Part shown: positions 1 through 64,000 of the stretch, piece by piece
How positions within the stretch are numbered: position 1 is the stretch's first letter
How the letters are laid out: every line of letters starts with the position of its first letter
NCBI GenBank assembly: GCA_964361095.1
Contig: CAYHZA010000001.1
Span: 1,456 to 65,455 of the forward strand
DNA length: 64,000 nt
Reading direction: 5' to 3'
Source of the DNA: an uncultured Candidatus Saccharibacteria bacterium
GTDB taxonomy: Bacteria; Patescibacteriota; Minisyncoccia; UBA6257; 2-01-FULL-56-20
Position numbers and translations under genes: made by a program
Notes under the pieces: model-generated
The model's input: only the letters and a program-made list of their open reading frames with translations
Database searches by the model: none
Told to the model about the DNA's origin: nothing

Positions 1-141
1 AAATCTCGAAAGCCATTCGAGCTTGTATACTACGAAGCGTATAAGTCAGAAAGTGATGCTAGAAAAAGAGAGGCCAGCTTAAAGTTGCGAAGTCGAGCAT
101 TCGCACAATTGAAGAAACGTATAACCGACAGCACCAAGTAA
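1..141 (+). CDS. GIY-YIG nuclease (YhbQ/UPF0213-like), C-terminal fragment; 5' end lies beyond the window edge
   Basis: Frame 1 translates to KSRKPFELVYYEAYKSESDARKREASLKLRSRAFAQLKKR... This aligns with the C-terminus of the complete GIY-YIG ORF at 30512-30772 (RRPFELVYYEAYRAEDDARTREHNLKLRSNALNQLKRRLKK). Stop TAA at 139-141. Confidence 0.55.
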   Translation, partial: KSRKPFELVYYEAYKSESDARKREASLKLRSRAFAQLKKRITDSTK

Positions 142-154
142 TTTGGTGTGGGGG
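142..154. repeat. Right terminal inverted repeat TTTGGTGTGGGGG of the GIY-YIG mini-element family
   Basis: Immediately follows the GIY-YIG stop codon. Same arm as 222-236, 8486-8498 and 30765-30782. Confidence 0.6.
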
Positions 155-161
155 TAAACTT

Positions 162-389
162 ATGTCAAAGGAAATCGCCACTAAAACTGAGAAAGAAATT
201 CACCCCCACACCAAAGGGATTTTTGGTGTGGGGGTGTGCATCAAGTGCAAGAAGTGTGGCACTAAGGTTCTTTCTATTACGCGCGGTAGTTTAACCCCAT
301 GTAAGTGTGGGGCTATTTCTGTCGATGGCTCTAAAGAGTTAGTGAGAGTTATCGGTAAGCCAGAGGATTATGAAGAAATCCACAAATAA
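162..389 (+). CDS. Small zinc-ribbon protein (CxxCxxC...CxC) carrying an in-frame 36-bp palindromic insertion
   Basis: 75-aa ORF with Cys pairs CIKCKKCG...PCKCG. Codons 14-25 (HPHTKGIFGVGV) are encoded by the palindrome at 201-236. No clear RBS. Confidence 0.35.
   Translation: MSKEIATKTEKEIHPHTKGIFGVGVCIKCKKCGTKVLSITRGSLTPCKCGAISVDGSKELVRVIGKPEDYEEIHK
201..236. repeat. Solo (empty) hairpin copy of the CCCCCACACC element: cacccccacaccaaa-gggatt-tttggtgtgggggtg
   Basis: Perfect 15-bp inverted repeat with a 6-nt loop. Length 36 is a multiple of 3 and sits inside ORF 162-389. Confidence 0.7.
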
Positions 390-432
390 ATTTATGGCAA
401 GGAAATTATCAATAAAGTGGTAAAATGAAGGT

Positions 433-1281
433 ATGGCAAAAACTATAAAAATATTTTTGATTGACGGCGAACCTAACGGCCTAAAAACCGCTGAATTAAG
501 TAATTGGGTTGGTCAAGCAATCGTTATTCCTAGAAATAAACTTAAAGAAATAAAACAACGCCCTGAATGTAACAAGCCAGCAGTTTATTTTCTGATCGGT
601 AAAGAGAGCGAAGAAGCACTCTTGCCTACTGCATATGTAGGAGAGGCAGAAAATTTATGGAATAGACTATCTACTCATGATAGCTCAAAGGATTTTTGGC
701 AAACCGCAGTAGCGTTTGTGAGTAAAGATAATAATTTAACAAAAGCCCATGTTAGGTATCTTGAGAGTAGATGCTTAACTTTAGCAACTAAAGCAAAAAG
801 GTTTAATTTAGAAAATGGCACAGAATCATCTTTACCTTCTTTATCTGAAGCAGATATTGCCGAGATGGAAGAATTTTTGGAAAACCTGAAACTTTTGTTT
901 TCTGCTCTTGGCTACCCAATTTTGCAAGAAGTTATTTCTAAAGAACAAAAAAATATATCAGACCCTCTTTTTACTTGTAGGGGCAAAGATGCTTTAGCAA
1001 CTGGTCGTATGACAAACGACGGCTTTGTTGTTTATAAAGATTCAACCGCAACAACCGATATTTCGAAGGCAGTTATTGATCGTAATCAAAAAATTATAGA
1101 AAAGTTATTAAAAAATAATTATCTCGAAAAATTAAATGACGGCTTATATATTTTTGTTAAGGACTACGTCTTTAATAGTCCCAGTGCCGCATCTGATATT
1201 ACACTAGGCAATTCTACTAGCGGTTGGAAAAAATGGAAAACGGAAAGTGGCAAGACATTAGAAGAGGTTTATAGAAAATAA
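433..1281 (+). CDS. GIY-YIG (T5orf172-like) nuclease with C-terminal DUF4357-like domain
   Basis: N-terminal motifs VYFLIGK...AYVGEAENLWNRLSTH (GIY...YIG...R...H). The C-terminal tail SPSAASDITLGNSTSGWKKWKTESGKTLEEV matches the DUF4357 pattern as I recall it. Confidence 0.6.
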   Translation: MAKTIKIFLIDGEPNGLKTAELSNWVGQAIVIPRNKLKEIKQRPECNKPAVYFLIGKESEEALLPTAYVGEAENLWNRLSTHDSSKDFWQTAVAFVSKDNNLTKAHVRYLESRCLTLATKAKRFNLENGTESSLPSLSEADIAEMEEFLENLKLLFSALGYPILQEVISKEQKNISDPLFTCRGKDALATGRMTNDGFVVYKDSTATTDISKAVIDRNQKIIEKLLKNNYLEKLNDGLYIFVKDYVFNSPSAASDITLGNSTSGWKKWKTESGKTLEEVYRK

Positions 1282-1283
1282 AT

Positions 1284-3095
1284 ATGGGAAAGCTAAAAGA
1301 CATTCCAAAAATTGATAGACCGCGCGAACGATTCCTCCAAAAAGGAGCTGACGCACTTTCAAAAAGTGATCTTTTGGCAATTCTTTTAGGCAGTGGCATA
1401 AAAGGTAAAAATGTCAGGGAACTTTCAGAGAGTATTATCAAAAAATTTGGCAAAAACTTTTTAAATATAACCGTTGATGATCTTTTGGAAATTTCAGGGA
1501 TTGGCCAAGCCAAGGCATTACAAATTACTTCTGCAATTTCTTTGGTAAAAAGATTCTATGCGGACGAAAAATCAAACGAGACTATTATTAAAAATTCTCA
1601 AGATGTCCTATCATTCACCTACGATTTAAGAGATAAGAAAAAAGAACACTTGGTTTGTTTATACCTTAACGCAAGAAATTCTCTCCTCAAAAAGGAAATT
1701 GTTAGCGTAGGCTTACTAGATAAAACATTGCTCCATCCAAGAGAAATTTTTTATCCGGCAACAGAATTAAACGCCGCTAGTGTTATTTTAATTCACAACC
1801 ACCCATCGGGCGATTCTTCGCCAAGCGAAAAAGATAATCAAATTGTTGAAAAAATAGTTCAAGCAGGAGAAATAATGGGAATACCTGTTATTGATTTCAT
1901 TATTATCTCCGAAAATAATCATTATAGTTTTTATGAAAAACTAAGAAAGCAAAAAGAGACTTTTGATTATGTCGCTGACGGAATACAAGGGACACTCTTT
2001 GCAATATTTGAAGCTGAAAAACCAGCCTATGAAATAACTGCTGAAAAAATTCAAGAAAATTATTTCTACATCCCACAAGTAAAAGAAAATCACATCCAAT
2101 TACATAATCGCAGATATATAGGAAATAAACACAAACTAATTGAATGGATTTTTTCTATTATAAACAAAGAATGTAGTGGAAATTCTTTTGCAGATGTTTT
2201 TGCTGGGACGGGGGCTGTATCTGCTGTGGCGACAAAACACTTTAAAAAAGTATTATTAAATGATTTTTTACATTCCAATTACATAATATACCGTGCCTTT
2301 TTTGGAAAAGAAGCGTGGGACAAAAATAAGATAGATAGCATTATTAAGAGCTATAATAATATTTATGGCGGAGATTTAGAAGATAATTATTTTTCCAAAA
2401 ACTTTGGCGGTAAATTTTTCAGCAATAATTCAGCTAAAATTATCGGCTTTATTAGGGAAAACATTGAAGAAAACAAAAACAATTTAACGGAAAGAGAATA
2501 TTTTATGCTGATTGCGTCATTGCTTTATACGGCTGATAAAATCGCTAATACCGTTGGACATTTTGATGCTTATTTTAAAAAAGATTTTGTAAATGATAGT
2601 TTTTTCATGAAACCGATTGATCCGATTGATACCCAAGAAATATCTATTTTTCAAGAAGACACGAATGTTCTGGCAAAAAAGATAAAAGCAGATGTGGTTT
2701 ATATTGATCCGCCCTATAATTCCAGACAATACAGTCGTTTTTATCATGTACTTGAAACATTGACCAAATGGGATAAGCCAAAACTTTATGGAGTTGCGCT
2801 AAAACCAGATCCAGAAAATATGAGCGATTACTGCCGAGCTAATGCCAAAGAAAAATTTGCAGAACTTGTGAGAGATATTGATGCTCAATTTTTGGTTGTT
2901 TCGTATAATAATACATACGATTCAAAAAGTAATTCATCAAAAAATAAAATCACACTTCAAGAAATTGAAAAAATCTTACAAGCAAAAGGTAAAACGAAAG
3001 TTTTTGAAAAAAATTACAGACATTTTAATGCCGGTAATACAAATTTCAATAATCACAAAGAGTATTTGTTCGTAACTAAAAACCAACATGAATAA
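1284..3095 (+). CDS. Fusion protein: N-terminal RadC/JAB (JAMM) domain plus C-terminal Dam-like (D12 class) N6-adenine DNA methyltransferase
   Basis: RadC motifs include the HNHPSGDSSPSEKD JAMM signature and the helix-hairpin-helix-like ISGIGQAKA. The methyltransferase half has RRYIGNKHKL (Dam N-terminal motif), FAGTGAVS (motif I) and DPPY (motif IV). It is one continuous 603-aa ORF. Confidence 0.7.
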   Translation: MGKLKDIPKIDRPRERFLQKGADALSKSDLLAILLGSGIKGKNVRELSESIIKKFGKNFLNITVDDLLEISGIGQAKALQITSAISLVKRFYADEKSNETIIKNSQDVLSFTYDLRDKKKEHLVCLYLNARNSLLKKEIVSVGLLDKTLLHPREIFYPATELNAASVILIHNHPSGDSSPSEKDNQIVEKIVQAGEIMGIPVIDFIIISENNHYSFYEKLRKQKETFDYVADGIQGTLFAIFEAEKPAYEITAEKIQENYFYIPQVKENHIQLHNRRYIGNKHKLIEWIFSIINKECSGNSFADVFAGTGAVSAVATKHFKKVLLNDFLHSNYIIYRAFFGKEAWDKNKIDSIIKSYNNIYGGDLEDNYFSKNFGGKFFSNNSAKIIGFIRENIEENKNNLTEREYFMLIASLLYTADKIANTVGHFDAYFKKDFVNDSFFMKPIDPIDTQEISIFQEDTNVLAKKIKADVVYIDPPYNSRQYSRFYHVLETLTKWDKPKLYGVALKPDPENMSDYCRANAKEKFAELVRDIDAQFLVVSYNNTYDSKSNSSKNKITLQEIEKILQAKGKTKVFEKNYRHFNAGNTNFNNHKEYLFVTKNQHE

Positions 3096-3993
3096 CAAAA
3101 TCAAAAGGTCCCCGTTATTTTATGTCGGGGATAAATACAAACTAATGAAGCAATTGGTAAATTTATTTCCCAAAGAAGTGAATAATTTTTACGAACCTTT
3201 TGTTGGCGGAGGCACTGTATTTTTGAACATTGAAGCGAAGAAGTATTTTTTAAATGACATAAACAAACATCTGATTAACATACATAAGTTTTTGATGAAA
3301 AGCGCAGATAATCCAAGCTCGTTTTTTAAAAGCGTTGGAAAAGTAATATCCAAATATAAATTATCCAAATCTTACAAAGAAGATATAATTCCAGATTCAC
3401 TAAAAAAAGAATGGAAAAAAACTTATTTTGCCCGATTTAACAAAGAGGGATACGAAAAATTGAGAGTGTGTGTGAATAATAACAAAAAAAATGACCCTCT
3501 GATTTTGTATATTTTGCTTATATACGGGTTTAACAGAATGTTGAGATTTAATGGTGGTGGCAAATTTAATCTGCCTGTCGGGAATGTTGATTTTAACAAA
3601 AATGTAGTTAATGCCCTAAATGGCTATTTTGATTTTGTAAATAATAAGAAAATCACAATTACATCGAATGATTTTAAAAAGTTTTTTTTAGAGAAACAAT
3701 ATTTTAAAAATGATTTTGTTTATTTAGATCCGCCCTACTTAATAACCGCAAGCGAATATAATAAGTTTTGGGATTCAAAATCTGAATCTGACTTGTTAAA
3801 CTTAATCGATAATTTAGACAAAAGAGGCGTTAAATTTGCTTTATCAAATGTTACACATTACAACGGAAGCAAAAATGACCTTTTGATAGAGTGGATGGGA
3901 CAATATAAGGTACACAAAATTGAAAGCAACTATATTAGCTATCACAATAATGGGAAAAAGATAATCAAAGAAGTCTTGATCACTAACTATTAA
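3088..3993 (+). CDS. Dam-like (D12 class) N6-adenine DNA methyltransferase
   Basis: FYVGDKYKL N-terminal motif, EPFVGGGTVF (motif I), LDPPY (motif IV). Overlaps the upstream ORF by 8 nt, so operon-like. Confidence 0.75.
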   Translation: MNNKIKRSPLFYVGDKYKLMKQLVNLFPKEVNNFYEPFVGGGTVFLNIEAKKYFLNDINKHLINIHKFLMKSADNPSSFFKSVGKVISKYKLSKSYKEDIIPDSLKKEWKKTYFARFNKEGYEKLRVCVNNNKKNDPLILYILLIYGFNRMLRFNGGGKFNLPVGNVDFNKNVVNALNGYFDFVNNKKITITSNDFKKFFLEKQYFKNDFVYLDPPYLITASEYNKFWDSKSESDLLNLIDNLDKRGVKFALSNVTHYNGSKNDLLIEWMGQYKVHKIESNYISYHNNGKKIIKEVLITNY

Positions 3994-3997
3994 AATT

Positions 3998-5515
3998 ATG
4001 AAAAAACGACAATCCGAATATAAACCATTATTATTTACGACAACAATGAGAAATCCTGAACGACTAAAGGATTTTTTAACCGTGCTTGTTGAATATGATG
4101 GCGAAATTTTAACAAACGAAATTATTGATAAAGTAGCTAAAATCTTGATTCAAAAAGGGTTATATCAACCCATGAAAATAACGCAAGTAGTAAAAGGTAA
4201 ATGGAAAAACGAAATAGAACTAAGCGAGGCTGAAACCGAAAAAGTATTTGATGAGAATCCGCAAAGCCATAAAGAGGCAGGTTTTGAAAAAGGTTGGCCA
4301 TCGAGATTTGATACTTGGTTTAAAATTGCCAAAGAACTTGGTTTTGTTTGGTATTGGCCAAATGAAGAAATAAAATTTTCCGAAAGCGGGAAAATGCTAT
4401 TGGATAAAGAAAAACCTGAAAACGAATTGATGGTTTTTGCTAATGCTTTCGCAAAATATCAGCGACAAAATCCGTTTCGTAGAGTTTTAAATAAAAATGT
4501 ACCATTGATATTGCTGATACAAACAATAAAACTCCTAGACAATGACCCTGCCTATAATGGCACGGGTATTTCAAGGTTAGAAATTCCGTTATTGCTCTGT
4601 TGGCAAAATGATAATGCCGAAAGTTTATATCGTGAAATAAAAAAGTTGCGTAAAAAATATGGCTATTCGCCAAGCAATGAGATAGTTTTAGATCTTTGCT
4701 ATGAATTATTAAACGAAACCAAAAGAGACGATAATTCTATCTTAGGTGATTATCCCGATGATTTTATTCGCAAAATGCGTTTAACTGGTTTATTTTCTTT
4801 GCGTGGTGGCGGTCGTTTCATTGACATCAACACAAAAGAAATTGCGACTGTAAATTATATTTTAGAAAATTATATTTCTTATCCAACCTTTACGACTGAA
4901 AAAGATTATTTTGATTATATTGGCAAAGTGGACACCAATTTGATTGCAACGCTCTCCGTCTATGAAACTCCTGTTAGAACTACTAAAGCGGAGTTGGAAA
5001 AATGGGTAAATCATTATGCGTGGGAATCAATTAAAACCGAGATGCTTAATTTAGCGCAGAAAAAATCTTCCGAAGATGATATTTTGCGGGTGATAGAACA
5101 GCCTTTGCGTTTAGAGTTTTTAACCTCTTTGGCTATTCTCAAAAAATTACCAAATGTTGTAGTAAAGCCAAATTTTGTTTCAGATGATGAGGGTTTACCG
5201 ACAAGCTTTGCTTCTGGTGGAAACCCAGATATTGAATGTCTAGAAGATAAGGACACCGTATTGATAGAAGTGACTTTACTAACAGGCACACAGCAACATA
5301 TTAGAGAGTCATTTTCAGTACACCGACATCTTGAGGAGTATGTAAAGAAAGGCACTAAATCATATTCTGTGTTTATCTCCCCCAAATCTTTCATTGATAC
5401 TGAACGCTATTTTGATTTTATCAAAAAGGATGGTTTGGAAGTGAGAATTTCGAATATCGATAAATTCGTCCTCGGTCTTGAAGAAAAGACAACATTGAAC
5501 GAAGCGACTTTATGA
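3998..5515 (+). CDS. Candidate restriction endonuclease (type IIS-like, family unassigned; possibly AlwI-like)
   Basis: 505-aa ORF starting 5 nt after the second methyltransferase gene. The C-terminal segment GGNPDIECLEDKDTVLIEVTLLTG resembles a PD-(D/E)xK core. Two same-strand N6A methyltransferases upstream are typical of asymmetric-site type IIS systems. Family assignment is by context and memory only. Confidence 0.35.
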   Translation: MKKRQSEYKPLLFTTTMRNPERLKDFLTVLVEYDGEILTNEIIDKVAKILIQKGLYQPMKITQVVKGKWKNEIELSEAETEKVFDENPQSHKEAGFEKGWPSRFDTWFKIAKELGFVWYWPNEEIKFSESGKMLLDKEKPENELMVFANAFAKYQRQNPFRRVLNKNVPLILLIQTIKLLDNDPAYNGTGISRLEIPLLLCWQNDNAESLYREIKKLRKKYGYSPSNEIVLDLCYELLNETKRDDNSILGDYPDDFIRKMRLTGLFSLRGGGRFIDINTKEIATVNYILENYISYPTFTTEKDYFDYIGKVDTNLIATLSVYETPVRTTKAELEKWVNHYAWESIKTEMLNLAQKKSSEDDILRVIEQPLRLEFLTSLAILKKLPNVVVKPNFVSDDEGLPTSFASGGNPDIECLEDKDTVLIEVTLLTGTQQHIRESFSVHRHLEEYVKKGTKSYSVFISPKSFIDTERYFDFIKKDGLEVRISNIDKFVLGLEEKTTLNEATL

Positions 5516-5553
5516 TTGTAAAAAATTAGAATCAATTTACGAGAGCTAAATTT

Positions 5554-7461
5554 ATGGAAGATATTAAAGCAACAATTCACGGAGACGCTACAAGTGATCA
5601 AATTGAAGCAATTGACCACATTGGCAGTCATGCAAGATTACTCGCTGGACCCGGAACGGGAAAAACAAAAACGCTTACTCGGCGCGTACTTTCTTTGATT
5701 CTCCAACATAATGCCGACCCCGATTCAATTCTCTTACTTACGTTCACTCGTTTAGCCGCCGCTCAACTGAAAGATGAGATCAAAAAAGTGTTAGAACCTT
5801 TGGGCAAAACCATTCCACAAGTATCAACGCTTCACTCCTTTGCATTAAGGCAGATTCTTTATAATTCGAGCAGAATTGACACATTACCAAGACCAATCAG
5901 AATAGCCGATGACTGGGAAGAACGGTATATCATTCAAGAAGATTTAAAAAAAGTTTTAAATCTCAAAGAAATTGGCGATGTTCAAAAATTGATCAATCAG
6001 CTTTCAACTGACTGGGAAACTTTGAGAATTGATGAAATTGGCTGGGAGCAACAATTTCCAAACCCCGCTTTTCTTGGTGCGTGGCGAAGCCACAAAGATC
6101 AATATGGCGAAACACTAAGGGCGGAACTTGTTTATCAACTGAAAAAGCAGTTAAACCAAAGCAGGGATTTTCAATTAGACAAAGAGTATAAACATATTCT
6201 GATTGACGAGTATCAAGACCTGAACGCTTGCGATCTTGCCATAGTCAATGAATTAGCAAAGCGAGGCGCGGAATTATTTGTTGCGGGAGATGATGACCAG
6301 AGTATCTACGGCTTCCGTTTCGCAACCCCCGCAGGTATAAGAAATTTTGAACAGATATATCAAAATTCCAAAAAATTGGCGTTAGAAATATGTTTTCGTT
6401 GTGATAAAAACATATTACATTCAGCAGAATTTGTAGCGAGCCTTGATCCTGCACGCTTGCCAAAACCAACACGACCAAAAGACGAAGCTGAAGATGGTGA
6501 GGTTTTGATAATTGGTTTTAAGGATCAAAGTCATGAAGCTGAAATTATAGCCAAGAAAATAAAAAGTTTGATTGACGCAGACATCAAGCCAGATCAAATC
6601 ACAATTTTACTAAGAAACGACCGAAACAGCTTATTATCCAAGCCGATTATTGAAGCCCTAAAAAAGTATAGCGTCGATGTATCTTTGACGACTGATTCGG
6701 AATTAGAAAATAACAAGGAGTATCGAACAGTTTTATCAATAATTCGTTTGTTGGTTGATCAAAATGATTGTTTAGCTTGGCGAACATTATTACAAATCAA
6801 CAAAACTAATGGCTTGGGCGATGAGTGTATAAAAAGTATATGGAATTATGCGCAAAGCAAGGGAATACGTTTTAGTGTGGCTTTACAAAAAATAGCCGAA
6901 TCTCCAAGCGAATTACAAAAGTTTGGCCAAAAAATAGCAAAATTTGTTTCCGAAATAAACGTGGCAATCGTGGAACTCAAAGCCATTGAAAGTCCGACCG
7001 AAGCGATAAACGCAACAGTTGATAAATTTATGGGTGAAGGAGAGATAAAAGAACAAGTGAAAAAATATTTTGTTGGAATTTTGGAGAATCAAGAAAAACC
7101 TGATCTTGAGAATTTAATTAAAATAGTAAGTACTTCGTCGGAATATATTGAGCAAGAAACAAAAGAAAACGCTGTTAATATACTCACTATGCACCAAGCA
7201 AAAGGATTATCTTTTGATGTATGTTTTATAGTTGGTGCGGAAGATGAATATATTCCCGGACGAAATACAGGAGATAAGGAGGGCGATGAAAGAAGATTAC
7301 TGTATGTGTCCATGACAAGAGCGAGGCATAAATTATTTATCAGCTATTGTAATAAACGAACCGGACAACAAAGACATTCAGGAAGTAATAGCGGAACAGA
7401 AAAAAGAACATTAACCAGATTTCTTAGAGATTCCAAAATCCCAATAAAACAGGTAGAATAA
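5554..7461 (+). CDS. UvrD/PcrA-like superfamily-1 DNA helicase
   Basis: Walker A AGPGTGKT. Motifs LLLTFTRLAAAQL, DEYQDLN, and the C-terminal ILTMHQAKGLSFD...RRLLYVSMTRARHKL. Confidence 0.8.
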   Translation: MEDIKATIHGDATSDQIEAIDHIGSHARLLAGPGTGKTKTLTRRVLSLILQHNADPDSILLLTFTRLAAAQLKDEIKKVLEPLGKTIPQVSTLHSFALRQILYNSSRIDTLPRPIRIADDWEERYIIQEDLKKVLNLKEIGDVQKLINQLSTDWETLRIDEIGWEQQFPNPAFLGAWRSHKDQYGETLRAELVYQLKKQLNQSRDFQLDKEYKHILIDEYQDLNACDLAIVNELAKRGAELFVAGDDDQSIYGFRFATPAGIRNFEQIYQNSKKLALEICFRCDKNILHSAEFVASLDPARLPKPTRPKDEAEDGEVLIIGFKDQSHEAEIIAKKIKSLIDADIKPDQITILLRNDRNSLLSKPIIEALKKYSVDVSLTTDSELENNKEYRTVLSIIRLLVDQNDCLAWRTLLQINKTNGLGDECIKSIWNYAQSKGIRFSVALQKIAESPSELQKFGQKIAKFVSEINVAIVELKAIESPTEAINATVDKFMGEGEIKEQVKKYFVGILENQEKPDLENLIKIVSTSSEYIEQETKENAVNILTMHQAKGLSFDVCFIVGAEDEYIPGRNTGDKEGDERRLLYVSMTRARHKLFISYCNKRTGQQRHSGSNSGTEKRTLTRFLRDSKIPIKQVE

Positions 7462-7508
7462 CAATAGAAATTTAAAGTCCGCCGAAAAGTTTTGGGGGCA
7501 AAGCCCAA

Positions 7509-7561
7509 GCAGGCGGGCAAAAAGGAAGGGGGTTGGGGGGAAGGAATTTTTGCTCGCCTGC
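7509..7561 (+). terminator. Hairpin with G-rich loop downstream of the helicase gene (possible terminator)
   Basis: gcaggcgggcaaaaa ... tttttgctcgcctgc (14/15 bp) enclosing the loop ggaagggggttggggggaaggaa. No clear T-tract. Confidence 0.3.
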
Positions 7562-7609
7562 TTCCGTTCCCGTCCCGTTTGAGCAAAGAAAAATGATAAA
7601 ATAACTTTT

Positions 7610-8392
7610 ATGAAAATCAAATCAAAACCACAAATCCTAGAACGGCGGAAAGAGATCGAGCAGGAGCTCTTGGATATGCTCAAAGAAACAGAGAGCGATT
7701 TTACTCTGGATCATGTCCGGGACGTTATTTTCCATGAGGAAGACAACGACGACATGATGAAAGTCGTAGCCATGTTTGATCGCGGAGGAGACGCTTCGGA
7801 ATTGAGTAATGTTCTTGAACTCGTAACCGACGCCTGGAATTACTTTCCACATAAAGTGCTTGGTGGCATCTCTCCGGCGGAGAAATTACTAGAGCACCAC
7901 AATAAAACTAAACTTATGAAAATCAACAACACATTCAAACTCATCATCGCTATCATAGTCTCCGAGCTTGCCGGTATCATCGGCTCGGTGTTTACCACAC
8001 CATCCATTGCTGGCTGGTACGCTGGGATTGCGAAGCCTGCTCTTAATCCTCCGGCGTGGGTATTCGGACCGGTCTGGACGACGCTCTTTGCGCTCATGGG
8101 CATCGCGGCCTTTCTCGTCTGGAAGAAAGGGCTGGATCGCAGAGATGTAAAAATCGCTCTTGGCATATTCCTCGGCCAGCTGGTCTTGAACACGCTTTGG
8201 TCAATTATCTTTTTCGGTCTGCATAGCCCCGGCGGTGCGCTGATTGAGATCGTATTCCTCTGGCTCGCCATTCTCGCCACGATCGTTGCGTTTTATAAAA
8301 TCTCCAAACCGGCGGCGTGGCTTCTGGTGCCATATATTCTTTGGGTCAGTTTCGCGATGTACTTAAACTATGCGATCTGGGCATTAAATTAA
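7610..8392 (+). CDS. tspO: TspO/MBR family membrane protein with ~100-aa N-terminal hydrophilic extension
   Basis: C-terminal 160 aa read WYAGIAKPALNPPAWVFGPVWTTLFALMGIAAFLVW, LGIFLGQLVLNTLWS and WLLVPYILWVSFA. This is typical of TspO. Confidence 0.6.
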   Translation: MKIKSKPQILERRKEIEQELLDMLKETESDFTLDHVRDVIFHEEDNDDMMKVVAMFDRGGDASELSNVLELVTDAWNYFPHKVLGGISPAEKLLEHHNKTKLMKINNTFKLIIAIIVSELAGIIGSVFTTPSIAGWYAGIAKPALNPPAWVFGPVWTTLFALMGIAAFLVWKKGLDRRDVKIALGIFLGQLVLNTLWSIIFFGLHSPGGALIEIVFLWLAILATIVAFYKISKPAAWLLVPYILWVSFAMYLNYAIWALN

Positions 8393-8468
8393 GCAATTAT
8401 GACTCGGTGCAATTTGCTTAATATTTCTTTAGTTAAGCAAATCGTCCCACGCTCACAAATTTGGTTTT

Positions 8469-8499
8469 ACCCCCACACCAAAAACTTTGGTGTGGGGGT
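8469..8499. repeat. Solo hairpin copy of the CCCCCACACC element: acccccacaccaaa-aac-tttggtgtgggggt
   Basis: Perfect 13-14-bp inverted repeat with a 3-nt loop in an intergenic region. Confidence 0.7.
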
Positions 8500-8551
8500 T
8501 TACGGCTCGGACCGGATTCAACTGGTGGCAAACTCTTACTCTCGGTACAAA

Positions 8552-8789
8552 GCTCGCCCCGTTAGATAATTTCATATCTAACGGGGCGAGCCACCCCAGT
8601 AGTACAGCGAAGCTGACTACGGGGCAGGCAAGGGCAACCAAGTGGGGAATCAGGGGTTACAGGTTCTCGTACTTGGCCAGCAATCCTTTCACCCCGTTAG
8701 ATGCAAAGTTATCTAACGGGGTGAATCTGATCCAAAACCACGGTAGGATACCCCAGTAGTAGAACGTGAAGCGTTCACTACGGGGCAGG
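8552..8789. repeat. Two tandem ~136-bp units, each a long hairpin (CCCCGTTAGAT...ATCTAACGGGG) followed by a second hairpin (CCCCAGTAGTA...ACTACGGGGCAGG)
   Basis: Unit A is 8552-8628 and unit B is 8688-8789. The outer stems covary (gctcg/cgagc versus ttcac/gtgaa) while the inner stem is conserved. That pattern suggests a selected RNA or DNA structure. Confidence 0.55.
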
Positions 8790-8888
8790 TTTGTACTCCT
8801 CCGCCCAGTCAAAAGTTCGAAAATCGTTGAGCAGGGCGAGCTTTGGAGTCAATACAAATTACCCGGGAATGTGCGGCGCCCTGTTAAG

Positions 8889-8914
8889 GCGAAGGTTTTA
8901 ATTCGGGAGTAATT
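8889..8914. repeat. 21-nt motif GCGAAGGTTTTAATTCGGGAG(+NAATT), copy 1, upstream of lipoprotein gene
   Basis: Identical 21-mer recurs at 10002-10022. Both copies lie ~100 bp upstream of a start codon. Confidence 0.5.
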
Positions 8915-8917
8915 ACA

Positions 8918-8946
8918 TTGACATTTAGTACGAAGCGTGCTATGAT
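8918..8946 (+). promoter_or_regulatory. Sigma70-type promoter TTGACA-17-TATGAT
   Basis: ttgaca (8918-8923), a 17-nt spacer, then tatgat (8941-8946). An RBS aaaggaga lies upstream of the ATG at 8989. Confidence 0.6.
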
Positions 8947-8988
8947 GTTTTCGGCACTTAACTGATAATCAAAAAGGAGAAACGGGAG

Positions 8989-9411
8989 ATGAAAACGTCG
9001 AAAGGTATCGTATTGTTTTGTGCGGTATTGATCATCCTTATTTCGTCGGCATGCAGAGAAATAAAGATGGTTCTCTCGCCTGAAATGACAGAGGAAGCGA
9101 CTGTCGCTGATCTCGTCTACACGCCGTCAAATCACGGGAGCGACATCAGCCCGACCATGAACATGAACGGAGACCTCGGCGTTGCATTTACGAGTATCGA
9201 CATTTTGGAACGGTATGCAGTAGTCTTCCAGTGCCAGCATGAAAAGTTCATAGTCCAGAGCGACCAGACGAAAGCGAAGGAGCTTTGGACGCGCCTGAAG
9301 AAAGACCAGAAGGTGACCGTCAGATACAGAGAAAGATACGAGGAAACATTCGACGACGAGAAACTCGTCGAACGACGTCTGAAGAAATATGATTTCATCG
9401 ACGCCAACTGA
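8989..9411 (+). CDS. Small secreted or lipoprotein of unknown function
   Basis: N-terminal signal peptide MKTSKGIVLFCAVLIILISSAC (lipobox-like ISSAC). Good RBS. GC-rich relative to neighbours. Confidence 0.5.
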   Translation: MKTSKGIVLFCAVLIILISSACREIKMVLSPEMTEEATVADLVYTPSNHGSDISPTMNMNGDLGVAFTSIDILERYAVVFQCQHEKFIVQSDQTKAKELWTRLKKDQKVTVRYRERYEETFDDEKLVERRLKKYDFIDAN

Positions 9412-9446
9412 AGAGCGGCTGTTTCCTTCCCTTGGGGAACAACACG

Positions 9447-9470
9447 GGACAGGTACGAAAGTGCCTGTCC
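9447..9470 (+). terminator. Stem-loop ggacaggtac-gaaa-gtgcctgtcc followed by attttact
   Basis: 10-bp stem (one G-U pair) with a GAAA tetraloop, 36 nt after the stop of 8989-9411. Confidence 0.5.
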
Positions 9471-9640
9471 ATTTTACTATTAAAAATTATATTTTCTAAT
9501 TCTATTTTTACCTTACCCCAATCTACAGTTCTAAACGCGTCTAACAGATGGAACCAAAAAAACCAGCGGCTTAATGTCGCTAGTTTCTTGTTTTGTTGCG
9601 TGAGGAATCGAACCGAAGGTCGACGAATGACGATAAGGAA

Positions 9641-9699
9641 ATACTGAGCGTAGTAACGCGAATGTGCGAGGAAGTACTGAGCGCAACAGCGCGAATGTG
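9641..9699. repeat. Two tandem ~33-bp repeats (a[a/g]tactgagcg[t/c]a..a.cgcgaatgtg)
   Basis: Lies within the 640-bp non-coding region 9412-10054. Confidence 0.5.
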
Positions 9700-10001
9700 T
9701 ACTACTTAAAAAATCGCAGTCTCGAACGATCCGCCAGCTGGCGGAGAGAGTCGAATTTCTAAAGGTCCCAGAGGGATTGCGACTTGTATTCAAAATCGTT
9801 ACGCTTTTGAACAAGTCGGGAAACTGAGATTTGTAACCCCGCTATGCGCGGACAAATCGGGAGCCTACCCGCGGAGCTCGGAAATCAGATGCCCCTTGTT
9901 GGGGCATTTCAGATTTCGCTTCTTGGATTTGTGTATCAGATTTGGCAAAATAATTTCAAAAACTTGCCCCGTTGGAAGCCGTAGGCTTTCTTTCGGGGTT
10001 T

Positions 10002-10027
10002 GCGAAGGTTTTAATTCGGGAGCAATT
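10002..10027. repeat. 21-nt motif GCGAAGGTTTTAATTCGGGAG(+NAATT), copy 2, upstream of ABC exporter gene
   Basis: 21/21 identical to 8889-8909. Confidence 0.5.
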
Positions 10028-10120
10028 GATTTCTGATTATTTTATAATGGGTTTTTGTGCCACTCCGATCGGGCTCAATCTTTTTATTGCTTAGTTTTCA
10101 TGTTTTACTTACTAAATAGG

Positions 10121-11908
10121 ATGAATACGTCTATTGAGAAACAAGAAATAAAAACTGGTCTCGTAGCTATCTGGAGATTTGTGCGACCATTTAAAAAAGA
10201 GCTTATTATACTTATTATTTCTGGTTTAGTATCGGCAGTTGCCAATGGCTCCGTGCCTTATATAACGGGGCGATTCTTTGATGCCCTCATTAATGTATCA
10301 GAACATCGAATTGTTTCTGATGTCGGTCCTCTTCCTTTGTGGGCTTTCTTACTTTCCTTGTGGGCAATCATCCAACTTATCGCTAATAACATTGATTGGA
10401 TAAGTGATCGCTTAGCGCGTCAAGTAGATGCTAAGGTTCATTTTAATATTCAAACCCAAGGTTTTCTTCATCTCTTTCGTCTTCCACTTTCTTATCATAA
10501 GAGCAAACACATCAATGGAGAGTTGCAAAAAATAAGCGCGGCCGGTTGGAGGGTATCGAGCATTATACGGAACGTAATTGATATCGCACCACAGTTTCTC
10601 AGTATATTAATTGGTATTATCTTGTCTGCCAGTATTAATCTAATGCTGGCAGGCGTTCTTCTTATCGGAGTCCTTCTCTATGTGCTTCTTCTTATGAGAA
10701 TTCTTATGCCGGTCGCCAAAATAGATTTGGCTGCCCACCGTTTCTGGAACGAGAGTTGGGATGATTCAGCAGCAGCGGTGATGCAGATCGAAAGTGTTAA
10801 GCAAGCCACGGCAGAAGAGCATGAATCACAAAAAGTAAAGTCTGCGCTACTCGGTAAAACATACGACCTATGGCATAAGCTTGGAACTATTTGGAGTAAT
10901 ATTAGTTTTTTCCAGCGAATAATCGTCTTCGGGACGCAACTTGTGGTTTTTATTATGTCTGTTCAATTGGTGTCGAATGGAATAATCACTATCGGAGAAC
11001 TTCTGGCTTTGAATGGTTATGCTGCAATGTTCTTCGGACCATTCGTGTCGCTTGGTTTTAGCTGGCAGACAATTCAAAATGGAATCACTTCAGCCGTTCA
11101 CGTCAATGAAATATTCTCTGAGAAAACAGAAAAGTATATTCCCGAAAATGCCGTCGAGTTAAAGACATTAATCGGAAAAGTCATATTTGAAAACGTGACT
11201 TTTAGTTATGAATTGAATCAGCCGATAGTACTCAAGGATGTTAGCTTTGAAGTTCAGCCAGGTCAGGTTGTTGCTCTCGTTGGTGAGTCGGGGGTTGGTA
11301 AAAGCACGGCCATCTCGCTTATCTCTGGGTATAATTTTCCTACACAAGGCAAGGTGTTAATTGATGATATAGATACGAGGAAACTGAATCTAACCAGTCT
11401 AAGAAAACACATTGCCGTTGTTCCTCAGGAAGTGGCTCTTTTTAACGATACTATTAAGGCTAATATACGATATGGATCATTTGAGGCTAACGATGAGGAA
11501 GTTTTTCGTGTAGCTCGAGAAGCCCATATGGATGAATTTATACAAGCCCTTCCGGACAAATATGAATCTCTAGTGGGTGAACGAGGTATCAAGCTGTCAG
11601 TTGGTCAAAAACAACGAGTAGCCATTGCCCGAGCAATGTTGCGGAATCCGGCCATTCTTATTTTAGACGAACCAACAAGCGCTTTGGACGCAAAAACAGA
11701 GAAAATCGTCACGGAGGCTCTTGAAAAACTAATGACGGGAAGAACTACCTTTATCATTGCCCACCGACTCTCAACAGTTCGTAAGGCGAACGTTATTCTT
11801 GTATTTGAAAAAGGGAAAATCGTTGAGAGGGGAACTCATCAAGAACTTATAGAACGCGAGAAGGGTACGTATCTACACCTTTACGAATACCAGATTGGGC
11901 TACATTAA
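10121..11908 (+). CDS. ABC transporter, fused permease/ATP-binding exporter (MsbA-like)
   Basis: Six predicted TM helices. Walker A GESGVGKST, ABC signature LSVGQKQR, Walker B ILILDEPTSALD. The listed ORF begins with TTG at 10055. The internal ATG at 10121 (MNTSIEK...) is the likelier start. Confidence 0.85.
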   Translation: MNTSIEKQEIKTGLVAIWRFVRPFKKELIILIISGLVSAVANGSVPYITGRFFDALINVSEHRIVSDVGPLPLWAFLLSLWAIIQLIANNIDWISDRLARQVDAKVHFNIQTQGFLHLFRLPLSYHKSKHINGELQKISAAGWRVSSIIRNVIDIAPQFLSILIGIILSASINLMLAGVLLIGVLLYVLLLMRILMPVAKIDLAAHRFWNESWDDSAAAVMQIESVKQATAEEHESQKVKSALLGKTYDLWHKLGTIWSNISFFQRIIVFGTQLVVFIMSVQLVSNGIITIGELLALNGYAAMFFGPFVSLGFSWQTIQNGITSAVHVNEIFSEKTEKYIPENAVELKTLIGKVIFENVTFSYELNQPIVLKDVSFEVQPGQVVALVGESGVGKSTAISLISGYNFPTQGKVLIDDIDTRKLNLTSLRKHIAVVPQEVALFNDTIKANIRYGSFEANDEEVFRVAREAHMDEFIQALPDKYESLVGERGIKLSVGQKQRVAIARAMLRNPAILILDEPTSALDAKTEKIVTEALEKLMTGRTTFIIAHRLSTVRKANVILVFEKGKIVERGTHQELIEREKGTYLHLYEYQIGLH

Positions 11909-11988
11909 ATACTTGATGATTTTTAACTCTTCCCATATTCTCACCCACTCCATTGCTATAGACTTATCCAACAGGATGAGCAATCGTA

Positions 11989-12017
11989 TTGACAAATAGT
12001 ACACGCGGAGCTATTTT
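11989..12017 (+). promoter_or_regulatory. Putative promoter TTGACA-17-TATTTT
   Basis: Upstream of the zinc-ribbon ORF. RBS aaagggagg. Confidence 0.4.
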
Positions 12018-12050
12018 GTTTTTAGAACAAACATAAAGGGAGGTAACGCC

Positions 12051-12272
12051 ATGCAGTTTTGTTCGAAGTGCGGCGCGAGTAACTGGGAATATCTCAAAAG
12101 CGGAGGTTGCGGAGGAAACGGTCAGATCAAGGGCTGTAAGAAATGCGGTGCGGTTTTTGTGCAGAAGAGCGGTGGCATCGTCGCGACTCCCGGAGGCGAG
12201 ACATGGAGTCCTCTCGGCTACACCTTGGACGAGTATCGCAAGAGAGTTCCCGAGAAGCCCGCTCGGAAATAA
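12051..12272 (+). CDS. Small zinc-ribbon protein (CxxC...CxxC)
   Basis: CSKCG...CKKCG. Strong RBS. GC-rich. Followed by a conserved-loop hairpin. Confidence 0.45.
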   Translation: MQFCSKCGASNWEYLKSGGCGGNGQIKGCKKCGAVFVQKSGGIVATPGGETWSPLGYTLDEYRKRVPEKPARK

Positions 12273-12292
12273 CGCTCATCGTTTAATATTGA

Positions 12293-12322
12293 GACCGTAT
12301 GGTTCGCCCAGCGGTCTTTTTT
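12293..12322 (+). terminator. Hairpin gaccg-TATGGTTCGCCCAG-cggtc plus T6. The loop is conserved with 46594-46615.
   Basis: Stem sequences differ between the two copies but remain complementary. The 14-nt loop (t/c)ATGGTTCGCCCAG is identical apart from one position. Confidence 0.55.
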
Positions 12323-12439
12323 ATTAACCGCGCCAGCAAATCCAGAAGATGGACACTTTGACCTATCTATCGTATAGTTTTTCAAGTATAATCAGAAAAA
12401 TCATATACCTATCCACAAACTCTGCGGAGGATTATCGAC

Positions 12440-12787
12440 ATGCTTGTGCTTCTGGAAGCTCTGCTCTACAAGTTCGGTTTCAAGAAATTCTCGGTTGAAA
12501 AGCTCTATGCGAACTTCTTGAGCGGAGAATTGTCAGAGGATCAACTGCACCTGTTTTTGAAGATCCATCAGGTAAAAGACTTTACCGCGCTTCACGAGCG
12601 AGTGAAGAAAAATCTGGAAGAGGGAAAACACGATCCATGCCTGCTCACTTTGTTTCCCACGCTCTTGAAAGATCCTCGGCGCATGCATGTCGCTCTCTGC
12701 CAAGTTGATTGTGTAATCGAGCGAGACTTGGAGAAAGGCATCCTGCGGCGGAAAGGAAAGGGCAACGTCGTGAGGAGAACGGACTAA
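12440..12787 (+). CDS. Hypothetical protein
   Basis: 115-aa ORF with RBS gcggagg. No recognisable motifs. Confidence 0.4.
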   Translation: MLVLLEALLYKFGFKKFSVEKLYANFLSGELSEDQLHLFLKIHQVKDFTALHERVKKNLEEGKHDPCLLTLFPTLLKDPRRMHVALCQVDCVIERDLEKGILRRKGKGNVVRRTD

Positions 12788-12879
12788 ATGTCATAACACG
12801 ATCCGGTTGGTCCAAAGCCCGAAATTCTGCAGAGAATATTCGGGCTTTTGTTTTTATCGGGTGCCGGAATAATTTACTT

Positions 12880-13473
12880 TTACGCAATGAAACATTTTCT
12901 ATAAACGGAAAGAATCAATAGCATATTTACAGCAAGAAGATAGACTTGAAAACTCGCATTCTCGATATTCCAAATGGGAATTGAGGGTAAAACCAAAAGG
13001 ACGCTGACTAAACTCGCAACATAGGTCAGGCCAGTTTCTGTTTCCGGATTTGTCCAAGTCTTCTTGATAGTAGGCAGTGCCGCAAATCCGTCACCTGTAG
13101 CAGCAAGCACGATTGCGAGACGAGGAGAATCGGCAAGAATCCAAACAATAAGGGCTATGAGGGAAAGTGCTCCGCATATAAAATCAAAGATGCCAAGTTT
13201 CCAATAACTCTGCTTATTAAAAAAGGAGAAAAGCACCACAAGAAGAGGAATAAATCCGGCAAGAAATATTCGAACAGTTGCCCAGGGATCGGCATGAGCA
13301 TAAATAGCAGCTCCGGTTCCAATCAAGGGAGCAATAGCCCACATTGCCCAGGAAAGACGATTCGGCTTCGTTTTTCCTCTCAGAGTATCTCGAATATAGA
13401 CTGATGCCCCGGCAAGGGAAATAAAAGCACTTGCTATAACAAGCCAATGAACAAAGCTAATTGAAAATAACAT
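12880..13473 (-). CDS. Hypothetical multi-pass membrane protein
   Basis: 197 aa with about 6 hydrophobic helices. Confidence 0.5.
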   Translation of the reverse strand: MLFSISFVHWLVIASAFISLAGASVYIRDTLRGKTKPNRLSWAMWAIAPLIGTGAAIYAHADPWATVRIFLAGFIPLLVVLFSFFNKQSYWKLGIFDFICGALSLIALIVWILADSPRLAIVLAATGDGFAALPTIKKTWTNPETETGLTYVASLVSVLLVLPSIPIWNIENASFQVYLLAVNMLLILSVYRKCFIA

Positions 13474-13619
13474 ATTGCCACAATTATACTCCTAAAAGCT
13501 TTCAAGTTTCATCCTGGACGTTGAGCAAAATTAATTTACCCCGATGCGCGACTTTGGGCAGGCGTACCCCATATCCAAAAGTCGCTATTTAAGCACAATC
13601 GTGCTAAGGTGTATAGACA

Positions 13620-14021
13620 ATGAAGCCGGTTAATAAGGTAAAAATCGACTTAGATAAAAAGTTCCAAAAGGTGATAGAAACACCGGCGGGTTTTGATTTC
13701 TTTGTGGCAATTCATGATTTCGTTGAACACATTGAGTCGAACGCATCGCTTTCCGCCAGTCTTTCGTCCCGCGTGAAATTGAACCAAGAATTGAATATTC
13801 CCAATAAATACGCTTATTTGAAACAGATCTATCAAGGGCTCGAAGATGCCGAAACGAAATCAAATGCCGATTTGGGTCATGCGAGATACGCGGTGCTCAT
13901 AGAACTGAATCGGATCCGTGGCAAAGAGGTTTCGGAAAGCAATTCGTTTTGGAAAAAACGGGAACTGTTCAGGAGATTGACGAGCGAAATCTACCAGAGA
14001 TTGAATCCCACTACGGTATAA
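13620..14021 (+). CDS. Hypothetical protein
   Basis: 133-aa ORF followed by hairpins and a terminator. Confidence 0.45.
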   Translation: MKPVNKVKIDLDKKFQKVIETPAGFDFFVAIHDFVEHIESNASLSASLSSRVKLNQELNIPNKYAYLKQIYQGLEDAETKSNADLGHARYAVLIELNRIRGKEVSESNSFWKKRELFRRLTSEIYQRLNPTTV

Positions 14022-14023
14022 AT

Positions 14024-14090
14024 CCCGTTAGAAATCCGCCCTGTCTTGCTACGGGCGGCAGTTGCCTTTGGGAGGCTTGTTTCTAACGGG
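14024..14090. repeat. Long hairpin CCCGTTAGAAA...TTTCTAACGGG (member of the CCCGTTA-type palindromic repeats)
   Basis: 11-bp terminal stem around a structured 45-nt interior. The stem motif is related to the hairpins at 8556 and 8692. Confidence 0.45.
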
Positions 14091-14097
14091 ATAAATA

Positions 14098-14130
14098 AAA
14101 AATACCCCCGATTATCGGGGGTATTTTTTA
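14098..14130. terminator. Bidirectional rho-independent terminator aaaaaataccccc g-attat-cgggggtatttttt
   Basis: GC stem flanked by an A-tract and a T-tract. Lies between the convergent genes 13620-14021 (+) and csp (-). Confidence 0.7.
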
Positions 14131-14142
14131 AGTGTCAGCGAT

Positions 14143-14340
14143 TTATTCGCGTGACACGTTCGTGGCGCTCGGGCCCTTCTCTCCATCAACGACTTCAAAA
14201 GTGACGATATCGCCAACTTTAAGTTCGTCGAATGTTACACCTTGTAACTCCTTGGAGTGAAAGAAAAGGTCCTTCGTTTCGCCTTCACGGGTAATGAATC
14301 CAAATCCTCTATCCGTGAGTGTTTTTATGGTTCCTTTCAT
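14143..14340 (-). CDS. cspA: Cold-shock protein (CspA family)
   Basis: MKGTIKTLTDRGFGFITREG...DLFFHSKEL...GDIVTFEV. RNP1-like motif present. Confidence 0.9.
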   Translation of the reverse strand: MKGTIKTLTDRGFGFITREGETKDLFFHSKELQGVTFDELKVGDIVTFEVVDGEKGPSATNVSRE

Positions 14341-14503
14341 GCAATTTTGTTTTTTACCTAGAAATTCGACTACGTCTCTTGGTTTGGTTACCCTTTAATC
14401 ATACCAAAGATATACAATTTGTCAATCTTCGAGAAGTTTGGGCTAGTAAAAAACGACGCCCGGCTAAGTTTGACCGGGCGTCACGTTGGTGTTTCAGGCG
14501 AGC

Positions 14504-15601
14504 TCATAGGGTTATCCCCACGAGCTCGTCTGTCAGTTCATCCACAGAGAGAATGCGGTCAATACGCGCCGCATTTGTTCCTACCGTAAAGATAGGAAGA
14601 TCGGGAGTGTTATTGCAATCCACGGCACTGAGGAGCGCGTTGCAGATGCAGAATGCCTCATAACCTTCGAGAGCAAGACAAGTCATGCGGCCATCTTTCC
14701 CTTTGTGGAGCAGATATTGCTTATCGCAGACAAGTGGTCGTCCGTGCGAAAGCGCTTGTCGGTATCCCGGTGATGAATTGATCACGCGGAACGGCATGCC
14801 CGAAGGCGAGCCCGGATTCACCGCAACCTCGATGTCCTCCGCGCGCGCGGCAACGATGGCGCGTTTAAATTCTTCCGATGCGCCACTTTCGTGCGTTGCG
14901 GCAAAACGGGTTCCGATCTGTACACCATCGGCTCCGGTTTTGATCCAGTGCACGATGTCTTCGTGCGTATAGATACCACCCGCCACGATGACCGGGAAGT
15001 TGCCGTTTTTCTGTGCGGATTCTTTTACGGGTCCGAAGATCTCCTCCAGTTGAAATTCCGGCTTGGGAATATCTTCCGCCTTGAAGCCAAGGTGTCCGCC
15101 CGCAAGCGGTCCTTCGAGAACCACTGCGTCCGGCATTCGTCCGTAACGATTCCAGCGTCGACAGATAAGCTCCAATGCGCGTCCGGAAGAAACAATGGGA
15201 ATAAGCGCCACCTGCGCGTTTCCCACGGTTTCCGGAAGAGTCATCGGCAGACCTGCGCCGGCAAGAATGATATCTACTCCGCCTTCAAGTGCGCCCTCGA
15301 TAGAAGGAACATACGTTTTTTCAACGAGGACCATGCAATTGATCGCAATCGCGCCCTTATTTTCCGAAAGTCGCCTTGCTTCTTCGATTTCGAGCTTGGC
15401 GGCTTCCCGATGGCCCACCTTGAGACCAATTCTTCGCTCAACCATTTTGTCTAAGGCAACGAAGGATACTGTTCCGACGCCGCCTCTACGTGCAACTGCT
15501 CCGGCAAGACGCGCGAGCGATACGCCCGCGCCCATGCCTCCCTGGATAAAGATTACTTTGCGATCCAGGCCGCGGACGGCAATAGTCGGCAACGGCACCA
15601 T
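14504..15601 (-). CDS. Nitronate monooxygenase / NPD-family FMN oxidoreductase (FabK-like)
   Basis: IQGGMGAGVS motif and GADGVQIGTRF. The likely start is the internal ATG (MVPLPTIAV...), preceded by gagagggggg. Confidence 0.75.
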   Translation of the reverse strand: MVPLPTIAVRGLDRKVIFIQGGMGAGVSLARLAGAVARRGGVGTVSFVALDKMVERRIGLKVGHREAAKLEIEEARRLSENKGAIAINCMVLVEKTYVPSIEGALEGGVDIILAGAGLPMTLPETVGNAQVALIPIVSSGRALELICRRWNRYGRMPDAVVLEGPLAGGHLGFKAEDIPKPEFQLEEIFGPVKESAQKNGNFPVIVAGGIYTHEDIVHWIKTGADGVQIGTRFAATHESGASEEFKRAIVAARAEDIEVAVNPGSPSGMPFRVINSSPGYRQALSHGRPLVCDKQYLLHKGKDGRMTCLALEGYEAFCICNALLSAVDCNNTPDLPIFTVGTNAARIDRILSVDELTDELVGITL

Positions 15602-15764
15602 GGGTCTTAACCCCCCTCTCTTTTGAAGATGTAAATTAGGTTGCTGGTTTAAGCCTAACACTAGTCAAAAATATTGCGCAACGTGTATCTTCTATAGGGG
15701 TCTGTTTGGTGGCGTATGTTACTTTATTTCAAGGTTCGAAAATCCTGTGGTAGAATAGGTTTGT

Positions 15765-16112
15765 ATGAAACTTGAAGAACGGACGAATATCTCAGATTTT
15801 TTGTGGTTTTCGGGAAAATTCGTGCGTTTTCTCGCCTACGCTTCTCTGGTTTTTTTGTTTTCCGAAGGGCTTTTTCGTCACTGGAAGATCGCCGCGCACT
15901 CTTCTTTGCCCGAGCAGTTCGTTGTTGCCATTGCTTATGCGCTTTTTGATATTGCTGTAATTTCCGTGCTCTTGCTTAGTTTTTTCTTGGCAATCCAGAC
16001 GTATGTGACGTACAGGCGCTGGGTAGTCGTGGGTATTTTACTTCTCATCGTCGCCTTCGCCGCTCCGGAGGCGATGCGGAGCGCATTTGACTACTTCCGA
16101 GCGATTATTTGA
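15765..16112 (+). CDS. Hypothetical small membrane protein
   Basis: 115 aa with 3 hydrophobic segments. Confidence 0.35.
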   Translation: MKLEERTNISDFLWFSGKFVRFLAYASLVFLFSEGLFRHWKIAAHSSLPEQFVVAIAYALFDIAVISVLLLSFFLAIQTYVTYRRWVVVGILLLIVAFAAPEAMRSAFDYFRAII

Positions 16113-16148
16113 GGTAACGCAGTAATCGTATTTAGATAAAAAATTCTT

Positions 16149-17144
16149 ATGCTTATCGATAATGTTGTTATTAAAGTAGTAGCCGGAAAAGGCGGCGATG
16201 GAGCCGTTGCGTTCAGCCACGTAAAGATGACGCTTGGACCCACGGGTGCGCACGGGGGCAGGGGTGGTGATGTGTATTTTGAAGCAGTATCGGATCTTGG
16301 GGCACTCCGCCGTTTTCGCGCGAGAAAAGTATTTGTCGCGGAGAATGGCCAGCATGGTCGTTCCTCTTTTCGTGACGGACATGAAGGCAAGGATCTAATC
16401 CTTACGGTTCCGCGCGGGACGGTGGTTCATAATACGACCGCGGGTACGGAACACGAACTCACGAAACTTGGCGAACGACTTCTCGTGGCGCGCGGCGGCA
16501 GGGGCGGCAAGGGAAATTTCCATTATAAATCTTCGCGCAATACGTCCCCCAAGCAGTTCCAGCACGGATTGCCGGGAGAAGAATGGGGATTGCAGTTGGA
16601 ATTGAAATTAATCGCGGATATAGGTCTTGTGGGATTTCCGAATATCGGGAAATCAAGTTTTTTAAACACCGTAACAAATGCGGAGAGCCGCGTGGCGAAT
16701 TATCCCTTCACGACGCTTGAACCAAACCTTGGTGTCTATCAGGCATTGGTGCTTGCCGATATACCCGGGCTTATCGAAGGCGCTTCTTCCGGAAAAGGGT
16801 TGGGAATAAAATTTTTGCGTCATATTGAACGAACACGAATCCTTTTTCATTTCATTGATGCCGCGACAAAAGATCCACTCGCGGATTATAAAACGCTTCG
16901 CAACGAACTTAAGCTCTATAATCCGCTCCTTCTCAAAAAACCCGAATATATCATACTCTCGAGATCCGACATGATATCTGCCGATCAGATTAAAAAAACC
17001 ATAAAAATTCTTTCGTCGCAAAAGAAGGAAATCTTCGTGCTTTCTCTCTATGATGACACGCTTATAGCGACAGTAACCAAGCTTCTTTCGCGTATCATGA
17101 AAGACATCGAAGTGGTTCCCGATTCCATCGAGCACTCCAAGTAG
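16149..17144 (+). CDS. obg: GTPase Obg/CgtA
   Basis: Obg fold N-terminus with glycine-rich GGxGG repeats. G1 motif GFPNIGKSS. YPFTTLEPNLG. Confidence 0.9.
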   Translation: MLIDNVVIKVVAGKGGDGAVAFSHVKMTLGPTGAHGGRGGDVYFEAVSDLGALRRFRARKVFVAENGQHGRSSFRDGHEGKDLILTVPRGTVVHNTTAGTEHELTKLGERLLVARGGRGGKGNFHYKSSRNTSPKQFQHGLPGEEWGLQLELKLIADIGLVGFPNIGKSSFLNTVTNAESRVANYPFTTLEPNLGVYQALVLADIPGLIEGASSGKGLGIKFLRHIERTRILFHFIDAATKDPLADYKTLRNELKLYNPLLLKKPEYIILSRSDMISADQIKKTIKILSSQKKEIFVLSLYDDTLIATVTKLLSRIMKDIEVVPDSIEHSK

Positions 17145-17148
17145 TTCT

Positions 17149-17904
17149 CTAAAGGGTTTTTTCTTTTTGGGTATCGTCGTATTTCATGATCCTGTCTTTA
17201 CCAGCGTGTTTTGCGTTATAGAGCGCGCTGTCGGATCGTTCCATACACGTCTCGAGCGTGTCACCTGTTTCCCAGTCGGAAACGCCTCCGCTTAGGGTAA
17301 TCGTGAATTCATGGCCCGCGATGCCGCTTTTGAAACTTACTTCGGCTCTGCCGTCCTTTTCGTTGAAATACTTGTCAATAACTTTTTGGGCATCGGTACC
17401 GTTGAAGACGATCGCGAATTCTTCGCCTCCGACGCGGGCGAGGATATCGGATTTTCGAAGCTCTCCTCCGATTTCTTTTACGAATTGCCGAAGGACCGAG
17501 TCGCCGACATTGTGGCCGTAGATGTCGTTGATTTGTTTAAAGTTGTCTATATCAAGTACTAGGAGTGAGATTTTCTTTTTGCGGCGTCTTTCTCCTTCTC
17601 GCTTTTCGTCTTCACCCGTGAACGCATCGGGCGTAATTTTTTCGAGAAGTTCCTTAAGCCCGCGTACGTTATAGGCTCCGGTCTTCGGATCTTTTGTCGC
17701 GAGTTCTTTCGCTTCCTTAACCTCTCGCTTCAGATCTTCAACCTCAAGATTCAATCCGCGATTTTCTTTAAGAAGCGTTTCGTTCTGCCGTTCCAGTTCG
17801 TCGATCGCGAATTCAAGGCGTTCGATCTCGCCGTCTTCCTTGGGGTCGGCTTTTTCTTCCGTATTTTCTTCTGATTCGAGAATAGGAAATTTTTCTTTGG
17901 GCAT
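17149..17904 (-). CDS. Diguanylate cyclase (GGDEF domain) with N-terminal coiled coil
   Basis: RVGGEEFAIVF (GGEEF motif) and LVLDIDNFKQINDIYGH. Confidence 0.8.
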   Translation of the reverse strand: MPKEKFPILESEENTEEKADPKEDGEIERLEFAIDELERQNETLLKENRGLNLEVEDLKREVKEAKELATKDPKTGAYNVRGLKELLEKITPDAFTGEDEKREGERRRKKKISLLVLDIDNFKQINDIYGHNVGDSVLRQFVKEIGGELRKSDILARVGGEEFAIVFNGTDAQKVIDKYFNEKDGRAEVSFKSGIAGHEFTITLSGGVSDWETGDTLETCMERSDSALYNAKHAGKDRIMKYDDTQKEKTL

Positions 17905-17931
17905 CTTCTCTTATTTTACAACATTTGAATT

Positions 17932-17963
17932 AAAACACCCCCGCTCACAAGCGGGGGTGTTTT
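17932..17963 (-). terminator. Rho-independent terminator aaaacaccccc gc-ttgtgag-cgggggtgtttt
   Basis: Perfect GC stem with a T-tract, downstream of nrdJ on the minus strand. Confidence 0.65.
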
Positions 17964-17979
17964 AATGGTTACGGTACGA

Positions 17980-20421
17980 TTACATACACCTCGAGAATCC
18001 GCAATTCTTGCAACTCATACACCCCTCGCTCATTTGAAGATGCCCACCGCAATCGGGACAACCGGGCATGTAGCCGAAGTCGGCAATTGATTTTTTGAGA
18101 TATACGGCGGTTAAGTCTTTTTCCGCGTGTACGCTTACGGTTTGTTCTATCTTCTCCGGTTCCAAAAGAGGAGTGGATGATTCAGGATTTGATGAGCGCA
18201 CATGTTCTTCAAGTATTTGGCCGATGGCATCCGGAAGAGAAAGAATAGTTCCCTTGTTCGTCATCGTCGGCATCGGCCCCCGGATTCCCTTTAGGTTCTC
18301 AATGACCTCTTCTACTTTAATTCCCGCGCGTAAGGCAACCGAAATCATGCGGCAGATTCCCTCGCTCTGCTCCTGAAAGAATCCTCCGCTTTTTCCGATG
18401 ACCGCGAACACCTCGAACGGAGCGTCATGTTCGTCGTTATTGATCGTAACGTAGAGATTGCCGTAGCCGGTTTTTACTTTGTATGTTTTTCCGGCCATAA
18501 CTTCCGGTCGCTTCCTCGTTTCAAGCTTTCCTTCGTCAATAGAGAGGTCAACTTGATTATCCTGATTTTTCTTCGTGCCAAATTCCGTCGGCGACTTAAT
18601 GTTCGCGCTCTCGAGATTTAAGATTTGTACCTCACGACTTCCGTCGCGATATACCGTCGCGCTTTTACACTTCATTTTCCAGGCGAGAATATAGCCGTTC
18701 CGTACGTCTTCTTTGGTGGCGCTGTTGGGGAAGTTGATGGTCTTTGAGATCGAATTATCAACATTCTTTTGGAAAGCCGCCTGCATGCGCATGTGATCCT
18801 CGGCGGAGATATCCATCGCCACGATAAATGTCTTCCGAAATTCTTCGGGAATGTCTTGAACCCCTTGGATGCTTCCTGTATTCGCGATTGCCGCGTTAAT
18901 CTCATTCCTTTTCTCCTCGCTTATGTTGTATTTTTGAAAAGCGGCCACAAAATGGCGGTTTAAGTAGGGGTATTGATGTCCGTCTTTATCTTGCTTGATA
19001 TAAGAGAGGGCAAAATTGGGCTCGATACCCGAGGAGCAGTCAAACATCATGGAAATCGATCCGGTTGGCGCGACAGTCGTGAGGGCCGCATTACGCATCT
19101 TTATATTATCTTTCGCGTAAATGCTTACATTTAAATTTGCGAAAGCGCCCTTTTCTTCCGCGAGTTCCCGAGACATCTCATGCGCCGCGTCGGTTATCGT
19201 CTTCATTACTTTTTCCCCGGTTTTTTGACCTTCGGGAGAGTTATAGGGAATGTTCAACTGATAGAGCATGTCCGCAAAGCCCATGATACCCAAGCCAATT
19301 CTTCTGTTCTTTTTGGCGAGATCGGTAACTTGTTGAACCGGAAAATCAAAAAGATCAATGACATTGTCCATGAGCCGTGTAGCGGTGCGTGTTACGTGGC
19401 GCAGATGATTCCAGTCGATTTTTCCGTTGTTCACGAATACCGATAAATTGATGGATCCGAGGTTGCAGTTGTCGTAGTGATGGAGGAATTGTTCTCCGCA
19501 GGGATTCGAACAGTCAATGGGTCCCAAGCCGGGCAGGGGATTTGTGCGGTTCACTTCGTCGATAAAAACAATTCCCGGTTCTCCGTTTCGCCATGCGTAA
19601 GTTACGATCTCGTCAAAAAGTTCTCCTGCGGTAATATCAATTTCTTCCGCGCCGCTTACCGAGCCGTTTCCTCCTCGGATAACGCGGTGCGGTTTTGTCT
19701 TGACCCCGTTCCACTCGCAATACCACTGTTGGTTTGGATTTTCGACGAGGGTCTTCATGAACGCGTCCGTCAGTTTTATCGAAATATTAAAATTGCGGAT
19801 TTCTCCCTCTACCTCTTTGGCGCGGATGAAATCCAAAACATCCGGATGGTCGATCTGCATCATCGCCATATTCGCGCCGTGGCGCCCCTGTTGTTTAATG
19901 ACGCCGAACGCTTCGTTGTAAACCTTGAGGAACGAAACAGGACCCGAAGAAACACCGTTTGATTTTTTCGTTGTCGTCATCGCGGGTCGGAGATGCGAAA
20001 AATCAAATCCCAACCCGGAGCCGGCTTGTTGTAGGCGCGCGGAATCTTTGAGTGTTTGAAAGATACTCTCCATCGAATCGAGAATAGGAAGTACGATGCA
20101 GTTCGCGATAAGGGGTGTCGAGCCACCGGCGTTCGTCATCGTGCGTCCCGCGGGCGTGTATTCCTTCGATGCCATGATATCGAAGAACTCACGTTCTGTT
20201 TTTGAGATGAATTTCTTGTCATGTCCGTAATTTTTCTCGACGGAAGCCAAAGCATGAGCGACGCGTCCGAACATTTCCGCGGGCGATTCCTGTGAACCGT
20301 CATCCCGTTTTAAAAGATAGCGTTTTTTGAGCATACGAAGAGAATTATCTGAAAAAGATGCGTTAATTTTTTCGTACGTTGCCGCTTTTGACTTGCTCGA
20401 GACATTTTTCTCTACGCTCAT
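17980..20421 (-). CDS. nrdJ: Ribonucleoside-diphosphate/triphosphate reductase, class II (adenosylcobalamin-dependent), with C-terminal zinc ribbon
   Basis: CSNPCGEQFL active-site motif. 813 aa. C-terminal CPDCGG...CMSCKNCG. Confidence 0.9.
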   Translation of the reverse strand: MSVEKNVSSKSKAATYEKINASFSDNSLRMLKKRYLLKRDDGSQESPAEMFGRVAHALASVEKNYGHDKKFISKTEREFFDIMASKEYTPAGRTMTNAGGSTPLIANCIVLPILDSMESIFQTLKDSARLQQAGSGLGFDFSHLRPAMTTTKKSNGVSSGPVSFLKVYNEAFGVIKQQGRHGANMAMMQIDHPDVLDFIRAKEVEGEIRNFNISIKLTDAFMKTLVENPNQQWYCEWNGVKTKPHRVIRGGNGSVSGAEEIDITAGELFDEIVTYAWRNGEPGIVFIDEVNRTNPLPGLGPIDCSNPCGEQFLHHYDNCNLGSINLSVFVNNGKIDWNHLRHVTRTATRLMDNVIDLFDFPVQQVTDLAKKNRRIGLGIMGFADMLYQLNIPYNSPEGQKTGEKVMKTITDAAHEMSRELAEEKGAFANLNVSIYAKDNIKMRNAALTTVAPTGSISMMFDCSSGIEPNFALSYIKQDKDGHQYPYLNRHFVAAFQKYNISEEKRNEINAAIANTGSIQGVQDIPEEFRKTFIVAMDISAEDHMRMQAAFQKNVDNSISKTINFPNSATKEDVRNGYILAWKMKCKSATVYRDGSREVQILNLESANIKSPTEFGTKKNQDNQVDLSIDEGKLETRKRPEVMAGKTYKVKTGYGNLYVTINNDEHDAPFEVFAVIGKSGGFFQEQSEGICRMISVALRAGIKVEEVIENLKGIRGPMPTMTNKGTILSLPDAIGQILEEHVRSSNPESSTPLLEPEKIEQTVSVHAEKDLTAVYLKKSIADFGYMPGCPDCGGHLQMSEGCMSCKNCGFSRCM

Positions 20422-20825
20422 GGTGGTGTGTTGTGTTTAGTTTTTGCCGTGTCAGGTAAATGATCTGGCCGCGGATTGTTTTGACCTTGTTGGTACATTC
20501 TACCACCTTGTTTTTTGCGAGGGAGTGGATAAATTCTTGTCAAAAATTTAGAAAGTTGCTGTAATGTCTCTTCCGGCCATTTCTGTCGGGCGCGATGGTG
20601 GAGAATGCTCGCTCCCCAACTTTTTTTAAGAGCAATTTTCTATCACGCGTCTGTCGCGAAAAAGATCCCCAATCTTCCATTGGTTGATTTTGGTCCTTGA
20701 CAGGTAATCCCGAGGGCCCTTTTCCGTTTTTGCGCCCTAAGAAAGAACACCCGAGAGCATTTTTTAGGAAATAAATCCTTGTTTGTGGCTCGTATCATAT
20801 TTTGTTAGAGTTTAGAGATATTTCC

Positions 20826-22340
20826 ATGGTGAGTAATCCTTCACGAAGGGTTTTCGGGAAAAAAAACGGCGCGATAAGTTCTGGAATAGTTTTGGTGTTC
20901 GGCGCGATCACTCTTTTGGTTCTTGGAGGACTGATATTCGGAAAAAATTTCATCGGTCAGACGGCAAATCTTATCGATCAGTCACTGGAAGATGTTTTTT
21001 CGGGCAAAGGAGCTACTCCTGTGTTTGAGATAGCGCTTGAGGGATCGTTCCGCCTTCCGAATATAAGCACGACATCCGATAGCGGCGATAAAAAAGAAGA
21101 CGCGAGCGGTTTGCCCGTCGCGAAAAGCGAAAATCGTCCGGAAAAGAATAAAACTATTTCATCGCTCGGCGGTTCTCGCGTCTCGTCTTCTCCGTCTTCG
21201 GCATCTTTGTCGGCCGGAGGAACGACAACTTCTCAAAAAAATATAGTTCATACTCCGATAGCGAATGAAGATCCGGTTCTTCCCGTGCCTCAAGTAGCGC
21301 CGGTGTGTGACTTCTCGGGAACTCTTGCGCCAAGCCACACGGTTCTCGTGAGCGAGATCGCGTGGATGGGAGGAAGCGGGAGCACGAATGACGAATGGAT
21401 GGAACTGAAGAATAATATTTCAGACGCGGTTCATCTCGCGCGTTGGCAACTCATAAACCAAAGTGGCGGAATCAAAATTGTTTTTAAGAGTAACGCGCAG
21501 ATAAAAAGCGGAGGATTATATCTTTTGGAACGAAGTGATGACGTGACTGTTCCGAATATTGCCGCTGACGCGATTTACAGCGGAGCGCTTTCGAATAGCG
21601 GTGAATGGCTGAAACTTTTTGACGATACGTGCCGACTTGTTGACGAACTCGACGCGTCGTCGGGGTGGGGAGCAACCGGTGGCGATAACACGACAAAGCA
21701 GACGCTCGAGAGAAATACTTCTGATCTTGCGTGGCACACAAGTGTCATAAGCGGTGGAACCCCCCGCGCGCACAATTCTTTGCCATCGTCATCATCTCCT
21801 GCGCCACAACCTTCGTCACCTCCGCCGGCGTCCCCGACGCCACCACCAAATCCTTCGCCACCTCCTCTTCCCATACCTCCACCAGTAAGTTCAGGAACAC
21901 ATATAGTAATTAGTGAAATTCTTGCGGGAATTGACGGGAATGCGGATTATGAGTTTATTGAGCTCTATAATCCAACAGAGGATTCGATTAATCTTGCGGG
22001 CTGGGAGCTGCGGAAACAATCGTCTTCGGGAAGCGAAAGCAATGTGGTCGACAATGGGAAATTTACGGGAATGATTCCCGCGCATGGCTATTTTTTGATC
22101 GCAAATCCGGCATATAACGGCGCGCCAGGCGCTGATCTTCTTTATTCCGTGACCTCGGCTGCGCTTGCGTATACTTCGAATACAGTTCTGCTCTATAGCG
22201 GAGACTATGTCTCTTCGCCGGTCGTGGATCAAGTAAGCTGGGCAGAGATCCCCAAAGATCAAAGCTATACGCGCGACCTTGCTACGGGAAATTTTGCTTT
22301 AAATGCCAATCCGACCCCGCAGAACGCACAAAATCTCTAA
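20826..22340 (+). CDS. Membrane-anchored protein with two lamin-tail-like domains (LTD) separated by a Pro/Ser-rich linker
   Basis: N-terminal TM helix. VSEIAWMGGSGSTNDEWMELKN and ISEILAG...DYEFIELYNPTEDSINLAGWEL are LTD signatures. The listed ORF starts with TTG at 20802. The ATG at 20826 is used here. Confidence 0.6.
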   Translation: MVSNPSRRVFGKKNGAISSGIVLVFGAITLLVLGGLIFGKNFIGQTANLIDQSLEDVFSGKGATPVFEIALEGSFRLPNISTTSDSGDKKEDASGLPVAKSENRPEKNKTISSLGGSRVSSSPSSASLSAGGTTTSQKNIVHTPIANEDPVLPVPQVAPVCDFSGTLAPSHTVLVSEIAWMGGSGSTNDEWMELKNNISDAVHLARWQLINQSGGIKIVFKSNAQIKSGGLYLLERSDDVTVPNIAADAIYSGALSNSGEWLKLFDDTCRLVDELDASSGWGATGGDNTTKQTLERNTSDLAWHTSVISGGTPRAHNSLPSSSSPAPQPSSPPPASPTPPPNPSPPPLPIPPPVSSGTHIVISEILAGIDGNADYEFIELYNPTEDSINLAGWELRKQSSSGSESNVVDNGKFTGMIPAHGYFLIANPAYNGAPGADLLYSVTSAALAYTSNTVLLYSGDYVSSPVVDQVSWAEIPKDQSYTRDLATGNFALNANPTPQNAQNL

Positions 22341-22818
22341 ATTCAGGCGCATTGAGCTTGTGGTTGTGCTTCATAATATAAGAAGTCTTCACAATGTCGG
22401 CTCGATTTTTCGCACCGCAGAGGCGGCAGGTGTCAAAACCCTGTATCTTACGGGTATTACTCCTGCTCCAATAGATCGATTCGGGAAATTGATACCCTCA
22501 TTTGCCAAGGTTTCTTTAGGCGCGGAAAAAACGGTTGTTTGGGAAAAAGTTTCCTCAATCGTTGCGACGGCGCGAAAAGTGCGCAAGGAAGGGTACAAAA
22601 TATGCGCGGTGGAGCAGTCGAAACATTCAATACCGTTTTATACATTCAAAAGAAAGATCGGGAAAACAGCCCTCATTCTGGGAAACGAAGTGAGGGGATT
22701 GCCGAAAGGTGTTCTCGGGCTTGCCGATCATATTATCGAAATTCCGATGCATGGCAAAAAAGAATCGTTAAATGTCGGCGTCGCGGCGGGAATTGTAATT
22801 TTCGGTTTTCTCTATTAA
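22303..22818 (+). CDS. SpoU/TrmH-family RNA 2'-O-methyltransferase
   Basis: ELVVVLHNIRSLHNVGSIFRTAEAAG, LILGNEVRGL and IPMHGKKESLNVGVAAGIVIF. The start is uncertain and overlaps the upstream gene. Confidence 0.7.
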   Translation: MPIRPRRTHKISKFRRIELVVVLHNIRSLHNVGSIFRTAEAAGVKTLYLTGITPAPIDRFGKLIPSFAKVSLGAEKTVVWEKVSSIVATARKVRKEGYKICAVEQSKHSIPFYTFKRKIGKTALILGNEVRGLPKGVLGLADHIIEIPMHGKKESLNVGVAAGIVIFGFLY

Positions 22819-22916
22819 ATAAATTTACTCCACCGCAGAGTGGCAACGGTTTGAAGGTTAAAATAAAAACACTCCCTATGTTTGGAGAGTGTCGATGGGA
22901 CAGTAAGAAAAAATTT

Positions 22917-22949
22917 TGCAGGAGGAGGAACGCCACGATCCTCCTCCTG
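22917..22949 (+). terminator. Perfect 12-bp hairpin gcaggaggagga-acgccacga-tcctcctcctgc
   Basis: Downstream of the trmH-like gene. Weak T-tract. Confidence 0.45.
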
Positions 22950-23269
22950 CTTTGAAGTCGCGCGAGTCAATCATACTGGACCGAGTGATTAGAACTCGCT
23001 GGACCTCTTGTGCTCTATCGGCCCCTGTCCTAGGCCCCATTGCCTAAAAAACCGATAGAGGTGCAATGTGCCAGATTTCCAGCTTCCCAACCCCCCTGCC
23101 AAGAAAGTCGGGTTAATGGATAACTAGCAACAGAAGGATATGATAAACTATTAATCTTATTTTGTCAATCCATGTTGGAAATATCATTTTTCACGGGGTA
23201 ACGGGGAGTGTTTTGGGGTATACTATAAGAGAGGATTTGTTTTTACGCAGTCGTCCCAAAGGCATCCCG

Positions 23270-23752
23270 ATGAAAAAATTGATCATTCTTATTTCACTTT
23301 TGCTCGGAGTTGCGGCGCTTTTCCTTTTTGCCTATTTTTATGTTTTCTTTTTGAATCCGGGTCGATTCGATTACGATAAAGTTTCTCTCGCGATTCGCAA
23401 TAAGATTTTTTCCGTGGAGATCGCCGATACGATGCCAAAGCGCGCGCAGGGGCTTTCCGGGCGGACGAGTTTCGGTGAGAGCGAAGGAATGCTTTTTATT
23501 TTTAAAACAGCTTCATCAACGCATAATTTTTGGATGAAAGATATGAGGATCCCTTTGGATATTGTTTGGATTCGCGGCACTACGATTGTCGGGTTTGCGG
23601 AGAACGCAGAGCCGGAACCGGAAAAACCTTTATGGGGGCTTACTATCTACTATCCGCCGGAGCCCGTGGACAAGGTTTTGGAAATCAATGCCGGTTTGGT
23701 AAAAAAATATGGTTTTGCGATAGGCGATAAGATTGATGTAAAGAAACGATGA
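23270..23752 (+). CDS. DUF192 (COG1430) family protein with N-terminal signal/TM segment
   Basis: MLFIFKTASSTHNFWMKDMRIPLDIVWI...VLEINAGLVKKYGFAIGDKI. The listed 23162 start is TTG. ATG 23270 (MKKLIILISLLL) is preferred. Confidence 0.6.
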   Translation: MKKLIILISLLLGVAALFLFAYFYVFFLNPGRFDYDKVSLAIRNKIFSVEIADTMPKRAQGLSGRTSFGESEGMLFIFKTASSTHNFWMKDMRIPLDIVWIRGTTIVGFAENAEPEPEKPLWGLTIYYPPEPVDKVLEINAGLVKKYGFAIGDKIDVKKR

Positions 23753-23837
23753 TAGTGGCTATGGAGAGAAGACAAAGCAATAGTGGTATAATTAAGAAGA
23801 TGACTCTTGTCCGCACGGGGTTTAATGGTTTCAAAAA

Positions 23838-24290
23838 ATGACTAAACGTAACATTCTTGATGTAGCGATTTTTTTTCTGGGGTATCTTTTGATGCTGCTT
23901 TTATTTTTTCTTCAGGGTTCTGTTCTTCTTCCCTCCTCGGTATATGAGAAATTTTTTGGACACAGCATGTGGGCTGATATAGTAGGCATTTTACTCCCAC
24001 TCCTTGTCGTTTTTATTCTCGCAGTTCGTCACTGGCAAGAAGGTCTAGGACGCATAGTGAAGTCGTTTAGTTTTATTGTGTTTTTTTTGGGTTACCTTGC
24101 TACAGCTTTGGCCATCGCTTTTTTAAATTTTTCCCAATATTTCCCTATGACGCGATGGGCATGTGACGAACTTGCTGCAATTGGGTGCGTATTATATGTT
24201 ATAGCTAGTTTTTTTACCGCTTTCATAGGGAGTATTATGGTGAGTGTTAAGATTATTCGACAAGTTCCCATCCAGAATAAAAATAATTAA
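23838..24290 (+). CDS. Hypothetical membrane protein
   Basis: 150 aa with 4 hydrophobic helices. Confidence 0.4.
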   Translation: MTKRNILDVAIFFLGYLLMLLLFFLQGSVLLPSSVYEKFFGHSMWADIVGILLPLLVVFILAVRHWQEGLGRIVKSFSFIVFFLGYLATALAIAFLNFSQYFPMTRWACDELAAIGCVLYVIASFFTAFIGSIMVSVKIIRQVPIQNKNN

Positions 24291-25336
24291 TGGCGAATCC
24301 CGTACGCATAGGCCTCAATGGTTTCGGCAGAATCGGTCGTTTATTCTTACGGCAAGCTTTGGAACGGCCGGAGTTTGAGATTGTCGCGATCAATGACTTG
24401 GGCGATCTCGAAAACCTCGCCTATTTGGTGAAATATGACACGGTCTACGGCCACTATCAGAAAGAAATAAAAATCGACAAGGAAAAGAATCTGCTTATTG
24501 TTGCCGGAAAGCCGATAAAGATACTACAAGTAAAGGACCCTCTGGAACTTCCTTGGAGGGATTTGGATATTCATATCGCGGTTGAAGCGACGGGTTTTTT
24601 TGAATCATACGAAAAAGCAAAGGCGCATATTACCGCGGGAGCGAAGCGTGCGGTCATTACCGCGCCCGCGAAGGATCCGGATGGCGCTCCGCCAGACGGC
24701 GGAGGAAAAACGGTTCTCATGGGCGTAAATGAAGGCGAGTTAAAGTCTGCGGTTATAACCTCGAACGGCTCGTGTACCACGAATGCCGCATCGCCTGTAA
24801 TCCAAGTACTTTCCGAAAATCCGGGGATAGCGAAGGCGATCCTGAACACGGTTCACGGGTATACGGCGACGCAGAATATCGTTGATGGTCCAGTGAAAGG
24901 TGGGCATGATTTTCGTCGCGGCCGCACGGCATCGCAGAACATCGTGCCGTCAACGACGGGTTCGGCGATCGCGGTCGCGCGCGCGATTCCCGAAATGAAC
25001 GGAAAATTCGACGGCATAGCGTTGCGCGTGCCGGTTCCGACCGGTTCGATCGCGGATATAACCTTTGTCGCGAAACGAAAGACGAGTGTGGAGGAGATCA
25101 ACAAAATTCTGAAAGACGCGGCGGCGAGCCCGAGATGGCAGGGAATTTTAACGGTGAGCGAAGATCAGCTCGTCTCCTCGGATATTATCGGGATGCCCTA
25201 CGGCGCGATTGTAGATTTGAATTTCACGAAGGTTATAGACGGAGATTTGGTAAAGGTACTTTCATGGTATGACAACGAATGGGGGTATGTATCAACCTTA
25301 GTAAGACATTTATTGCGCGTCGCGGAAATTTTATAG
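24290..25336 (+). CDS. gap: Glyceraldehyde-3-phosphate dehydrogenase (type I)
   Basis: RIGLNGFGRIGR NAD-binding N-terminus. Active-site SCTTNA. Confidence 0.9.
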   Translation: MANPVRIGLNGFGRIGRLFLRQALERPEFEIVAINDLGDLENLAYLVKYDTVYGHYQKEIKIDKEKNLLIVAGKPIKILQVKDPLELPWRDLDIHIAVEATGFFESYEKAKAHITAGAKRAVITAPAKDPDGAPPDGGGKTVLMGVNEGELKSAVITSNGSCTTNAASPVIQVLSENPGIAKAILNTVHGYTATQNIVDGPVKGGHDFRRGRTASQNIVPSTTGSAIAVARAIPEMNGKFDGIALRVPVPTGSIADITFVAKRKTSVEEINKILKDAAASPRWQGILTVSEDQLVSSDIIGMPYGAIVDLNFTKVIDGDLVKVLSWYDNEWGYVSTLVRHLLRVAEIL

Positions 25337-25473
25337 CAATAAATGAAAGCTATGATTGCTATTTTTACGTCATGGCGGGAGATATTCGGTGGAAGTATCA
25401 AAACGAAGAAAATCAATTTAAGGGGAAGTACTTAGTTTCTTTTGCGAATGAAGTGGAATAGGATATTGCTATT

Positions 25474-26562
25474 GTGTTTATCGCGGCGATAGTGAAACAT
25501 CGGGTATGGCTGGTAGCGACGGTATTTTTCTTTGCATTAGGAATTTGGGGTGTTGTGTTGAGTTTACAAACTCGTCATGTATTTGAAGAGTCTTTCCGCG
25601 CAAGAGTTTCTGCCGCATTCTTGAGTACGAAGGTCTTTTCGAACGAGGTTATAGCAAAAGACGAAAAAGAAATTTCCCTCCTTTTCGTTGGCGACGTGAT
25701 GCTCTCTCGCGCGGTGGGACGGAGGATTGAAAAAGAGCAGGATTCTAACTACCCGTTTTTGAAGATTGTCGACACTCTACGCGCTGCGGATATTGCGTTC
25801 GGTAATTTAGAAGGTCCCATTTCCGCCCGTGGTGAAAATCAGGGAAGCGAATATTCATTTCGCGCCGATCCGCAGGTCGTTCACGGATTGAAGTTCGCAG
25901 GTTTTGATGTGATGTCGGTTGCGAACAATCATATTTTGGACTGGGGAGGTGAAGCGCTTGCGGACACGGTCGATATTCTAAATACAAATGGTATTCGTTC
26001 TCTTGGAGCGGGGAAAAATAACAAGGACGCGAACGCGCCCTATGTTTTTACCATGGGGGATAACAGGATCGTTTTTTTTGGATTCACGACGCTTTATCCG
26101 AAAAGTTTGGAAGCGGGGGATGATTCGGCGGGGATCAGCTCATTCAATCTTTTACGGGTAAAAAGTGAAATTACCGAAATAAAAAAATCAAACTTGGATA
26201 CTATAGTAATTGTTTCCTTCCATTGGGGTGACGAGTATGAGATGAAGGCAAACGAGAAGCAGCGCGAAATCGCTCATGCTTTGATCGACGCCGGAGTGGA
26301 CTTGATTGTTGGGCATCATCCCCATGTGATTCAGGAAGTTGAGCGATACAGCCCTTCGACAAACTCAGGGTCGTCCTCTCGGACGAGTTGGATTGCGTAT
26401 AGCTTGGGCAATTTTATTTTTGACCAGAATTTTTCCCAAGAAACGCAGGAGGGGCTTATGTTGAAGGTTGGGGTGCGGCACGGGAAAATATCAAGCGTAA
26501 GAGAAGATAAGATTTCAATTTCCCCGTCATTTCAGGCATCCCTTGTAGAAGATTTTGAATAA
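25474..26562 (+). CDS. CapA/PgsA-family metallophosphatase (poly-gamma-glutamate/capsule biosynthesis-like)
   Basis: N-terminal TM helix. LLFVGDVML..., GNLEGP, SVANNH, IVGHHPHV motifs. Confidence 0.7.
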   Translation: MFIAAIVKHRVWLVATVFFFALGIWGVVLSLQTRHVFEESFRARVSAAFLSTKVFSNEVIAKDEKEISLLFVGDVMLSRAVGRRIEKEQDSNYPFLKIVDTLRAADIAFGNLEGPISARGENQGSEYSFRADPQVVHGLKFAGFDVMSVANNHILDWGGEALADTVDILNTNGIRSLGAGKNNKDANAPYVFTMGDNRIVFFGFTTLYPKSLEAGDDSAGISSFNLLRVKSEITEIKKSNLDTIVIVSFHWGDEYEMKANEKQREIAHALIDAGVDLIVGHHPHVIQEVERYSPSTNSGSSSRTSWIAYSLGNFIFDQNFSQETQEGLMLKVGVRHGKISSVREDKISISPSFQASLVEDFE

Positions 26563-26661
26563 AGGAATTTTACATGTAAAACTATTTTTTATGAGGCGTA
26601 GTATGTGGTACGATGAAAGCAATAATAAAATAATCATTAAAATCCAATTGATATCAATAGG

Positions 26662-28377
26662 ATGTCGTATAAAAAATACTTAGTCGCGGTTTTCTCGTTG
26701 GCAATCCTTGCGTTGCCTCTTTTTTCGCTTGCCCAAACAGTCGGAACCGGCAACGAAGCGCTTCAGGCGCAGATTCAAGAACTCTTGAATCAAGTACAAA
26801 CATTGCAGACGCAATTGAACCAAGTGCCGCAAAACGAACTACCTCGAACTATTCCGAGTTCTATTGTGCAATCCGCCTCTTCTATGGCAGAGCTTCAATT
26901 CTGTTATGATTTTACCGCTAACCTCAAGGTGGGAAACCGGGGCGAAGGGGTAGTGGCGCTTCAAAAAATATTGGATGATCAGGGATTTACGATTCCCGAA
27001 AATGAACTGAAATCTAAAACATTCGCGGAGGGAACGGCTCGCGCCGTGCGCGATTTTCAGGAAACGTACGCTTCCGAAATTCTTACTCCAGTAGGTCTTT
27101 CGGTCGGTAGCGGATTCGTGGGAAAGAACACAAGGGTGCTTCTCAATCGTTTGAGTAGTTGTAAGACCACGGATTTAAAGGGCGTTTCTCCTCTTGGCGT
27201 ATCGCTTACCGATCCACAGATCTCGAGCGAGAGATATCAGATTCCAGGAGTACCTGTCGCGCTTTCAACTTCAACGCCTTCCTTTGGAATAATAGTTGAA
27301 AAAAATACTGCATATGCAAATCCGGCATTTGGCGTAGGACACCAAAACGCAAAGATCGGCTCATACAGTTTTACGGCTTATCCGACCGAAGGGGTAAGTC
27401 TCGTGAGTGTCACTATTAGCACGGGTGGAGGCTCATCAAACTTCAAAAACTTGAAACTTAAGGATGGTGGTACCCAAATCGGTCTTACATATCCTACGCT
27501 TTCTCATAGCGCGAACTACGCATTTGTTGGAAATTCTGCCGTAATTATTCCGGCTGGCAAGACAAAAGTTCTCGATATCTATGCTGACGTGTTTTCTGGT
27601 GCACCTCTGGGAACGTATTCAAGCATCACTATACTGAATGGTTGTACCGGTACAACGGCTATAAGGGGATTGCTCATTACTTGCGGCGTGACCTTTGGAC
27701 AGGATGTCTCCACTGTTTTGCCCACGTTGACGGTTAGCTTAGACAGTAGCTCTCCTCCCGCGAGCCAAGTTGTTATGGGGTCAATTAATAACAACCTCGC
27801 GGTTTTTCGTTTTAGTGAAACCAGTAATATTGAAGACACGCAAATTACCGATCTTGTCGTTACTCAGCAAGTTCCGAATACTGCCACAAAGGTAAGTTTT
27901 ACGAATCTTGGGCTTTATAATGCGAGCTCACTCGTTGGAACCGCATTTTCGTCAGTAATAAATAATGCATACCCCTTTCCCTTTTACCGATGGAACTTCC
28001 ATTTTGTAAATCCGGTAGTTGTGTCACATGCTGGATCGATATCGCTTGTCTTGAAGGGCGATGTTGCGTCATATGCTTCAAGCGGCGCAACGGATAATAC
28101 CGCGCATGTCTTTAAGATCGCAAGCACGACCGATGTGACTGCATTGGGATCGACTTCGAATATGCGGGCACGGGTGAGTCTTGGGCTTCCGGTAAGCTAT
28201 CCGGTGGTAGTGTTGCGGACAAAACCTCCTGTTTCGGCAGCATTTCCCGAGACAATAATTGGCCATATGCCAATGCAACAAATTTTGGCATCGACAAAAT
28301 CTTTATTTCAGGAAAAATTGGACGAGATAAACAAGAATCTCCAGGAGCTTATTCGTCAATTACAGCTTCTTCGTTAG
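26662..28377 (+). CDS. Secreted protein with peptidoglycan-binding (PG_binding_1-like) domain and coiled-coil termini
   Basis: Signal peptide. GNRGEGVVALQKILDDQGF...GTARAVRDFQ. Confidence 0.55.
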   Translation: MSYKKYLVAVFSLAILALPLFSLAQTVGTGNEALQAQIQELLNQVQTLQTQLNQVPQNELPRTIPSSIVQSASSMAELQFCYDFTANLKVGNRGEGVVALQKILDDQGFTIPENELKSKTFAEGTARAVRDFQETYASEILTPVGLSVGSGFVGKNTRVLLNRLSSCKTTDLKGVSPLGVSLTDPQISSERYQIPGVPVALSTSTPSFGIIVEKNTAYANPAFGVGHQNAKIGSYSFTAYPTEGVSLVSVTISTGGGSSNFKNLKLKDGGTQIGLTYPTLSHSANYAFVGNSAVIIPAGKTKVLDIYADVFSGAPLGTYSSITILNGCTGTTAIRGLLITCGVTFGQDVSTVLPTLTVSLDSSSPPASQVVMGSINNNLAVFRFSETSNIEDTQITDLVVTQQVPNTATKVSFTNLGLYNASSLVGTAFSSVINNAYPFPFYRWNFHFVNPVVVSHAGSISLVLKGDVASYASSGATDNTAHVFKIASTTDVTALGSTSNMRARVSLGLPVSYPVVVLRTKPPVSAAFPETIIGHMPMQQILASTKSLFQEKLDEINKNLQELIRQLQLLR

Positions 28378-28391
28378 AAAATTTTTTCTTT

Positions 28392-28424
28392 CACCCCCGC
28401 TTTGCGGGGGTTCTTTTTGTTTTC
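28392..28424 (+). terminator. Rho-independent terminator cacccccgc-tttg-cgggggttcttttt
   Basis: GC stem plus T-tract after the stop at 28377. Confidence 0.65.
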
Positions 28425-28466
28425 TCGCAAGGCGAATCAGAGCTTCTTGGTGTATAATAGAAGAGT

Positions 28467-28931
28467 ATGATTATTTATCTCGGAGCGGATCACCGCGGTT
28501 TTGCCTTTAAAGAAGAGCTGAAGAAGATGTTGCATGCCGGAGGATATGAGGTGGTAGATAAAGGGAATGCCGTATCCGATGAAAAAGACGACTATCCGGA
28601 CTTCGCCGCCGCGGTGGCGCGAGAAGTAAGCCAAACCCCGAAAGAATCAAAGGGTATTTTGGTGTGTGGATCAGGCGCGGGAATGGATATGGTTGCGAAT
28701 AAATTTCCGCGGGTTCGTTCCGTACTTGCAATTTCAAAGGATCAAGTGCGTAAAGCGTGCAATGATGATGATGCGAATGTGCTAACGCTCGCGGCCGATG
28801 TGTTTTCTGCGCCGGATGCGGAAGATATGGTCCGTATTTTTCTTGAAACTAATTACGCGGGAGAGGAGCGGCACGAACGGCGGCTCGAAAAGCTTTTTAA
28901 AATCGAAGACGAACTTTATAAAAATTATTAA
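28467..28931 (+). CDS. rpiB: Ribose-5-phosphate isomerase B
   Basis: MIIYLGADHRGF...GILVCGSGAGMDMVANK. Confidence 0.85.
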   Translation: MIIYLGADHRGFAFKEELKKMLHAGGYEVVDKGNAVSDEKDDYPDFAAAVAREVSQTPKESKGILVCGSGAGMDMVANKFPRVRSVLAISKDQVRKACNDDDANVLTLAADVFSAPDAEDMVRIFLETNYAGEERHERRLEKLFKIEDELYKNY

Positions 28932-28934
28932 GCC

Positions 28935-29612
28935 ATGGAAGTTACCCCGGCCATTAACTGTTTAGATTTTGAGTGCGTGAAGCAAAAAATAAATCTCGCG
29001 CAGAATTTTCTTCCCGCGAACGGGTGGATCCATATTGATGTTACGGACGCGCGTTTTACATTCAATAAAACATGGGGAAACCCCGAGGAGTTTAAGGCTT
29101 TGCAAGCGACGGCGGGCGGTTTGCACTTTGAGATTCATCTCATGGTTGAAGAGCCGGAAAAAGTAATCGATCAATGGCTCGAAGCCGGCGCTCGGAGAGT
29201 TATTGTTCATTTTGAGGCAATTACGCAGAACGTAAAAACACTTTCCGACTACCATAGCACTATTGATACGATCATTGAGAGTTGTAAAAAATATAATGCC
29301 AAAGTGATGCTCGCGATAAATCCCGAAACGCCGATTGATGACATGATGCCCTACGCGAAAAAGTTTTCTTGTTTTCTTATGTTGGCCGTGCATCCCGGGC
29401 TTGCCGGACAGAATTTTTTACCGGCTGTTCTTGCGAAAATAAAATCGTTGCGGGAAAAATTGCCGGATGCTAAAATTGAAGTAGACGGAGGAATTACTTT
29501 GGAAACTGCCCGCGCGGCGAAAGATGCCGGTGCCGATATTGTCGTATCCGCGTCCTATATTTTAGGAAGCGGGAATCCCAAGGCCGCGTATGATTCTTTA
29601 AGCACGCTTTAA
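28935..29612 (+). CDS. rpe: Ribulose-phosphate 3-epimerase
   Basis: HIDVTDARF, HLMVEEPE, VDGGI motifs of the Rpe TIM barrel. Confidence 0.75.
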   Translation: MEVTPAINCLDFECVKQKINLAQNFLPANGWIHIDVTDARFTFNKTWGNPEEFKALQATAGGLHFEIHLMVEEPEKVIDQWLEAGARRVIVHFEAITQNVKTLSDYHSTIDTIIESCKKYNAKVMLAINPETPIDDMMPYAKKFSCFLMLAVHPGLAGQNFLPAVLAKIKSLREKLPDAKIEVDGGITLETARAAKDAGADIVVSASYILGSGNPKAAYDSLSTL

Positions 29613-29621
29613 ATTTTAAAA

Positions 29622-30482
29622 ATGGAGGGTTTGCACGATAAAAAATTAAAATTCTTAGAGGAGATGTCGAATGTCTTGCGTCAAGACGTGATAAAAACAC
29701 TCGTCGAGGCGGGGAGCGGACACTCGGCGGGTCCCTTGGGTATGGCGGACATCTTTACGACGCTTTATTTCCATATTTTAAATCACGATCCGAAGAAACC
29801 GGAGTGGCCGGATCGGGATCGCGTGGTTCTCTCGAATGGGCATATTTGCCCGATTTTATACGTTACGCTTGCCCACGCTGGCTATTTCAAGCTCGAAGAG
29901 TTAAAGACGCTCCGTAAGCTCAATTCTCGTCTCCAGGGCCATCCGCACCGTAAATCATTGCCGGGAGTTGAAACCACGTCCGGCCCTTTGGGTTCGGGGA
30001 TTTCGCAGGCGATCGGTATCGCGCTCGCGGCAAAGCTTGACGGCAAGCGGTATCGCACCTATTGTCTGACGTCCGACGGCGAACACGAGGAGGGAAATAC
30101 ATGGGAGGCGATAATGTTTGCGGGAAAAAACAGATTAAGCAATCTTACGGTTGTCGTGGATCGCAATAACATTCAAATCGACGGTTTTACCGAAACGATA
30201 ATGCCCCTTGAGCCGTTTGCCGAAAAGTACAAATCTTTCAACTGGTATGTGATTGAAGTGAACGGCCACAGCCATCAGGATTTTGTGGATGCTGTTGCCG
30301 AAGCGCACGCGATTCATGAACGCCCGACGGTAATTATCGCGCATACGATTCCCGGAAAAGGGGTGAGTTTTATGGAAGATGACTTTCGCTGGCATGGTAA
30401 ACCACCAAACAAAGAAGAAGCTAATAAGGCATTAAAAGAGCTAAGAACTTTAGGTGATCGCATCGCCAGCGAACATCAATAA
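29622..30482 (+). CDS. tkt: Transketolase, N-terminal (TPP-binding) subunit; its last ~25 codons are supplied by the inserted element
   Basis: GHSAGPLGMADI, LSNGH, GPLGSGISQAIGIALA, TSDGEHEEG. The 3' end (30393-30482) has AT-rich, recoded codon usage. Confidence 0.85.
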   Translation: MEGLHDKKLKFLEEMSNVLRQDVIKTLVEAGSGHSAGPLGMADIFTTLYFHILNHDPKKPEWPDRDRVVLSNGHICPILYVTLAHAGYFKLEELKTLRKLNSRLQGHPHRKSLPGVETTSGPLGSGISQAIGIALAAKLDGKRYRTYCLTSDGEHEEGNTWEAIMFAGKNRLSNLTVVVDRNNIQIDGFTETIMPLEPFAEKYKSFNWYVIEVNGHSHQDFVDAVAEAHAIHERPTVIIAHTIPGKGVSFMEDDFRWHGKPPNKEEANKALKELRTLGDRIASEHQ

Positions 30483-30782
30483 GTGGCACGCCCCCACACC
30501 TAACGAGTTTTATGTTCTACATCTATATGTTAAAGAGCAAAAAGGATAATATGTTATATGTAGGTTCTACTGGTGATCTACGAGAAAGGTTTGCTTTGCA
30601 TAATGCAGGGAAAATAGTTTCTACCAAAGGTCGCCGCCCGTTTGAACTGGTTTATTATGAAGCTTATCGCGCCGAGGATGATGCCCGTACACGCGAGCAT
30701 AACCTAAAGCTTCGTTCTAATGCCCTAAACCAGTTGAAACGCAGATTGAAGAAAAGTCTCGAAACTCGTTAGGTGTGGGGGC
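30393..30782 (+). mobile_element. GIY-YIG mini-element: recoded transketolase 3' end, 18-bp terminal inverted repeats (gcccccacacctaacgag / ctcgttaggtgtgggggc) and the GIY-YIG gene
   Basis: Inverted repeats lie at 30490-30507 and 30765-30782. Upstream of the left repeat is a synonymous, AT-rich recoding of the host gene end. Host sequence resumes at 30783. Confidence 0.7.
30512..30772 (+). CDS. GIY-YIG nuclease (YhbQ/UPF0213-like, 86 aa)
   Basis: MLYVGSTGDLRERFALHN (GIY...YIG...R...H). The stop codon lies inside the right inverted repeat. Confidence 0.8.
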   Translation: MFYIYMLKSKKDNMLYVGSTGDLRERFALHNAGKIVSTKGRRPFELVYYEAYRAEDDARTREHNLKLRSNALNQLKRRLKKSLETR

Positions 30783-30871
30783 ACGGGAAACCGCCGAAGC
30801 CGGACGAAGCACGGATTGCACTTAAGGAACTGCGGACATTAGGGGAGAGGATAAAGAGCGAACACCAATAA
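30783..30871 (+). pseudogene. Displaced original 3' end of the transketolase N-subunit gene (HGKPPKPDEARIALKELRTLGERIKSEHQ*)
   Basis: GC-rich host-like codons. Translation parallels ...HGKPPNKEEANKALKELRTLGDRIASEHQ* at the end of the intact ORF. Confidence 0.65.
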
Positions 30872-30875
30872 AGAT

Positions 30876-31541
30876 ATGAAAACAGAAAAAACCAACTACA
30901 TCATTCTTCTTATACTCGTCTTAGTGACGGCGATTGGCGTTGCGGCATACATAACACAAGCACGGAGGATATATAAACTTCCGGATGCAAGCCAGTTATC
31001 TATCGCCCACCGTGGCAACGGCACCAGTATTGATGTTAGCACTTGGAAAACGTATCGGAATGAGCAGTATGGGTTTGAGTTCAGATATCCAGATGGATTG
31101 CAGATTGAGGAGTATAAAAATGGGTTTGAATATAGTGTTTACGCAATATGGTTTAAAAACATAAATGTACGGATTGGAGTTTCAAATGCTGCCTCGCGAG
31201 AAAGTTATAATACTCGATGCGAGAGCGACGACACGGGAATGTGCATTGGATTTGAGTTTCTTAGATGCGAAAGTCAGCAGGATGTTTTGTGCAGTGAGTA
31301 TTCCTATGTACCCATTGGAGGGTTTTGGCAAAAGAAGGCCTCTATCTACAATCAGGATCAATCATTGCGAGGAGAATTTGAAGTTGACTTTAGTTTTGAT
31401 GGTCGAGTTATATCGCCAGCCGTTGTTCTAACCGACGAGATAGTCTTTGATTCAGTAGCTAGCGGTCAAATTGATAAACGCAATGAAAAAAACTTGAGAA
31501 TTTTTGAAGAGATTCTTTCCACTTTCAAATTCATAAGATAA
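30876..31541 (+). CDS. Hypothetical protein with N-terminal TM anchor
   Basis: 221 aa. Its stop overlaps the start of tktC (TAATG). Confidence 0.4.
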   Translation: MKTEKTNYIILLILVLVTAIGVAAYITQARRIYKLPDASQLSIAHRGNGTSIDVSTWKTYRNEQYGFEFRYPDGLQIEEYKNGFEYSVYAIWFKNINVRIGVSNAASRESYNTRCESDDTGMCIGFEFLRCESQQDVLCSEYSYVPIGGFWQKKASIYNQDQSLRGEFEVDFSFDGRVISPAVVLTDEIVFDSVASGQIDKRNEKNLRIFEEILSTFKFIR

Positions 31542-32533
31542 TGTTGAACCCTGATCTAAAATTATCCGAAAAAATCTTCGAGTCCGATATCGAACAAAAG
31601 CCGACCCGTGATGGGTATGGCGATGGATTAGTGATCGCGGGTGAAAAAAACAAAAATGTCGTGGTGCTCTGCGCGGACTTGACCGAATCCACGCGTTCCG
31701 AGGGGTTTGCGAAGAAATTCCCGGACCGGTTTTTTGAGGTGGGCGTGGCGGAACAAAATATGGCGACGATCGCTGCGGGCTTGGGCATCTCGGGCAAAAT
31801 TCCTTTTATTTCTTCCTACGCCACCTTTTCTCCGGGCAGAAATTGGGAGCAGATCCGCACGACGATTTCCTATAACGACTCGAATGTAAAAATCGCGGGG
31901 CACCATTCGGGAATTTCGGTGGGTCCCGATGGCGCGACGCACCAAGCAATAGAAGATATCGCGACCATGCGCGTGATGGCGAATATGAAGGTATGGGTGC
32001 CGTGTGATGCGATAGAGGCAAAAAAGGCGACCATTGCCGCCACAAAAATTTGGGGGCCGATCTATATCCGCTTCGCGCGCGAGAAGACGCCGATTATGAC
32101 GACGGAGAAAACTCCTTATGTGCCGGGTAAAGCCGAAATTTTTTGGATGCCCAAAGGCAGAGCGCAAGCAGTCATAATCGGCTGCGGTCCGCTTCTTTAT
32201 AACGCGCTTCTTGCCGCGCGGGATTTGGAAAAAGTTAAGATTAACGTTATTGTTTTGAATTCACACACCATAAAACCATTGGATGAGCATAAAATTATCG
32301 AACTCGCCAAAAAAACCGGCGCGGTGGTGACGGTCGAGGAGCATCAAATTGCGGGCGGTTTGGGCGGTGCCGTCGCGGAAGTATTGGCGAAACACGCGCC
32401 CACGCCCATGGAATTTATCGGTATGCAGGGAGTTTTTGGAGAATCCGGCGCGCCGAACGAATTAATAGAAAAATACGGGATGGGAGTGAAGAGCATCAAG
32501 TTCGCGGTGAAGAGGGTTCTGAGGAGGAAGTAA
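31541..32533 (+). CDS. tkt: Transketolase, C-terminal (pyrimidine-binding) subunit
   Basis: FFEVGVAEQNM, GHHSGISVGPDGATHQ and the C-terminal domain. Confidence 0.85.
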   Translation: MLNPDLKLSEKIFESDIEQKPTRDGYGDGLVIAGEKNKNVVVLCADLTESTRSEGFAKKFPDRFFEVGVAEQNMATIAAGLGISGKIPFISSYATFSPGRNWEQIRTTISYNDSNVKIAGHHSGISVGPDGATHQAIEDIATMRVMANMKVWVPCDAIEAKKATIAATKIWGPIYIRFAREKTPIMTTEKTPYVPGKAEIFWMPKGRAQAVIIGCGPLLYNALLAARDLEKVKINVIVLNSHTIKPLDEHKIIELAKKTGAVVTVEEHQIAGGLGGAVAEVLAKHAPTPMEFIGMQGVFGESGAPNELIEKYGMGVKSIKFAVKRVLRRK

Positions 32534-32561
32534 TACGATTTGTTATACTTAGGGAAAGCTC

Positions 32562-33593
32562 ATGAACCAGGATTTGATTAATTACGTAAGGCAGGCTCGA
32601 TCGGAGGGCATGTCGGATGATGCTATACGATCCGCATTGCTGGGGGCAGGCTGGGATTCTGTAGAAGTTAACTCTGTGATTGCCGGCATTGTACCCCAGT
32701 CGATCAGTCCGATTATGGGATCTTCTCCGGCACAGTCCCATTCTTCTGCGGTGCAGGCAGGTAGCGCAACTATTAATCAGGAAGATTTTATACGGCGATG
32801 GTCTTGGGGCGGTTTTCTTTTATACTTTTTATATTTTCTCGGGAGCCGAAATTACAAAAGAGCGTTTCTCTATTTTCTTGGTGCCACCGTTCCTTTTCTG
32901 GGTATATACCTCTGGATTAAATCTGGTCTTCGTGGTCGCAAGTTAGTTTGGGGAAGCGGAAAATGGCAAGATTTTGAATCTTACAGAAGGAGACAAGTTC
33001 TCTTGGATCGGATCGGTTTAGTACTTTTAGTATTGTCTCTTCTGGGTATTGCGGCGGGAGTATTTGGCATGTTTAGTTTGGAAGGAAATAAAAGCTCTAC
33101 CGCAATAGAATTTTCAGCTCCGTCTTCCACGGTACAAGAGCAAAATATTCAACCACAACCGGCTGTTGCAACAGCACAGAATTGTGGTTCTCTTGATTCT
33201 GACCGTACTGGTCTTCTTGTATTTGAGTCTCTCGCCAAGGCAACTCCTGCAGAGAAAAAAATTGTTGACTGCATGGACACGGCCGTCAAAAGTTGTAACA
33301 TTGCCTATCTTACAATCACTAAAGGTGGGCAGGAAATTGAAAGGGTTGAGATTCAAGGGAAAGAAAGTGATGCCTGCGTTATCACGCAAAAACTTTCTAC
33401 GGAAAAGATAAAAGGAACGGTTACGTGCAAGGTTTCATCCGCTGTTATTGCGAAGATTGTTACGAAGGCAGAACAGCAGAACGCTAGCTTATCTTTAAAC
33501 TTGGCGGGCGCAATGGAATTTGAACAAGCGAAAGGGACACCCGGTTTATCAATTACCGGAGGAGAGGAATTGAATTGTACAAAAACTCAATAA
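32562..33593 (+). CDS. Hypothetical membrane protein
   Basis: 343 aa with TM segments in the middle. Confidence 0.4.
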   Translation: MNQDLINYVRQARSEGMSDDAIRSALLGAGWDSVEVNSVIAGIVPQSISPIMGSSPAQSHSSAVQAGSATINQEDFIRRWSWGGFLLYFLYFLGSRNYKRAFLYFLGATVPFLGIYLWIKSGLRGRKLVWGSGKWQDFESYRRRQVLLDRIGLVLLVLSLLGIAAGVFGMFSLEGNKSSTAIEFSAPSSTVQEQNIQPQPAVATAQNCGSLDSDRTGLLVFESLAKATPAEKKIVDCMDTAVKSCNIAYLTITKGGQEIERVEIQGKESDACVITQKLSTEKIKGTVTCKVSSAVIAKIVTKAEQQNASLSLNLAGAMEFEQAKGTPGLSITGGEELNCTKTQ

Positions 33594-33596
33594 AAA

Positions 33597-34223
33597 ATGG
33601 ACGAAACATCCAAGGTTATAAATCAAGACGAAAAAGTGATTTGGGAGGGTCAGCCGCAGTTTGCTCCCTATGCCCTGAGTGTTGTTCCAGCTGTTATTAT
33701 TGGCTTGATCTGGAGCACGGCTATTTCTTTTATAGGTTATATTTTTATGACGCACGGCGCTCCGGGAATGTTTGCGCTTTTCTTTGCGCCTTTTATCTTG
33801 ATAGGTCTTTATATGTTGATTGGAGCACCGTTGATTGCGTTTTTAACATATAAATATATCTGGTATGTTATTACTGATAAGCGAGTTATTCTCCAGCGAG
33901 GATTGATAGGTAGGGATTTCGATTTCGTAGATTACGACAAGGTTGAAAGTGCTGGCGTGGATGTGGGAGTAATTGATAAGGTTGCTGGGAAAAATTCTGG
34001 AAGTATAAGAATTTATGCCAATCGATTAGTATATGTAGCAGGAAGCAGGGATCGTTCCGGAGGTACACAGAATGTGCCATTTACTCTCTCGCATATTACC
34101 GATCCCTACGGCGTTTTTGAGCTTTTCAAAAAAGTTTCCTTTGACGTAAAGGCAGATATCAACTTTCCAAACCAAATGCGGCCGCCGGGGAATAAAGGAT
34201 ACAACACGGAGTATAAGGGATAG
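33597..34223 (+). CDS. Membrane protein with bacterial PH-like (YdbT/bPH_2-like) domain
   Basis: Two TM helices then VITDKRVILQRGLIGRDFDFVDYDKVES. Confidence 0.45.
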   Translation: MDETSKVINQDEKVIWEGQPQFAPYALSVVPAVIIGLIWSTAISFIGYIFMTHGAPGMFALFFAPFILIGLYMLIGAPLIAFLTYKYIWYVITDKRVILQRGLIGRDFDFVDYDKVESAGVDVGVIDKVAGKNSGSIRIYANRLVYVAGSRDRSGGTQNVPFTLSHITDPYGVFELFKKVSFDVKADINFPNQMRPPGNKGYNTEYKG

Positions 34224-34227
34224 ATAA

Positions 34228-34560
34228 ATGAAAAACTTTTTCTTTGGCACCTCTAGTTTTTTAGGAATTGCGAGTCAGGCCCTTGCGCAGGGCAAATGTA
34301 TGTTAAACGGCAAGGAAGTCCCTTGCGGAGAATTAGGGAAAACAGTCAGCGGATTTTTGGGGGTGGGCTTTGCGGTAATTGGCGCGCTCGTTATTTTGGG
34401 AGTTGTGGCGCTGGTTTTTTGGATCATGATGCTTGTCCATGCCATCTCGAAGCCGATCGATCAAAAGCCGCTCTGGATCATTGTTTTGCTTCTTTTCGGA
34501 ATCGTTGGCGCGATTATCTATTATTTTGCCGTCAAAAAAAATTTTACTAATCGAGCTTAA
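34228..34560 (+). CDS. Small membrane protein with PLDc_N-like C-terminal segment
   Basis: KPLWIIVLLLFGIVGAIIYYFAVKK. Confidence 0.4.
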   Translation: MKNFFFGTSSFLGIASQALAQGKCMLNGKEVPCGELGKTVSGFLGVGFAVIGALVILGVVALVFWIMMLVHAISKPIDQKPLWIIVLLLFGIVGAIIYYFAVKKNFTNRA

Positions 34561-34616
34561 TTTAGGGGTCTACTCGACACATTTTTTTGCCCTAAAGCGT
34601 GGTATAATTTGCAAGT

Positions 34617-35636
34617 ATGTATGATATTGTCACCATCGGCGCCGCGACACGGGATATTTTTTTAAAAAGCCCGCTTTTTAAGATCGTCCACGATCCCAAA
34701 CATTTGGAAAAGCTCGGTTTTCCAACGGGTGAGGCGCAGTGCTTCGCGCTCGGAGGAAAAATTGAAGTAGGTCAACCGATTGAAACGATTGGCGGCGGCG
34801 CGGCAAACGCCGCGGTAACATTCAGCCGGCAGGGATTTAAAGTTGCGACGCTTGTAAAAATCGCGCGCGACAGAAACGGCGAGGCAGTGATGGATAATTG
34901 CAAAAAAGAGAATGTCGCGCTTCTGCCTCTTTTTGATAAAAAAGTCGGGACCGCCTATTCCGTTATTCTTCTCTCGTCATCCGGAGAACGAACGATATTG
35001 AACTTTCGTGGGGCCTCCGAGGATATAAAGCAGAGCGAAGTGCCGTTCGCTCAACTCAAAGCTCGTTGGGCCTACATTTCAACGGGCAAGATTCATCTGC
35101 CGGTTATGAAATCGATCATCACGCATTTGAGAAAGAACAACGTGAAGATCGCGATGAATCTCTCGCGGTATTATCTGAATATGGGACTCAAGGCATTGCG
35201 ACCGATCCTTTCCGAACTTGATGTAATTCTCTTGAATCGTGAGGAGGCGGCATATCTTATGGGATGCAAGTACGAGGAAGAAGAAAAAATTTTCAAAAAG
35301 TTTGACGAGGTGGTCAAAGGCATCGCGGTTATGACTGATGGTCCCTTAGGGGTTTTGGTTTCGGACGGGCGTACGATATATCACGCGGGGATTTTTAAGG
35401 AGAAAAAGATCGAAGATCGGACGGGCGCCGGAGACGCGTTCGGCTCAGGATTTGTCACGGCATTGATCGGCGCGGGAAAGATTGACGAGAAAAGCATACG
35501 GGAGGCGATTCGCGTCGGGTCCGCGAACGCGACATCGGTTGTCGAATATATCGGCGCCACACAGGGAGTGCTTCGGAAAAAGGACATAAAAAATCCTCGC
35601 TGGAAGAAGCTTTCGATTAAAATTCGGACCATATAG
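34617..35636 (+). CDS. PfkB-family carbohydrate kinase (ribokinase-like)
   Basis: N-terminal GGGAANAA. C-terminal TGAGDAFGSGF motif. Confidence 0.75.
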   Translation: MYDIVTIGAATRDIFLKSPLFKIVHDPKHLEKLGFPTGEAQCFALGGKIEVGQPIETIGGGAANAAVTFSRQGFKVATLVKIARDRNGEAVMDNCKKENVALLPLFDKKVGTAYSVILLSSSGERTILNFRGASEDIKQSEVPFAQLKARWAYISTGKIHLPVMKSIITHLRKNNVKIAMNLSRYYLNMGLKALRPILSELDVILLNREEAAYLMGCKYEEEEKIFKKFDEVVKGIAVMTDGPLGVLVSDGRTIYHAGIFKEKKIEDRTGAGDAFGSGFVTALIGAGKIDEKSIREAIRVGSANATSVVEYIGATQGVLRKKDIKNPRWKKLSIKIRTI

Positions 35637-36908
35637 ATGGACACGTACGATTATCTCGGGAAAGTGCTTGGCGTTGAGAAGAGTCAACTTGAGCGACTTG
35701 ACTCGGTGATGGCCGAGCGAACGGGGCGTGCGGACATTTTAGAGAAAGTGCGAAAAGAAAATGAAGATCGGATTTCCACTACGCTCGCGCTTCTTGGTGC
35801 AACGCAAAAATCGGCATCCCATGTACGTGAAGTCTTAAAAAATGCGGTTCTCGCGCATGAAGCACAGCTTCTTAGTTTTTTGACGATTATCGAGGGTCAG
35901 AACCAGTTCGAGAAGGCCGCGAAGTTGGCGAAGAAGATTGCCAAGTCGAGCCCGGGATTTTTCTTGAAGAGGCAGTACGCCGAAGAAATTTTACGGAAGC
36001 GTCGCCCCGAAAATCTTTTGAAGTATCTTGGATACGCGAACGTGGACGAGCTTTTCGAAAAGAATGACGTTTTGGAGGCGTTTAGCGCTTTGCGATTCGT
36101 GGAATCCGACGAGTGGATGCACCAGACATTCGAAGAGGCTTACAGCGCATTTACGCCTGCGGATTTTGAGGAACGAGAGATTGAGATCAAGGTATTGGGT
36201 TCCGAGTGGCATGAGATTGCCGCGAAATTTGTCGCGAAGAAGCATCATAACGTAAGTCATCTTAAGGAATTCGGAGTCATTTTCATAAATCCTATCCAAG
36301 AAGACGTGCAGGGGAAATTCTTAAGGGACTTCGCGCTTCTCCTCCATTATTTCCACGAGGTAGAATTCTATTCGAAGCTCTTTAAGAAATACTCGTGGGG
36401 CAGTGATTTTGCGGTGAGACTTAAGGCGCTTCTTCGCGGCGATGTGAAGGAAGTCAGTTTGGTTGGTGACGGCTCGCCCTCCCAAGTTTCGCAGAGCGAA
36501 ACTTGGGAGGGTAAATGGCTTATTGTTCAGAGGTATCTTTTTAAAGAAAACCCAAGCGACCCGCGGCTTTTTCTCCCGCGCGTGAATCCGGAATCAATGC
36601 ATTGGCTCCGCGGCGAGCGTGATCTGGCGCTCTTTAGCGGAGCGGGAGAAAAGCTAGATATGAAGTTGTGGCATAACTTGGACTGGGTAGGCGGGCTTTT
36701 TGACGGCGAAAAGGATGAAATAGTGAGTTTCGATTTGGAAGATAACGCGATGGCGGCAGTTTCTTTTATAGAAAACAAAAATGAATTTTTTACCTATCAT
36801 CAACGGGAGGCTCTCTGGACGAAGATTTTTATGGAGTACGTGGGCGGAGAGGAAGAGATGGAGCGTCTGCTTATTGAGAATTTTGATAAGGGCGTGATTA
36901 AGTTTTAA
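35637..36908 (+). CDS. Hypothetical protein
   Basis: 423 aa with no recognisable motifs. Start is adjacent to the previous stop. Confidence 0.4.
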   Translation: MDTYDYLGKVLGVEKSQLERLDSVMAERTGRADILEKVRKENEDRISTTLALLGATQKSASHVREVLKNAVLAHEAQLLSFLTIIEGQNQFEKAAKLAKKIAKSSPGFFLKRQYAEEILRKRRPENLLKYLGYANVDELFEKNDVLEAFSALRFVESDEWMHQTFEEAYSAFTPADFEEREIEIKVLGSEWHEIAAKFVAKKHHNVSHLKEFGVIFINPIQEDVQGKFLRDFALLLHYFHEVEFYSKLFKKYSWGSDFAVRLKALLRGDVKEVSLVGDGSPSQVSQSETWEGKWLIVQRYLFKENPSDPRLFLPRVNPESMHWLRGERDLALFSGAGEKLDMKLWHNLDWVGGLFDGEKDEIVSFDLEDNAMAAVSFIENKNEFFTYHQREALWTKIFMEYVGGEEEMERLLIENFDKGVIKF

Positions 36909-36937
36909 AGGGGTGGTAGAATTTCTACATTAAAAAC

Positions 36938-37831
36938 ATGAAAACACTTCGGGAAATCTTTAAAGAGGCAGAAGACATGGGTAGAGCTGTTGGGCACTTC
37001 AATATTTCCGACTCTGTTGCCTTGCGGGCTATTTTTGAATCCGCGAGAGAGTTGAATGTGCCGATCTTAATCGGAGCCTCCGAAGGCGAACGTGATTTTT
37101 TGGGAGTGCGGCAAACAGTGGCGCTTGTAAAAAGTCTTCGCGAAGAATATGACTACCCGATTTTTTTGAATGCCGATCATACGCATTCTGTGGAAAAAAT
37201 AAAGGAAGCGGTAGAAGCGGGATTTGATGCCGTGCTTTTTGACGGCTCGAAGCTTCCCTTTGAAGAGAACGTGCGGCTTACGAAAGAGGTCGTGCAACTT
37301 GCGAAGAGCTTGAATCCCGATGTTGTCGTTGAAGGGGAACTTGGATATATAGGTTCTTCTTCGGCAATTTTGAAAGAAATTCCGGAGGGAGCCGCGATGA
37401 AACCTGAGGATCTTACGAGTCCCGAGCAATCGGCGATATTTATAAAAGAAACAGGAATCGATCTTTTCGCTCCCGCGGTCGGGAATTTGCACGGAATGCT
37501 TGTCCGCCAAAGCACAAGCGGCGGCGGATTCGAGACGATAAATCCGCGTCTCGACATAAACCGGATTTCGGAAATTAAAAAAGTGGTCGGCATCCCTTTG
37601 GTGCTTCACGGAGGGTCGGGGATTGTTGATGAGGATTTTGTCGCGGCAATAAAGGCGGGTATTACGATTATTCATATTAATACCGAAATTCGCCTTGCGT
37701 GGCGAAAAGGAATAGAGGAAGGATTGAAAAATAATCCCGATGAAGTTGCGCCCTACAAAATTTATCCGCCGGCTCTTGAGGGAATAAAGCGTGTCGTGCG
37801 CGAGCGTCTGCGCTTATTCAGCGGCTCCTGA
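36938..37831 (+). CDS. fba: Fructose-bisphosphate aldolase, class II
   Basis: AVGHFNISD, LNADHTHS, HGGSG motifs. Confidence 0.8.
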   Translation: MKTLREIFKEAEDMGRAVGHFNISDSVALRAIFESARELNVPILIGASEGERDFLGVRQTVALVKSLREEYDYPIFLNADHTHSVEKIKEAVEAGFDAVLFDGSKLPFEENVRLTKEVVQLAKSLNPDVVVEGELGYIGSSSAILKEIPEGAAMKPEDLTSPEQSAIFIKETGIDLFAPAVGNLHGMLVRQSTSGGGFETINPRLDINRISEIKKVVGIPLVLHGGSGIVDEDFVAAIKAGITIIHINTEIRLAWRKGIEEGLKNNPDEVAPYKIYPPALEGIKRVVRERLRLFSGS

Positions 37832-38303
37832 TTTTTTGGTAAACCGAGAAGCGGTATCCCTCGCGCTTTTCTTCTTCGGTAATTTCCCATTCCGTCTGCT
37901 TGATCGCGGGGAAGTATGTGTCTCCGGGAATGTTTTGCAGTACATGCGTAATACAAAGGCGGTCCGCGCTATCGATTGTCTGCGCGTAAATTTCGGCTCC
38001 CCCGATTATAAAAACATCTTCGTTTTCGTGTGCCGTGAGAGCATCGTGAACACTATGGCGTATTTCTACCTCCGGCGGTGCTTGGAAATCCTCGCTTCTC
38101 GTCACAACCACGTTTTTTCTTCCCGGAAGAGGGTGTCCGAGCGTTTTTAAAATCGACTCAAACGTTTTCCGTCCCATTATGAGCGTGTGCCCCAGTGTCA
38201 GCGTTTTGAAGCGTTTCAGGTCTTCGGGAATATGCCAGGGAATCTGATTGTCTTTTCCGATTACGTTATCTTCGGCTACCGCGGCGATAAGGGTGATACT
38301 CAT
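37818..38303 (-). CDS. folA: Dihydrofolate reductase
   Basis: ITLIAAVAEDNVIGKDNQIPW...LIMGRKTFESI. The start is taken at the MSITL Met. Overlaps the thyA stop by a few nt. Confidence 0.8.
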   Translation of the reverse strand: MSITLIAAVAEDNVIGKDNQIPWHIPEDLKRFKTLTLGHTLIMGRKTFESILKTLGHPLPGRKNVVVTRSEDFQAPPEVEIRHSVHDALTAHENEDVFIIGGAEIYAQTIDSADRLCITHVLQNIPGDTYFPAIKQTEWEITEEEKREGYRFSVYQKIRSR

Positions 38304-38307
38304 CGGT

Positions 38308-39180
38308 TTAGACGGCGATTTCGAAGTTGATTCTCGGATAACTTTGATAGTTTTCAATGAGTGTGTCTTCCGCTTTCCAATCAAAGATCGACGTGAAATT
38401 AGGAGTAGATACGGCAGGAAGAGGATATGTCGATGGGTCGCGGGAAAGTTGTTCTTTTGCTCCGTCCAAATGATTTACGTAAATGTGGGTATCCGCGAGA
38501 AATCCGACGAGATGTCCCTCCTTCAGTCTGGATTCTTTCGCGATAAGGTGCAGAAGAAGGCCGTAACTTGCGATATTAAACGGAAGGCCGAGCATGACAT
38601 CCACCGAGCGTTGATTCCAGAGGAGGTTTAACTTCCCGTTAATAACGGTTATCTGGAAGGCGTAGTGGCATGGGGGCAGACCCATCTTGTCGAGGGTGAG
38701 AGGATTCCAACTTGATACGATCATTCTCCGGTCGTTCGGATCGTTTTTTAATTTTTCGATTACGCGGCGCAGTTGATCGATGCCTTCCGTGCCGTATTGG
38801 GCTTCGTATCCGCGATATTCGGCGCCGAAGTGTCTCCATTGAAAACCGTAAATCGGTCCAAGGTCCCGCTCCTCGAGCATTTTCTGTTTCGTGACCGCGT
38901 CGTGTCCGTAAGGAACTTTTTCCGGACTCGCCCATTCATCCCAAATATGATTCCCGTGATCTTGGAGCCATTTTTTATCGGTGGAGCCTTTTATGAAGAA
39001 TTCGAGTTCGCTCGCGATGAGTCGGAACGGTATTTTTTTTGTCGTAAGAAGCGGGAATCCCCGCGTCATGTCGTGTTCGAAAATCGCGCCCGCTATCGTA
39101 AGCGCGTCTACGCCCGTTCGGTTTTTTTTCCGCTCTCCCTTTTGTATGACGTTTTGGACGATCGTTAAATACGGTTTCAT
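38308..39180 (-). CDS. thyA: Thymidylate synthase (ThyA)
   Basis: MKPYL...RTGVDALTIAG...PPCHYAFQ...DTHIYVNH. Confidence 0.9.
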   Translation of the reverse strand: MKPYLTIVQNVIQKGERKKNRTGVDALTIAGAIFEHDMTRGFPLLTTKKIPFRLIASELEFFIKGSTDKKWLQDHGNHIWDEWASPEKVPYGHDAVTKQKMLEERDLGPIYGFQWRHFGAEYRGYEAQYGTEGIDQLRRVIEKLKNDPNDRRMIVSSWNPLTLDKMGLPPCHYAFQITVINGKLNLLWNQRSVDVMLGLPFNIASYGLLLHLIAKESRLKEGHLVGFLADTHIYVNHLDGAKEQLSRDPSTYPLPAVSTPNFTSIFDWKAEDTLIENYQSYPRINFEIAV

Positions 39181-39300
39181 CTGTTTTGTGTACATAGTAT
39201 CAGTGTTTTTTTCTTGGCGCAATTGATGCGTTTTAAGGTGTTGGGGCGTATATCCTATGCATCGTTGTCAAAACAAAAAAGGTGTGATATTCTTACCAGC

Positions 39301-39954
39301 ATGGAATTAGCAGTTGAAGAACGCAAAAAATTCGGGAAAGCAGGTAAAACACTCCGTGGCGAGGGTTTGATTCCCGCGGAATTGTATGGGCATGGGCTTC
39401 AAAACATGCATCTCGCGGTAAAAACAAAAGAGTTTTCAAAGGTGTTTAAAGAAGCGGGAGAGAATATCATTGTGAATCTTATGTTCGGAAAAGAAAAACT
39501 TCCGGCGCTTATCCACGATATCCAACGGCACTATGTGACCGATGAAATAATCCATATCGATTTTTATCAGGTGAGAATGGACGAAAAAATTACGACTCAT
39601 ATTCCGATCGAATTTACGGGAGACGCGCCTGCCGTAAAAGAACAAGGTGGATTTTTGAATAAAACATTGACAGAGATTGAAGTAGAAGCTTTACCGGCCG
39701 ATTTACCGCATGGTTTTACTTTGGATTTAGGATCTTTGAATGAGTTGAATAAAAGTTTATATGTTAAAGATATTTCGGTGCCGTCGGGCGTCAAGGTGCT
39801 TCTTGACCCGGAGGCGGTGGTGGTAACGGTTATTCCTCCTGTTAAAGAAGAAGAGAAGGTTGAAGTTCCCGTTGACGTAACCGCCGTCAAAGTTGAATCC
39901 GAAGAAAAGAAAGCAGAACGAGCAGCGGAAAAATCTAAAGAAGAGAAAGAGTAG
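39301..39954 (+). CDS. rplY: Ribosomal protein bL25 / general stress protein Ctc
   Basis: MELAVEERKKFGK...LRGEGLIPAELYG. Confidence 0.75.
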   Translation: MELAVEERKKFGKAGKTLRGEGLIPAELYGHGLQNMHLAVKTKEFSKVFKEAGENIIVNLMFGKEKLPALIHDIQRHYVTDEIIHIDFYQVRMDEKITTHIPIEFTGDAPAVKEQGGFLNKTLTEIEVEALPADLPHGFTLDLGSLNELNKSLYVKDISVPSGVKVLLDPEAVVVTVIPPVKEEEKVEVPVDVTAVKVESEEKKAERAAEKSKEEKE

Positions 39955-40006
39955 ATTTAGAGGTGTTGTCGTTTTACAAATTCAAACGTAGTATTTAAGG
40001 CACAGT

Positions 40007-41443
40007 ATGTCGAAGCTTTCAAAACCAAGAATACTCCGAGACGTGCGGCCCTTTGGAAATATGAGCAATTTCGAAGCTCTTGCTCCGCGGGTTAATTTGC
40101 GATGGAGTTCTTTTTTTGTGATTCCCGTAGGAAGGTTTGTGAAGTATCTTGTGGGGGCTTTCGCGCTTCTTACATTCATTACGGGTTCGGCATCCGCTCC
40201 TACGATGCTTACTCTCGCGGCTCCGAATGTTCCAACGGCTCCAAATCAAGAAGAACGGAATGCGCTTGAAGTTCAACTTCAGGATCTTGAACGCCAAATC
40301 GACGAATACGAGAATCAAGTTACCACCTATAAAAAACAGGGAGGAAATTTAAAAACCCAAATTTTGAGCTTGAACGGAAAGATCTCCCAAATTAACCTTA
40401 AAATTAAGGCGGTCACTTTGACATTGGGACAAATTGATAGACAAATCGACGAAACACAAGAAGAAATTAGCGGAACCGAAGCGGAAATACGGATTAACAA
40501 GGAGGCGATAAGTATTTTATTGCAAAATATTTACGCAAACGACCAAGTAAGTTTGATAGAGATTTTTCTCGCGAAACCGAAGCTTTCCGATTTTTTTGGC
40601 GACATGAATAACATCGCGCTCCTTCAAAAGAATTTACGTGTTGCCTTGAGTGGGGGTGTGAATCTTCACGAAAAACTTACCGAAGAAAAAACTCGGCTTG
40701 TACTCGCGCGATCTGATGCGACAATGTTGAAAAACCATAATGCCGTTCAGCGCGCGGAAGTTGAGCGCACGAAGCTCGAGAAGAATAATTTGCTTCTCGC
40801 GACAAAAGGACAAGAATCAAAATATCAGTCATTACTCAAGGAAACAAAAAAAACCGCGGCGCAGATACGCAGCCGACTCTTCCAACTTTTGGGCGGGGGA
40901 GAACTTACATTCGAACAGGCTTATGAATACGCGAAGCTTGCCTCAAACGCGACGGGTGTGCGCCCCGCGCTCATTTTAGCGGTACTCGATAGAGAATCCG
41001 CGCTGGGACAAAATGTGGGACGATGCGGCTATAAAACATCAATGAGTCCGAAGAACCAGCCGATCTTTCTCGATATCACGAAGGAGTTGAAAATTAATCC
41101 GGATACGATGATGGTGTCGTGCGCGAATAAAGACGGCGCTTATGGCGGCGCTATGGGTCCCGCTCAATTTATTCCCTCAACATGGATTCTCTATCGTGAT
41201 GCGGTTGCAAGAGTTACGGGCAATACTCCGGCTTCTCCTTGGAGTAATGCCGATGCTTTCGTGGCTACCGCTTTGTATCTTCGGGATGCCGGCGCTGCAA
41301 ATGCTTCGATCACCGAAGAACGAAAGGCGGCGGCTCGCTACTATGCGGGCGGAAGATGGCAAAGGTTCCTTTGGACCTATGGTGAAGCCGTGGTGAGCCG
41401 TGCCCAGAGGTTCCAGCAGGATATCGCGGCGATAACCGGTTAG
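40007..41443 (+). CDS. Secreted coiled-coil protein with C-terminal lytic-transglycosylase-like domain
   Basis: N-terminal TM/signal and long coiled coil. [10 protein letters not shown] motif. Confidence 0.55.
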
Positions 41444-41565
41444 TGTTTTAGTCCGGGGTTTTAGGGCGTCACAAGACCGGCCGGCACGCCGGCTATTTCA
41501 TTTCTCCGAGAATTTCTTTACTATTAGATTGTCGAATAAAATCTTATATCACCATAGTAAACGTT

Positions 41566-42831
41566 ATGCATAAAAAAATAGTCCTTAGGAATGGTTTACG
41601 TCTTATTCTCGCGCCCCAGCCGACGAGTTTTGCGGCGACGGCCCTTATTTTAGTCGAAGCCGGTTCGGAGTATGAGACAAAGGATATAAACGGTGTCTCC
41701 CATTTCCTTGAGCATATGGTGTTTAAGGGTACGACGAAGCGGCCGGAGGCAAGCACTATCTCAAGCGAACTCGACAGCCTTGGCGCCGAATACAATGCTT
41801 TCACCGGTCAGGAATACACGGGTTATTGGGCGAAGGTTCAGAACAAAAAAATCGCGGAAATCTTGGATATTGTCGCGGATATGTATTTAAATCCGCTTTT
41901 TAAGTCCGAAGAGATTGACAAGGAACGGGGAGTGATTATTGAAGAGATCAATCTTTACGAAGACACGCCAACGCGCCGCGTGCATGATCTTTTTACGACG
42001 CTTCTTTATGGCAACCAGCCGGCTGGCTGGGATATCGGAGGAAGAAAAGAAGTTATCAGAAAATTAAAGCGGGAAGATTTTATCAAGTATCGTGCAGCGC
42101 ATTACGTTGCCCCGGCAACGGTAGTGGCGATTGCGGGAAATTTCAACGTGAAAAGAGTTATGGCGCAAGTAAAGGGACTCTTTGGTGGCCTCAAGCGTGA
42201 GCGAAAACAAGGGAAATCACGCACTCATGAATCACAATCAAAACCGAAGATGTTTTTGAAATTCAAGGAATCGGAGCAGAGCCATCTTGTATTGGGGACT
42301 CGCGCATTCAATCTTTTTGACAAGCGGCGTTATGCGCTCCAGGTTTTGAGCGATGTCTTAGGAGGAGGGATGAGTTCCCGTCTTTTCCGGAGAGTTCGTG
42401 AGGAACTTGGCGCCGCATATTACGTCCGCGCGGGATCGGAATTATCGATCGATCACGGCTATCTCTCGGTTTCGGCGGGTGTTGATCATTTGAAAATTGA
42501 AAAAGTAATAGCGATCGTACTCGAAGAAATGAACCGCTTGAAAAAAGAGGAGATTCCTCGCGGAGAACTTCAAAAGGCAAAGGATCATCTTTCGGGGAGT
42601 GTTATCTTGGGTTTGGAAACGTCGGATGAACTTGCCGGTTTTTACGGCGGAGAAGAGATCGCGACGCGCTCCATTGAAGAACCGGAGGTCCTTATTAAAA
42701 AGATCCAGAAGGTTACTGCCGAGGAGATAAGAAAAGTCGCGCAAGATATTTTCCAAAATGCCAAGTTGAATATGGTCGTTATCGGACCCTATAAGAAAGA
42801 AGATACATTCAAACGAATTCTAAAACTATAA
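41566..42831 (+). CDS. M16-family zinc peptidase (insulinase-like)
   Basis: HFLEHMVFKGT (inverted HxxEH zinc motif). Confidence 0.75.
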   Translation: MHKKIVLRNGLRLILAPQPTSFAATALILVEAGSEYETKDINGVSHFLEHMVFKGTTKRPEASTISSELDSLGAEYNAFTGQEYTGYWAKVQNKKIAEILDIVADMYLNPLFKSEEIDKERGVIIEEINLYEDTPTRRVHDLFTTLLYGNQPAGWDIGGRKEVIRKLKREDFIKYRAAHYVAPATVVAIAGNFNVKRVMAQVKGLFGGLKRERKQGKSRTHESQSKPKMFLKFKESEQSHLVLGTRAFNLFDKRRYALQVLSDVLGGGMSSRLFRRVREELGAAYYVRAGSELSIDHGYLSVSAGVDHLKIEKVIAIVLEEMNRLKKEEIPRGELQKAKDHLSGSVILGLETSDELAGFYGGEEIATRSIEEPEVLIKKIQKVTAEEIRKVAQDIFQNAKLNMVVIGPYKKEDTFKRILKL

Positions 42832-42847
42832 GATAAAAACTGCTCGT

Positions 42848-43870
42848 ATGGAAAAGGTCAATTTGGAAATTTCATGGGGTGCGCTCTGGCGAGTGCTTTT
42901 CTTTGTTCTCTTTGTTGCGGTTATGTTTTTGGCGCGTCAGATCTTTTTCGGTCTTTTCCTCGCGATCGTGATTTCTTCGGGACTTGAGGGTGTCGTGAAT
43001 TTTTTGGAAAAACGCGGTTTACCGCGGGCGTTAAGCGTTATTGCTATTTTCGTCGCGGGTATTGTGATGGTGATAGGAGTGGTTTATCTCGCGGTGCCTC
43101 TTCTTATCGCGGATATTAATATCGCGGTTACCAGTTTTAATAAATCGATCCAATCGTTCGGATTCGGACCCGTGTTGAATCCCGAGATCTTGAAGTCATT
43201 CAACGGTTTTATCACGAGAATTTCAACGAGTTTATTTTCTTCCGACAGTACGTCGCCGCTTGAAGCGCTTTCCGGATTTTTGGGGGGATTAAGTCTGGCG
43301 GTTTCGGTATTCGTGAGCTCGTTTTACTTGAGTCTTACCAAGGACGGAGTTGAGCGTTTCATTCGCGCGGTATTTCCCGCCGATTCGGAAGAAGCGGCGC
43401 TTCGTGTATATGATCGTTCAAAACGACAGATTGCGATTTGGTTCCGTACGCAAGTGATCTTGAGTTTTGTGATAGGAATTTTGGTTTGGGGAGCGCTTTC
43501 TGTTTTAGGAGTAAAGCATGCCTTGCTTCTTGCGATTCTTGCCGGTCTCTTTGAAATTGTGCCGTATGTAGGACCGATCTTGGCGGGCGCCACGGCGGTG
43601 CTTGCGGCTCTCGCGGTTTCCCCTGGCCTCGCGCTTACGACACTTATCGTCTTCCTCGGTATACAACAGCTCGAAAACCATATTCTTGTACCCGTGTTGA
43701 TGAAGCGTTCCGTAGGGCTTCATCCCGTTGTGGTGATCATCGCATTACTTGTGGGAGCGGAGATCATGGGCTTTTTGGGAATCCTCATCGCGGTTCCTGT
43801 CGCCGCGATATTTCAGGAGGTTGTCGAAGATTGGTCCAGTAAAAAAAGATCGCGTTCCGCCGCTTCTTAG
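42848..43870 (+). CDS. AI-2E family transporter (PerM/YhhT-like)
   Basis: 8 TM helices with the typical AI-2E hydrophobicity pattern. Low-specificity call. Confidence 0.5.
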   Translation: MEKVNLEISWGALWRVLFFVLFVAVMFLARQIFFGLFLAIVISSGLEGVVNFLEKRGLPRALSVIAIFVAGIVMVIGVVYLAVPLLIADINIAVTSFNKSIQSFGFGPVLNPEILKSFNGFITRISTSLFSSDSTSPLEALSGFLGGLSLAVSVFVSSFYLSLTKDGVERFIRAVFPADSEEAALRVYDRSKRQIAIWFRTQVILSFVIGILVWGALSVLGVKHALLLAILAGLFEIVPYVGPILAGATAVLAALAVSPGLALTTLIVFLGIQQLENHILVPVLMKRSVGLHPVVVIIALLVGAEIMGFLGILIAVPVAAIFQEVVEDWSSKKRSRSAAS

Positions 43871-43873
43871 CCG

Positions 43874-45328
43874 ATGAGAAAGTTCTATATTACGACGGCG
43901 ATCGATTACGTGAATGACAAGCCGCATCTTGGCCATGCCTTGGAAAAAGTGCAGGCTGATGTTATCGCGCGTTATCATCGCCTCAAAGGCGATGATGTTT
44001 TCTTTTTAACGGGCACGGACGAGCATGGACAGAAAATCGCCCGTGCGGCAAAAGGGGTAGAGAAGGAGCCGCAAAAATTCGTAGATGAAGTTTCCGAGAA
44101 ATTTCGGTCTTTGAAAGACGCGCTTAATTTATCGTATAACGATTTTATCCGCACGAGCGATAAAGAACGGCACTGGCCGGGAGCAGTAAATATGTGGCGG
44201 GAACTTATGCTCGCGGGCGCGATCTACAAGAAAAACTACAAGGGATTTTATTGCGTGGGACACGAGGCGTTTATTACGGAAAAAGAGTTAATTGACGGTA
44301 AATGCCCGGATCATGGGAAAGAGCCCGAAATTATCGAAGAGGAGAATTATTTTTTTAAACTCTCGGAATATGGTTCGCGGATCAAAGAGAAAATAGAGAG
44401 TGATGAATTTCAGATTATTCCGGAGAGTCGTAAGAATGAGATTCTGTCTTTGATTGATCGTGGGCTTGAGGATATAAGCTTTTCACGTTCCGCAAAAAAT
44501 TTAGAGTGGGGCATACCGGTGCCGGATGATTCGGATCAGGTGATGTATGTGTGGTGCGACGCGCTCACAAATTATCTTTCGGCAATCGGCTATGGGCAGA
44601 ATGATGATTATAAAAAATGGTGGCCGGCGGATGTGCAGGTAATCGGCAAGGACATTCTGCGTTTTCACGCCGCAATCTGGCCCGCGATGCTTTTGGCCGC
44701 AGGCTTGGAATTGCCCCAAAAGCTTTTTGTGCATGGGTTTATTACGGTAGATGGCAAGAAAATGTCTAAAACGATTGGGAATGTTCTCGACCCGGTGGAA
44801 TTTATAGAAAAACTGGTTCAAAGGGGCGTTCCGCGAGAGAGCGCAATAGATGCCCTTCGTTATTATTTACTGCGCGAAATTCCCTCGACCGAGGACGGCG
44901 ATTTTTCCGAAGAGAAATTTATCGAGCGCTATAATGCCGATTTGGCGAACGGATTGGGGAATTTGGTAAGTCGTGTTATGAAAATGGCAGGATCTTTTGG
45001 GGCAAAATTAAAAAAGGATGAAGTGGGAAAAATCGAGGGAGACATAACTAATTTACAAATCAATGAAATGTTATTGTGCTTTAATTTTGCTCATGCGCTC
45101 GAGATGATAATGGGTTATTTTAGACAATGCGACATTTACATACAAGAGAAAGAACCATACAAATTGGAGGGTGAACAGGGGCGTTTCCATGTCGAGTATC
45201 TGATGGCGGCCCTGTATAGGGACATAGAGTTTTTGGAACCATTTTTACCGGCAACAAGTAAAAAAATTTTCGACATACTCGAACGTGGTCTAGAGGTAAA
45301 AAACCCTCTTTTCCCCCGCATTTCCTAA
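43874..45328 (+). CDS. metG: Methionine--tRNA ligase (short form)
   Basis: HLGH motif, KMSKT motif, zinc knuckle CxxC. Confidence 0.9.
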   Translation: MRKFYITTAIDYVNDKPHLGHALEKVQADVIARYHRLKGDDVFFLTGTDEHGQKIARAAKGVEKEPQKFVDEVSEKFRSLKDALNLSYNDFIRTSDKERHWPGAVNMWRELMLAGAIYKKNYKGFYCVGHEAFITEKELIDGKCPDHGKEPEIIEEENYFFKLSEYGSRIKEKIESDEFQIIPESRKNEILSLIDRGLEDISFSRSAKNLEWGIPVPDDSDQVMYVWCDALTNYLSAIGYGQNDDYKKWWPADVQVIGKDILRFHAAIWPAMLLAAGLELPQKLFVHGFITVDGKKMSKTIGNVLDPVEFIEKLVQRGVPRESAIDALRYYLLREIPSTEDGDFSEEKFIERYNADLANGLGNLVSRVMKMAGSFGAKLKKDEVGKIEGDITNLQINEMLLCFNFAHALEMIMGYFRQCDIYIQEKEPYKLEGEQGRFHVEYLMAALYRDIEFLEPFLPATSKKIFDILERGLEVKNPLFPRIS

Positions 45329-46156
45329 ATGTATTTCGACGCTCACACTCATTCGCATTTTGCCGCTTTCGAAAACGACTGGAAGGAAGTTATTGATCGT
45401 GCGCTTGCCAAGAATGTATGGATGATTAACGTCGGCACGCAGGCAGATACCTCAAAGAGCGCTATCGAAGTTGCGTATGGATATAAAGAAGGCGTATACG
45501 CGACTGTAGGTCTCCATCCTATTCACACGGAAAAATCGTATCATGACGCGAATGAACTTGGTGATTCTGAAGAGGCGAAAGGATTTACAAGCCGCGGAGA
45601 GGAGTTTGATTATGCCGCGTATTTAAAACTCGCCGAGGATCCCAAGGTGGTCGCGATAGGCGAGTGTGGATTGGATTATTACCGTTTAAGCGAAGAAACT
45701 CGTAAGCGCCAAGAGGCGACGTTCTTGGGACACGTGGAACTTGCGCATGAGGTGAAAAAGCCGCTTATGATTCATTGCAGGAACGCTTTTGCGGACCTTA
45801 TTCGCATCCTTGGGGCGGCAAAAGATTCTTTAAATGACCAGCCGGGTGTCATCCATTTTTTCACCGGAACTCCGGAGGACGCAAAGCAACTTCTGGATCT
45901 TGGATTTTCTTTTACGTTCGGCGGGGTGATCACATTCGCGCGGGATTACGATGAAGTCATAAAAACGATACCTATAGATAGAATACTCTCCGAAACCGAC
46001 GCGCCCTATGTAACTCCCGTGCCCTATCGCGGCAAGCGCAACGAGCCGGCGTACGTGGTTGAGGTGGTCAAAAAATTGGCGGAACTTAAAAATATCGAGG
46101 TGGACAGAATGGAAGCATATATATTTGACAACGCCAAACATATCTTTAAGATATAG
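45329..46156 (+). CDS. tatD: TatD-family metal-dependent hydrolase/DNase
   Basis: N-terminal HTHSH motif and TatD TIM-barrel pattern. Confidence 0.8.
   Translation: MYFDAHTHSHFAAFENDWKEVIDRALAKNVWMINVGTQADTSKSAIEVAYGYKEGVYATVGLHPIHTEKSYHDANELGDSEEAKGFTSRGEEFDYAAYLKLAEDPKVVAIGECGLDYYRLSEETRKRQEATFLGHVELAHEVKKPLMIHCRNAFADLIRILGAAKDSLNDQPGVIHFFTGTPEDAKQLLDLGFSFTFGGVITFARDYDEVIKTIPIDRILSETDAPYVTPVPYRGKRNEPAYVVEVVKKLAELKNIEVDRMEAYIFDNAKHIFKI
46124..46156. repeat. 33-bp direct repeat copy 1 (tatD 3' end tttgacaacgccaaacatatctttaagatatag)
   Basis: 31/33 identical to 46631-46663. Confidence 0.7.
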
Positions 46157-46189
46157 ACAGCAATTCTCGACATCAAGGAGGAAGAAGAG

Positions 46190-46567
46190 ATGTATAGCGA
46201 CGATGTTGTGCGCCAGCTTTTCTACCAGATTGTGGTTCGCCTGCGGGATTCCTTGGGAAAGCCAAAGCCTTTTCACTACAAGCTCGCGATTCTGCTCGGA
46301 GTAAGGGAGCAAGAGGTGCGTTCGTGGGAAGGCGGAGGTCTGCCCGATGAGCAGACGGTGTGGAAAGCGCTCCGCTTGCAGATGCTTCTTGATGCCTTGG
46401 GTAATCAGGTGAACGCAGAAGACCGGATAGGTTTTCTACTTCGGTTCCACCAGGGGCTTTCTGGCCTCCGTCCCATAGACTGTCTTGATTCGGCGTCGGC
46501 AGCGGCCGAGGTGAGGCAACTTGTGTTTGGGGATAGAAATGGTGGGAACGAGATTCCTCAGGGATAG
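46190..46567 (+). CDS. Hypothetical protein (cassette ORF between the tatD-end direct repeats)
   Basis: 125 aa, GC-rich, RBS aaggagg. Confidence 0.35.
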   Translation: MYSDDVVRQLFYQIVVRLRDSLGKPKPFHYKLAILLGVREQEVRSWEGGGLPDEQTVWKALRLQMLLDALGNQVNAEDRIGFLLRFHQGLSGLRPIDCLDSASAAAEVRQLVFGDRNGGNEIPQG

Positions 46568-46593
46568 GATACAGCTCCCATAGAAATTCAAAA

Positions 46594-46624
46594 GCCGCAT
46601 GGTTCGCCCAGCGGCATTTTATTT
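46594..46624 (+). terminator. Hairpin gccg-CATGGTTCGCCCAG-cggc plus T-rich tail. Conserved-loop partner of 12293-12316.
   Basis: See 12293-12322. Confidence 0.5.
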
Positions 46625-46630
46625 ATGGTG

Positions 46631-46663
46631 TTTGCAAACGCCAAACATATCTTTAAGATATAG
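46631..46663. repeat. 33-bp direct repeat copy 2 (tttgcaaacgccaaacatatctttaagatatag)
   Basis: Duplicate of the tatD 3' end, 474 bp downstream of copy 1. Confidence 0.7.
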
Positions 46664-46705
46664 GCAGAAGCTTGATAAACTACCTTTGATGGTTTGGAGG
46701 ATATT

Positions 46706-47266
46706 GTGGAAAAAACCAGAAGAAAGATCTGTGTGTTTTGCGCTTCGGCTCCGAGCACTCCGATCGAACACGTGAAACTTGCCGAACAATTCGGGAAAGA
46801 CCTCGCCGTGGGCGGGTTCGATCTGGTATGGGGCGGCTGTGAAGCGGCCTCGATGGGGGCTCTTGCAAGAGGCGTTCAATCCGGAGGCGGCAAGGTATTC
46901 GGCGTCATTTTGGAACGCATGTTGGAAGAGGGGCTTGTCTATCGTTCTTCCGACATCCTCTACGCGGAAGAAACCCTCTCAGCGCGCAAACAGCTCATGG
47001 GAGAAATGGCGGATGCGTTCGTGGTTTTGCCGGGAGGATTTGGAACCCTCGACGAATTCGCTTCCCGCCTTGCGGAATCCATTATTGACGCAAAGCACGG
47101 AATCCAGCACAAGAAAATCGCCGTTTTGAACTGGGAGAGATTTTACAGCGACCTTGTCTGTTTTCTCGAAGGTCTTTATGCCTACCGGTTCGCCGACATC
47201 TCGTATCGGGACCTGTATAGGATTCTTCCAGATACGCAATCCGTTCTTGAGTACCTGAAGGAATAA
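46706..47266 (+). CDS. LOG-family protein (cytokinin riboside 5'-monophosphate phosphoribohydrolase-like)
   Basis: PGGFGTLDEF motif. GTG start preceded by ggagg. Confidence 0.7.
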   Translation: MEKTRRKICVFCASAPSTPIEHVKLAEQFGKDLAVGGFDLVWGGCEAASMGALARGVQSGGGKVFGVILERMLEEGLVYRSSDILYAEETLSARKQLMGEMADAFVVLPGGFGTLDEFASRLAESIIDAKHGIQHKKIAVLNWERFYSDLVCFLEGLYAYRFADISYRDLYRILPDTQSVLEYLKE

Positions 47267-47296
47267 AATTTTTTACCAAGATTAGGGAGGTATTCC

Positions 47297-47467
47297 GTGA
47301 AGAAGAAACAAGAACCCGAACTTCGCCTACGTCAGCTTACGCAGGAGGAGATGCGAGAAGCGCTTGTGCGAGAGGCGGCAGAGCTTGAAGCGGCATTTCG
47401 AGAGTTGGATCGAATCCGCTGTGGCGTGTCACAGAGATTTCTTCGGGAGACGAAATTCAATGTCTAA
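47297..47467 (+). CDS. Small hypothetical protein (56 aa, GTG start)
   Basis: Strong RBS gggagg 7 nt upstream. Overlaps the next small ORF. Confidence 0.3.
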   Translation: MKKKQEPELRLRQLTQEEMREALVREAAELEAAFRELDRIRCGVSQRFLRETKFNV

Positions 47468-47630
47468 TGAGCAATCGGAAAAGAAAATAGTTTTTGAAGT
47501 TCGTGAGCTTTCCCACGAGGAAATCGTCGAGTGTGCTCGCGAGGGTCGGCGGCTTCGGCGGGAGATGCAAAAAGAGATCGATGGGACTCGGCACATTTCG
47601 TCCGAAGCGTGGAACTTCCACGTTGACTAA
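47460..47630 (+). CDS. Small hypothetical protein (56 aa) translationally coupled to 47297-47467
   Basis: ATG overlaps the upstream stop (ATGTCTAATGAG). Followed by a terminator. Confidence 0.3.
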   Translation: MSNEQSEKKIVFEVRELSHEEIVECAREGRRLRREMQKEIDGTRHISSEAWNFHVD

Positions 47631-47663
47631 TCCCTGCATACTCATTTTTCGGTGTTTCATCAT

Positions 47664-47696
47664 GACCGCGGAGCATTATTCTGCGGTCTTTTTTTT
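47664..47696 (+). terminator. Rho-independent terminator gaccgcggagc-attatt-ctgcggtc plus T8
   Basis: GC stem plus a T-run. Confidence 0.6.
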
Positions 47697-47726
47697 GCTC
47701 ATTTTTTGCGGTAAAATCTTAATACC

Positions 47727-50333
47727 GTGAAGTACAACCATCGAAAAATTGAGAAGGGATGGCAAAAGCAGTGGCTTAAGGAAAAAATCTATGAGCCCTT
47801 CTTCGCTCCCGCCGCCGCTAAAGCTACGGTGGGCAAGCCTGATTTAACGCACGCAAAGAGGCCTTTTTATAACCTGATGATGTTCCCATATCCTTCCGCG
47901 GAAGGGCTTCATGTCGGGAATATGTACGCGTTTGTGGGCGCGGATATCTACGGGCGTTTCAAGCGGATGCACGGGTATGACGTATTTGAACCGATAGGTT
48001 TGGATGGTTTCGGAATCCATGCCGAAAACTATGCCCTGAAGATAAAGAAGCATCCCGCCGAACAGGCGAAGATTTCCGAAAAGAATTTCTATCGCCAGCT
48101 TGTGGAAATCGGCAACGGTTTTTCGTGGGATGAGCACTTGGAAACCTATGATTCGGAGTACTACAAATGGACGCAGTGGATTTTCGTCCAAATGTTCAAG
48201 CATGGGCTCGCGTATCGTAAAAAGCAGGCGGTTAATTGGTGCCCGGACTGTAAAACCGTTTTGGCCGACGAACAGGTCCTATCCGGAGAATGCGAGCGAT
48301 GCGGTACAAAAGTTATGAAACGAGAGTTGGAACAGTGGTTTTTTCGTATAACGAAGTACGCGGAAAAACTTTTGAAAGGCCTAGATGGATTGGATTGGTC
48401 GGAAAAAATAAAGATCGCCCAGAAAAATTGGATCGGTAAATCCGAAGGCGCGCTTATCGACTTTACGATTAAGGGTACGGGTATGAACGTAGAGGTATTT
48501 ACCACGCGGCCGGATACCATTTTCGGCGCGACGTTTTTGGTTTTGTCGCCGGAAAATCCCTTGGTGACGGCGCTGGAATTCGAAATGAAAAACAGGAAAG
48601 AGGTAACGCGGTACGTGGAGCAGTTCATTAAGCATAAAGAAACTTCGACACCCCACAGGGGTCGGAGTCCCAACCGAAGCGTCGGGGAAAAAAAGGGCAT
48701 AGAACTCAAGGGTGTAAAAGCCATAAATCCGGCGACCAAAAAGGAAATTCCGATTTGGGTCGCGGATTACGTGGTTATGGAATACGGCACGGGGGCGATT
48801 ATGGCGGTACCGGCTCATGACGAACGGGACTTTGAGTTTGCGAAAGAAAAAAAGTTACCCATTAAATTCGTTGTTGTCCCGCCAGCCGATCAGCAAAGCC
48901 GTTTAATGTTGTCTCACTTAGATCTTGCTTCGGGCAATTCAAAATCTCGCACGGATTTTTCCGGTCCCTACACAGGCATAGGCTTTCTCATAGATTCCGA
49001 TCGATACAGTGGTTTTGATTCCGAAAAAGCAAAGTGGGCAATCACGAAATTCGTCAAAGGCAAAAAAGAAATCCACTACCGCCTCCGTGACTGGCTTATC
49101 TCACGCCAGCGTTATTGGGGGCCACCGATTCCGATGATTTTCTGTCCGCATTGCGCGCACCGAAAAATGGGTGAACGAAACGATATGCCCGGGTGGTACA
49201 GCGTTCCCGAAAAAGATCTGCCGGTTCGTTTACCGAAGATCAAAGATTTTCGTCCGAAAGGCGAGGGGGTTTCGCCGTTGGCAAAAGTTCCCTCATTTTA
49301 TGAAGTAAAATGTCCCAAGTGCAACCATGAGGCGGTGCGGGAAACCGACGTTTCGGACACCTTCTTGGATTCCGCATGGTATTACCTTGGGTATTTGATG
49401 CAAAATCAAAAATCAAAAATCAAAAATCAAAATTACAAAGCGAAAAATAAAAGTCCTTGGGATCAAGCGGTTGTACGAAAATGGCTTCCGGTCGATATGT
49501 ATATCGGAGGAGCGGAACACGCCGTACTTCACCTTTTGTACGTTCGATTTATGGCAAAGGTATTTCATGATTGGAAACTCGTTGATTTTGATGAGCCAGC
49601 AAAAAAATTCCGCGCGCACGGGCTTTTGATCCGCGACGGAAAAAAAATCTCAAAATCAAAAGGCAATATTATAAATCCCGATCAGTTTATCAGCGAGTTC
49701 GGCGCGGACGCTCTGCGGATGCACCTGATGTTTTTGGGCCCGTTCGAAGAAGGCGGCGATTTTCACGATCAGGGTATTATGGGCCCCGTACGGTTTTTGG
49801 AGCGCGTGTGGGAGAGATTTAACTCTGTAGCGAAATTTGATTTGCCGCGTTCCAAAGATTCGAATGGGGACGTGAATACCGCCATGTCAGATGAGTATTT
49901 TCATCGGGCGATAAAAAAAATTACCGGAGACATAAAAAATCTGCGTTACAATACCGCCGTGAGCGCTCTTATGATGCTCTTAAACGATATGGTAACGCTC
50001 AAAGTTTATGACAGCAGATTTTTGGTGCTTCTTGCTCCGTTTGCGCCGCACATGGCGGAAGAATTGTGGCGGAACGTTTTGGGCCATAAAACTTCCATTC
50101 ATCGCGAGCCGTGGCCCGTATATGATAAAAACAAAATAGCGGAAAAGACATTCACGTTGGTAATTCAGGTGAACGGCAAAGTGCGGGATACCGTGGATGT
50201 CACGGTTGGAATAAGCGAGTCCGATGCGAGAGAACTTGCTTTAAGTCGAGAGAAAATTAAGAACGCGGTGGGTGAACATTCCATAAAACGCATAATTTAT
50301 ATTCCCGGTCGTCTTATGAATATCGTACTCTAA
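47727..50333 (+). CDS. leuS: Leucine--tRNA ligase
   Basis: GTG start. HVGN(HIGH-like) and KISKSKGN (KMSKS) motifs, editing domain. 868 aa. Confidence 0.9.
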   Translation: MKYNHRKIEKGWQKQWLKEKIYEPFFAPAAAKATVGKPDLTHAKRPFYNLMMFPYPSAEGLHVGNMYAFVGADIYGRFKRMHGYDVFEPIGLDGFGIHAENYALKIKKHPAEQAKISEKNFYRQLVEIGNGFSWDEHLETYDSEYYKWTQWIFVQMFKHGLAYRKKQAVNWCPDCKTVLADEQVLSGECERCGTKVMKRELEQWFFRITKYAEKLLKGLDGLDWSEKIKIAQKNWIGKSEGALIDFTIKGTGMNVEVFTTRPDTIFGATFLVLSPENPLVTALEFEMKNRKEVTRYVEQFIKHKETSTPHRGRSPNRSVGEKKGIELKGVKAINPATKKEIPIWVADYVVMEYGTGAIMAVPAHDERDFEFAKEKKLPIKFVVVPPADQQSRLMLSHLDLASGNSKSRTDFSGPYTGIGFLIDSDRYSGFDSEKAKWAITKFVKGKKEIHYRLRDWLISRQRYWGPPIPMIFCPHCAHRKMGERNDMPGWYSVPEKDLPVRLPKIKDFRPKGEGVSPLAKVPSFYEVKCPKCNHEAVRETDVSDTFLDSAWYYLGYLMQNQKSKIKNQNYKAKNKSPWDQAVVRKWLPVDMYIGGAEHAVLHLLYVRFMAKVFHDWKLVDFDEPAKKFRAHGLLIRDGKKISKSKGNIINPDQFISEFGADALRMHLMFLGPFEEGGDFHDQGIMGPVRFLERVWERFNSVAKFDLPRSKDSNGDVNTAMSDEYFHRAIKKITGDIKNLRYNTAVSALMMLLNDMVTLKVYDSRFLVLLAPFAPHMAEELWRNVLGHKTSIHREPWPVYDKNKIAEKTFTLVIQVNGKVRDTVDVTVGISESDARELALSREKIKNAVGEHSIKRIIYIPGRLMNIVL
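49401..49434 (+). repeat. Heptanucleotide microsatellite (CAAAAAT)x~4.7 inside leuS
   Basis: Encodes QNQKSKIKNQNYK in an insertion region of leuS. Confidence 0.8.
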
Positions 50334-51247
50334 TGGCAAAAGTATTTGGCGCCGCGATTTTAATCCTTGCCTTGATTGTTCTTATTGTTATAGTACGTTC
50401 CGATTCCAATCCCTTAAGTCGGATTTTTACCCGTTCCTCGAGTACTTTTGGAGGTTTTGGCACAAGCACGATTTCGCAGAGACCCTCTCCTCCTGCTTAC
50501 ACTCCGCCGCCACGAACTTCGCCATCTGGCGGATCACCTCCTCTGGCGCAAACGACCTCGACGATAAATCCCCGTGACATTCCGCAGGGATTTACGCTTG
50601 CCCAGCTTTCGCCTTATTTCAAAAAAGTGCGCATTGCTTCGCTCTCTGCCGGTTCGGAGACTAGTTATAGCGTGGTAACACTTCGCGCGGGAATCAGCGG
50701 GTCAAGTACGGTAAATATTACCGGTTGGCAGTTCAAATCGAACCGCGGCGGACAAATTATGCCGCGCGCGATCAATAGTTACGATCCGAGCGGACTTACG
50801 AGCGAGAGCGATATTGTACTTAAAAACGGGGATTTCGTGAGGATCTATTCGACGGTAAGTCCTATCGGGAAAAATCTTCGCCTTAATTCCTGCGTTGGGT
50901 ATCTCGAAAATCATTTGAATTTTAATCCGCGGCTTTCGGTAAGTTGCCCGCAGATTGATTATTCGGGGATCTCTTCATTTACCGGCAGATGTCAGGATTA
51001 TATTCGCTCGCTCGGATCGTGCCGCGAGCCGGTGGCAAATCCGCCGATACCGCTTACCGATTACGCGTGCAGAGATTATGTGAGCGTCTTAAATTATCGC
51101 GGGTGTTACGACCGCCATCGCGGCGATTCTGATTTCTTGAAAAACGAATGGCGCGTGTGGACAGGGAGTAAATTCCTTGATTTTCGTCACGACCGAGTAT
51201 ACCTCTTTGATACGCGAGGCTTGCTGGTAGACGCTTATACGTACTAA
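50333..51247 (+). CDS. Hypothetical secreted/membrane-anchored Pro/Ser-rich protein with Cys-rich C-terminus
   Basis: N-terminal TM helix. ATG overlaps the leuS stop. Confidence 0.4.
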   Translation: MAKVFGAAILILALIVLIVIVRSDSNPLSRIFTRSSSTFGGFGTSTISQRPSPPAYTPPPRTSPSGGSPPLAQTTSTINPRDIPQGFTLAQLSPYFKKVRIASLSAGSETSYSVVTLRAGISGSSTVNITGWQFKSNRGGQIMPRAINSYDPSGLTSESDIVLKNGDFVRIYSTVSPIGKNLRLNSCVGYLENHLNFNPRLSVSCPQIDYSGISSFTGRCQDYIRSLGSCREPVANPPIPLTDYACRDYVSVLNYRGCYDRHRGDSDFLKNEWRVWTGSKFLDFRHDRVYLFDTRGLLVDAYTY

Positions 51248-51253
51248 GAATTT

Positions 51254-52303
51254 CTATTTTCGTTCGGCGAGAGCGATCTGCACGTTGAATTTTTTTATTC
51301 CGCGGAGGATGAGGAGGTTCACTTTGTCGCCTACGGCAAGATTTTCGAGTACGTCCTGGATCGGATGCTCGCGGTCGATTTTCTGATCGTTGCACTCAAG
51401 AATAATATCTTTTTCTTTGATGCCCGCCTTTTCCGCAGGTCCCTTGGAGAGTACGCCGTGGTCATGGGGAGTTTCGCTCATTATGAGAGCTCCATAACTT
51501 ACCGGAAGTTTCATTTTGTCCTTTAAATTTTCGTCAATGGTTAAGTAGCGGACGCCGAGCATTGGGCGTAGAATACGGCCGTATTTTTTGAGATCATTAA
51601 AGTCGCGGTGCGCGGCGTTAATAGGAATGGCAAAACCGATATTTTGCGCTCCAAATACGATTGCGGCGTTGATGCCGATCGCAAAGCCATTCATATCAAC
51701 AAGAGGTCCGCCGGAGTTTCCGGGGTTGATTGCGGCGTCGGTTTGAATCAAGCCGCGCATTTCCTGAGGAGGGGACATCGGATCTGCCTGCGCGGAGATT
51801 GATCGTGAAAGTCCCGAGACGATGCCGAGAGATACGGTATTTTTGAAAAGCCCCAGCGCGTTTCCAATCGCGATTACGCTTTGACCGAGGTCAAGTTTTG
51901 TAGCATCTCCAAGCTCAACAACCGGCATTTCGAAGGCTTCGATTTTGATAATCGCGACGTCGTTTATGGGATCGCGACTCAATACTTTCCCGGGAAATTT
52001 CCTTCCATCGTCGGTTAGTATCGTATATTCGGCCTTGGGGTCGCTGATGACGTGTTTGTTGGTGAGTATCAAACCGTCGGCTTCAACAATAAAGCCGGAA
52101 CCGCCGCCGATTTGCACCATTCCATTTTTATCGACAAGTTCGGGAGGGATTTTAAGTTTTGGTCCTTTTGGTCCGCCCGGAAGAAAAGGGAGAAGTTCCC
52201 GAGGAATTTCTTTTTCGAGATCTTCGAGATGTTTTGTAATGACGATCGAAACGACCGCCGGCATTACTTTTTTAATCGTCGCGATAATTTGTTTTTCTTC
52301 CAT
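51254..52303 (-). CDS. htrA: HtrA/DegP-family serine protease with PDZ domain
   Basis: GSGFIV...TNKHVI (His), TDAAINPGNSGGPL (Ser) motifs. PDZ at the C-terminus. Start at MEEKQ, preceded by aaaggtggg. Confidence 0.8.
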   Translation of the reverse strand: MEEKQIIATIKKVMPAVVSIVITKHLEDLEKEIPRELLPFLPGGPKGPKLKIPPELVDKNGMVQIGGGSGFIVEADGLILTNKHVISDPKAEYTILTDDGRKFPGKVLSRDPINDVAIIKIEAFEMPVVELGDATKLDLGQSVIAIGNALGLFKNTVSLGIVSGLSRSISAQADPMSPPQEMRGLIQTDAAINPGNSGGPLVDMNGFAIGINAAIVFGAQNIGFAIPINAAHRDFNDLKKYGRILRPMLGVRYLTIDENLKDKMKLPVSYGALIMSETPHDHGVLSKGPAEKAGIKEKDIILECNDQKIDREHPIQDVLENLAVGDKVNLLILRGIKKFNVQIALAERK

Positions 52304-52438
52304 CCCACCTTTAAAGAATTGCAAAGCAGTCACAATTCTTAATTTTAGTTTTTGACCGTTTTTTCAAGTATATAACACATTGCTTATGAAATACAGTATA
52401 TAGAAAATAAGAAAACAGATTCTTTAAAGGTGGGGGAT

Positions 52439-52476
52439 CCCGTTACAATCAGAACCCTAAGCCGGATTGTAACGGG
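52439..52476. repeat. Hairpin CCCGTTACAATC-(14 nt)-GATTGTAACGGG
   Basis: 12-bp perfect stem. Another CCCGTTA-type palindrome. Confidence 0.5.
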
Positions 52477-52542
52477 GGTAATTTAAACAAAAATCGCTCC
52501 GAGGGTGCGGAACGATTTTTGCTGCAACGTATGTATCAATTA

Positions 52543-53361
52543 CTACGGAGTCGAAGTCGAAGTTGTTGTAGTTGTTGCATTTTTGGCCTCGCCGAATGCT
52601 ACCTTAAGGTCAGCCCTCGCCTTTTCCATCGCTGTCTTGAAATCACTATGCGCCTTTTCAAAGGCGGATTTTCGAGTGGTCTTTAGTGCCTCGAAGCCAG
52701 TCTTGAAGGTATCTTGAGCTTTTTTTACGGCATTCGTAAAGGTTTCACGGGCGGACGCGAGAGCGGTTTTTAAGCCCTCCCGTATCGTGTCACGATCAGC
52801 TCCCGCGGCGCAGTCGGTTTTCGCCTTGGCGATTGCCGCTGATTTTGCGGTTTTTGCCGCGACCATCGCCTGGTCGATTGCCACCTTTCTTTCATCTATG
52901 AGCTTCTGAACTCCGGTAGTGAAAGAAGAAATCGAGGCATCGACAGCTTTGCGGCGTGCGGAGATAGCATTCGCAACCGCTGTTTGGAACGCCGTTACTG
53001 CCGCTTTTTGCGCGTCAGTTTGCGCTCGTTCCATAAGCTTCGTGATGTGCTCTTGCGTTTTTCCATCCTGTTTCACACGGTTTTCGGAAAGTTTGTTTTT
53101 GCGGTCTTCAACTTTCTTTTCGACCATCTCTTTCCGTTCCATGCGGCGATCCTTGATGTTTTCCGTTCGCTCCATCAAGTTTTGGTCAAGTTTGGAGAGC
53201 CGCTCATTGAGCATGCTACAGAAGTTTGCTGTGTTGCCCGGTGTTGAACTTGGTGCGGCCCCTTTTCTCTCTACCCGCTCCGCCTGGGCAAAACTGCCCA
53301 CCGGCGCGAGAAGAACAACGAGGGTCAAGCTTCCGACTATTTTTTTAATTGCTGTGTTCAT
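52543..53361 (-). CDS. Hypothetical secreted alpha-helical (Ala/Lys-rich) protein
   Basis: Signal peptide and repetitive helical sequence. Confidence 0.45.
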   Translation of the reverse strand: MNTAIKKIVGSLTLVVLLAPVGSFAQAERVERKGAAPSSTPGNTANFCSMLNERLSKLDQNLMERTENIKDRRMERKEMVEKKVEDRKNKLSENRVKQDGKTQEHITKLMERAQTDAQKAAVTAFQTAVANAISARRKAVDASISSFTTGVQKLIDERKVAIDQAMVAAKTAKSAAIAKAKTDCAAGADRDTIREGLKTALASARETFTNAVKKAQDTFKTGFEALKTTRKSAFEKAHSDFKTAMEKARADLKVAFGEAKNATTTTTSTSTP

Positions 53362-53363
53362 GG

Positions 53364-53660
53364 TTAGAATTGACTCCCGTCAAAAGACTTGCCAAAATCG
53401 CTGATGGCTTGGTCGTTTTCCGCAAGAATTGAAGGATCATTTTCGAGTGTGGGAGTTTCGTCGGCCGCGCCGATGCTCATGATGATCGCGGCAGTCGCGT
53501 CGTCAGGATTACCGTTTGCCGCCGGCGGGTTTTGCACATTGGCCGGATTTGTCGCCCCCGTGTTTTCGTTCGAAGGGGTCATCGGCTGGCTATTCATAAA
53601 GAAATACAGCCCGACAACCACCAAAACTACTACAATACCGATAATATATTTTTTTGCCAT
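53364..53660 (-). CDS. Small membrane-anchored hypothetical protein
   Basis: N-terminal TM helix. 98 aa. Confidence 0.4.
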   Translation of the reverse strand: MAKKYIIGIVVVLVVVGLYFFMNSQPMTPSNENTGATNPANVQNPPAANGNPDDATAAIIMSIGAADETPTLENDPSILAENDQAISDFGKSFDGSQF

Positions 53661-53676
53661 GATTTTGGATTATATA

Positions 53677-53814
53677 CCCCCACACCTAAATGAAATAATT
53701 ATCATCTCGAAGTTCTTGCTTCATCCCGCATCTTAAGAAGTTCGGAAGAACATAGACCTAATCTCAAGGCGGAAAGAGCGTGGTGAGCTTCGCAATTTCA
53801 TTTAGGTGTGGGGG
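53677..53814. mobile_element. MITE-like miniature copy of the CCCCCACACC element: perfect 19-bp terminal inverted repeats (cccccacacctaaatgaaa / tttcatttaggtgtggggg) around ~100 bp with no ORF
   Basis: The inverted repeats match the transketolase-associated GIY-YIG element subtype (cctaa). The interior carries its own small inverted repeat. Confidence 0.7.
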
Positions 53815-53953
53815 CGAGTCGACCTTTCTTTGGATGATATACGTATCATTGTATCATTTTGAAACCAGGAAACAAACGCGCGGAATACTTTGAAAATAGA
53901 AAGAAAAACCGCGGCATGTGATGTGCCGCGGGGAAAATAGAGGGAATCGTGAA

Positions 53954-54283
53954 TCATCGATGCGCAGTGGCGGTTTTTGTCTTCTCGATTTGGCTTTCGA
54001 TCTCTCGCCATGTGTCCGACGAGCGGTTTCGCACATCTTCGAGTTTTCCGCGTCCTCTTCGCCGGTAGAGGATGAAGCAGAGCTGGCGGCTTTCCTTGAT
54101 GAAAGTTGCTTCTTCGTGGGCGTGGAGTTGGATTACCAACGGATTTCTTCCGCCCGTGGTGCGAAGCACCTCAAAGCAATTCTCATCCACATCTCCACGG
54201 TGTCTCAAAAAGTCGACGATAGCTTCATTCGTTGCTTGATTCCTCGGTTCGACGTACCAGCGGGTTTCCTCATCTTTCGCCAC
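53954..54283 (-). CDS. Hypothetical protein (GTG start)
   Basis: 109 aa. RBS gaggag 8 nt upstream of GTG. Confidence 0.3.
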   Translation of the reverse strand: MAKDEETRWYVEPRNQATNEAIVDFLRHRGDVDENCFEVLRTTGGRNPLVIQLHAHEEATFIKESRQLCFILYRRRGRGKLEDVRNRSSDTWREIESQIEKTKTATAHR

Positions 54284-54390
54284 GATTATTCTCCTCTCGA
54301 GAGAAAAGTTTTTATACGTTGTGCTGACAATAGGGGAGCTATTATTGATACTAAAGAAAAGAGAGTTTTTTGTAAATTACCTGCTTTTCC

Positions 54391-54480
54391 CACCCAAAGC
54401 GGAAGGTGGATGCCCCGCCCATGGCGGGATTGCTGTTTTCTAAATTCGCTTTGCTTATTAAGAAAACAGGGAAGATTCTT
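54391..54480. repeat. Degenerate duplicate of the tRNA-Ser flanking region with the tRNA body deleted
   Basis: cccaaagcggaaggtgga ... tgctgttttctaa...ttaagaaaacaggga parallels 54613-54640 and 54725-54775. Confidence 0.5.
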
Positions 54481-54540
54481 CCCGTTCGGTACAAATCTTT
54501 GATTTGTTAACCGAACGCAATCCCGCTTCGCGGGAGAACC

Positions 54541-54600
54541 TCTACCGATTTTCCCGAACATTGCGGTAGGGGTGAGATTCGAACTCACGATACCATTTCT
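54541..54600 (-). other. tRNA 3'-half-like fragment (stem-loop plus T-arm GTGAG-TTCGAAT-CTCAC plus acceptor-3'-like strand) lacking a 5' half
   Basis: Minus-strand read ...CTATACCAGAAATGGTATCGTGAGTTCGAATCTCACCCCTACCGC. No D-arm or 5' acceptor strand is found. Confidence 0.4.
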
Positions 54601-54626
54601 GGTATAGCAGTTTTCCCCGCCCAAAG

Positions 54627-54713
54627 CGGAAGGTGGAGGATTCGAACCTCCGAAGCTGTTTCCAGCTTACCGCATTTCAAGTGCGGCGCATTCGTCCACT
54701 CTGCCAACCTTCC
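54627..54713 (-). tRNA. tRNA-Ser (anticodon TGA), type II with long variable arm
   Basis: GGAAGGT acceptor stem, 3-bp D-stem, anticodon loop CTTGAAA, variable hairpin, T-arm GGAGG-TTCGAAT-CCTCC, discriminator G. 12-bp leader/trailer complementarity. Confidence 0.85.
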
Positions 54714-54958
54714 GCTTTGGGCGGGACTGCTTTTTTCTAAGCTCATCTTATTCGCTAAGAAAACAGGGAGCAAGACTGCCGCCTTCAACCCTTGCCCGCC
54801 AAAACTTTGGCGTCGGCGGGACTCGGCCACCCCACCCGCTTGCTTTATTGTTAGTGAAAAATAAGAAAATTACAAATTCCGAGGGTGGCATGGAATGAAG
54901 CTCCGATGCTTCGATCGGAGCACAAAAAAAACCCTGAGTATTCGGGGTTTTCTTTTTG

Positions 54959-55029
54959 TGGACCTACGGGGAATCGAACCCCGATATCACGCATGCCATG
55001 CGTGCGCTTTACCACTAAGCTATAGGCCC
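54959..55029 (-). tRNA. tRNA-Ala (anticodon GGC)
   Basis: GGGCCTA acceptor with the G3:U70 identity pair. Anticodon loop ATGGCAT. T-arm CGGGG-TTCGATT-CCCCG. Upstream promoter TTGCAA-17-TACTAT. Downstream terminator. Confidence 0.85.
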
Positions 55030-55151
55030 AAAGCATTTATATAGTATCTAAACAAAGTTTTTCTTGCAACAAATCTTCCAGGTATCAGCTTTAAGGTGGA
55101 GATGGATAGTAGCTATCGCTCTAGGACGATTAGGTATGTTATAATATTTCT

Positions 55152-55775
55152 ATGAGAAAGTTGGCGGCTGGAACAGTTTCGAAAATTAAGACGTTTCGGA
55201 GGCACGGGTTTAGCATTCCAGAAATCAGCAGGAAACTTCTTATCCCTAAGTCTACAGTATTCCGTTATATCCAGGGCGTAGCGATCGCCCCGGAATATTA
55301 TCAACGCTGGCAAGATCGTAGAAACGCGAGCAAAATCATCTCGTTGCGTAATTGGCAGATTGCCGAAAAGAATGCGAAAGAAATGTTGCCCCGCATCACA
55401 AAAAGAGAAATGGCGATTATGGGGGCAATGTTATACTGGGGCGAGGGATCAAAAGGAGACTTTAGTTTTTCCAATACCGATCCCCAAATGATAAGATTTT
55501 TTCTGAAAATCCTTCGAAGTGCATTTGGAATAAAAGATTCCGAAATAAAAGTTTCTTTAAGAATCTATGAAGATCTCGATCGAAAAAAATGCTTAAAGTT
55601 TTGGTCAAAAACAACCCGCATTAAATTAGACTCTACAACTTCAATCAACGTACTGAAGGGTTCTAAGAAAGGAAAACTAAAATACGGCATGTGCAGAATC
55701 CGAGTTCGAAAGTCGGGGTTGCTTTTGAAACAAATTTTGTCCATTATAAAGTTGCTTGCCGAGACGCCCTCGTAG
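55152..55775 (+). CDS. HTH plus LAGLIDADG-like (single-motif) homing-endonuclease-like protein
   Basis: N-terminal HTH FSIPEISRKLLIPKSTVFRYIQG. Core AIMGAMLYWGEGSKGDFSFSNTD...IRFFLKILRSAFGIK resembles the LAGLIDADG helix-strand pattern (LxxGxGDG variant). The stop codon overlaps the first nucleotides of tRNA-Arg. Confidence 0.45.
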   Translation: MRKLAAGTVSKIKTFRRHGFSIPEISRKLLIPKSTVFRYIQGVAIAPEYYQRWQDRRNASKIISLRNWQIAEKNAKEMLPRITKREMAIMGAMLYWGEGSKGDFSFSNTDPQMIRFFLKILRSAFGIKDSEIKVSLRIYEDLDRKKCLKFWSKTTRIKLDSTTSINVLKGSKKGKLKYGMCRIRVRKSGLLLKQILSIIKLLAETPS

Positions 55776-55840
55776 TTCAATGGATAGAACGGCCCTCTCC
55801 TAAGGGGCAAATGACTGTTCGATTCAGTCCGGGGGCACCA
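55766..55840 (+). tRNA. tRNA-Arg (anticodon CCT), CCA encoded
   Basis: Acceptor GCCCTCG/CGGGGGC. D-stem GTTC/GAAC. Anticodon loop CTCCTAA. T-arm GACTG-TTCGATT-CAGTC. Confidence 0.85.
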
Positions 55841-55971
55841 GAAAGGAAGTATGATAGAATTACTATAAGAGCCGCACCGATAAAAACTGCCAAAGAACCT
55901 GTTAAAAACATCGGCTCGAACCATATTTTAATTTTGGGGGAAGAAAATTTTTTAATCATAAAGTTCATAAG

Positions 55972-56406
55972 ATGTCAGATGATATTCCACAATTTGGTAC
56001 AAAACCAGAAAAAGAATATAAAGATAGACTTAGTGCTTACGCGGTTGTTTTTAATGACGACGGGAAACTTCTAACTCTAATAGTTGGAACAACATTTCAT
56101 CTTCCAGGGGGAGGCATTGATTTGGGCGAAGACCCGCAGGAGGCTGTAGTGCGCGAAGCGCAAGAAGAAGCTGGTTGTAAGATTACAGATTTACAATACA
56201 TTGGAAAGGCTAATCAGTTTTTTCTAAATACTGATATGGGCCCGTTAAACAAACTCGGAATTTTTTTCAAAGCACGAATGATTCACATAGATTCAACAAA
56301 AGGAGTTGAGGCTGATCACAAAATTTCCTGGCTTACTCCAGAAGAATTTTTTTATTCGTCATCTAGTGAATTTCAAAAGTGGGCGTTGAAGAAAGCTTTA
56401 GAGTAG
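55972..56406 (+). CDS. NUDIX hydrolase
   Basis: Nudix box GGGIDLGEDPQEAVVREAQEEAG. Confidence 0.75.
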   Translation: MSDDIPQFGTKPEKEYKDRLSAYAVVFNDDGKLLTLIVGTTFHLPGGGIDLGEDPQEAVVREAQEEAGCKITDLQYIGKANQFFLNTDMGPLNKLGIFFKARMIHIDSTKGVEADHKISWLTPEEFFYSSSSEFQKWALKKALE

Positions 56407-56607
56407 CAAATAGTGTTTCTTATTTACTAAAACTATGTAAGAGTAAAGCAAAGAAAGATCAGAAATTCTCACCAAGTATTGACTTTTTCCATTGAATATA
56501 GCAATCTAACTGCATCTTAGAGAAATGGTTCTTTAAGATGCTCTTTGAATTTTGAAGAACAGGGGATTCTACAAACCGGGTTCACCCCATTACCTGGAGG
56601 GATCTCT

Positions 56608-57453
56608 ATGGGTAGGTCGGTTCGGATAATAAGCGGTGTTGAGGCACAGGTCGTCGTGAATGGAAGGTTGTGTTTCATTGGCGACGATGGATGTATCAGT
56701 TCGGTTTTGACCGACCGGGACTTTGTTTTCCTGGGTGTCATTTCCACACGAAAGAATACCCACGTGTTCACCGTCACTCTTGAGGACAAGAAAACAAACA
56801 AGAGGCGCGTGAACGAGCTTCGTCACGGTCCGGAAAGCACCAGCGAGCGTTATGTTTATAGCCGGAGTATGCCGGTGCGTAAGGGACATGGCGATTTCTA
56901 CGTGGACTCGCGCACGAACGCGATGCACATGATCGCCATCTATCCGCCGAACTTCACGTTCCACGAGTTGCGTGTCGTATCCCGCCATGGAAAATTTTTT
57001 CTCACGGCGCAGTTACAGACGGGGCTTTGCTATCGGGATGAAACCTCGAACCTCCGATGCCCTCTCTTCGAGGAAGATCCGAAACGTCCCCGTCACAGCG
57101 GCTGGCCCGAAATGATTGAGTTTTTAAAGAAGAGAACCGCGATGGCCGAGAGGTCGTCCAAGATCTTCCCGCACATCAACGAGTATCGGCCGAAACCCGA
57201 TCTGCCGCTCGAGAAGCTCAAAGAAAAGGAGGGTTTCGTTCGCTGGTGGAACATCGGGAGAGGTATCGGCGCCTTCGTCACCCGTACGGGAGATGAGGTT
57301 CGGATGCATCACACGAAGGTTGTCGCCAAAGATCGCGTCCCGATCCTTCGCGAAGGTGATCTCGTGACGTTCGATGAGCTTCAGGCTCCGACCGGCAATA
57401 CGAGCTTCAAGTACGAGGCGATCGGTGTGAGGGTCGTGTCGCTCGCGAGTTAG
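56608..57453 (+). CDS. Hypothetical protein with C-terminal cold-shock-domain-like module
   Basis: GFVRWWNIGRGIGAFVTRTGDEVRMHHTKVV...GDLVTFDEL follows the CSD pattern. GC-rich. Start taken at MGRSV (RBS ggaggg). The listed ORF begins at 56545. Confidence 0.4.
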   Translation: MGRSVRIISGVEAQVVVNGRLCFIGDDGCISSVLTDRDFVFLGVISTRKNTHVFTVTLEDKKTNKRRVNELRHGPESTSERYVYSRSMPVRKGHGDFYVDSRTNAMHMIAIYPPNFTFHELRVVSRHGKFFLTAQLQTGLCYRDETSNLRCPLFEEDPKRPRHSGWPEMIEFLKKRTAMAERSSKIFPHINEYRPKPDLPLEKLKEKEGFVRWWNIGRGIGAFVTRTGDEVRMHHTKVVAKDRVPILREGDLVTFDELQAPTGNTSFKYEAIGVRVVSLAS

Positions 57454-57488
57454 TGAATCACTCCTGTTTTTGGAAATAGATTGACATC

Positions 57489-57525
57489 AAGGCCTTGCCG
57501 ATTTCTCGGCAAGGCCTGTTTTTTA
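57489..57525 (+). terminator. Rho-independent terminator aggccttgccg-atttct-cggcaaggcct plus T-tract
   Basis: 11-bp GC-rich stem followed by gtttttt. Confidence 0.65.
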
Positions 57526-57559
57526 TCACGGCAGGCAATAATCTGATAGAATAAGTGCA

Positions 57560-58567
57560 ATGAGAAAGCCGAAGCTGGTTGTGCTGGGAGGTGGCACGGG
57601 AACGTTCATGGTTCTCTCGGGCCTCAAAAAATATCCAATCGAACTTTCCGCGGTTGTCTCTATGGCGGATGACGGCGGATCAACGGGAATGCTTCGCGAT
57701 GAGCTTGGTGTTCTTCCTCCGGGCGACGTGCGTCAATGCCTTGTCGCGCTTTCGCGCTCGGATAAGCTTATGCGGGAATTGATGAATTACCGTTTTACGA
57801 ACGGAACATTGAAGGGCCACAGCGTCGGGAATCTTCTCTTGTCCGCGCTCGAAAAAATAACGGGGAGTTTCGATGTGGCGGTGGAAAAAGCATCCGAAAT
57901 TTTACAGCTTGAAGGGCGGGTGATCCCCGCGACGCTTGATAAGGTAGAACTTATGGCTCGCCTTGATCGCGGACGAACCATCCGCGGCGAGCGAGCGGTG
58001 TACGAGGCGAATCTTAAAGGATTGCGGCGGCTTGAGCTTATTCCCCGTTCGCGGGCGAATCCGAAAGCGTTACGCGCGCTTCGCGACGCGGATTTCATCG
58101 TGATCGGCCCCGGGGATCTTTACTCGAGCTTGATTCCGGTGCTCCTCGTTCCCGGGATTCCGCGCGCCATTACGGAGAGTAAGGCGAAAAAAGTTTATAT
58201 CTGCAATCTGATGACAAAAGCAGGTCAGACAGAAGGATTTGGTGTTTATGATTATGTGCGGGTCATTGAGCAATATCTCAAGGGACACTTTGATTATGCT
58301 GTGTTCAATAAGGAACGCCCGTCGGAGGATTTGCTCAAGCGTTACGCGCGGAAAGGTGAACATTTTGTTGATATTCTCAAGGGAGACAAAAAGAATACAC
58401 CGGGAAAAAATTTGAAAAAGAGTACTACCTATGTCGGTGGGAATTTGTTAAGCCGAAAAATTTTTATTCCGCCCAAAGGCGACCCGCTCGCGCGAACGCT
58501 GATTCGCCATAATTCGGATCGGCTCGCGCGCCTTCTTTTTAGGAAACTTATTGTTCATACGCTGTAA
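57560..58567 (+). CDS. YvcK/CofD-family protein (gluconeogenesis factor / 2-phospho-L-lactate transferase-like, UPF0052)
   Basis: VVLGGGTGTFMVLSGLK...MADDGGSTGMLRDELGVLPPGDVRQCL. Confidence 0.7.
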   Translation: MRKPKLVVLGGGTGTFMVLSGLKKYPIELSAVVSMADDGGSTGMLRDELGVLPPGDVRQCLVALSRSDKLMRELMNYRFTNGTLKGHSVGNLLLSALEKITGSFDVAVEKASEILQLEGRVIPATLDKVELMARLDRGRTIRGERAVYEANLKGLRRLELIPRSRANPKALRALRDADFIVIGPGDLYSSLIPVLLVPGIPRAITESKAKKVYICNLMTKAGQTEGFGVYDYVRVIEQYLKGHFDYAVFNKERPSEDLLKRYARKGEHFVDILKGDKKNTPGKNLKKSTTYVGGNLLSRKIFIPPKGDPLARTLIRHNSDRLARLLFRKLIVHTL

Positions 58568-58572
58568 TATTT

Positions 58573-59217
58573 ATGCGCCCTTCCTGTATCGCCCTTGATC
58601 TCGACCAAACACTTATCCACTACCGTGGCGAGTACGAAGGTATGTTCGAGCCTTTTACAAAAAGAAATGTTCCCAAAAAAATAGTGGAGACCGCGCGGGA
58701 TAACACTACTCTTGTCGGAGGGTTTTCGATCGTGAATTTACTGGTGACACTTCGTTCTCTTATTACTCATGTGCCCGACGAGCCGGCCATAGAACGTGAA
58801 CTCGAAATGTGGTTCAAGAATTGCCTCGCGCTTTATGATGATGCATCGCGTTTTATGAAACAGTGGGAGAAAAAACATACCCCGCCTCTTGCGATCGTGA
58901 CTCGGGGAGATGAAACGTGGCAAAGGCGTAAAGTTGAATTTCTTACTCTTGCCCATGATCATCTTTTTGTCACCGAGAAAAGGATTACGAAATGTGACGC
59001 ACTCCGCAAACTTATCACACGTTACGGCGCGCCTCTTATATTCGTTGATGACAAAGCGAGTGAACTCGATCGTGTGCGCGAAGAAGGGCTTGGGGAAAAT
59101 GCGGTTCTCACTGTTCTTATAAAACGTCCCGAAAGCATCTATAGGGACCAAAAGGCAGAGTTTCCGCATCGGGTAATCTCGACACTTGAAGATTTGAATC
59201 CGATTCTCGCTTCGTGA
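58573..59217 (+). CDS. HAD-superfamily hydrolase-like protein
   Basis: N-terminal motif I IALDLDQTL (DxDxT). Confidence 0.5.
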   Translation: MRPSCIALDLDQTLIHYRGEYEGMFEPFTKRNVPKKIVETARDNTTLVGGFSIVNLLVTLRSLITHVPDEPAIERELEMWFKNCLALYDDASRFMKQWEKKHTPPLAIVTRGDETWQRRKVEFLTLAHDHLFVTEKRITKCDALRKLITRYGAPLIFVDDKASELDRVREEGLGENAVLTVLIKRPESIYRDQKAEFPHRVISTLEDLNPILAS

Positions 59218-59285
59218 TACGCTCAAACAGCGAGGGCCTATAGTTTATCCGCCAGCTGGCGGAGGTAGAACGCCTCGTTTGTTCC

Positions 59286-59391
59286 CGCCCAGCCCCACTT
59301 TTACACACAGCATCGCATAACTCATAGAAAATTGTGCCATCAACCATTTTGGACTCTTATCTAACATTACTAGTAAAAGTGGGGCTGGGCG
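59286..59391. repeat. Perfect 19-bp inverted repeat (cgcccagccccacttttac / gtaaaagtggggctgggcg) around a 68-bp spacer, 20 nt upstream of tRNA-Cys
   Basis: Arms at 59286-59304 and 59373-59391. AT-rich interior with no ORF. Confidence 0.6.
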
Positions 59392-59411
59392 CAATCCCGT
59401 ATGACTTTGGT

Positions 59412-59486
59412 GGGCCGTTAGCTCAGTGGCAGAGCGCCTCATTTGCAATGAGGAGGTCACCGGTTCAATCCCGGTACGGTCCACCA
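59412..59486 (+). tRNA. tRNA-Cys (anticodon GCA), CCA encoded
   Basis: GGGCCGT acceptor, D-stem GCTC/GAGC, anticodon loop TTTGCAA, T-arm ACCGG-TTCAATC-CCGGT. A 12-bp leader/trailer complementarity includes the CCA. Confidence 0.85.
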
Positions 59487-59560
59487 AAGTCATACGGGGC
59501 AATGAGGGGGTCACCGGTTCGCAAAAACCTAAAAAATCCCAGATTATTTTGTAAATTGAT

Positions 59561-60412
59561 ATGTTCGAATTTTTAAGCTACATATTTTATTTTACCGCTG
59601 CAAGTGCTTCTCCACTACAAAGGAGATGGTTAGCGACGGCAAAAAATATTGATAACAAAGGGCAAATACATTTTGCTTTTCAAGTAACATTCATTACGGT
59701 CGTTTTGAGCTTGCTTCTGCCGTTTTTTAAACCTTTTTATCTCGCAGGAGATTTTTCTTATCTGACCGGTCTATCTCTAATCTGCGGAATATTCGGAGCG
59801 GGTTATTTTATAAGTTCCTATACTGCCCAAAAACATGTTGAAGCTGGCGTTACTACCCTCGTTAGCAATATTTACACACCCGTAACGATAGTTTTAGCGA
59901 CTTTTTTTCTCAATGAAAAATTAACAACAATACAGATATTTGGAACAATATTATTGCTCGTTGGTATGTTGATTGTTTCTCAAAAACACCGGATAGGAAA
60001 ATTCAAATTCGATAAGTATTTTATGCTTATGGTATTAAGTGGCGTAATGCTTGGAATATCTTTGACGGCAGAACGAGCACTGCAAAAAATGACAGGTTTT
60101 ACCGCGGGAACGATGTTTAGTTGGTGGATGCAATGTGCATTTTTGGGATTGGCAACACTTATAACACAAAATAAAAGCGAGTATTCAAAAAAAGATATTA
60201 CCATCACCGGAGGATTGAGATTTTTACAATCGTTGTCATGGGTCATTCTAATATTTGTGGTTGGAAATTTAAGCTTGGTATCCGCGATAACCACGTTCAA
60301 AGTTGTGATTATTTTTATAGCCGCGGCGATTTTCTTGAAAGAGCGCGAAGATTTGCCACGAAAAATTACCGGCAGTTTGGTTGCGCTCATGGGATTACTT
60401 TTGATGAAATAG
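59561..60412 (+). CDS. DMT-superfamily (EamA-like) membrane transporter
   Basis: About 10 TM helices with a two-repeat architecture. Confidence 0.45.
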   Translation: MFEFLSYIFYFTAASASPLQRRWLATAKNIDNKGQIHFAFQVTFITVVLSLLLPFFKPFYLAGDFSYLTGLSLICGIFGAGYFISSYTAQKHVEAGVTTLVSNIYTPVTIVLATFFLNEKLTTIQIFGTILLLVGMLIVSQKHRIGKFKFDKYFMLMVLSGVMLGISLTAERALQKMTGFTAGTMFSWWMQCAFLGLATLITQNKSEYSKKDITITGGLRFLQSLSWVILIFVVGNLSLVSAITTFKVVIIFIAAAIFLKEREDLPRKITGSLVALMGLLLMK

Positions 60413-60478
60413 TCTATGCCCCATGCAAAGATTTTAACCCTTGCCCATTTCACTCATTTGTTGTTACAATAACCACCA

Positions 60479-61705
60479 ATGCGTCGAAATCCACGGCTTA
60501 TACTCGGCATCATAACCCTCGTGACCATCGCGGCCGCTTTTTTTGTTTGGCCGGGGTCGCCGCTCGGGAAATGGCATCCGTGGCGTTTGGGGCTCGACTT
60601 GGTAGGTGGGAGCCACTTGGTTTACAAGGTTGATCTTTCACAAGTTACCGAGGGAGACCGAACCTCTGTTTTGAACGGCCTTCGGAATGTGATCGAAACG
60701 CGGGTGAATCTTTTTGGAGTAAGCGAGCCGCAGGTTTTTATCGCCGAATCCGGAAATGAAACACAGCTCATCGTTGAGCTCGCCGGAATTTCAAACATAA
60801 GCGATGCCATTAAACTCATCGGCGAGACGCCCTTTCTGGACTTTCGCGTATCCGAAGGGAACGGCACGAGTACGACCTTTAGCCCGACGAATCTGAACGG
60901 TCGCTACATCACACGTGCTCAACTTTCGTTTGCTCAGACCACCCAATCACCGGAAGTTTCCATTTCGTTCAATGACGAAGGGGCGAAAATTTTTGAAAAA
61001 CTTACCGAAGCGAATGTCGGCAAACCGGTTGGTATTTTCTTGGACGGCAATTTAATTTCGGCTCCGACCGTGCAGACTAAAATTTCCGGCGGTCAAGCAG
61101 TGATTACCGGGCGTTTTACGCTTACAGAGGCGCGTGAGCTTGTTGAGCGCTTTAACGCCGGCGCGCTTCCCGCCGCGATTACGCTTATCAATCAACAAAC
61201 GGTGAGTCCGAGCTTGGGCGCCGATTCCATGCGCAAGGCGATATTTGGAGGGATTGCCGGAACGCTCATCGTTATACTTTTTATGCTTTTCTATTATCGG
61301 TTTTTCGGGATCTTTGCCGCGCTCGCGCTCGTGGCTTATATCGTTCTCACGCTTGCGGTTTTCAAGTTGATTCCCATTACGCTTACGCTTGCCGGTCTCG
61401 CGGGTTTTATTTTGACGATCGGCATGGCGGTTGACGCGAATATTCTTATTTTTGAACGTACCAAAGAGGAGTTGAAGCGCGGTCTCTCGAAGGTCGCGGC
61501 GATCGAAGAAGGATTTCGCCGCGCGTGGCCCTCGGTGCGGGACTCGAATATGAGCACCATTATTACGGCGCTTATTCTCTACTATTTCACCTCGAGTTTT
61601 ATCCGCGGATTCGCGCTCACGCTTCTTCTCGGGGTATTAGTGAGCATGTTCAGCGCCATTACCGTAACGCGTACACTGATGCGGGTTTTTATCAAAAACA
61701 AATAA
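60479..61705 (+). CDS. secD: Protein translocase subunit SecD
   Basis: LGLDLVGGSHLVYKVD periplasmic-domain start. C-terminal 6-TM domain. Confidence 0.85.
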   Translation: MRRNPRLILGIITLVTIAAAFFVWPGSPLGKWHPWRLGLDLVGGSHLVYKVDLSQVTEGDRTSVLNGLRNVIETRVNLFGVSEPQVFIAESGNETQLIVELAGISNISDAIKLIGETPFLDFRVSEGNGTSTTFSPTNLNGRYITRAQLSFAQTTQSPEVSISFNDEGAKIFEKLTEANVGKPVGIFLDGNLISAPTVQTKISGGQAVITGRFTLTEARELVERFNAGALPAAITLINQQTVSPSLGADSMRKAIFGGIAGTLIVILFMLFYYRFFGIFAALALVAYIVLTLAVFKLIPITLTLAGLAGFILTIGMAVDANILIFERTKEELKRGLSKVAAIEEGFRRAWPSVRDSNMSTIITALILYYFTSSFIRGFALTLLLGVLVSMFSAITVTRTLMRVFIKNK

Positions 61706-62632
61706 ATGAAAGAATTCAATATCGTCGGGAATAAAAATATTTTTCTTTTTATATCGGGCGCGCTCGTCCTCGCGGCGGTTGTCGCTATTTTTCTTTTTGG
61801 ATTCCAGCTTGCGGTTGATTTCCGCGGTGGCACCTTGTGGCAGTTCGAAATTCAACCCGCATCGGCAACCTCAACTATTCCCACACTGGGGGACGTACAA
61901 AAATTCTTCGCGGAAAATCTAAAGATAAGCGACGCGGTAGTGAGTTCGGATCTTGCCGCGAAGACGTTTCTCGTCCGCTTGCCGGTCGTCGAAGAGCCGG
62001 ATCACCAGAAATACGTCTCGATCTTCAAAAGCGCGTTTCCCGGATTTTCCGAATTAAGTTTTCAATCTATTGGCCCTTCGGTAGGGAAAGATCTTCGAAC
62101 GAAATCAATATGGGCGATCGTCTTGGTTTTAGTCGGCATCTCGCTTTATATCGCGTTCGCGTTTCGAAAAGTTTCACGGCCCATCAGTTCGTGGAAGTAT
62201 GGCCTGATAACGCTCGTCACGTTGCTCCATGACGTGGTCATTCCCGCCGGATTTCTCGCGTTTTTGGGGTATTCTCAAGGAGTTGAAATAGACGGCAATT
62301 TTGTCGTCGCGCTTCTCGTCATCATGGGATTTTCGGTACACGATACTATCGTTGTGTTCGACAGAATCCGCGAAAATCTTTTTATATCAAAAGACAAAAG
62401 TAATTTTTCGCATATCGTAAATCAAAGCATTAACCAGACCATTAGCCGTTCGGTAAATACTTCACTTACGCTCATTTTGGTGTTGATTGCTCTTTATTTC
62501 GTGGGACCGCAGACGCTTTCTTACTTCGTCCTCACGCTTCTTATCGGGGTCACGCTTGGTGTTTACTCCTCGATCTTCGTGGCAAGCCCGGCATTGCTTT
62601 TGATCAATAAAAAACCCAAAGGAAGAGCTTAA
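61706..62632 (+). CDS. secF: Protein translocase subunit SecF
   Basis: DFRGGTLWQFE. C-terminal TM bundle. Adjacent to secD. Confidence 0.85.
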   Translation: MKEFNIVGNKNIFLFISGALVLAAVVAIFLFGFQLAVDFRGGTLWQFEIQPASATSTIPTLGDVQKFFAENLKISDAVVSSDLAAKTFLVRLPVVEEPDHQKYVSIFKSAFPGFSELSFQSIGPSVGKDLRTKSIWAIVLVLVGISLYIAFAFRKVSRPISSWKYGLITLVTLLHDVVIPAGFLAFLGYSQGVEIDGNFVVALLVIMGFSVHDTIVVFDRIRENLFISKDKSNFSHIVNQSINQTISRSVNTSLTLILVLIALYFVGPQTLSYFVLTLLIGVTLGVYSSIFVASPALLLINKKPKGRA

Positions 62633-62699
62633 AAACGAGGGGTGGCTGTGGATAACATAATAACTTGACGAATTGGGAAAGCCGATTTATAATAATCCT

Positions 62700-63728
62700 A
62701 TGCTACAAGCCCAAAAGGTTTTCAGCTCGTTATTTGATGGTTTAGCCCCTCGGCAGAGGGATATTTTGGTTAACCGTTTTGGCCTCCAAAACGGAGAGCC
62801 CGAGACGCTCGCGGCCCTTGGAAAGCGCTATGGTATTACTCGTGAGCGGGTTCGCCAGATCGAGGCAAGTGCCATTGATCTCTTAAAAAAGAGGATCAAG
62901 GTTAATAACGCCTGTATTGAGCTTATTCATTCGAGCGTAAAATACTTGCGTAGCATGGGCGGGGTGGTAGGGCAGGAAGATCTCCTTGCGTATCACCGAT
63001 CGTTTATCGAGGGACTTACGGCCAATCACGTGGCGTTTCTCGTTGAGGCGACCGGCGCGTTTTGTATTTATCCGGCGGATAAAAATTTTCTGGCGTTTTA
63101 TTACACCGATAAACAAAGCCTCAAAAAAACGATGGATTGGATCGCGCAATTTACCAAATCGTTAAAGGCGAAGAAACGGGAAATTTTAAACGGAGCTTAT
63201 CAGGCGCATCTCGTGAATTTTGTGCGCGAAAAGCGCATGGAGCAGAAACTCGCCGAAAGCCTTTTGGGTATTTCAAAAAAAATCATGGCGAGTCCGTACG
63301 GTGACGTAGGTCTCGCGGAGTGGCCTGAAATTTCTCCTCGGACGGTGCGTGATCGTATTTACTTGATCTTAAAGAAAAAAGGCGAGCCGATTCACTTCGA
63401 AAACATCGCGCGCGACATCAATGAGGCGGGTTTTGGCGGGCGGAAAGCATTGGGTCCTACGGTGCATAACGAACTTATCAAAGACGCCCGTTTTGTGCTT
63501 GTGGGGAGGGGAATTTACGGACTTGCCGAACAAGGATACGAACCCGGAACCGCGAAAGAGGTAATTCATAAAATTTTAAAGAAAAACGGTCCGCTCGCCT
63601 TTAAGGATCTCGTAAAGGAGGTGCAGAAAGATCGTTTCTTCAAACAGAACACAATTTTGGCGAATTTACAGAATAAAGGGCTTTTTGAGCGTCTTACGAC
63701 CGGCGTGTATCGCGTGCGCGAGGCATAA
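62700..63728 (+). CDS. Sigma-70 region-4-like domain protein with two C-terminal HARE-HTH-like winged-helix repeats
   Basis: LAPRQRDILVNRFGL...TLAALGKRYGITRERVRQIEASAI (sigma70 r4). Repeats RDRIYLILKKKGEPIHFENIARDI and AKEVIHKILKKNGPLAFKDLVKEV. The listed ORF starts with TTG at 62673. Confidence 0.55.
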   Translation: MLQAQKVFSSLFDGLAPRQRDILVNRFGLQNGEPETLAALGKRYGITRERVRQIEASAIDLLKKRIKVNNACIELIHSSVKYLRSMGGVVGQEDLLAYHRSFIEGLTANHVAFLVEATGAFCIYPADKNFLAFYYTDKQSLKKTMDWIAQFTKSLKAKKREILNGAYQAHLVNFVREKRMEQKLAESLLGISKKIMASPYGDVGLAEWPEISPRTVRDRIYLILKKKGEPIHFENIARDINEAGFGGRKALGPTVHNELIKDARFVLVGRGIYGLAEQGYEPGTAKEVIHKILKKNGPLAFKDLVKEVQKDRFFKQNTILANLQNKGLFERLTTGVYRVREA

Positions 63729-64000
63729 CGGAGGTTATTTTTTAAGTACTTCCAGAAAAGGTCCATAGTTTTGTGCGGCTCCATAGAGGGATTATCTCTT
63801 CCTCTTTAATGATAAGGGAGAGAAAGGTATACTGAATCAGTAGACTCCCGCCTTTGCGGGACGGGCAATTTTTTTGAAAATGGAGCAATTTTTCGATCAA
63901 TTATCCAATATAACAGGAGGCATTAACTTTGCTTCCCTCGCGAGTAACCAGTTTTTAGTTCTCGAAATCGGTCTTTTGGTTCTCTTTATTTTTTTTCCGT

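Follow-up and report, generated by a model that had tools for sequence, protein, structure and literature searches.

The stretch of DNA analysed here (the window; 64,000 nucleotides) contains short inverted-repeat units that insert whole and duplicate their target. These units are quite probably copies of a widespread, ultra-compact mobile family bounded by inverted repeats, whose movement would be driven by the GIY-YIG nuclease encoded in its gene-bearing form. The initial annotation had proposed a mobile family of occupied and empty units, and this proposal is supported by target duplications, a filled/empty polymorphism, hairpins recurring in many contexts and the lack of synteny. The features by which TIR transposons and MITEs are recognised, namely terminal inverted repeats, a duplication of fixed length and filled as well as empty sites, were all found.

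Inverted-repeat units in the window

All five copies listed in the initial annotation were present, but they did not amount to the full count, as two further solo palindromes of a different subtype are located at 8554–8589 and 8689–8724. The units comprise the following features:

1–141, plus strand: 3' part of the copy 1 GIY-YIG gene, cut by the window edge (Pfam GIY-YIG E 3.5e-4)
142–158, unstranded: copy 1 right arm TTTGGTGTGGGGG (142–154), then TAAA (155–158)
201–236 (core 203–234), unstranded: copy 2, solo type-A palindrome in the 5' portion of ORF 162–389 (DUF7695)
8466–8502, unstranded: copy 3, solo type-A palindrome (8470–8498) with TTTA duplication (8466–8469 / 8499–8502)
8554–8589 (core 8557–8586), unstranded: solo type-D palindrome CCCCGTTAGAT..ATCTAACGGGG
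8689–8724 (core 8692–8721), unstranded: second solo type-D palindrome CCCCGTTAGAT..ATCTAACGGGG
30491–30781, plus strand: copy 4, intact unit with its gene; 291 bp counted from the C-run through the G-run
30512–30772, plus strand: copy 4 GIY-YIG ORF, 86 aa (Pfam GIY-YIG E 1.9e-16)
53677–53814, unstranded: copy 5, ORF-less, 138 bp, 20-nt perfect arms

The arm pair is written CCCCCACACC..GGTGTGGGGG with TNNA flanks, and CCCCCACACC itself occurs in the window nine times exactly and 11 times with up to one mismatch (expected 1.5; 11 reached in 0 of 100 shuffles). For copy 4, described initially as a full element with an intact GIY-YIG gene, this description held, while the inverted repeat is perfect over 21 nt (30490–30510 / 30762–30782) rather than 18. 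When the element is folded as ssDNA, its ends pair into a stem of 21 bp (z = −6.5). Its right arm holds the TAG stop codon, an arrangement that had been assigned to both GIY-YIG genes; the copy 1 stop is instead positioned directly in front of the arm. The full copy 1 gene, recovered on an extended contig (L228, 9455–9709), encodes 84 aa, and its protein shares about 62% aa identity with that of copy 4. Copy 1 is without a good left arm and has a complete 38-bp hairpin upstream instead (L228), flanked by the same TAAA that lies beside its right arm; whole hairpins are found on both sides of copy 1.

Among the solo units, the copy 3 hairpin was confirmed with a span of 8470–8498 instead of 8469–8499. 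No flanking direct repeat was found for copy 2 (TTCA / TGTG). The DUF7695 domain match begins at residue 27, right after this hairpin, and in-frame GTG codons lie within the right arm; it is uncertain whether the hairpin is truly within the coding region. Copy 5 is an ORF-less unit of 138 bp with perfect arms, as initially described, although the arms measure 20 nt and not 19, and no target-site duplication was found around it. It is present in L232 and L233, and the strain contig L234 has the same right end with a different interior. An origin of copy 5 as a decayed GIY-YIG gene was unsupported, the L234 variant carrying an unrelated ORF end.

Both additional palindromes belong to a second subtype (CCCCGTTAG...), type D. 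The palindrome at 8554–8589 has a terminal motif that is shared with the inverted repeats around the GIY-YIG genes of three other loci (L066, L080, L087). It is missing from the co-occurring strain contig L237 within a 69-nt indel, and that at 8689–8724 is present there. Their flanks are inverted and not direct (CTCG..CGAG at 8557, TTCA..TGAA at 8692), a pattern left unaccounted for by a simple model of staggered cuts. As a side observation, and as a possible occupied/empty pair, a TspO gene is followed by a GIY-YIG gene in L005 and by a hairpin in the window (called TspO 132 versus 260 aa).

Insertion events and target site

Copy 4 interrupted a transketolase gene at codon 258, and three further features describe the event:

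30393–30483, plus strand: foreign low-GC patch comprising transketolase-N codons 258–286, a stop and one further base
30487–30490, unstranded: left CACG duplication, within the relic TGGCACG of the transketolase W-H-G codons
30782–30871, plus strand: right CACG and displaced native transketolase-N 3' end HGKPPKPDEARIALKELRTLGERIKSEHQ, closed by a stop

The GC3 profile of the transketolase gene has its change point at codon 257, with 0.576 before and 0.241 after, and the last 30 codons show 0.233 compared to 0.576 for the gene body. The C-terminus encoded by the patch resembles distant transketolase homologs and not the closest ones. The displaced 3' end exhibits a GC3 of 0.567, like the gene body, and its sequence matches P0122 and P0124, the closest relatives, at their C-termini. 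The flank-similarity score at this locus was 106 against a null maximum of 46, and a duplicated flanking gene end is unique to it among 55 loci; weak matches at L061 and L067 were rejected as tRNA-to-tRNA similarity. The initial annotation had regarded an element-free transketolase allele as the strongest single test. A search for a near-identical allele of this kind found none, the next-best protein being only 84% identical. The 91-nt foreign replacement 3' end, by which the gene is now completed, probably made the insertion harmless, either later or simultaneously.

Across the family, duplications of at least 4 nt were found at 22 of 54 gene-bearing elements (41%), compared to 2.2% in controls with mismatched flanks. 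Likewise, 41.5% of 123 solo hairpins from metagenomes showed a flanking duplication of at least 4 nt (controls 5.7%), and 39% one of exactly 4 nt (controls 5.5%); about 59% of copies are without a clean duplication. Duplications also flank ORF-less copies of all five subtypes. Based on 47 reconstructed empty sites, the target consensus is g|TNNA|c, where type A duplicates 4 bp, less often at CNNG. The element has C as its first and G as its last base, and the context of the target is therefore restored at each junction. Identical hairpins of 27–29 bp were observed in up to 11 distinct flanking contexts with differing duplications.

A precise empty site for copy 3 is provided by L237, which reads GGT-TTTA-CGG with exactly one TTTA at the position of 8470–8498. 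The 33-bp difference between the filled sequences (window and L235) and the empty one (L237) equals the 29-bp hairpin plus one TTTA. This sole precise filled/empty pair concerns a gene-less hairpin near a metagenome contig end. Gene-bearing copies that share a genome are old and have diverged, as seen from the aa identity of copies 1 and 4 and from one Saccharibacteria MAG with GIY-YIG copies at 78% DNA identity; therefore, the evidence for insertion does not reach recent movement of gene-bearing copies.

One subfamily has its insertion sites within the initial ~10 nt of tRNA or tmRNA genes, with a longer duplication of 6–9 bp. At 12 loci the right arm already contains the start of a tRNA or tmRNA gene, and tandem MITEs precede a tRNA, with CCGGTAG bounding each. 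The tRNA gene stays intact because the G-rich terminus of the element rebuilds the tRNA 5' end, a way to ride in the tRNA leader without destroying the gene.

The family, its nuclease and known relatives

We identified more than 120 homologs, nearly all of 83–88 aa, and 596 relatives in GTDB species genomes. An inverted repeat of 13–23 nt brackets the ~86-aa GIY-YIG gene (inverted-repeat score of at least 12) in 53 of 80 homologous loci of other genomes, mostly CPR/Patescibacteria; at the remaining 27 no inverted repeat was detectable. The outer, C-rich end of the repeat is conserved across loci, and the inner part is variable between loci yet complementary, with 69–98% complementarity at arm positions 4–19 within a locus versus 25–49% across loci. 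The nearest protein neighbour has the same repeat subtype in 34 of 47 cases (14 expected), and the repeat subtype follows the GIY-YIG protein phylogeny. The genomic contexts of the genes are not syntenic among loci, contrary to the fixed positions that the initial annotation had named as an argument against mobility; its other counter-scenario, a generic motif without enrichment at GIY-YIG genes, likewise fails on the bracketed loci.

The gene-bearing form measures 273–325 bp (median 295) and consists essentially of one gene for a ~86-aa single-domain GIY-YIG nuclease, between arms of ~20 nt. The left arm stops at the ATG or immediately ahead of it, while the right one overlaps the final codons and the stop. 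Gene-less deletion derivatives keep the two ends alone, as palindromes of 24–60 bp or MITE-like copies of 60–240 bp, and the distances between paired arms fall into three clusters (up to 60, 61–240 and 241–340 bp). Across five repeat subtypes and several phyla, GIY-YIG was the sole ORF found between the arms. In 2.0 Mb, no IS-sized elements with the same termini were found beyond cross-pairs of neighbouring elements. Viral contigs yielded just 13 relatives, all weak, and phages thus do not stand out as a vehicle. A Shine-Dalgarno sequence was seen for 4 of 54 GIY-YIG genes, and for 16% of crude ORF calls.

The 86-aa protein matches the Pfam GIY-YIG domain over residues 1–73 and comprises the catalytic domain alone. 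Its catalytic residues Y5, Y16, R26, H30 and E62 show no variation across 28 sequences, and the AlphaFold2 model has a mean pLDDT of 90. GIY-YIG was the only family above the Pfam curated cut-off (T5orf172 reached 17.6 bits against a cut-off of 20), and NCBIfam gave a sub-threshold match only, to a group I intron endonuclease model. Searches of Pfam and NCBIfam revealed no known transposase class (DDE, HUH, serine or tyrosine) in the encoded protein. The nearest solved relatives are the stand-alone GIY-YIG proteins of the UPF0213 / YhbQ-YazA group (BH0048, 1zg2, E 3e-12; 1ywl), besides Slx1, the I-TevI catalytic domain and UvrC. A tblastn search of plasmids gave only Firmicute yazA-like matches of 40–43% identity, with no Ssn sequence among the matches.

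The closest known system is Ssn/NTS. Ssn nucleases are single-domain GIY-YIG enzymes that are flanked by hairpin repeats and bind and cut ssDNA beside their own hairpins, and their description noted an IS-like architecture and did not show transposition (Chenal et al. 2025, Nat Commun, PMC11893778). The initial annotation had considered small GIY-YIG genes within such repeats to be new, a novelty that is partly overtaken by this 2025 account of hairpin-flanked small GIY-YIG genes. Both systems have a ~90-aa single-domain protein, with catalytic residues intact here, a gene flanked by hairpins on both sides, many solo repeats and co-variation of repeat and protein (PMC11893778). In the Ssn system, an entire short hairpin bearing a conserved 5' GTC-type extension stands at each flank, whereas here one long-range inverted repeat usually places an arm on each side. 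The SRM consensus HGTCWYN(0-2)YYVSBRHN(0-5)WNVSBRGN(0-2)RNCYNB gave 0 matches on both window strands and in all hairpins and arms. The proteins studied here, which might belong to the Ssn clade (cd10448), have UPF0213 proteins as their nearest solved sequence relatives. Target-site duplications are found here and not mentioned in the text of the Ssn paper; similarly, empty sites, MITE forms, tRNA targeting and CPR hosts are not reported for Ssn in its available text (PMC11893778).

Other systems share parts of this organization. REP/RAYT (REPtrons) and IS200-IS605 likewise place a small nuclease gene between inverted palindromic repeats, have many solo copies and probably recognise hairpins in ssDNA. 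However, RAYT/TnpA are HUH/Y1 enzymes with covalent intermediates and no target duplication, in contrast to the GIY-YIG enzyme and 4-bp duplications observed here; no HUH or Y1 domain was found in the element protein, and the architecture is analogous only. Correia elements of Neisseria and Rickettsia palindromic elements are also short, gene-less, multi-copy inverted-repeat units with short target duplications, sometimes within or beside genes, but they measure 100–150 bp and have no linked enzyme gene, whereas the units here go down to 24–30 bp and include a gene-bearing form. GIY-YIG homing endonucleases (I-TevI, Seg proteins) have in common the catalytic fold, a short degenerate motif (CNNNG for I-TevI cleavage) and selfish behaviour. 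They carry long DNA-binding extensions, reside in an intron or intein or stand free among phage genes, and spread when homologous repair copies them into a single cognate allele, and they have neither inverted repeats nor duplicated targets; here, the catalytic domain stands alone, and inverted repeats and duplications are present.

Mechanism, alternative readings and implications

We infer that the encoded nuclease itself drives movement. By analogy with the related Ssn nucleases, it may recognise the stem into which the two arms pair, probably in ssDNA, and would cut at the stem base beside YNNR, at look-alike targets as well as at the element's own ends. Host repair and ligation would finish the move, and gene-less copies would be moved in trans. 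GIY-YIG enzymes are hydrolases for which, to our knowledge, no strand-transfer activity is known, and integration must therefore depend on other factors. A stronger proposal, which we put forward tentatively and at somewhat less than even confidence, is that the ~290-bp unit transposes with full autonomy, its only protein, the 86-aa hydrolytic GIY-YIG nuclease, being a transposase that cuts the stem formed from the element's ends. It would then represent a new enzymatic class of prokaryotic transposable elements and the smallest autonomous mobile element known from cellular genomes.

The same units could be read as a domesticated Ssn-like host system, where hairpins are cis sites cut by a host ssDNA nuclease that controls incoming transforming DNA or recombination, and where the traces of insertion date from an earlier mobile phase. 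In favour of such a system, a dependence on DNA uptake is predicted for CPR bacteria, the within-genome GIY-YIG copies are old and diverged, and 27 of the 80 homologs lack an inverted repeat. It is further in line with Ssn biology and with the domestication hypothesis, proposed for Neisseria NTS/SsnA (PMC11893778). We nevertheless consider it unlikely, as co-occurring strains show a precise filled/empty hairpin polymorphism, identical hairpins occupy many sites with intact 4-bp duplications, and landings in, and disruption of, a core gene (transketolase) and tRNA genes look selfish and not like placed regulatory sites. The host-system and mobile-element readings are not mutually exclusive.

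Rather improbable, in our view, is movement by an unlinked transposase, e.g. of the DDE type with 4-bp duplications, that would leave the GIY-YIG gene as a passenger or as a homing endonuclease settled in the palindrome loop. Short palindromic targets with 4-bp duplications are typical of several DDE families, DNA joining is not a known activity of GIY-YIG enzymes, and one locus (L009) has an rve-type integrase gene in its neighbourhood; against this stand GIY-YIG as the sole ORF between arms in five subtypes and several phyla, the co-variation of repeat subtype with its phylogeny and the lack, in 2.0 Mb, of an IS-sized class with the same arms. In addition, Ssn relatives recognise their own flanking hairpins (PMC11893778). 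Scarcely credible is a reading of the palindromes as generic REP-like structural repeats or intrinsic terminators that have nothing specific to do with the GIY-YIG genes. The stems are G+C-rich, often intergenic and often followed by TTTA, and a few metagenome matches with GC-rich flanks and longer stems resemble ordinary terminators, but the arms bracket 53 of 80 homologous genes, and terminators do not come with direct duplications of 4 bp or with an empty site. Being direct repeats that vary between copies, the duplications are not part of a fixed palindromic consensus. When two hairpins were examined for the terminator pattern of a G+C-rich stem and a T tract at gene ends, that at 8470 was not called and that at 201–236 was called only weakly and on the minus strand. 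Rfam at gathering thresholds returned four tRNAs only for the whole window, and the hairpins thus match no known RNA family.

For the mobile family with its own nuclease, the evidence would give Ssn/hairpin systems direct evidence of movement in the form of duplications, empty sites and the target g|TNNA|c. If the nuclease itself moves the ~290-bp elements, which occur along with gene-less copies of 25–140 bp, they would rank with the smallest self-contained mobile elements that cells are known to carry; as their engine, it would add GIY-YIG chemistry to the prokaryotic transposases and set a new lower size limit for autonomous mobile elements. Should the autonomous-transposon proposal be true, the 24–30-bp palindromes would be the smallest mobilisable derivatives, and a 'harmless landing' would have evolved, with tRNA 5' ends rebuilt from the element's own terminus. 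For practical use, each subtype already combines a nuclease of very small size with the stem sequence cognate to it. The reduced genomes of CPR/Patescibacteria are thought to be poor in mobile elements, and the family bears on the genome dynamics of this group, including the groundwater host and many of its relatives.

Gene-bearing and gene-less units

The initial annotation had described five inverted-repeat units, some enclosing a small GIY-YIG gene and others empty, and sequence inspection of the window located all five at their positions. The sequence CCCCCACACC occurs there in nine exact copies and in eleven with at most one mismatch (expected 1.5), and no shuffled window attains eleven.

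30490–30510 / 30762–30782: inverted repeat of the full element, 21 nt, perfect (repeat search)
30512–30772: GIY-YIG ORF of the full element, 86 aa, between the arms (Pfam GIY-YIG, E 1.9e-16)
1–141: 3' end of a second GIY-YIG gene, copy 1 (Pfam GIY-YIG match)
8554–8589: further solo palindrome of another subtype, CCCCGTTAGAT..ATCTAACGGGG (repeat search)
8689–8724: further solo palindrome of that subtype, CCCCGTTAGAT..ATCTAACGGGG (repeat search)

The ATG of the full element (30490–30782) lies one base past the left arm and its TAG stop within the right arm. Copy 1, completed to 84 aa by the contig extension L228, encodes a protein with ~62% amino acid identity to that of the full element. The AlphaFold2 model of the latter, an 86-aa protein without an extra DNA-binding domain, yielded a confident GIY-YIG fold (mean pLDDT 90), with UPF0213 BH0048 (E 3e-12) and EF2693 (E 1e-6) as the nearest solved relatives by sequence and Slx1 (TM 0.65), the I-TevI catalytic domain and UvrC as the nearest by fold.

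The surroundings of copy 1 were also inspected. Copy 1 is separated from a Fic gene by a type-A hairpin of 38 bp (L228 9383–9420, immediately left of the first window base) that has TAAA on both sides, and Fic genes also neighbour the GIY-YIG element in L009–L014. A DUF7695 zinc-ribbon ORF (162–389) reads through the hairpin at 201–236; as its domain match begins only at residue 27 and the right arm contains in-frame GTG codons, translation may in fact begin within the hairpin or beyond it. The adjoining segment 433–7461 is low in GC (30–39%) and encodes an AlwI-family restriction enzyme, two D12-class methyltransferases, one of them fused to RadC, and a DUF4357 protein that weakly matches GIY-YIG; it has the look of an island devoted to restriction-modification or defence. 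Further along, the 138-bp copy (53677–53814) shares its right arm and adjacent interior with L234 1–105, a strain contig, whose left interior differs and is the end of an ORF reading ...SDYEFLYELLKMRDEARTSR*. The copy is thus polymorphic in its interior, which does not derive from GIY-YIG.

The GIY-YIG protein of the window has more than 120 homologs with 44–74% identity, nearly all of 83–88 aa, and 596 relatives in GTDB contigs (one genome per species), mostly from CPR/Patescibacteria, with a few labelled Omnitrophota, Elusimicrobia or Margulisiibacteriota. Across the family sequences compared, no catalytic residue varies. A near-perfect inverted repeat of 13–23 nt brackets the gene in 53 of 80 fetched loci, its outer end being a conserved C-rich motif divisible into five subtypes.

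Subtype A outer end: CCCCCACAC
Subtype B outer end: (G)CCCCTCAC
Subtype C outer end: CCCGCACAC
Subtype D outer end: CCCCGTTAG
Subtype E outer end: CCCCCCACC

The inner 10–15 nt of the arms are locus-specific: within a locus, the arms are 69–98% complementary up to position ~19, against 25–49% between loci. In 34 of 47 cases (14 expected), a protein and its nearest neighbour share the repeat subtype. Protein and repeat thus co-evolve.

Target sites and insertion footprints

At the transketolase locus, CACG flanks the element on both sides (30487–30490, 30782–30785). Directly 3' of it stands an in-frame HGKPPKPDEARIALKELRTLGERIKSEHQ*, whose sequence agrees with the C-terminal ends of P0122 and P0124, the closest relatives, and whose GC3 of 0.567 is like that of the transketolase body (0.576); the C-terminus in use, HGKPPNKEEANKALKELRTLGDRIASEHQ*, has a GC3 of 0.233, and codon 257 marks the change point. 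The stretch from the new stop to the left arm contains TGGCACG, a relic of the native W-H-G codons. The GC3 shift, the displaced native end and this relic place the insertion at codon 258, with a 91-nt foreign segment restoring the reading frame. Among 55 loci, the transketolase locus is the only one with a duplicated gene end, and no near-identical allele without the element was found in the protein database. A low-GC gene of 221 aa between the genes for the transketolase N and C subunits (30876–31541; GC3 0.39, weak PsbP_2 match) is a candidate for a further insertion into this split operon.

Taking the C-run and G-run as element boundaries, 22 of 54 gene-bearing elements (273–325 bp, median 295) lie between direct repeats of 4 nt or more, compared with 2.2% for controls that pair the left flank of one locus with the right flank of another. 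The same loci contain gene-less copies of all five subtypes, as 24–60-bp palindromes and 60–240-bp MITE-like units, most with 4-nt duplications (e.g. CAAA, TGAA, TTGA, TTTA, TAAA, TCAA, TAGA). A metagenome scan yielded type-A palindromes at at least 120 loci; of 123 distinct palindromes among the matches listed, duplications measuring 4 nt or more flank 41.5% (control 5.7%), and in 39% the length is exactly 4 nt. Identical 27–29-bp palindromes occur in up to 11 differing flank contexts, with differing duplications.

Reconstruction of 47 empty sites gave the consensus g|T-N-N-A|c, where position 1 is T in 40 sites (C in the rest) and position 4 is A in 40 (G in the rest), with a preceding G in 20 and a following C in 26. 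With C as its first base and G as its last, the element restores the target context at either junction, which may explain the clustering and nesting of copies, as in the TAAA-flanked hairpin right beside copy 1 and in tandem MITEs each bounded by CCGGTAG.

A filled and an empty site could be compared directly. L237 (Hain_H51_01um_R2 contig 50, from the same sample) aligns to the window over 8415–8740 and is shorter by exactly 33 bp, namely the 29-bp palindrome 8470–8498 plus one TTTA, leaving GGT-TTTA-CGGCTCG near its contig end. Many substitutions in the neighbouring 100 nt indicate a distinct strain haplotype and not a collapsed palindrome. The type-D palindromes nearby (8557–8586, 8692–8721) have inverted 4-nt flanks (CTCG..CGAG; TTCA..TGAA), and the former is missing from L237 within an imprecise 69-nt indel.

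In 12 loci, mainly of subtype B and also of A and D, a same-strand tRNA or tmRNA gene starts inside the right arm, and the left flank retains a remnant of the initial ~10 nt of this tRNA, as in L061, gaGGGGCGGTTA-[GCCCCTCAC...GTGAGGGGC]-GGTTAGCTCAGT. Duplications here measure 6–9 nt (e.g. CGGTTAG, CCGGTAG), and the tRNA gene is kept whole because the terminal GGGG(C) of the element substitutes for its first bases; the nuclease ORF stops 0–1 nt ahead of the tRNA, in its leader. Elsewhere in the window, two direct repeats (33 nt, 85%; 50 nt, 76%) surround tRNA-Ser 54626–54713 within 54378–54769, one of them overlapping its 3' end; this may be what is left of a partly duplicated tRNA, or else an attachment site. 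A 23-nt inverted repeat (59396–59498, 96% complementary) brackets tRNA-Ala(TGC) 59412–59486 and lengthens its acceptor stem far past the tRNA itself.

Mobility and the proposed role of the nuclease

Insertion of the whole unit at a short, defined target, accompanied by a duplication of fixed length, is established, as are gene-less derivatives, arm–protein co-variation and a strain polymorphism. Reading the repeats as terminators or generic REP sequences was rejected on the arms bracketing 53 of 80 homolog genes, the duplication excess in hairpins and a terminator scan. We infer that the nuclease drives movement and may act as the transposase of the family. Folded as single-stranded DNA, the arms form a 21-bp stem (z = −6.5). 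They would pair while single-stranded, and the nuclease would recognise this stem and cut its base beside YNNR, the same specificity picking G-YNNR-C targets. A hydrolytic GIY-YIG enzyme alone cannot account for joining; fill-in and sealing would fall to host functions, and gene-less copies would be mobilised in trans. Inverted flanks in some copies are not accounted for by simple staggered cutting.

Mobilisation of the units by an unlinked transposase is unlikely, as no IS-sized class with the family ends was present in the 2.0 Mb searched and the enclosed gene is GIY-YIG in every case. Literature searches on target-site duplications or transposons of the GIY-YIG kind in prokaryotes yielded no matching report. 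Among published systems, the Ssn family (PMC11893778) comes closest, comprising ~94-aa single-domain GIY-YIG proteins (cd10448) that cut only single-stranded DNA, next to a hairpin, their genes having the cognate repeat (NTS/SRM) on both flanks in 42% of homologs. Its authors remark on the IS-like NTS-ssnA-NTS layout and suggest domestication; their text mentions no target-site duplications and, in the sections consulted, no CPR hosts. A domesticated, Ssn-like role in single-stranded DNA handling is compatible with our data but leaves the fresh-looking insertions unaccounted for, and we regard it as unlikely. The architectures are related, but in the window family the gene lies inside the hairpin, the repeat sequence differs (the SRM consensus has no match in the window, hairpins or arms) and the hosts are CPR bacteria.

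The duplications, the empty site and the hairpins in multiple contexts thus bear out the proposal of a mobile family with gene-bearing and empty units, which is real and widespread, and add direct insertion evidence to an architecture related to Ssn/SRM.

Follow-up and report, generated by a model that had tools for sequence, protein, structure and literature searches.

The left end of the 64,000-nucleotide stretch of DNA analysed here, referred to below as the window, carries a run of low-GC genes that a sequence-only reading had taken as possibly a composite or novel defence module, and the question raised by this locus is whether these genes belong to a single system or have been assembled from separate parts. 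Six ORFs are present on the + strand, at 162-389, 433-1281, 1284-3095, 3088-3993, 3998-5515 and 5554-7461, as that reading had listed them. The drop in GC content that it placed over 1-7470 is also present, though the low-GC block begins at approximately 432 and not at position 1. The island therefore spans 433-7461, with a GC content of 0.337 compared to 0.465 over 7610-64000; the lowest 7-kb window elsewhere in the stretch is at least 0.444, leaving the island far beyond the range of the remaining sequence. The intergenic gaps across its five genes are 2, -8, 4 and 38 bp. The GC drop, together with contigs that carry the cassette at 95-96% nucleotide identity between unrelated flanks, bears out the proposal of horizontal acquisition.

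The five-gene block recurs in its entirety only in one near-identical contig (L081), with homology edges at 432-7593 and 95% nucleotide identity by blastn. Nucleotide comparison with the related loci gives sharp, gene-precise module edges, and the region 433-7461 is a horizontally acquired mosaic of three separately mobile modules rather than one multi-gene system. A single six-gene module does not survive this comparison, as the zinc-ribbon gene lies outside the island, and the cassette has the 433-1281 gene with it in approximately 13 of 80 loci and the helicase behind it in 3 of about 64. The locus as a whole is probably best read as a mosaic island in which an AlwI-type restriction-modification (RM) core is joined by recurrent RM satellites.

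The two genes upstream of the island are of near-host composition. The first (1-140, + strand), as read from the sequence, is the 3′ end of a GIY-YIG-type gene that is cut by the window edge; its GC content is 0.42 and its Pfam GIY-YIG match (E 3.5e-4) is below the curated cut-off. The second (162-389, + strand, GC 0.434) is a small Cys-rich, Zn-ribbon-like ORF with a DUF7695 match (Pfam 9.7e-11, aa 27-73). A dispersed hairpin repeat fills 203-234 within this ORF, so its true start is probably the GTG at 228 or 234. Both genes fall beyond the nucleotide-homology edge common to the relatives, and tblastn gave no match to the DUF7695 gene in any of the 80 related loci. This gene is outside the low-GC island and is not a conserved neighbour.

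The core of the island (1284-5515) is, with little room for doubt, an AlwI-family, type IIS-like RM cassette composed of a RadC-fused D12 methyltransferase (MTase), a Dam-family MTase and a restriction endonuclease (REase). The last of these genes (3998-5515, + strand) encodes a 505-aa AlwI-family type II(S) REase or nickase matching Pfam RE_AlwI (PF09491) at 2.7e-42, with 145.7 bits against a cut-off of 23.1, and the PADLOC REase_II model PDLC03507 from end to end (3e-131, 4-498 of 505 aa). Its 2461 homologues include several named by NCBI as AlwI family type II restriction endonucleases, and its PDB matches are the small subunit of R.BspD6I (8e-11) and N.BspD6I (1.5e-7). The catalytic domain lies at approximately aa 390-480, in agreement with the PD-(D/E)xK-like C-terminal segment noticed earlier: over D411, E424-V-T and E437 the protein can be aligned to N.BspD6I and R.BspD6I within their catalytic region. 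The residues D411, E424, V425, T426 and E437 are invariant in a 12-sequence alignment and in both REase clades. The enzyme has one PD-(D/E)xK-type active site per chain and would nick unmethylated DNA beside its site or, if dimerised, cut it. A site-avoidance analysis of the window and of pooled flanks totalling about 700 kb, which took in GGATC, GAGTC and GGATG, showed no notable depletion of GGATC or GAGTC in either.

Directly upstream of the REase gene is M2 (3088-3993, + strand), which overlaps M1 by 8 nt and encodes a Dam-family D12 N6-adenine DNA MTase (Pfam MethyltransfD12 5.2e-32; NCBIfam TIGR00571 dam 8.6e-44, 150 bits against a cut-off of 114.85) with the motifs FVGGG at 38 and DPPY at 214. 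M1 and M2 are both of the D12 class, co-directional and equipped with DPPY; they match the N- and C-halves respectively of the fused type II MTase models PDLC03292 and PDLC03287, and are themselves fused in two relatives (L020, L070). AlwI-family REases have been described as always associated with a fused adenine/Dam MTase (PMC12898733). Each of the two enzymes would modify one strand of an asymmetric site by adenine methylation. The order M1-M2-R is colinear in approximately 65 of the 80 loci, which come from many phyla; plasmids from cultured bacteria, S. epidermidis and Helicobacter among them, are annotated with the same arrangement. The type IIS-style interpretation of the sequence-only reading, the nuclease identity of the 3998-5515 product, which gives the MTases a candidate cognate endonuclease, and the conservation of gene order all stand on this evidence, as do its expected RE_AlwI, MethyltransfD12, RadC, DUF4357 and UvrD domains. 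The core is a known operon type and routine as such.

The cassette might instead be a decaying remnant, with for example a point-mutated REase, in which only the MTases act, as epigenetic regulators. Cassettes of this AlwI family do decay, as in locus L018, where the REase is truncated, the MTases are lost and Schlafen/AlbA_2, PLD and HerA-like genes have taken their place. In the window, however, all ORFs are full length and overlap or pack tightly, the FxGxG and DPPY motifs are intact in both MTases, and the REase, at 97% identity to its relatives, has lost none of the residues invariant in the 12-sequence alignment, so that an inactive system is very improbable.

The feature that sets M1 (1284-3095, + strand) apart is the joining of RadC and a D12-class N6-adenine DNA MTase in one ORF, with an HhH region at aa 5-78, a JAB domain at aa 102-219 and the MTase at approximately aa 270-600 (FAGTG at 306, DPPY at 475). 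Pfam identifies UPF0758_N (4.4e-22), RadC (1.1e-37) and MethyltransfD12; the RadC part passes NCBIfam PRK00024 (218 bits against a cut-off of 180) and matches the RadC homologue 2qlc in the PDB (7e-26), and PADLOC assigns the protein to MTase_II (PDLC03373, 5e-124). The family signature of an N-terminal HhH and a JAB domain with E...HxH...S...D metal ligands is present, and every one of the 42 aligned sequences has the JAMM residues E153, H171, H173, PS180-181 and D183. In the same alignment the RadC part (0.81-0.85) is as conserved as the MTase half (0.83). The fusion is uninterrupted in 41 of 41 loci. RadC halves 44-62% identical to that of M1 are also fused to C5 MTases (P0370, P0374, P0378, P0452) and to an N6_N4 MTase (P0428), one of these fusions having an MTaX1 gene next downstream. 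RadC fusions to D12, C5 or N6_N4 MTases were absent from the Iyer/Aravind RadC papers and from the rest of the literature search. The N-terminal slot of M1 would serve regulation or targeting, the HhH and JAB domains tethering the MTase to DNA and adding a conserved metal-dependent activity. RadC is a near-universal bacterial protein without an established function, and here, with a conserved active site, it is joined covalently and recurrently, within RM operons, to three DNA MTase classes. The fusion supplies a concrete and testable setting for RadC biochemistry, and we rank it above the RM core in value.

The first gene of the island (433-1281, + strand) encodes a PDC-S14-type protein with a GIY-YIG-like N-terminus and a DUF4357/RAMA C-terminus. 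The PADLOC PDC-S14 match (PDLC04925, 9.8e-107) spans 2-280 of 282 aa, and PADLOC lists PDC-S14 as a candidate single-gene defence. It had been described as a T5orf172-type GIY-YIG nuclease with a DUF4357 tail; the tail is found (DUF4357 8.9e-19, RAMA 4e-4), T5orf172 has no Pfam match at E <= 0.01, and GIY-YIG reaches E 0.0094 and 16.7 bits, below the 22.6 cut-off. The residues Y52, Y68, G70, E71, R78, E111 and N128 are invariant among 27 homologues and together fit the GIY-YIG pattern, with Y68, G70 and E71 spaced as Y68-x-G70-E71. The N-terminal half of the AlphaFold model is poor (pLDDT < 50) and a search with it returned no fold match, and the predicted GIY-YIG-like assignment draws on the sub-threshold HMM match and the motif spacing.

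A homology edge with the relatives falls at 432, just 5′ of PDC-S14 (432-5515 in L001, 96%), and a second relative shares 1280-5526 at 96% (L002). Where it accompanies the AlwI cassette, the gene directly precedes it in 9-10 loci, and in 3 it follows the REase. It also stands beside other RM families (L113, L114, L115), adjoining NmeDI-type and unclassified REases as well as AlwI ones, and the recurrent order is HTH, PDC-S14, MTase and REase, with the REase family varying. PDC-S14 is thus a satellite of RM systems that moves as a module of its own. It rides RM operons in the leader position; no published mechanism for it was found in the literature search.

The last gene of the island (5554-7461, + strand) encodes a UvrD/PcrA/Rep-type SF1 helicase without a nuclease domain (Pfam UvrD-helicase 2.5e-48, UvrD_C 2.1e-40), with motifs I, II, III and VI intact and PDB matches to UvrD1, UvrD and PcrA. 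It misses by a wide margin the NCBIfam equivalog cut-offs of the housekeeping enzymes (PcrA 254.8 against 911.2, UvrD 214.7 against 1144, Rep 211.5 against 951). This low-GC gene moves alone between contigs: its homology is confined to approximately 5550-7465 in the loci L082-L091, at 77-91% nucleotide identity, and it forms a single-gene module of independent mobility. An RM system borders it in 14 of 15 loci, and these systems are of types I (L082, L110, P0347), II, IIS, III (L083, L085, L086, L088, L090, L108) and IIG-like, including DpnII-type systems (L107, L111), two MTases with an HNH gene (L091), a PLD-SNF2 and Eco57I-like pair (L084) and the AlwI cassette (the window and L081). No RM genes were seen at the remaining helicase locus, L112. 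The helicase is usually less than 40 bp downstream of the RM system and co-directional with it. It rides RM operons at their 3′ end, where its most likely role is either to act on the nicks or ends left by the RM system or to form an independent second line of defence, transcribed together with the RM genes.

Past the helicase, at 7477-7593, blastn against the relatives identifies the inner ~115 bp of a ~390-bp repeat, which has no Rfam match and a fold z-score of -1.67. In the relatives this repeat forms an inverted pair around the RM and helicase block (2-116 and 7113-7227 in L004; 146-534 and 7971-end in L081; 1217-1605 and 8933-9323 in L082); a single copy is present in the window, where it marks the right edge of the island. 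The pairs enclose differing cargos in these three loci, and a tRNA-Ser lies beside the left repeat of L081. The slot after the REase in related cassettes holds AAA_15/OLD, AAA_13, HerA, SIR2, DUF6119, KAP, Shedu, a HARE-HTH nuclease, PDC-S14 or the UvrD-like gene, so that, seen from the AlwI cassette, the helicase is one of at least 10 alternative defence-type genes. Because this position is so variable, the helicase may be a hot-spot neighbour rather than a co-factor.

Extended to the whole island, that argument makes the RM cassette, PDC-S14 and the helicase functionally independent, with cassettes accumulating and being swapped at a shared integration site, bracketed in relatives by the repeats next to a tRNA, and with the helicase and PDC-S14 acting as stand-alone anti-phage genes. 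The sharp module edges, the repeat pairs around differing cargos, the replacement of the decaying L018 cassette and the single-gene status of PDC-S14 in PADLOC all fit, and we regard such a hot spot as a substantial possibility, if not the favoured one. Against it stand the 14 of 15 RM-adjacent helicase loci, with their usually short gaps and shared strand, at least 8 different RM systems and helicase identities down to 60%, by which the helicase-RM adjacency exceeds general island clustering in specificity. In L081, L113 and L115, PDC-S14 is itself an internal gene of the operon, flanked by the HTH controller on one side and the MTase on the other. The island illustrates cleanly how defence genes are shuffled as modules with gene-precise edges among candidate-phyla and other uncultured bacteria.

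The helicase could also be part of a mobile element's own machinery, since an integrase lies approximately 6 kb away in two loci (P0347, L111), with ParB also a few kb downstream, and prophage-like genes adjoin it in a third (L108); a serine recombinase or integrase adjoins the cassette itself in L115 and L024. The helicase would then serve replication or transfer of an RM-carrying integrative element, RadC would serve DNA processing at entry, and neither would restrict. PcrA acts for rolling-circle replicons, and the RadC of conjugative-element polyvalent proteins has a proposed role in DNA processing during entry. This is nonetheless a quite improbable explanation: there is no integrase, relaxase or replication gene between the repeats or beside the helicase in the window and L081-L091, and RadC, being fused to the MTase in all 41 loci and to two further MTase classes, is tied to methylation and not to transfer.

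The mosaic reading leaves the role of the satellites to be weighed. Each of the three attachments, the RadC module, PDC-S14 and the helicase, recurs in association with unrelated types of RM system, and all may be general restriction-system helpers; the chance that they are functionally coupled to restriction is near even, if anything slightly below. The bolder proposal, that unrelated RM types share unrecognised portable co-factors in the form of RadC on the protecting MTase, a dedicated UvrD-like helicase and PDC-S14, is rather unlikely at present. If it were true, RadC may guide the MTase to DNA that is entering the cell or being replicated, or have a protein or DNA substrate that it processes, and the helicase, which lies downstream of systems of Type I, II, IIS and III and would be transcribed with them, may unwind from restriction nicks or ends, which by analogy with MutH-UvrD could make restriction irreversible in hosts without RecBCD/AddAB. 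The near-constant presence of an RM system, of whatever type, beside this compact helicase clade points to a helper or back-up layer of restriction that has gone unrecognised.

Among known systems, the core most resembles the AlwI / BspD6I / BstNBI-type IIS RM systems, with which it shares the REase family, the alignment of the catalytic D...E-V-T...E region with BspD6I, and two D12/Dam-class m6A MTases upstream in the order M1-M2-R. It differs in that the REase is only 30-41% identical to the plasmid-borne AlwI-family members of cultured bacteria, M1 carries an N-terminal RadC (HhH and JAB), and the window has no counterpart of the small-subunit gene of the heterodimeric R.BspD6I. This uncharacterised and very widespread AlwI-family clade could give new type IIS or nicking specificities for biotechnology.

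N-terminal HTH domains on RM MTases and C-protein-controlled RM operons are both established modes of RM regulation. The N-terminal slot of RadC-less M1 relatives is filled by XRE (HTH_3/HTH_31), MerR (HTH_17/MerR) or LexA-type domains (LexA/S24 in L114), and other relatives carry UPF0758_N only, the HhH half of RadC. The slot of M1 instead holds RadC, whose HhH could bind DNA and whose conserved JAB active site implies catalysis and not mere repression. A small HTH_3 gene heads the operon in relatives; unlike L081, L082, L113 and L115, the window has no HTH controller gene upstream of 433 by ORF and domain search. The RadC fusions of Iyer/Aravind (HhH-RadC, RadC-ArdC, RadC-primase, RadC-DinG and the polyvalent proteins) have the same HhH and JAB domains, intact metal ligands and a DNA-conflict context, while the partner in M1 is the DNA methyltransferase of an RM system.

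The satellites recall the PrrC/RloC-type back-up genes, which likewise abut or are embedded in an RM operon, and an AAA_13 (PrrC/RloC-family) gene occupies the post-REase slot of L004, L049, L065 and L044; sensing of RM inhibition by PDC-S14 or the helicase is without support here. A further parallel to the helicase is Gabija, which pairs the OLD-type nuclease GajA with the UvrD-like helicase GajB. The helicase matches the PADLOC GajB models (8e-59), and OLD/AAA_15-type genes take the same post-REase slot in the sister loci L001 and L002. Gabija itself was rejected, as there is no OLD/AAA_15/TOPRIM gene in window positions 1-8400 and no GajA/OLD gene adjoins the helicase in 14 of its 15 loci, L090 having an AAA_23 protein downstream; the constant neighbour of the helicase here is an RM system.

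The six ORFs that the sequence-only reading had placed in the island were all recovered at the same coordinates, all on the + strand, and their domains were assigned by Pfam, NCBIfam and PADLOC scans. The first (162–389) is a small Cys-rich ORF with a zinc-ribbon-like DUF7695 domain. It is followed by PDC-S14 (433–1281), a PADLOC candidate defence gene with a full-length match (9.8e-107), a DUF4357 domain (8.9e-19) and weak RAMA and GIY-YIG matches. The next gene, M1 (1284–3095), encodes UPF0758_N, RadC JAB and D12 N6-adenine methyltransferase (MTase) domains in a single ORF, and M2 (3088–3993) encodes a Dam-family D12 MTase. The restriction endonuclease (REase) gene R (3998–5515) matches RE_AlwI (2.7e-42) and PADLOC REase_II (3e-131), and the last gene (5554–7461) encodes a UvrD/PcrA-type SF1 helicase. 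GC content is 0.337 over 433–7461 against 0.465 in the rest of the window, the lowest other 7-kb window being at least 0.444. The GC drop described earlier from position 1 is therefore real, but its onset lies at about 432, which excludes the zinc-ribbon ORF (GC 0.434) and a partial GIY-YIG gene (1–140). A scan of 1–8500 for promoter- and terminator-like sites gave no clear excess over shuffled expectation, promoter-like sites falling below it and terminator-like sites about 1.7 sd above.

Comparison with relatives replaces the single composite module proposed earlier with a mosaic, whose module edges are gene-precise and whose neighbours vary among relatives; the island appears to combine an ordinary type IIS-like restriction-modification (RM) cassette, M1-M2-R, with recurrent RM satellites. 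In tblastn searches with the window proteins against 80 genomic loci carrying an REase homologue (L001–L080), M1-M2-R keeps its colinear order and a constant spacing in about 65, and the zinc-ribbon and TspO genes are never found beside the cassette. Nucleotide comparison limits homology to 1280–5526 in L002 and L003 (96% and 89%), while L001, L006 and L010 have 432–5520 in common with the window, PDC-S14 included. Most contigs bearing the helicase share only about 5550–7465 (77–91%), and one contig, L081, shares the entire 432–7593 at 95%. The gene 3' of the REase is highly variable in relatives, encoding AAA_15/OLD-type, AAA_13, HerA-like, SIR2, DUF6119, KAP NTPase, Shedu SduA_C or HARE-HTH/PD-(D/E)xK proteins, PDC-S14 or the UvrD-like helicase; upstream of the cassette are PDC-S14, an integrase, a DUF5655 protein or ordinary host genes. 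A decayed cassette is present in L018 (1–6860), where all that is left is the initial 182 nt of RadC-M1 and an REase truncated at its 5' end, with Schlafen/AlbA_2-HATPase and PLD/NgoFVII-like genes between them in place of the MTases and a membrane-anchored HerA-like ATPase downstream.

At a cut-off of E ≤ 1e-5, PDC-S14 has 3119 homologues, of which the best 120 are 78–95% identical. Among the 80 loci it lies 2–5 bp 5' of RadC-M1 in 9–10 and directly 3' of the REase in three. Further loci show the orders HTH, PDC-S14, D12 MTase, NmeDI-type REase (L113) and HTH, PDC-S14, M1, M2, AlwI REase with a serine recombinase alongside (L115), and in L114 the gene adjoins a 432-aa protein and two N6_N4 MTases. 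Residues Y52, Y68-x-G70-E71, R78, E111 and N128 are invariant in a pattern that fits a putative GIY-YIG active site, the GIY-YIG HMM match being sub-threshold. An AlphaFold2 model from a 27-sequence alignment had a mean pLDDT of 54.6 with an unusable N-terminal half; Foldseek of this model, poor in that half, returned nothing below E 0.1 from the PDB, and nothing above noise came from a profile search of PDB sequences. According to PMC4619093, DUF4357 also occurs in GmrSD-type type IV enzymes and GIY-YIG/T5orf172 proteins.

The RadC-MTase fusion is one unbroken ORF in all 41 loci having both parts complete. Across 42 sequences the JAMM signature (E153, H171-x-H173, P-S, D183) is invariant, and the RadC half (0.81–0.85) and the MTase half (0.83) are conserved alike. 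In M1 relatives that lack RadC, the N-terminal slot holds an XRE-type HTH (L028, L035) or a MerR/HTH_17 domain (L054), and some have no recognisable N-terminal module; three others (L047, L070, L076) have the HhH half of RadC only. We infer that this is a regulatory or targeting slot, in which RadC would give M1 DNA tethering through its HhH half together with a conserved catalytic activity. An N6_N4 MTase beside PDC-S14 in L114 (2453–4649) carries an N-terminal LexA-type DNA-binding domain and S24 peptidase, a further case of an RM MTase whose N-terminal slot is filled by a regulatory or cleavable module.

When 1.84 billion cluster representatives were searched, full-length RadC-D12 fusions turned up in only two clusters. 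The same search returned RadC halves 44–62% identical to that of the window fused to C-5 cytosine MTases (P0370, P0374, P0378, P0452) and to an N6_N4 MTase (P0428). At the one locus inspected for the genomic context of the C-5 fusions (L116, 298–3403), the stop codon of a 647-aa RadC-C5 MTase overlaps the start of the next gene, which encodes a 390-aa methylase-associated MTaX1 protein; this is an RM-like operon that is RadC-first as in M1 with another MTase class. A literature search for RadC with AlwI and for RadC-MTase fusions gave nothing relevant, and MTase partners were not found mentioned in published work on RadC-domain fusions. The RadC-MTase architecture, which spans three MTase classes, is worth following up.

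The helicase has the full UvrD/PcrA architecture with motifs I, II, III and VI intact. A housekeeping UvrD/PcrA is ruled out, since the protein falls far short of the NCBIfam equivalog cut-offs set for the housekeeping enzymes and the gene is mobile; membership in Gabija is likewise ruled out because a GajA gene is absent. Fifteen loci were examined for helicase context (helicase identity 98% to 58%), and in 14 an RM system is immediately adjacent. These neighbours are Type I systems (L082, L110 and the P0347 locus), Type III systems (L083, L085, L086, L088, L090, L108), DpnII-type systems (L107, from Desulfurella amilsii, and L111), a two-MTase and HNH system (L091), a PLD-SNF2 and Eco57I-like system (L084) and the AlwI cassette (the window and L081). 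In 12 of the 14 the helicase gene comes after the RM genes and points the same way, with a gap of at most 40 bp except in L091 (about 400 bp). The helicase is one of many options for the AlwI cassette, whereas an RM system is nearly obligatory for the helicase, and this asymmetry argues, short of proof, that the helicase depends on RM. A role in replication of the mobile element remains a rival, as an integrase lies a few kb from the helicase in two loci and prophage genes lie beside it in one. This RM-bound clade of UvrD-like helicases is worth following up.

Just beyond the helicase, 7477–7593 (about 115 bp) corresponds to the inner part of a repeat of approximately 390 bp, of which the window contains only this right, truncated copy. 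Inverted pairs of the repeat surround an [HTH, RM, helicase] block in L081 (146–534, 7971–8106) and in L082 (1217–1605, 8933–9323), the RM cargo differing between the two, and L004 has the repeat at both contig ends (2–116, 7113–7227). In L081 the left copy has a tRNA-Ser(CGA) close by on its outer side, and housekeeping genes lie beyond the right copy in L097. The 390-bp repeat contains no convincing ORF and does not fold with significant stability (z = -1.67), and Rfam searches of the window and three loci returned only tRNAs, with no match for the 115/390-bp repeat. It may delimit a non-autonomous mobile element or mark a recombination hot spot. A 169,584-bp contig (L106; ENA ERZ1292627, Hain_H51_01um_R2_19), whose helicase is 100% identical and whose downstream genes are the same, begins just 166 bp upstream of its helicase; this points to a break of the assembly within the island and suggests strain-level variation of RM cargo in the source community.

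Other repeats are present in the window. A dispersed hairpin, CCCCCACACCAAA-loop-TTTGGTGTGGGGG, has nine matches against 0.05 expected, with copies at 142–154, 203–234, 8470–8498, about 30491/30769 and about 53677/53802. The zinc-ribbon ORF overlaps one of these copies at its 5' end, so that its real start is probably GTG 228 or 234; a role for the hairpin as att sites of the island is ruled out by the further copies elsewhere in the window. The region 8400–10050 is a long non-coding stretch full of paired hairpins (ccccgttagat...atctaacgggg and ccccagtagta...tactacgggg, each twice), contains copies of a direct repeat, gcgaaggttttaattcgggag, near 8890 and 10003, and matches no Rfam family at the gathering threshold. 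The TspO/MBR gene (7610–8392) has an N-terminal extension of about 110 aa without a Pfam match, which is 85% identical at the nucleotide level to L085 9677–9945, downstream of the helicase there.

Word avoidance, as a guide to the recognition site, was assessed by Markov-corrected observed/expected (O/E) ratios, calculated for every 5-mer in the window and in about 700 kb of sequence flanking related loci. Neither GGATC nor GAGTC stands out, and GGATG ranks 8th and 13th with an O/E of just 0.79–0.87, which does not single it out as the site. In the host part of the window (7500–64000), GCAGC (0.37), CCAGG (0.50) and CTCAG (0.56) are strongly depleted, and the 5-kb cassette region (432–5520) has no GCAGC and no CTCAG; the depletions look like footprints of other restriction systems on the lineage.

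At E ≤ 1e-5 the window's REase has 2461 homologues, many of them 70–97% identical yet assigned to Patescibacteria, Nitrospirae, Omnitrophota, Atribacteria, Margulisbacteria, Bacteroidota, Deltaproteobacteria and others. A phage collection searched with it gave no match, and its exact sequence was absent from the assembly collection searched. Over its C-terminal domain the REase can be aligned to R.BspD6I and N.BspD6I in their catalytic domains, with D411, E424-V-T and E437 conserved. Both MTases contain FxGxG and DPPY; they match fused type II MTase models in order, M1 over the N-terminal half and M2 over the C-terminal half, and form one fused protein in L020 and L070. L001–L080 contain two REase clades, about 50% mutually identical and each with the catalytic motif intact, whose MTases are equally similar to those of the window (about 74–78%); R and M genes have thus re-assorted between lineages, presumably within one specificity. 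The 3998–5515 ORF is neither a non-nuclease protein beside orphan MTases nor part of an unconserved gene order. The type IIS-style reading made from the sequence is supported by the REase family, the MTase halves and the conserved order, and the core is best described as an ordinary type IIS-like RM cassette that belongs to the AlwI family and is mobile. The known systems agree with this: plasmids of S. epidermidis and Helicobacter carry an annotated operon with the same M1-M2-R order, and AlwI-family REases are always accompanied by a dual or fused adenine/Dam MTase (PMC12898733).

Follow-up and report, generated by a model that had tools for sequence, protein, structure and literature searches.

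A RadC-DNA methyltransferase fusion with a clamp-motif-like tether at the head of a predicted Type IIS restriction-modification operon

Most bacterial lineages have a RadC, and radC belongs to core competence regulons, yet in the literature consulted the protein has been without an established function for decades, and no RadC has an established biochemical activity. Stand-alone RadC/YicR proteins (UPF0758; NF000642, PDB 2qlc) consist of a helix-hairpin-helix (HhH) and a JAB domain with the residue pattern E...HxH...S..D. On the restriction-modification (R-M) side, the Type IIS systems AlwI, BspD6I, PleI and MlyI have the gene order M1-M2-R, with two separate D12-class m6A DNA methyltransferases (MTases). 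Previous reports catalogued RadC-type JAB domains joined to ArdC-N, a DnaG-like primase or a DinG/RAD3-like helicase, with functions inferred from context (Iyer et al. 2011 and 2017; a DinG review of 2025; consulted parts of each). In this study, we analysed a gene in which a RadC is joined to the first MTase of an R-M operon. As in the earlier fusions, the partner is a DNA enzyme; however, an R-M MTase is a partner that the consulted parts of those accounts do not list, and here full-length RadC, including the HhH, is used. No description of a RadC-MTase fusion was found in the literature searched, and within that literature the fusion is previously undescribed. Current annotation gives each fusion protein the name of one half alone, either 'DNA repair protein RadC' or 'adenine-specific DNA-methyltransferase'.

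Architecture of the fusion gene and its operon

The features of the locus are given below. The window is the whole stretch of DNA that was analysed, 64,000 nucleotides in length.

433..1281, + strand: DUF4357 / PDC-S14 gene (PF14267, 9e-19; PADLOC PDC-S14, 1e-106)
1284..3095, + strand: RadC-linker-M1 fusion ORF, 603 aa, a single ATG ORF; gene 1 of the R-M core
1296..1517, + strand: UPF0758_N / HhH of RadC, aa 5-78 (Pfam PF20582, 4e-22; dN/dS 0.04-0.17)
1587..1940, + strand: RadC-type JAB, aa 102-219 (PF04002, 1e-37; PDB 2qlc, 7e-26; dN/dS 0.02-0.13)
about 1743-1835, + strand: JAMM residues E154, H171, H173, S181 and D184, within the RadC JAB domain
1950..2129, + strand: linker or tether, aa 223-282, 60 aa, conserved yet predicted to be disordered (dN/dS 0.05-0.18)
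1986..2000, + strand: QGTLF, aa 235-239, a pentapeptide like the clamp-binding motif
2115..3092, + strand: M1, predicted D12-class N6-adenine MTase domain (PF02086, 2e-36, aa 278-536)
2199-2213, + strand: M1 motif I, FAGTG, aa 306-310, of the FxGxG type
2706-2717, + strand: M1 motif IV, DPPY, aa 475-478, C-terminal of motif I
3088..3993, + strand: M2, predicted second Dam-family D12 MTase (TIGR00571, 9e-44; PADLOC PDLC03383, 2e-107)
3998..5515, + strand: R, predicted AlwI/BspD6I-family Type IIS restriction endonuclease (PF09491, 3e-42; BspD6I subunits in the PDB, 8e-11; PADLOC REase_II, 3e-131)
5554..7461, + strand: UvrD/GajB-like helicase, an island neighbour outside the shared homology block

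The sequence-only reading had described one 603-aa ORF at 1284-3095, with a RadC/JAB region carrying an HhH and a JAMM signature, followed by a Dam-like MTase with motifs I and IV. The ORF listing bore this out, and Pfam, NCBIfam and the alignment agreed on the domains. The N-terminal 219 aa passed the RadC equivalog cut-off of NCBIfam (NF000642, 218 bits versus 180), and both parts of a RadC family member are present, UPF0758_N (HhH) and a RadC-type JAB with E...HxH...S..D. In an alignment of 36 sequences, E154, H171, H173 and D184 were invariant and S181 was at least 90% conserved, and a JAMM regular expression matched in 62 of 63 fusions. The RadC half is full-length, and its JAMM motif is intact. 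In the other half, motif I (FxGxG) and motif IV (DPPY) were kept in 52 of 52 fusions, the PADLOC MTase_II model PDLC03373 matched M1 at 5e-124 with an alignment confined to aa 269-599, and the AF2 pLDDT of M1 was 90-96. The C-terminal half is a predicted D12 (Dam-family, alpha-type) N6-adenine DNA MTase.

The start of M2 overlaps the stop of M1 by 8 nt, and M2 adjoins M1 conservedly in class A loci, which show M1-M2-R synteny. With this second Dam-family MTase and the AlwI-family endonuclease directly downstream, the RM-like operon proposed earlier was also found, and the fusion heads a predicted Type IIS R-M operon of the AlwI/BspD6I family, consisting of M1, M2 and R. The order and the two separate D12-class MTases are those of AlwI, BspD6I, PleI and MlyI, and R of the window matches PF09491 and the BspD6I catalytic domains. 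M1 differs from this type by a 280-aa RadC+tether extension, the reference MTase model of PADLOC being 339 aa long. A homologous, annotated M1-M2-AlwI operon is present on an L. lactis plasmid. The DUF4357 / PDC-S14 gene stops 3 nt upstream of the fusion start; it is an optional fourth member, travelling along with the other genes in about 13 of the 72 loci. The UvrD/GajB-like helicase and DUF7695 were rejected as members, as conservation across loci was absent. No C-protein was seen in the cassette by Pfam or in the synteny of the loci.

The operon lies in a low-GC chromosomal defence island, and genes for RNR, MetRS, LeuRS and SecD are on the same chromosome. Copies of the cassette are gene-exact blocks across phyla in which homology ends at gene edges, and DNA homology among them sets in no more than 10 nt ahead of the fusion's start codon. 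Among these copies, neither transposon-like or shared element ends nor conserved upstream DNA (operator or promoter) was found. From this distribution, the R-M cassette appears to be horizontally mobile. Patescibacteria and other uncultured lineages from groundwater carry it in abundance, and there the current name 'DNA repair protein RadC' misleads.

Recurrence of the fusion and exchange of the RadC-linker module

The same three domains were found in at least 120 independent protein clusters at 90% identity, each of 601-606 aa. The fusion was present in 72 species-level genomes, the majority from Patescibacteria with many other phyla besides, and these species-representative genomes yielded 57 fusion ORFs that are complete. 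An in-frame start codon was sought in aa 199-300 and none was present. A frameshift between the domains, for which the sequence-only reading had proposed a check, was rejected. Every segment of the fusion was under purifying selection, with dN/dS of 0.02-0.18 and dS reaching more than 2. These results demonstrate that the covalent fusion is real and obligate. The fusion had been called unusual; this holds for the literature searched, but in nature the fusion is not rare, by the number of clusters, genomes and phyla.

The RadC+linker module, of about 260 aa, was also joined to MTases other than the M1 of the window type, among them a D12 MTase of 44% identity. It was further found on C5 MTases (P0133, P0137, P0211, P0271-P0277, L064 and L065) and on an N6_N4 MTase (P0187). 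The same C5 MTase was unfused in more than 110 clusters, where it starts 8 aa ahead of motif I, and the unfused state is the common form of these C5 MTases. In class B loci, RadC was 78-92% identical whereas M1 (D12) was just 42-46% identical, and dS was mosaic. In the tree, the fused RadCs formed clades of their own, separate from the ordinary RadCs of 219-244 aa, and D12 and C5 fusions were intermixed in them. The fusion protein shares the domain layout of stand-alone RadC/YicR and differs from it by the covalent MTase, the separate clades and a conserved tail. These results demonstrate that RadC and tether form a module whose recombination is independent of that of the MTase, and that three MTase families, D12, C5 and N6_N4, have received it. 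The fusion of the window is one instance of this wider pattern. Fusion to three unrelated MTase families may be taken as a 'Rosetta stone', suggesting that RadC shares substrate, time and place with DNA methylation. It also gives RadC a testable functional partner, in one protein with separable modules.

The conserved linker and its Q-x-x-L-F peptide

The linker was conserved in sequence and disordered in the structure predictions. Two AF2 models were made, the first from a shallow alignment and of mediocre quality, the second from 88 diverse sequences. In both, the linker had a pLDDT of 22-33. In the second model, in which the domains reached 80-96, its pLDDT was about 30, it had no secondary structure and it was still undocked. 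In the alignment of 36 sequences, Y229, Q235, L238, F239, P247 and Y249 were among its invariant residues; the peptide bearing Q235, L238 and F239 is DYVADGIQGTLFAIFEAEK. The pattern Q-x-x-[LMF]-F was present in 57 of 57 complete fusion ORFs, with variable inner residues. Distant fusion lineages depart from it at position 5, with QITLS in P0187, QYGIS in P0137 and QYALS in P0132.

A peptide of this type was also found in 23 of 91 relatives without RadC, compared with a mean of 2.2 in shuffled sequences, a comparison among related sequences that gives no true P value. The N-terminal MSAAQLALF is one example. The protein P0471, which is unfused and has no JAB, carries MQRTLFDLSGFEKSAF, homologous to QGTLFAIFEAEKPAY of the window. 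At the N-terminus, QLSLGF was found in an HTH-fused relative and QLPLF in a LexA-fused one, and the canonical forms QLALF, QLPLF, QLSLF and QLSLGF all occurred among the relatives. In many unfused relatives the motif was degenerate or missing. The ordinary RadCs that were checked for a Q-x-x-L-F tail were without it. From these results, this lineage of D12 MTases carries the Q-x-x-L-F tail as a native feature.

The peptide resembles the motif by which bacterial proteins bind the beta sliding clamp. This motif is QphixLF, in which positions 1, 4 and 5 are critical; natural variants include QMGLF and QLSFF, and mobile-element proteins across phyla employ such motifs. Known clamp binders (Pol III alpha, Pol IV, MutS, Hda and IS transposases) use QL[S/D]LF or QLxLxL. 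The linker is like them in having a short peptide with Q1 and L4-F5 in a disordered or terminal position, in its variable flanks and in its occurrence in mobile genes. It differs at position 2, which is Gly in most fusions (QGTLF) but aliphatic in the preferred clamp motif, and a weak affinity for the clamp is predicted from this. In addition, the conserved stretch extends over about 25 residues (DYVADG.Q..LF.LLE.EKP.Y), which is longer than a minimal clamp motif requires, and a partner other than the clamp is therefore possible. A few copies of the fusion are on short contigs binned as DPANN archaea, a group without a beta clamp. For R-M MTases, the literature searched yielded no description of a clamp motif.

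Possible roles of the fusion and weighing of alternatives

We tentatively favour, at somewhat short of an even chance, the reading that the fusion is the M1 of a mobile Type IIS cassette whose RadC and tether couple methylation to replicating or incoming DNA. At an asymmetric site, M1 would methylate adenine on one strand and M2 on the other, whereas DNA left unmodified would be cleaved by R. The tether would bring the enzyme to a DNA-replication factor that is conserved among hosts, for which the beta sliding clamp is the most probable candidate, or in a broader sense to DNA that is newly made or entering the cell, so that new unmodified sites might be methylated before R meets them. More speculatively, RadC could act on the same DNA intermediate, with the HhH binding it and the JAB adding a metal-dependent hydrolytic step. 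As an outcome, a toxic R-M cassette might establish and persist more easily in many unrelated hosts.

The sequence-only reading had raised a coupling of modification to the processing of DNA intermediates. Such coupling is plausible from the domain content, and it has become somewhat more so by reason of the clamp-binding-like tether and the co-regulation of radC and dpnA in competence regulons, where radC is a core gene together with the ssDNA methylase dpnA. Other RadC partners in the consulted parts of the literature are likewise replisome or ssDNA proteins, namely primase, a DinG/YoaA-like helicase and ArdC-N. The tether suggests that a host replication factor may recruit some R-M MTases, for which no report was found in the literature searched. 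If true, this would explain how modification outpaces restriction in the many hosts of mobile, potentially lethal R-M cassettes.

DNMT1, a maintenance MTase, is recruited to replication forks through a PIP-box that binds PCNA. A more specific reading, possible but doubtful, is that the RadC-MTase fusions are clamp-docked maintenance MTases at the replisome, a bacterial counterpart of DNMT1-PCNA, and that the HhH and JAB of RadC share with the MTase its nascent or hemimethylated substrate. The likeness is conceptual, in that an MTase would be tethered by a short clamp-binding peptide for prompt methylation of nascent DNA; DNMT1 is eukaryotic, methylates at C5 and is an unrelated protein, and the bacterial case is inferred. 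If this reading is true, RadC would have its physiological arena in methylation-linked processing of DNA after replication or uptake. Clamp recruitment would then be a general strategy that allows toxic R-M cassettes to take hold in hosts unrelated to one another.

Patescibacteria, which probably rely on DNA uptake, are the main hosts of the fusion. During natural transformation, RadC could bring the MTase to incoming ssDNA or recombination heteroduplexes, and methylation of the acquired DNA, or of the chromosome once uptake is over, would precede restriction as with DpnA. This varies the main explanation by taking another DNA intermediate and leaving the clamp without a role. The presence of radC in the core SigX competence regulon with dprA, ssbB, recA and comEA/EC is consistent with it, as is the co-regulation of dpnA/dpnB in DpnII strains. 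However, the conserved neighbourhood of the fusion has no competence genes, the Q-x-x-L-F tether on unfused relatives is left unexplained, and RadC is reportedly dispensable for transformation. We consider this reading unlikely.

In M.SsoII-type MTases, an N-terminal DNA-binding domain mediates autoregulation, an established paradigm. In M1 homologs, HTH-type domains recur at the N-terminus, a hotspot as shown by HTH_3 on P0491, an HTH-like 80-aa extension on the L. lactis M1, similar tails on P0150, P0169 and P0175, and LexA on P0154, and the cassette has no C-protein. RadC could occupy the slot that a DNA-binding regulator (HTH or LexA) usually fills in this MTase family and control the expression or timing of the operon on entry, M before R. 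The fusion is like the M.SsoII-type and HTH-D12 proteins (P0491, L. lactis M1) in placing an accessory domain at the N-terminus of the operon's first MTase; but RadC is not an HTH and retains its catalytic metal-site residues, whose strict conservation is unneeded for pure DNA binding. HhH domains bind DNA non-specifically. Homology between copies begins within 10 nt of the start codon, leaving no conserved operator or promoter, and the module also occurs on unrelated MTases with unrelated upstream DNA. A regulatory role is on these grounds quite improbable.

Post-translational control of the R:M balance, with the JAB cutting the linker to free the MTase, or cutting R or a host factor, has a similarly slight chance. 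By structure, RadC-like domains lie close to JAMM metalloproteases and not to nucleases, the linker is conserved and predicted to be disordered, P0154 has a LexA/S24 module of the self-cleaving kind in the corresponding place, and peptidase-processed polyvalent proteins are described in the consulted parts of the literature. On the other hand, the same partly consulted literature argues that RadC-type JABs lack a groove for a ubiquitin-like tail. The linker motif is already present in the unfused, JAB-less MTases P0471 and P0182, and there is no evident Gly-Gly-type site in the linker.

Orphan MTases are common anti-restriction tools. The fusion could shield the DNA of an invading element from the recipient's restriction systems, and RadC-like domains occur in polyvalent proteins and in ArdC fusions of conjugative elements, as far as the consulted parts of those accounts go. 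This anti-defence adaptation, one of the suggestions of the sequence-only reading, is very improbable. The cognate endonuclease always follows the fusion, the operons are intact on chromosomal contigs with housekeeping flanks, and no element ends are shared among the copies. No viral relatives were found in IMG/VR, nor any fused copies in 72,556 plasmid and 50,697 phage records, and studies of leading regions made no mention of RadC. For the same reasons (chromosomal flanks, no viral or plasmid copies, an endonuclease always adjacent), the fusion is outside the polyvalent proteins, encoded by phages, plasmids or conjugative elements and uniting several anti-host effector domains, as described in the consulted parts of Iyer et al. 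2017. It also differs from ArdC-type anti-restriction proteins, since neither an ArdC-N ssDNA-binding domain nor a zincin peptidase was found in it by Pfam.

A sequencing or assembly error joining two genes, or a decaying read-through fusion, has only the general rarity of such architectures in its favour and was rejected as next to impossible, given the same frame and length across independent assemblies in the clusters and complete ORFs, the missing internal start, the dN/dS and dS values and the undamaged catalytic motifs.

Some minor observations were made on the DNA around the cassette. A scan of window positions 1-8000 for promoters and terminators gave counts no higher than chance, and an Rfam search of the hairpin-rich region 8380-9000 gave no match. 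To infer a recognition site, depleted 5-mers were looked for in host flanks totalling about 280 kb, and GAGTC (O/E 0.89-0.91) and GGATC (0.86-0.96) gave no signal; the words actually depleted there were GCWGC and CCWGG, which are unrelated. A REP-like palindrome, seen in this window only, flanks the island on both sides.

The fusion ORF and its distribution

The sequence-only reading had proposed that a RadC (JAB/JAMM) domain is fused in-frame to a Dam-family methyltransferase (MTase) in an R-M-like operon. We confirmed the fusion as a single ATG-initiated ORF of 603 aa at 1284..3095 (+), in which the expected motifs and the following Pfam domains, all far above threshold, were present.

aa 5-78, + strand, UPF0758_N
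aa 102-219, + strand, RadC JAB domain
aa 278-536, + strand, MethyltransfD12 (the MTase part, M1)

The NCBIfam RadC equivalog model gave 218 bits for aa 1-219 against a cut-off of 180, and PDB 2qlc matched the JAB part. The Pfam domains and the equivalog score indicate that the N-terminal part is a full-length "housekeeping-type" RadC with HhH, not the short prophage type. The JAMM residues (E154, H171, H173, S181, D184) were all there, as were MTase motif I FAGTG (aa 306-310) and motif IV DPPY (aa 475-478). These residues were invariant across an alignment of 36 homologs, except for S181 (at least 90%) and T309 (nearly invariant). No in-frame ATG, GTG or TTG occurred in aa 199-300 of the window ORF, so the MTase can be made solely as a fusion.

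The fusion had been thought unusual, which our searches contradicted. Among 5.8 billion proteins, at least 120 clusters were 77-100% identical to the fusion protein, all of 601-606 aa with the same three domains. By source name they come from several Patescibacteria lineages, Nitrospirae, Deltaproteobacteria, Saprospiraceae and Nanoarchaeota, among others. Scanning a single genome for each GTDB species gave 72 loci, and these yielded 57 complete fusion ORFs. Public annotation calls these fusions RadC or adenine MTase, nothing more. Compared with the window copy, dN/dS was 0.04-0.17 for HhH, 0.02-0.13 for JAB, 0.05-0.18 for the linker and 0.03-0.09 for M1, at dS from 0.3 up to saturation. The same-length clusters, the complete ORFs and the low dN/dS rule out an artefact with near certainty.

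The window carries five same-strand genes.

433-1281, + strand, DUF4357 protein, matching the PADLOC defence candidate PDC-S14 (1e-106)
1284-3095, + strand, fusion ORF, after the DUF4357 gene
3088-3993, + strand, M2, a second Dam-family MTase whose start overlaps the fusion stop by 8 nt
3998-5515, + strand, R, an AlwI-family REase related to BspD6I subunits
5554-7461, + strand, UvrD/GajB-like helicase, the last of the five

GC was 0.28-0.38 to ~7400 and 0.45-0.50 past it, where the remainder of the window is ordinary chromosome (ribonucleotide reductase, MetRS, LeuRS, SecD, tRNAs). Gene order, the GC step and this remainder place the fusion ORF on a low-GC defence island of the chromosome, as the leading MTase of a Type IIS R-M operon. 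The same three families make up an annotated operon on a Lactococcus lactis plasmid, whose M1 is unfused.

The linker peptide

All fusions, regardless of MTase, have the same peptide after JAB, [DE]Y[VA]x[DE]Gx-Q-x-x-L-F-[DA]-L-L-E-x-E-K-P-x-Y. The core of this peptide, Q-x-x-[LMF]-F, was found in 57/57 complete fusion ORFs, with Q, L and F constant and the two inner residues variable (QGTLF, QATLF, QKSLF, QASLF, QVALF, QLTLF and others). With a shallow alignment, AF2 gave pLDDT 22-28 at aa 223-282. With 88 diverse sequences, the MTase reached 90-96 and RadC ~80-87 (pTM 0.56), and residues 225-251 stayed at ~30 without secondary structure. The conserved peptide and persistently low pLDDT suggest a linker that is selected yet predicted to be flexible, the profile of a short linear motif.

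Similar motifs occurred in relatives of M1.

MSAAQLALF, tail of a non-RadC relative, degenerating to QLTLL, QLSLI or QLQLL in relatives
AQYLLFDP, tail of a non-RadC relative
QRQLFEDE, tail of a non-RadC relative
MQRTLFDLSGFEKSAF, cluster P0471, aligning with the window's QGTLFAIFEAEKPAY
QLSLGF, linker of P0491 (417 aa), an HTH_3-D12 fusion
QLPLF, linker of P0154 (558 aa), with LexA DNA-binding domain, S24 peptidase and D12 MTase

The strict form Q..[LMIF]F was present in the short N-terminal tails of 23/91 non-RadC relatives (shuffle mean 2.2, maximum 9), an enrichment that is indicative only because the sequences are related. Among ordinary RadCs the motif was absent; the sole matches were fragments of fusions, one reading QLSLF. 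The motif is native to the D12 MTase lineage, and the N-terminus of this family is a hotspot where accessory domains occur, each with a clamp-motif-like peptide behind it.

The motif by which bacterial proteins bind the beta clamp is Q-phi-x-L-F (QL[S/D]LF). Positions 1, 4 and 5 matter most in it, and it varies naturally, for example to QMGLF in B. subtilis DnaE, which binds weakly, and to QLSFF in MutS. The linker motif agrees at positions 1, 4 and 5, but position 2 is Gly in most copies, which predicts modest clamp affinity. Mobile-element transposases use such clamp motifs, which can work across phyla, even with PCNA. No paper tying clamp motifs to R-M MTases was found in the literature searched.

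Exchange of the RadC-linker unit and the cassette

In a second class of loci (L037, L039-L048, L050, L055), RadC was 78-92% and the fused D12 MTase 42-46% identical to the window, and DNA homology ended at ~2137. There M2 is missing from its usual place, and a distant AlwI-like R directly follows the fusion, then an N6_N4-type MTase. Even in loci ordered as in the window dS was mosaic (L012: RadC 1.3-3.2 vs M1 0.28). At 50% clustering (1.84 billion representatives), RadC-D12 formed only about two full clusters (P0008, P0122), and closely related full-length RadCs were fused to C5 cytosine MTases (P0129, P0133, P0137, P0211) and to an N6_N4 MTase (P0187). A RadC-C5 MTase of 589 aa is encoded at loci L064 and L065; its RadC is 92% identical to that of the window, and a probable REase and a Vsr-like gene come next. 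In this C5 family unfused proteins of 325-332 aa, beginning 8 residues before motif I, are the norm (>110 clusters, 83-89% identity); ~7 clusters are fused, with RadCs from two sub-lineages. An NJ tree placed the fused RadC domains in one or two clades apart from ~20 ordinary 219-244-aa RadCs, with D12 and C5 fusions interleaved. These results all point the same way, to RadC plus linker as a portable module. In the likely history, RadC was fused upstream of the Q-x-x-L-F tail of a D12 MTase, and RadC with the tail then passed to C5 and N6_N4 MTases. A possible RadC-C5-D12 triple fusion is a 936-aa ORF on a short contig (L066 1612-4422): its RadC is 88% identical to the window's, its linker reads QMNFF, motif I is C5-like (FCGAGG), and its C-terminal part shows weak similarity to M1.

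The stretch of homologous DNA that the window shares with other loci starts at 1274-1283 (432 with the DUF4357 gene) and ends at 5515-5526. These limits are gene edges, and the window shared no flanks or element ends with other loci. REase identities fell into bands of 81-98%, 46-53% and 26-34% while M1 and M2 remained ~75-98%, so R has been swapped. One 162-kb Nitrospirae contig has the cassette flanked by Complex I genes and two-component systems, so transfer across phyla is real. Decayed or rearranged copies (L021, L051, L053, L068, L073; P0481, P0490, P0476; L054 9953-11164) indicate that the cassette is lost as well as gained. They include truncated M1, an insertion within M1 (L068), R fragments and RadC-deleted M1 genes, which retain the linker peptide (L054: VQGTLFESLEIAKPAY).

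Proposed role and the surrounding island

We tentatively favor, at a little under even odds, a reading in which the fusion protein is the M1 of a mobile Type IIS R-M system carrying a targeting and processing module. Through this module, methylation would be coupled either to DNA under replication, by way of a clamp-type tether, or to DNA entering the cell, and RadC would act on the same DNA intermediate as the MTase. To the observed architecture, selection, modularity and motif distribution, this adds a motif partner and a RadC activity that we infer. A 2025 review gives JAMM peptidases as the structural neighbors of RadC-like domains and RadC-like DinG as unstudied. The streptococcal radC gene is part of the core SigX competence regulon, as are dprA, ssbB and recA; DpnII strains also have dpnA, the gene for an ssDNA methylase, in that regulon. 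Strict JAMM conservation, and the fact that the entire 260-aa module and not just the tail was captured repeatedly, argue that catalysis by RadC is important in the fusion.

Transformation-coupled, DpnA-like protection seems unlikely to us as the role of the fusion. HTH and LexA domains occupy the same N-terminal position in relatives, as a regulatory domain might, but the loci share no conserved operator and we consider regulation improbable. Self-processing or peptidase control is given a low probability here. The anti-defence adaptation suggested by the sequence-only reading is highly improbable, given the chromosomal flanks, the adjacent REase and the lack of IMG/VR relatives or fused copies in plasmid or phage records.

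The component families are already known, and as a Type IIS R-M system the operon is standard. In the literature searched, three features appear undescribed: the recurrent use of RadC as a portable N-terminal module by R-M MTases of three families, the conserved disordered tether of RadC-MTase fusions, and clamp-motif-like tails across the D12 MTase lineage.

The DUF4357 gene, weakly similar to GIY-YIG and RAMA, travels with the cassette in ~13/72 loci, directly 5' of RadC-M1 or 3' of R (window 433-1281; L056 14308-15135; L057 13548-14372), which suggests a functional link to the R-M system. The UvrD/GajB-like helicase and DUF7695 were rejected as cassette members, having no conserved partnership across loci. 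No GajA-like partner was seen beside the helicase (5554-7461), and the window edge (1-140) encodes the C-terminal end of a small GIY-YIG protein. Together, the GajB-like helicase, the GIY-YIG end and PDC-S14 make the region a composite defence island.

Across the host DNA of genomes with the cassette (window 8400-64000 and the L004-L055 flanks), depletion of 5-mers was strongest for GCWGC (O/E 0.39 in the window) and CCWGG (0.51), a sign of other R-M pressures; GAGTC and GGATC showed no depletion there. The intergenic stretch after TspO (8540-8800) contains a ~140-nt unit twice; each copy has a hairpin CCCCGTTAGAT..ATCTAACGGGG and then CCCCAGTAGTA..CTACGGGG, and Rfam gave no match. A REP-like palindrome with a 15-bp stem, ACCCCCACACCAAA(N)TTTGGTGTGGGGGT, lies on both sides of the island plus the TspO gene (142-153, 201-236, 8468-8500; variants near 30492/30769 and 53678/53802), with 15 matches in the window vs 3.8 expected. 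The first ~24 codons of ORF 162-389 (DUF7695) run through this palindrome, so the true start is probably near 235.
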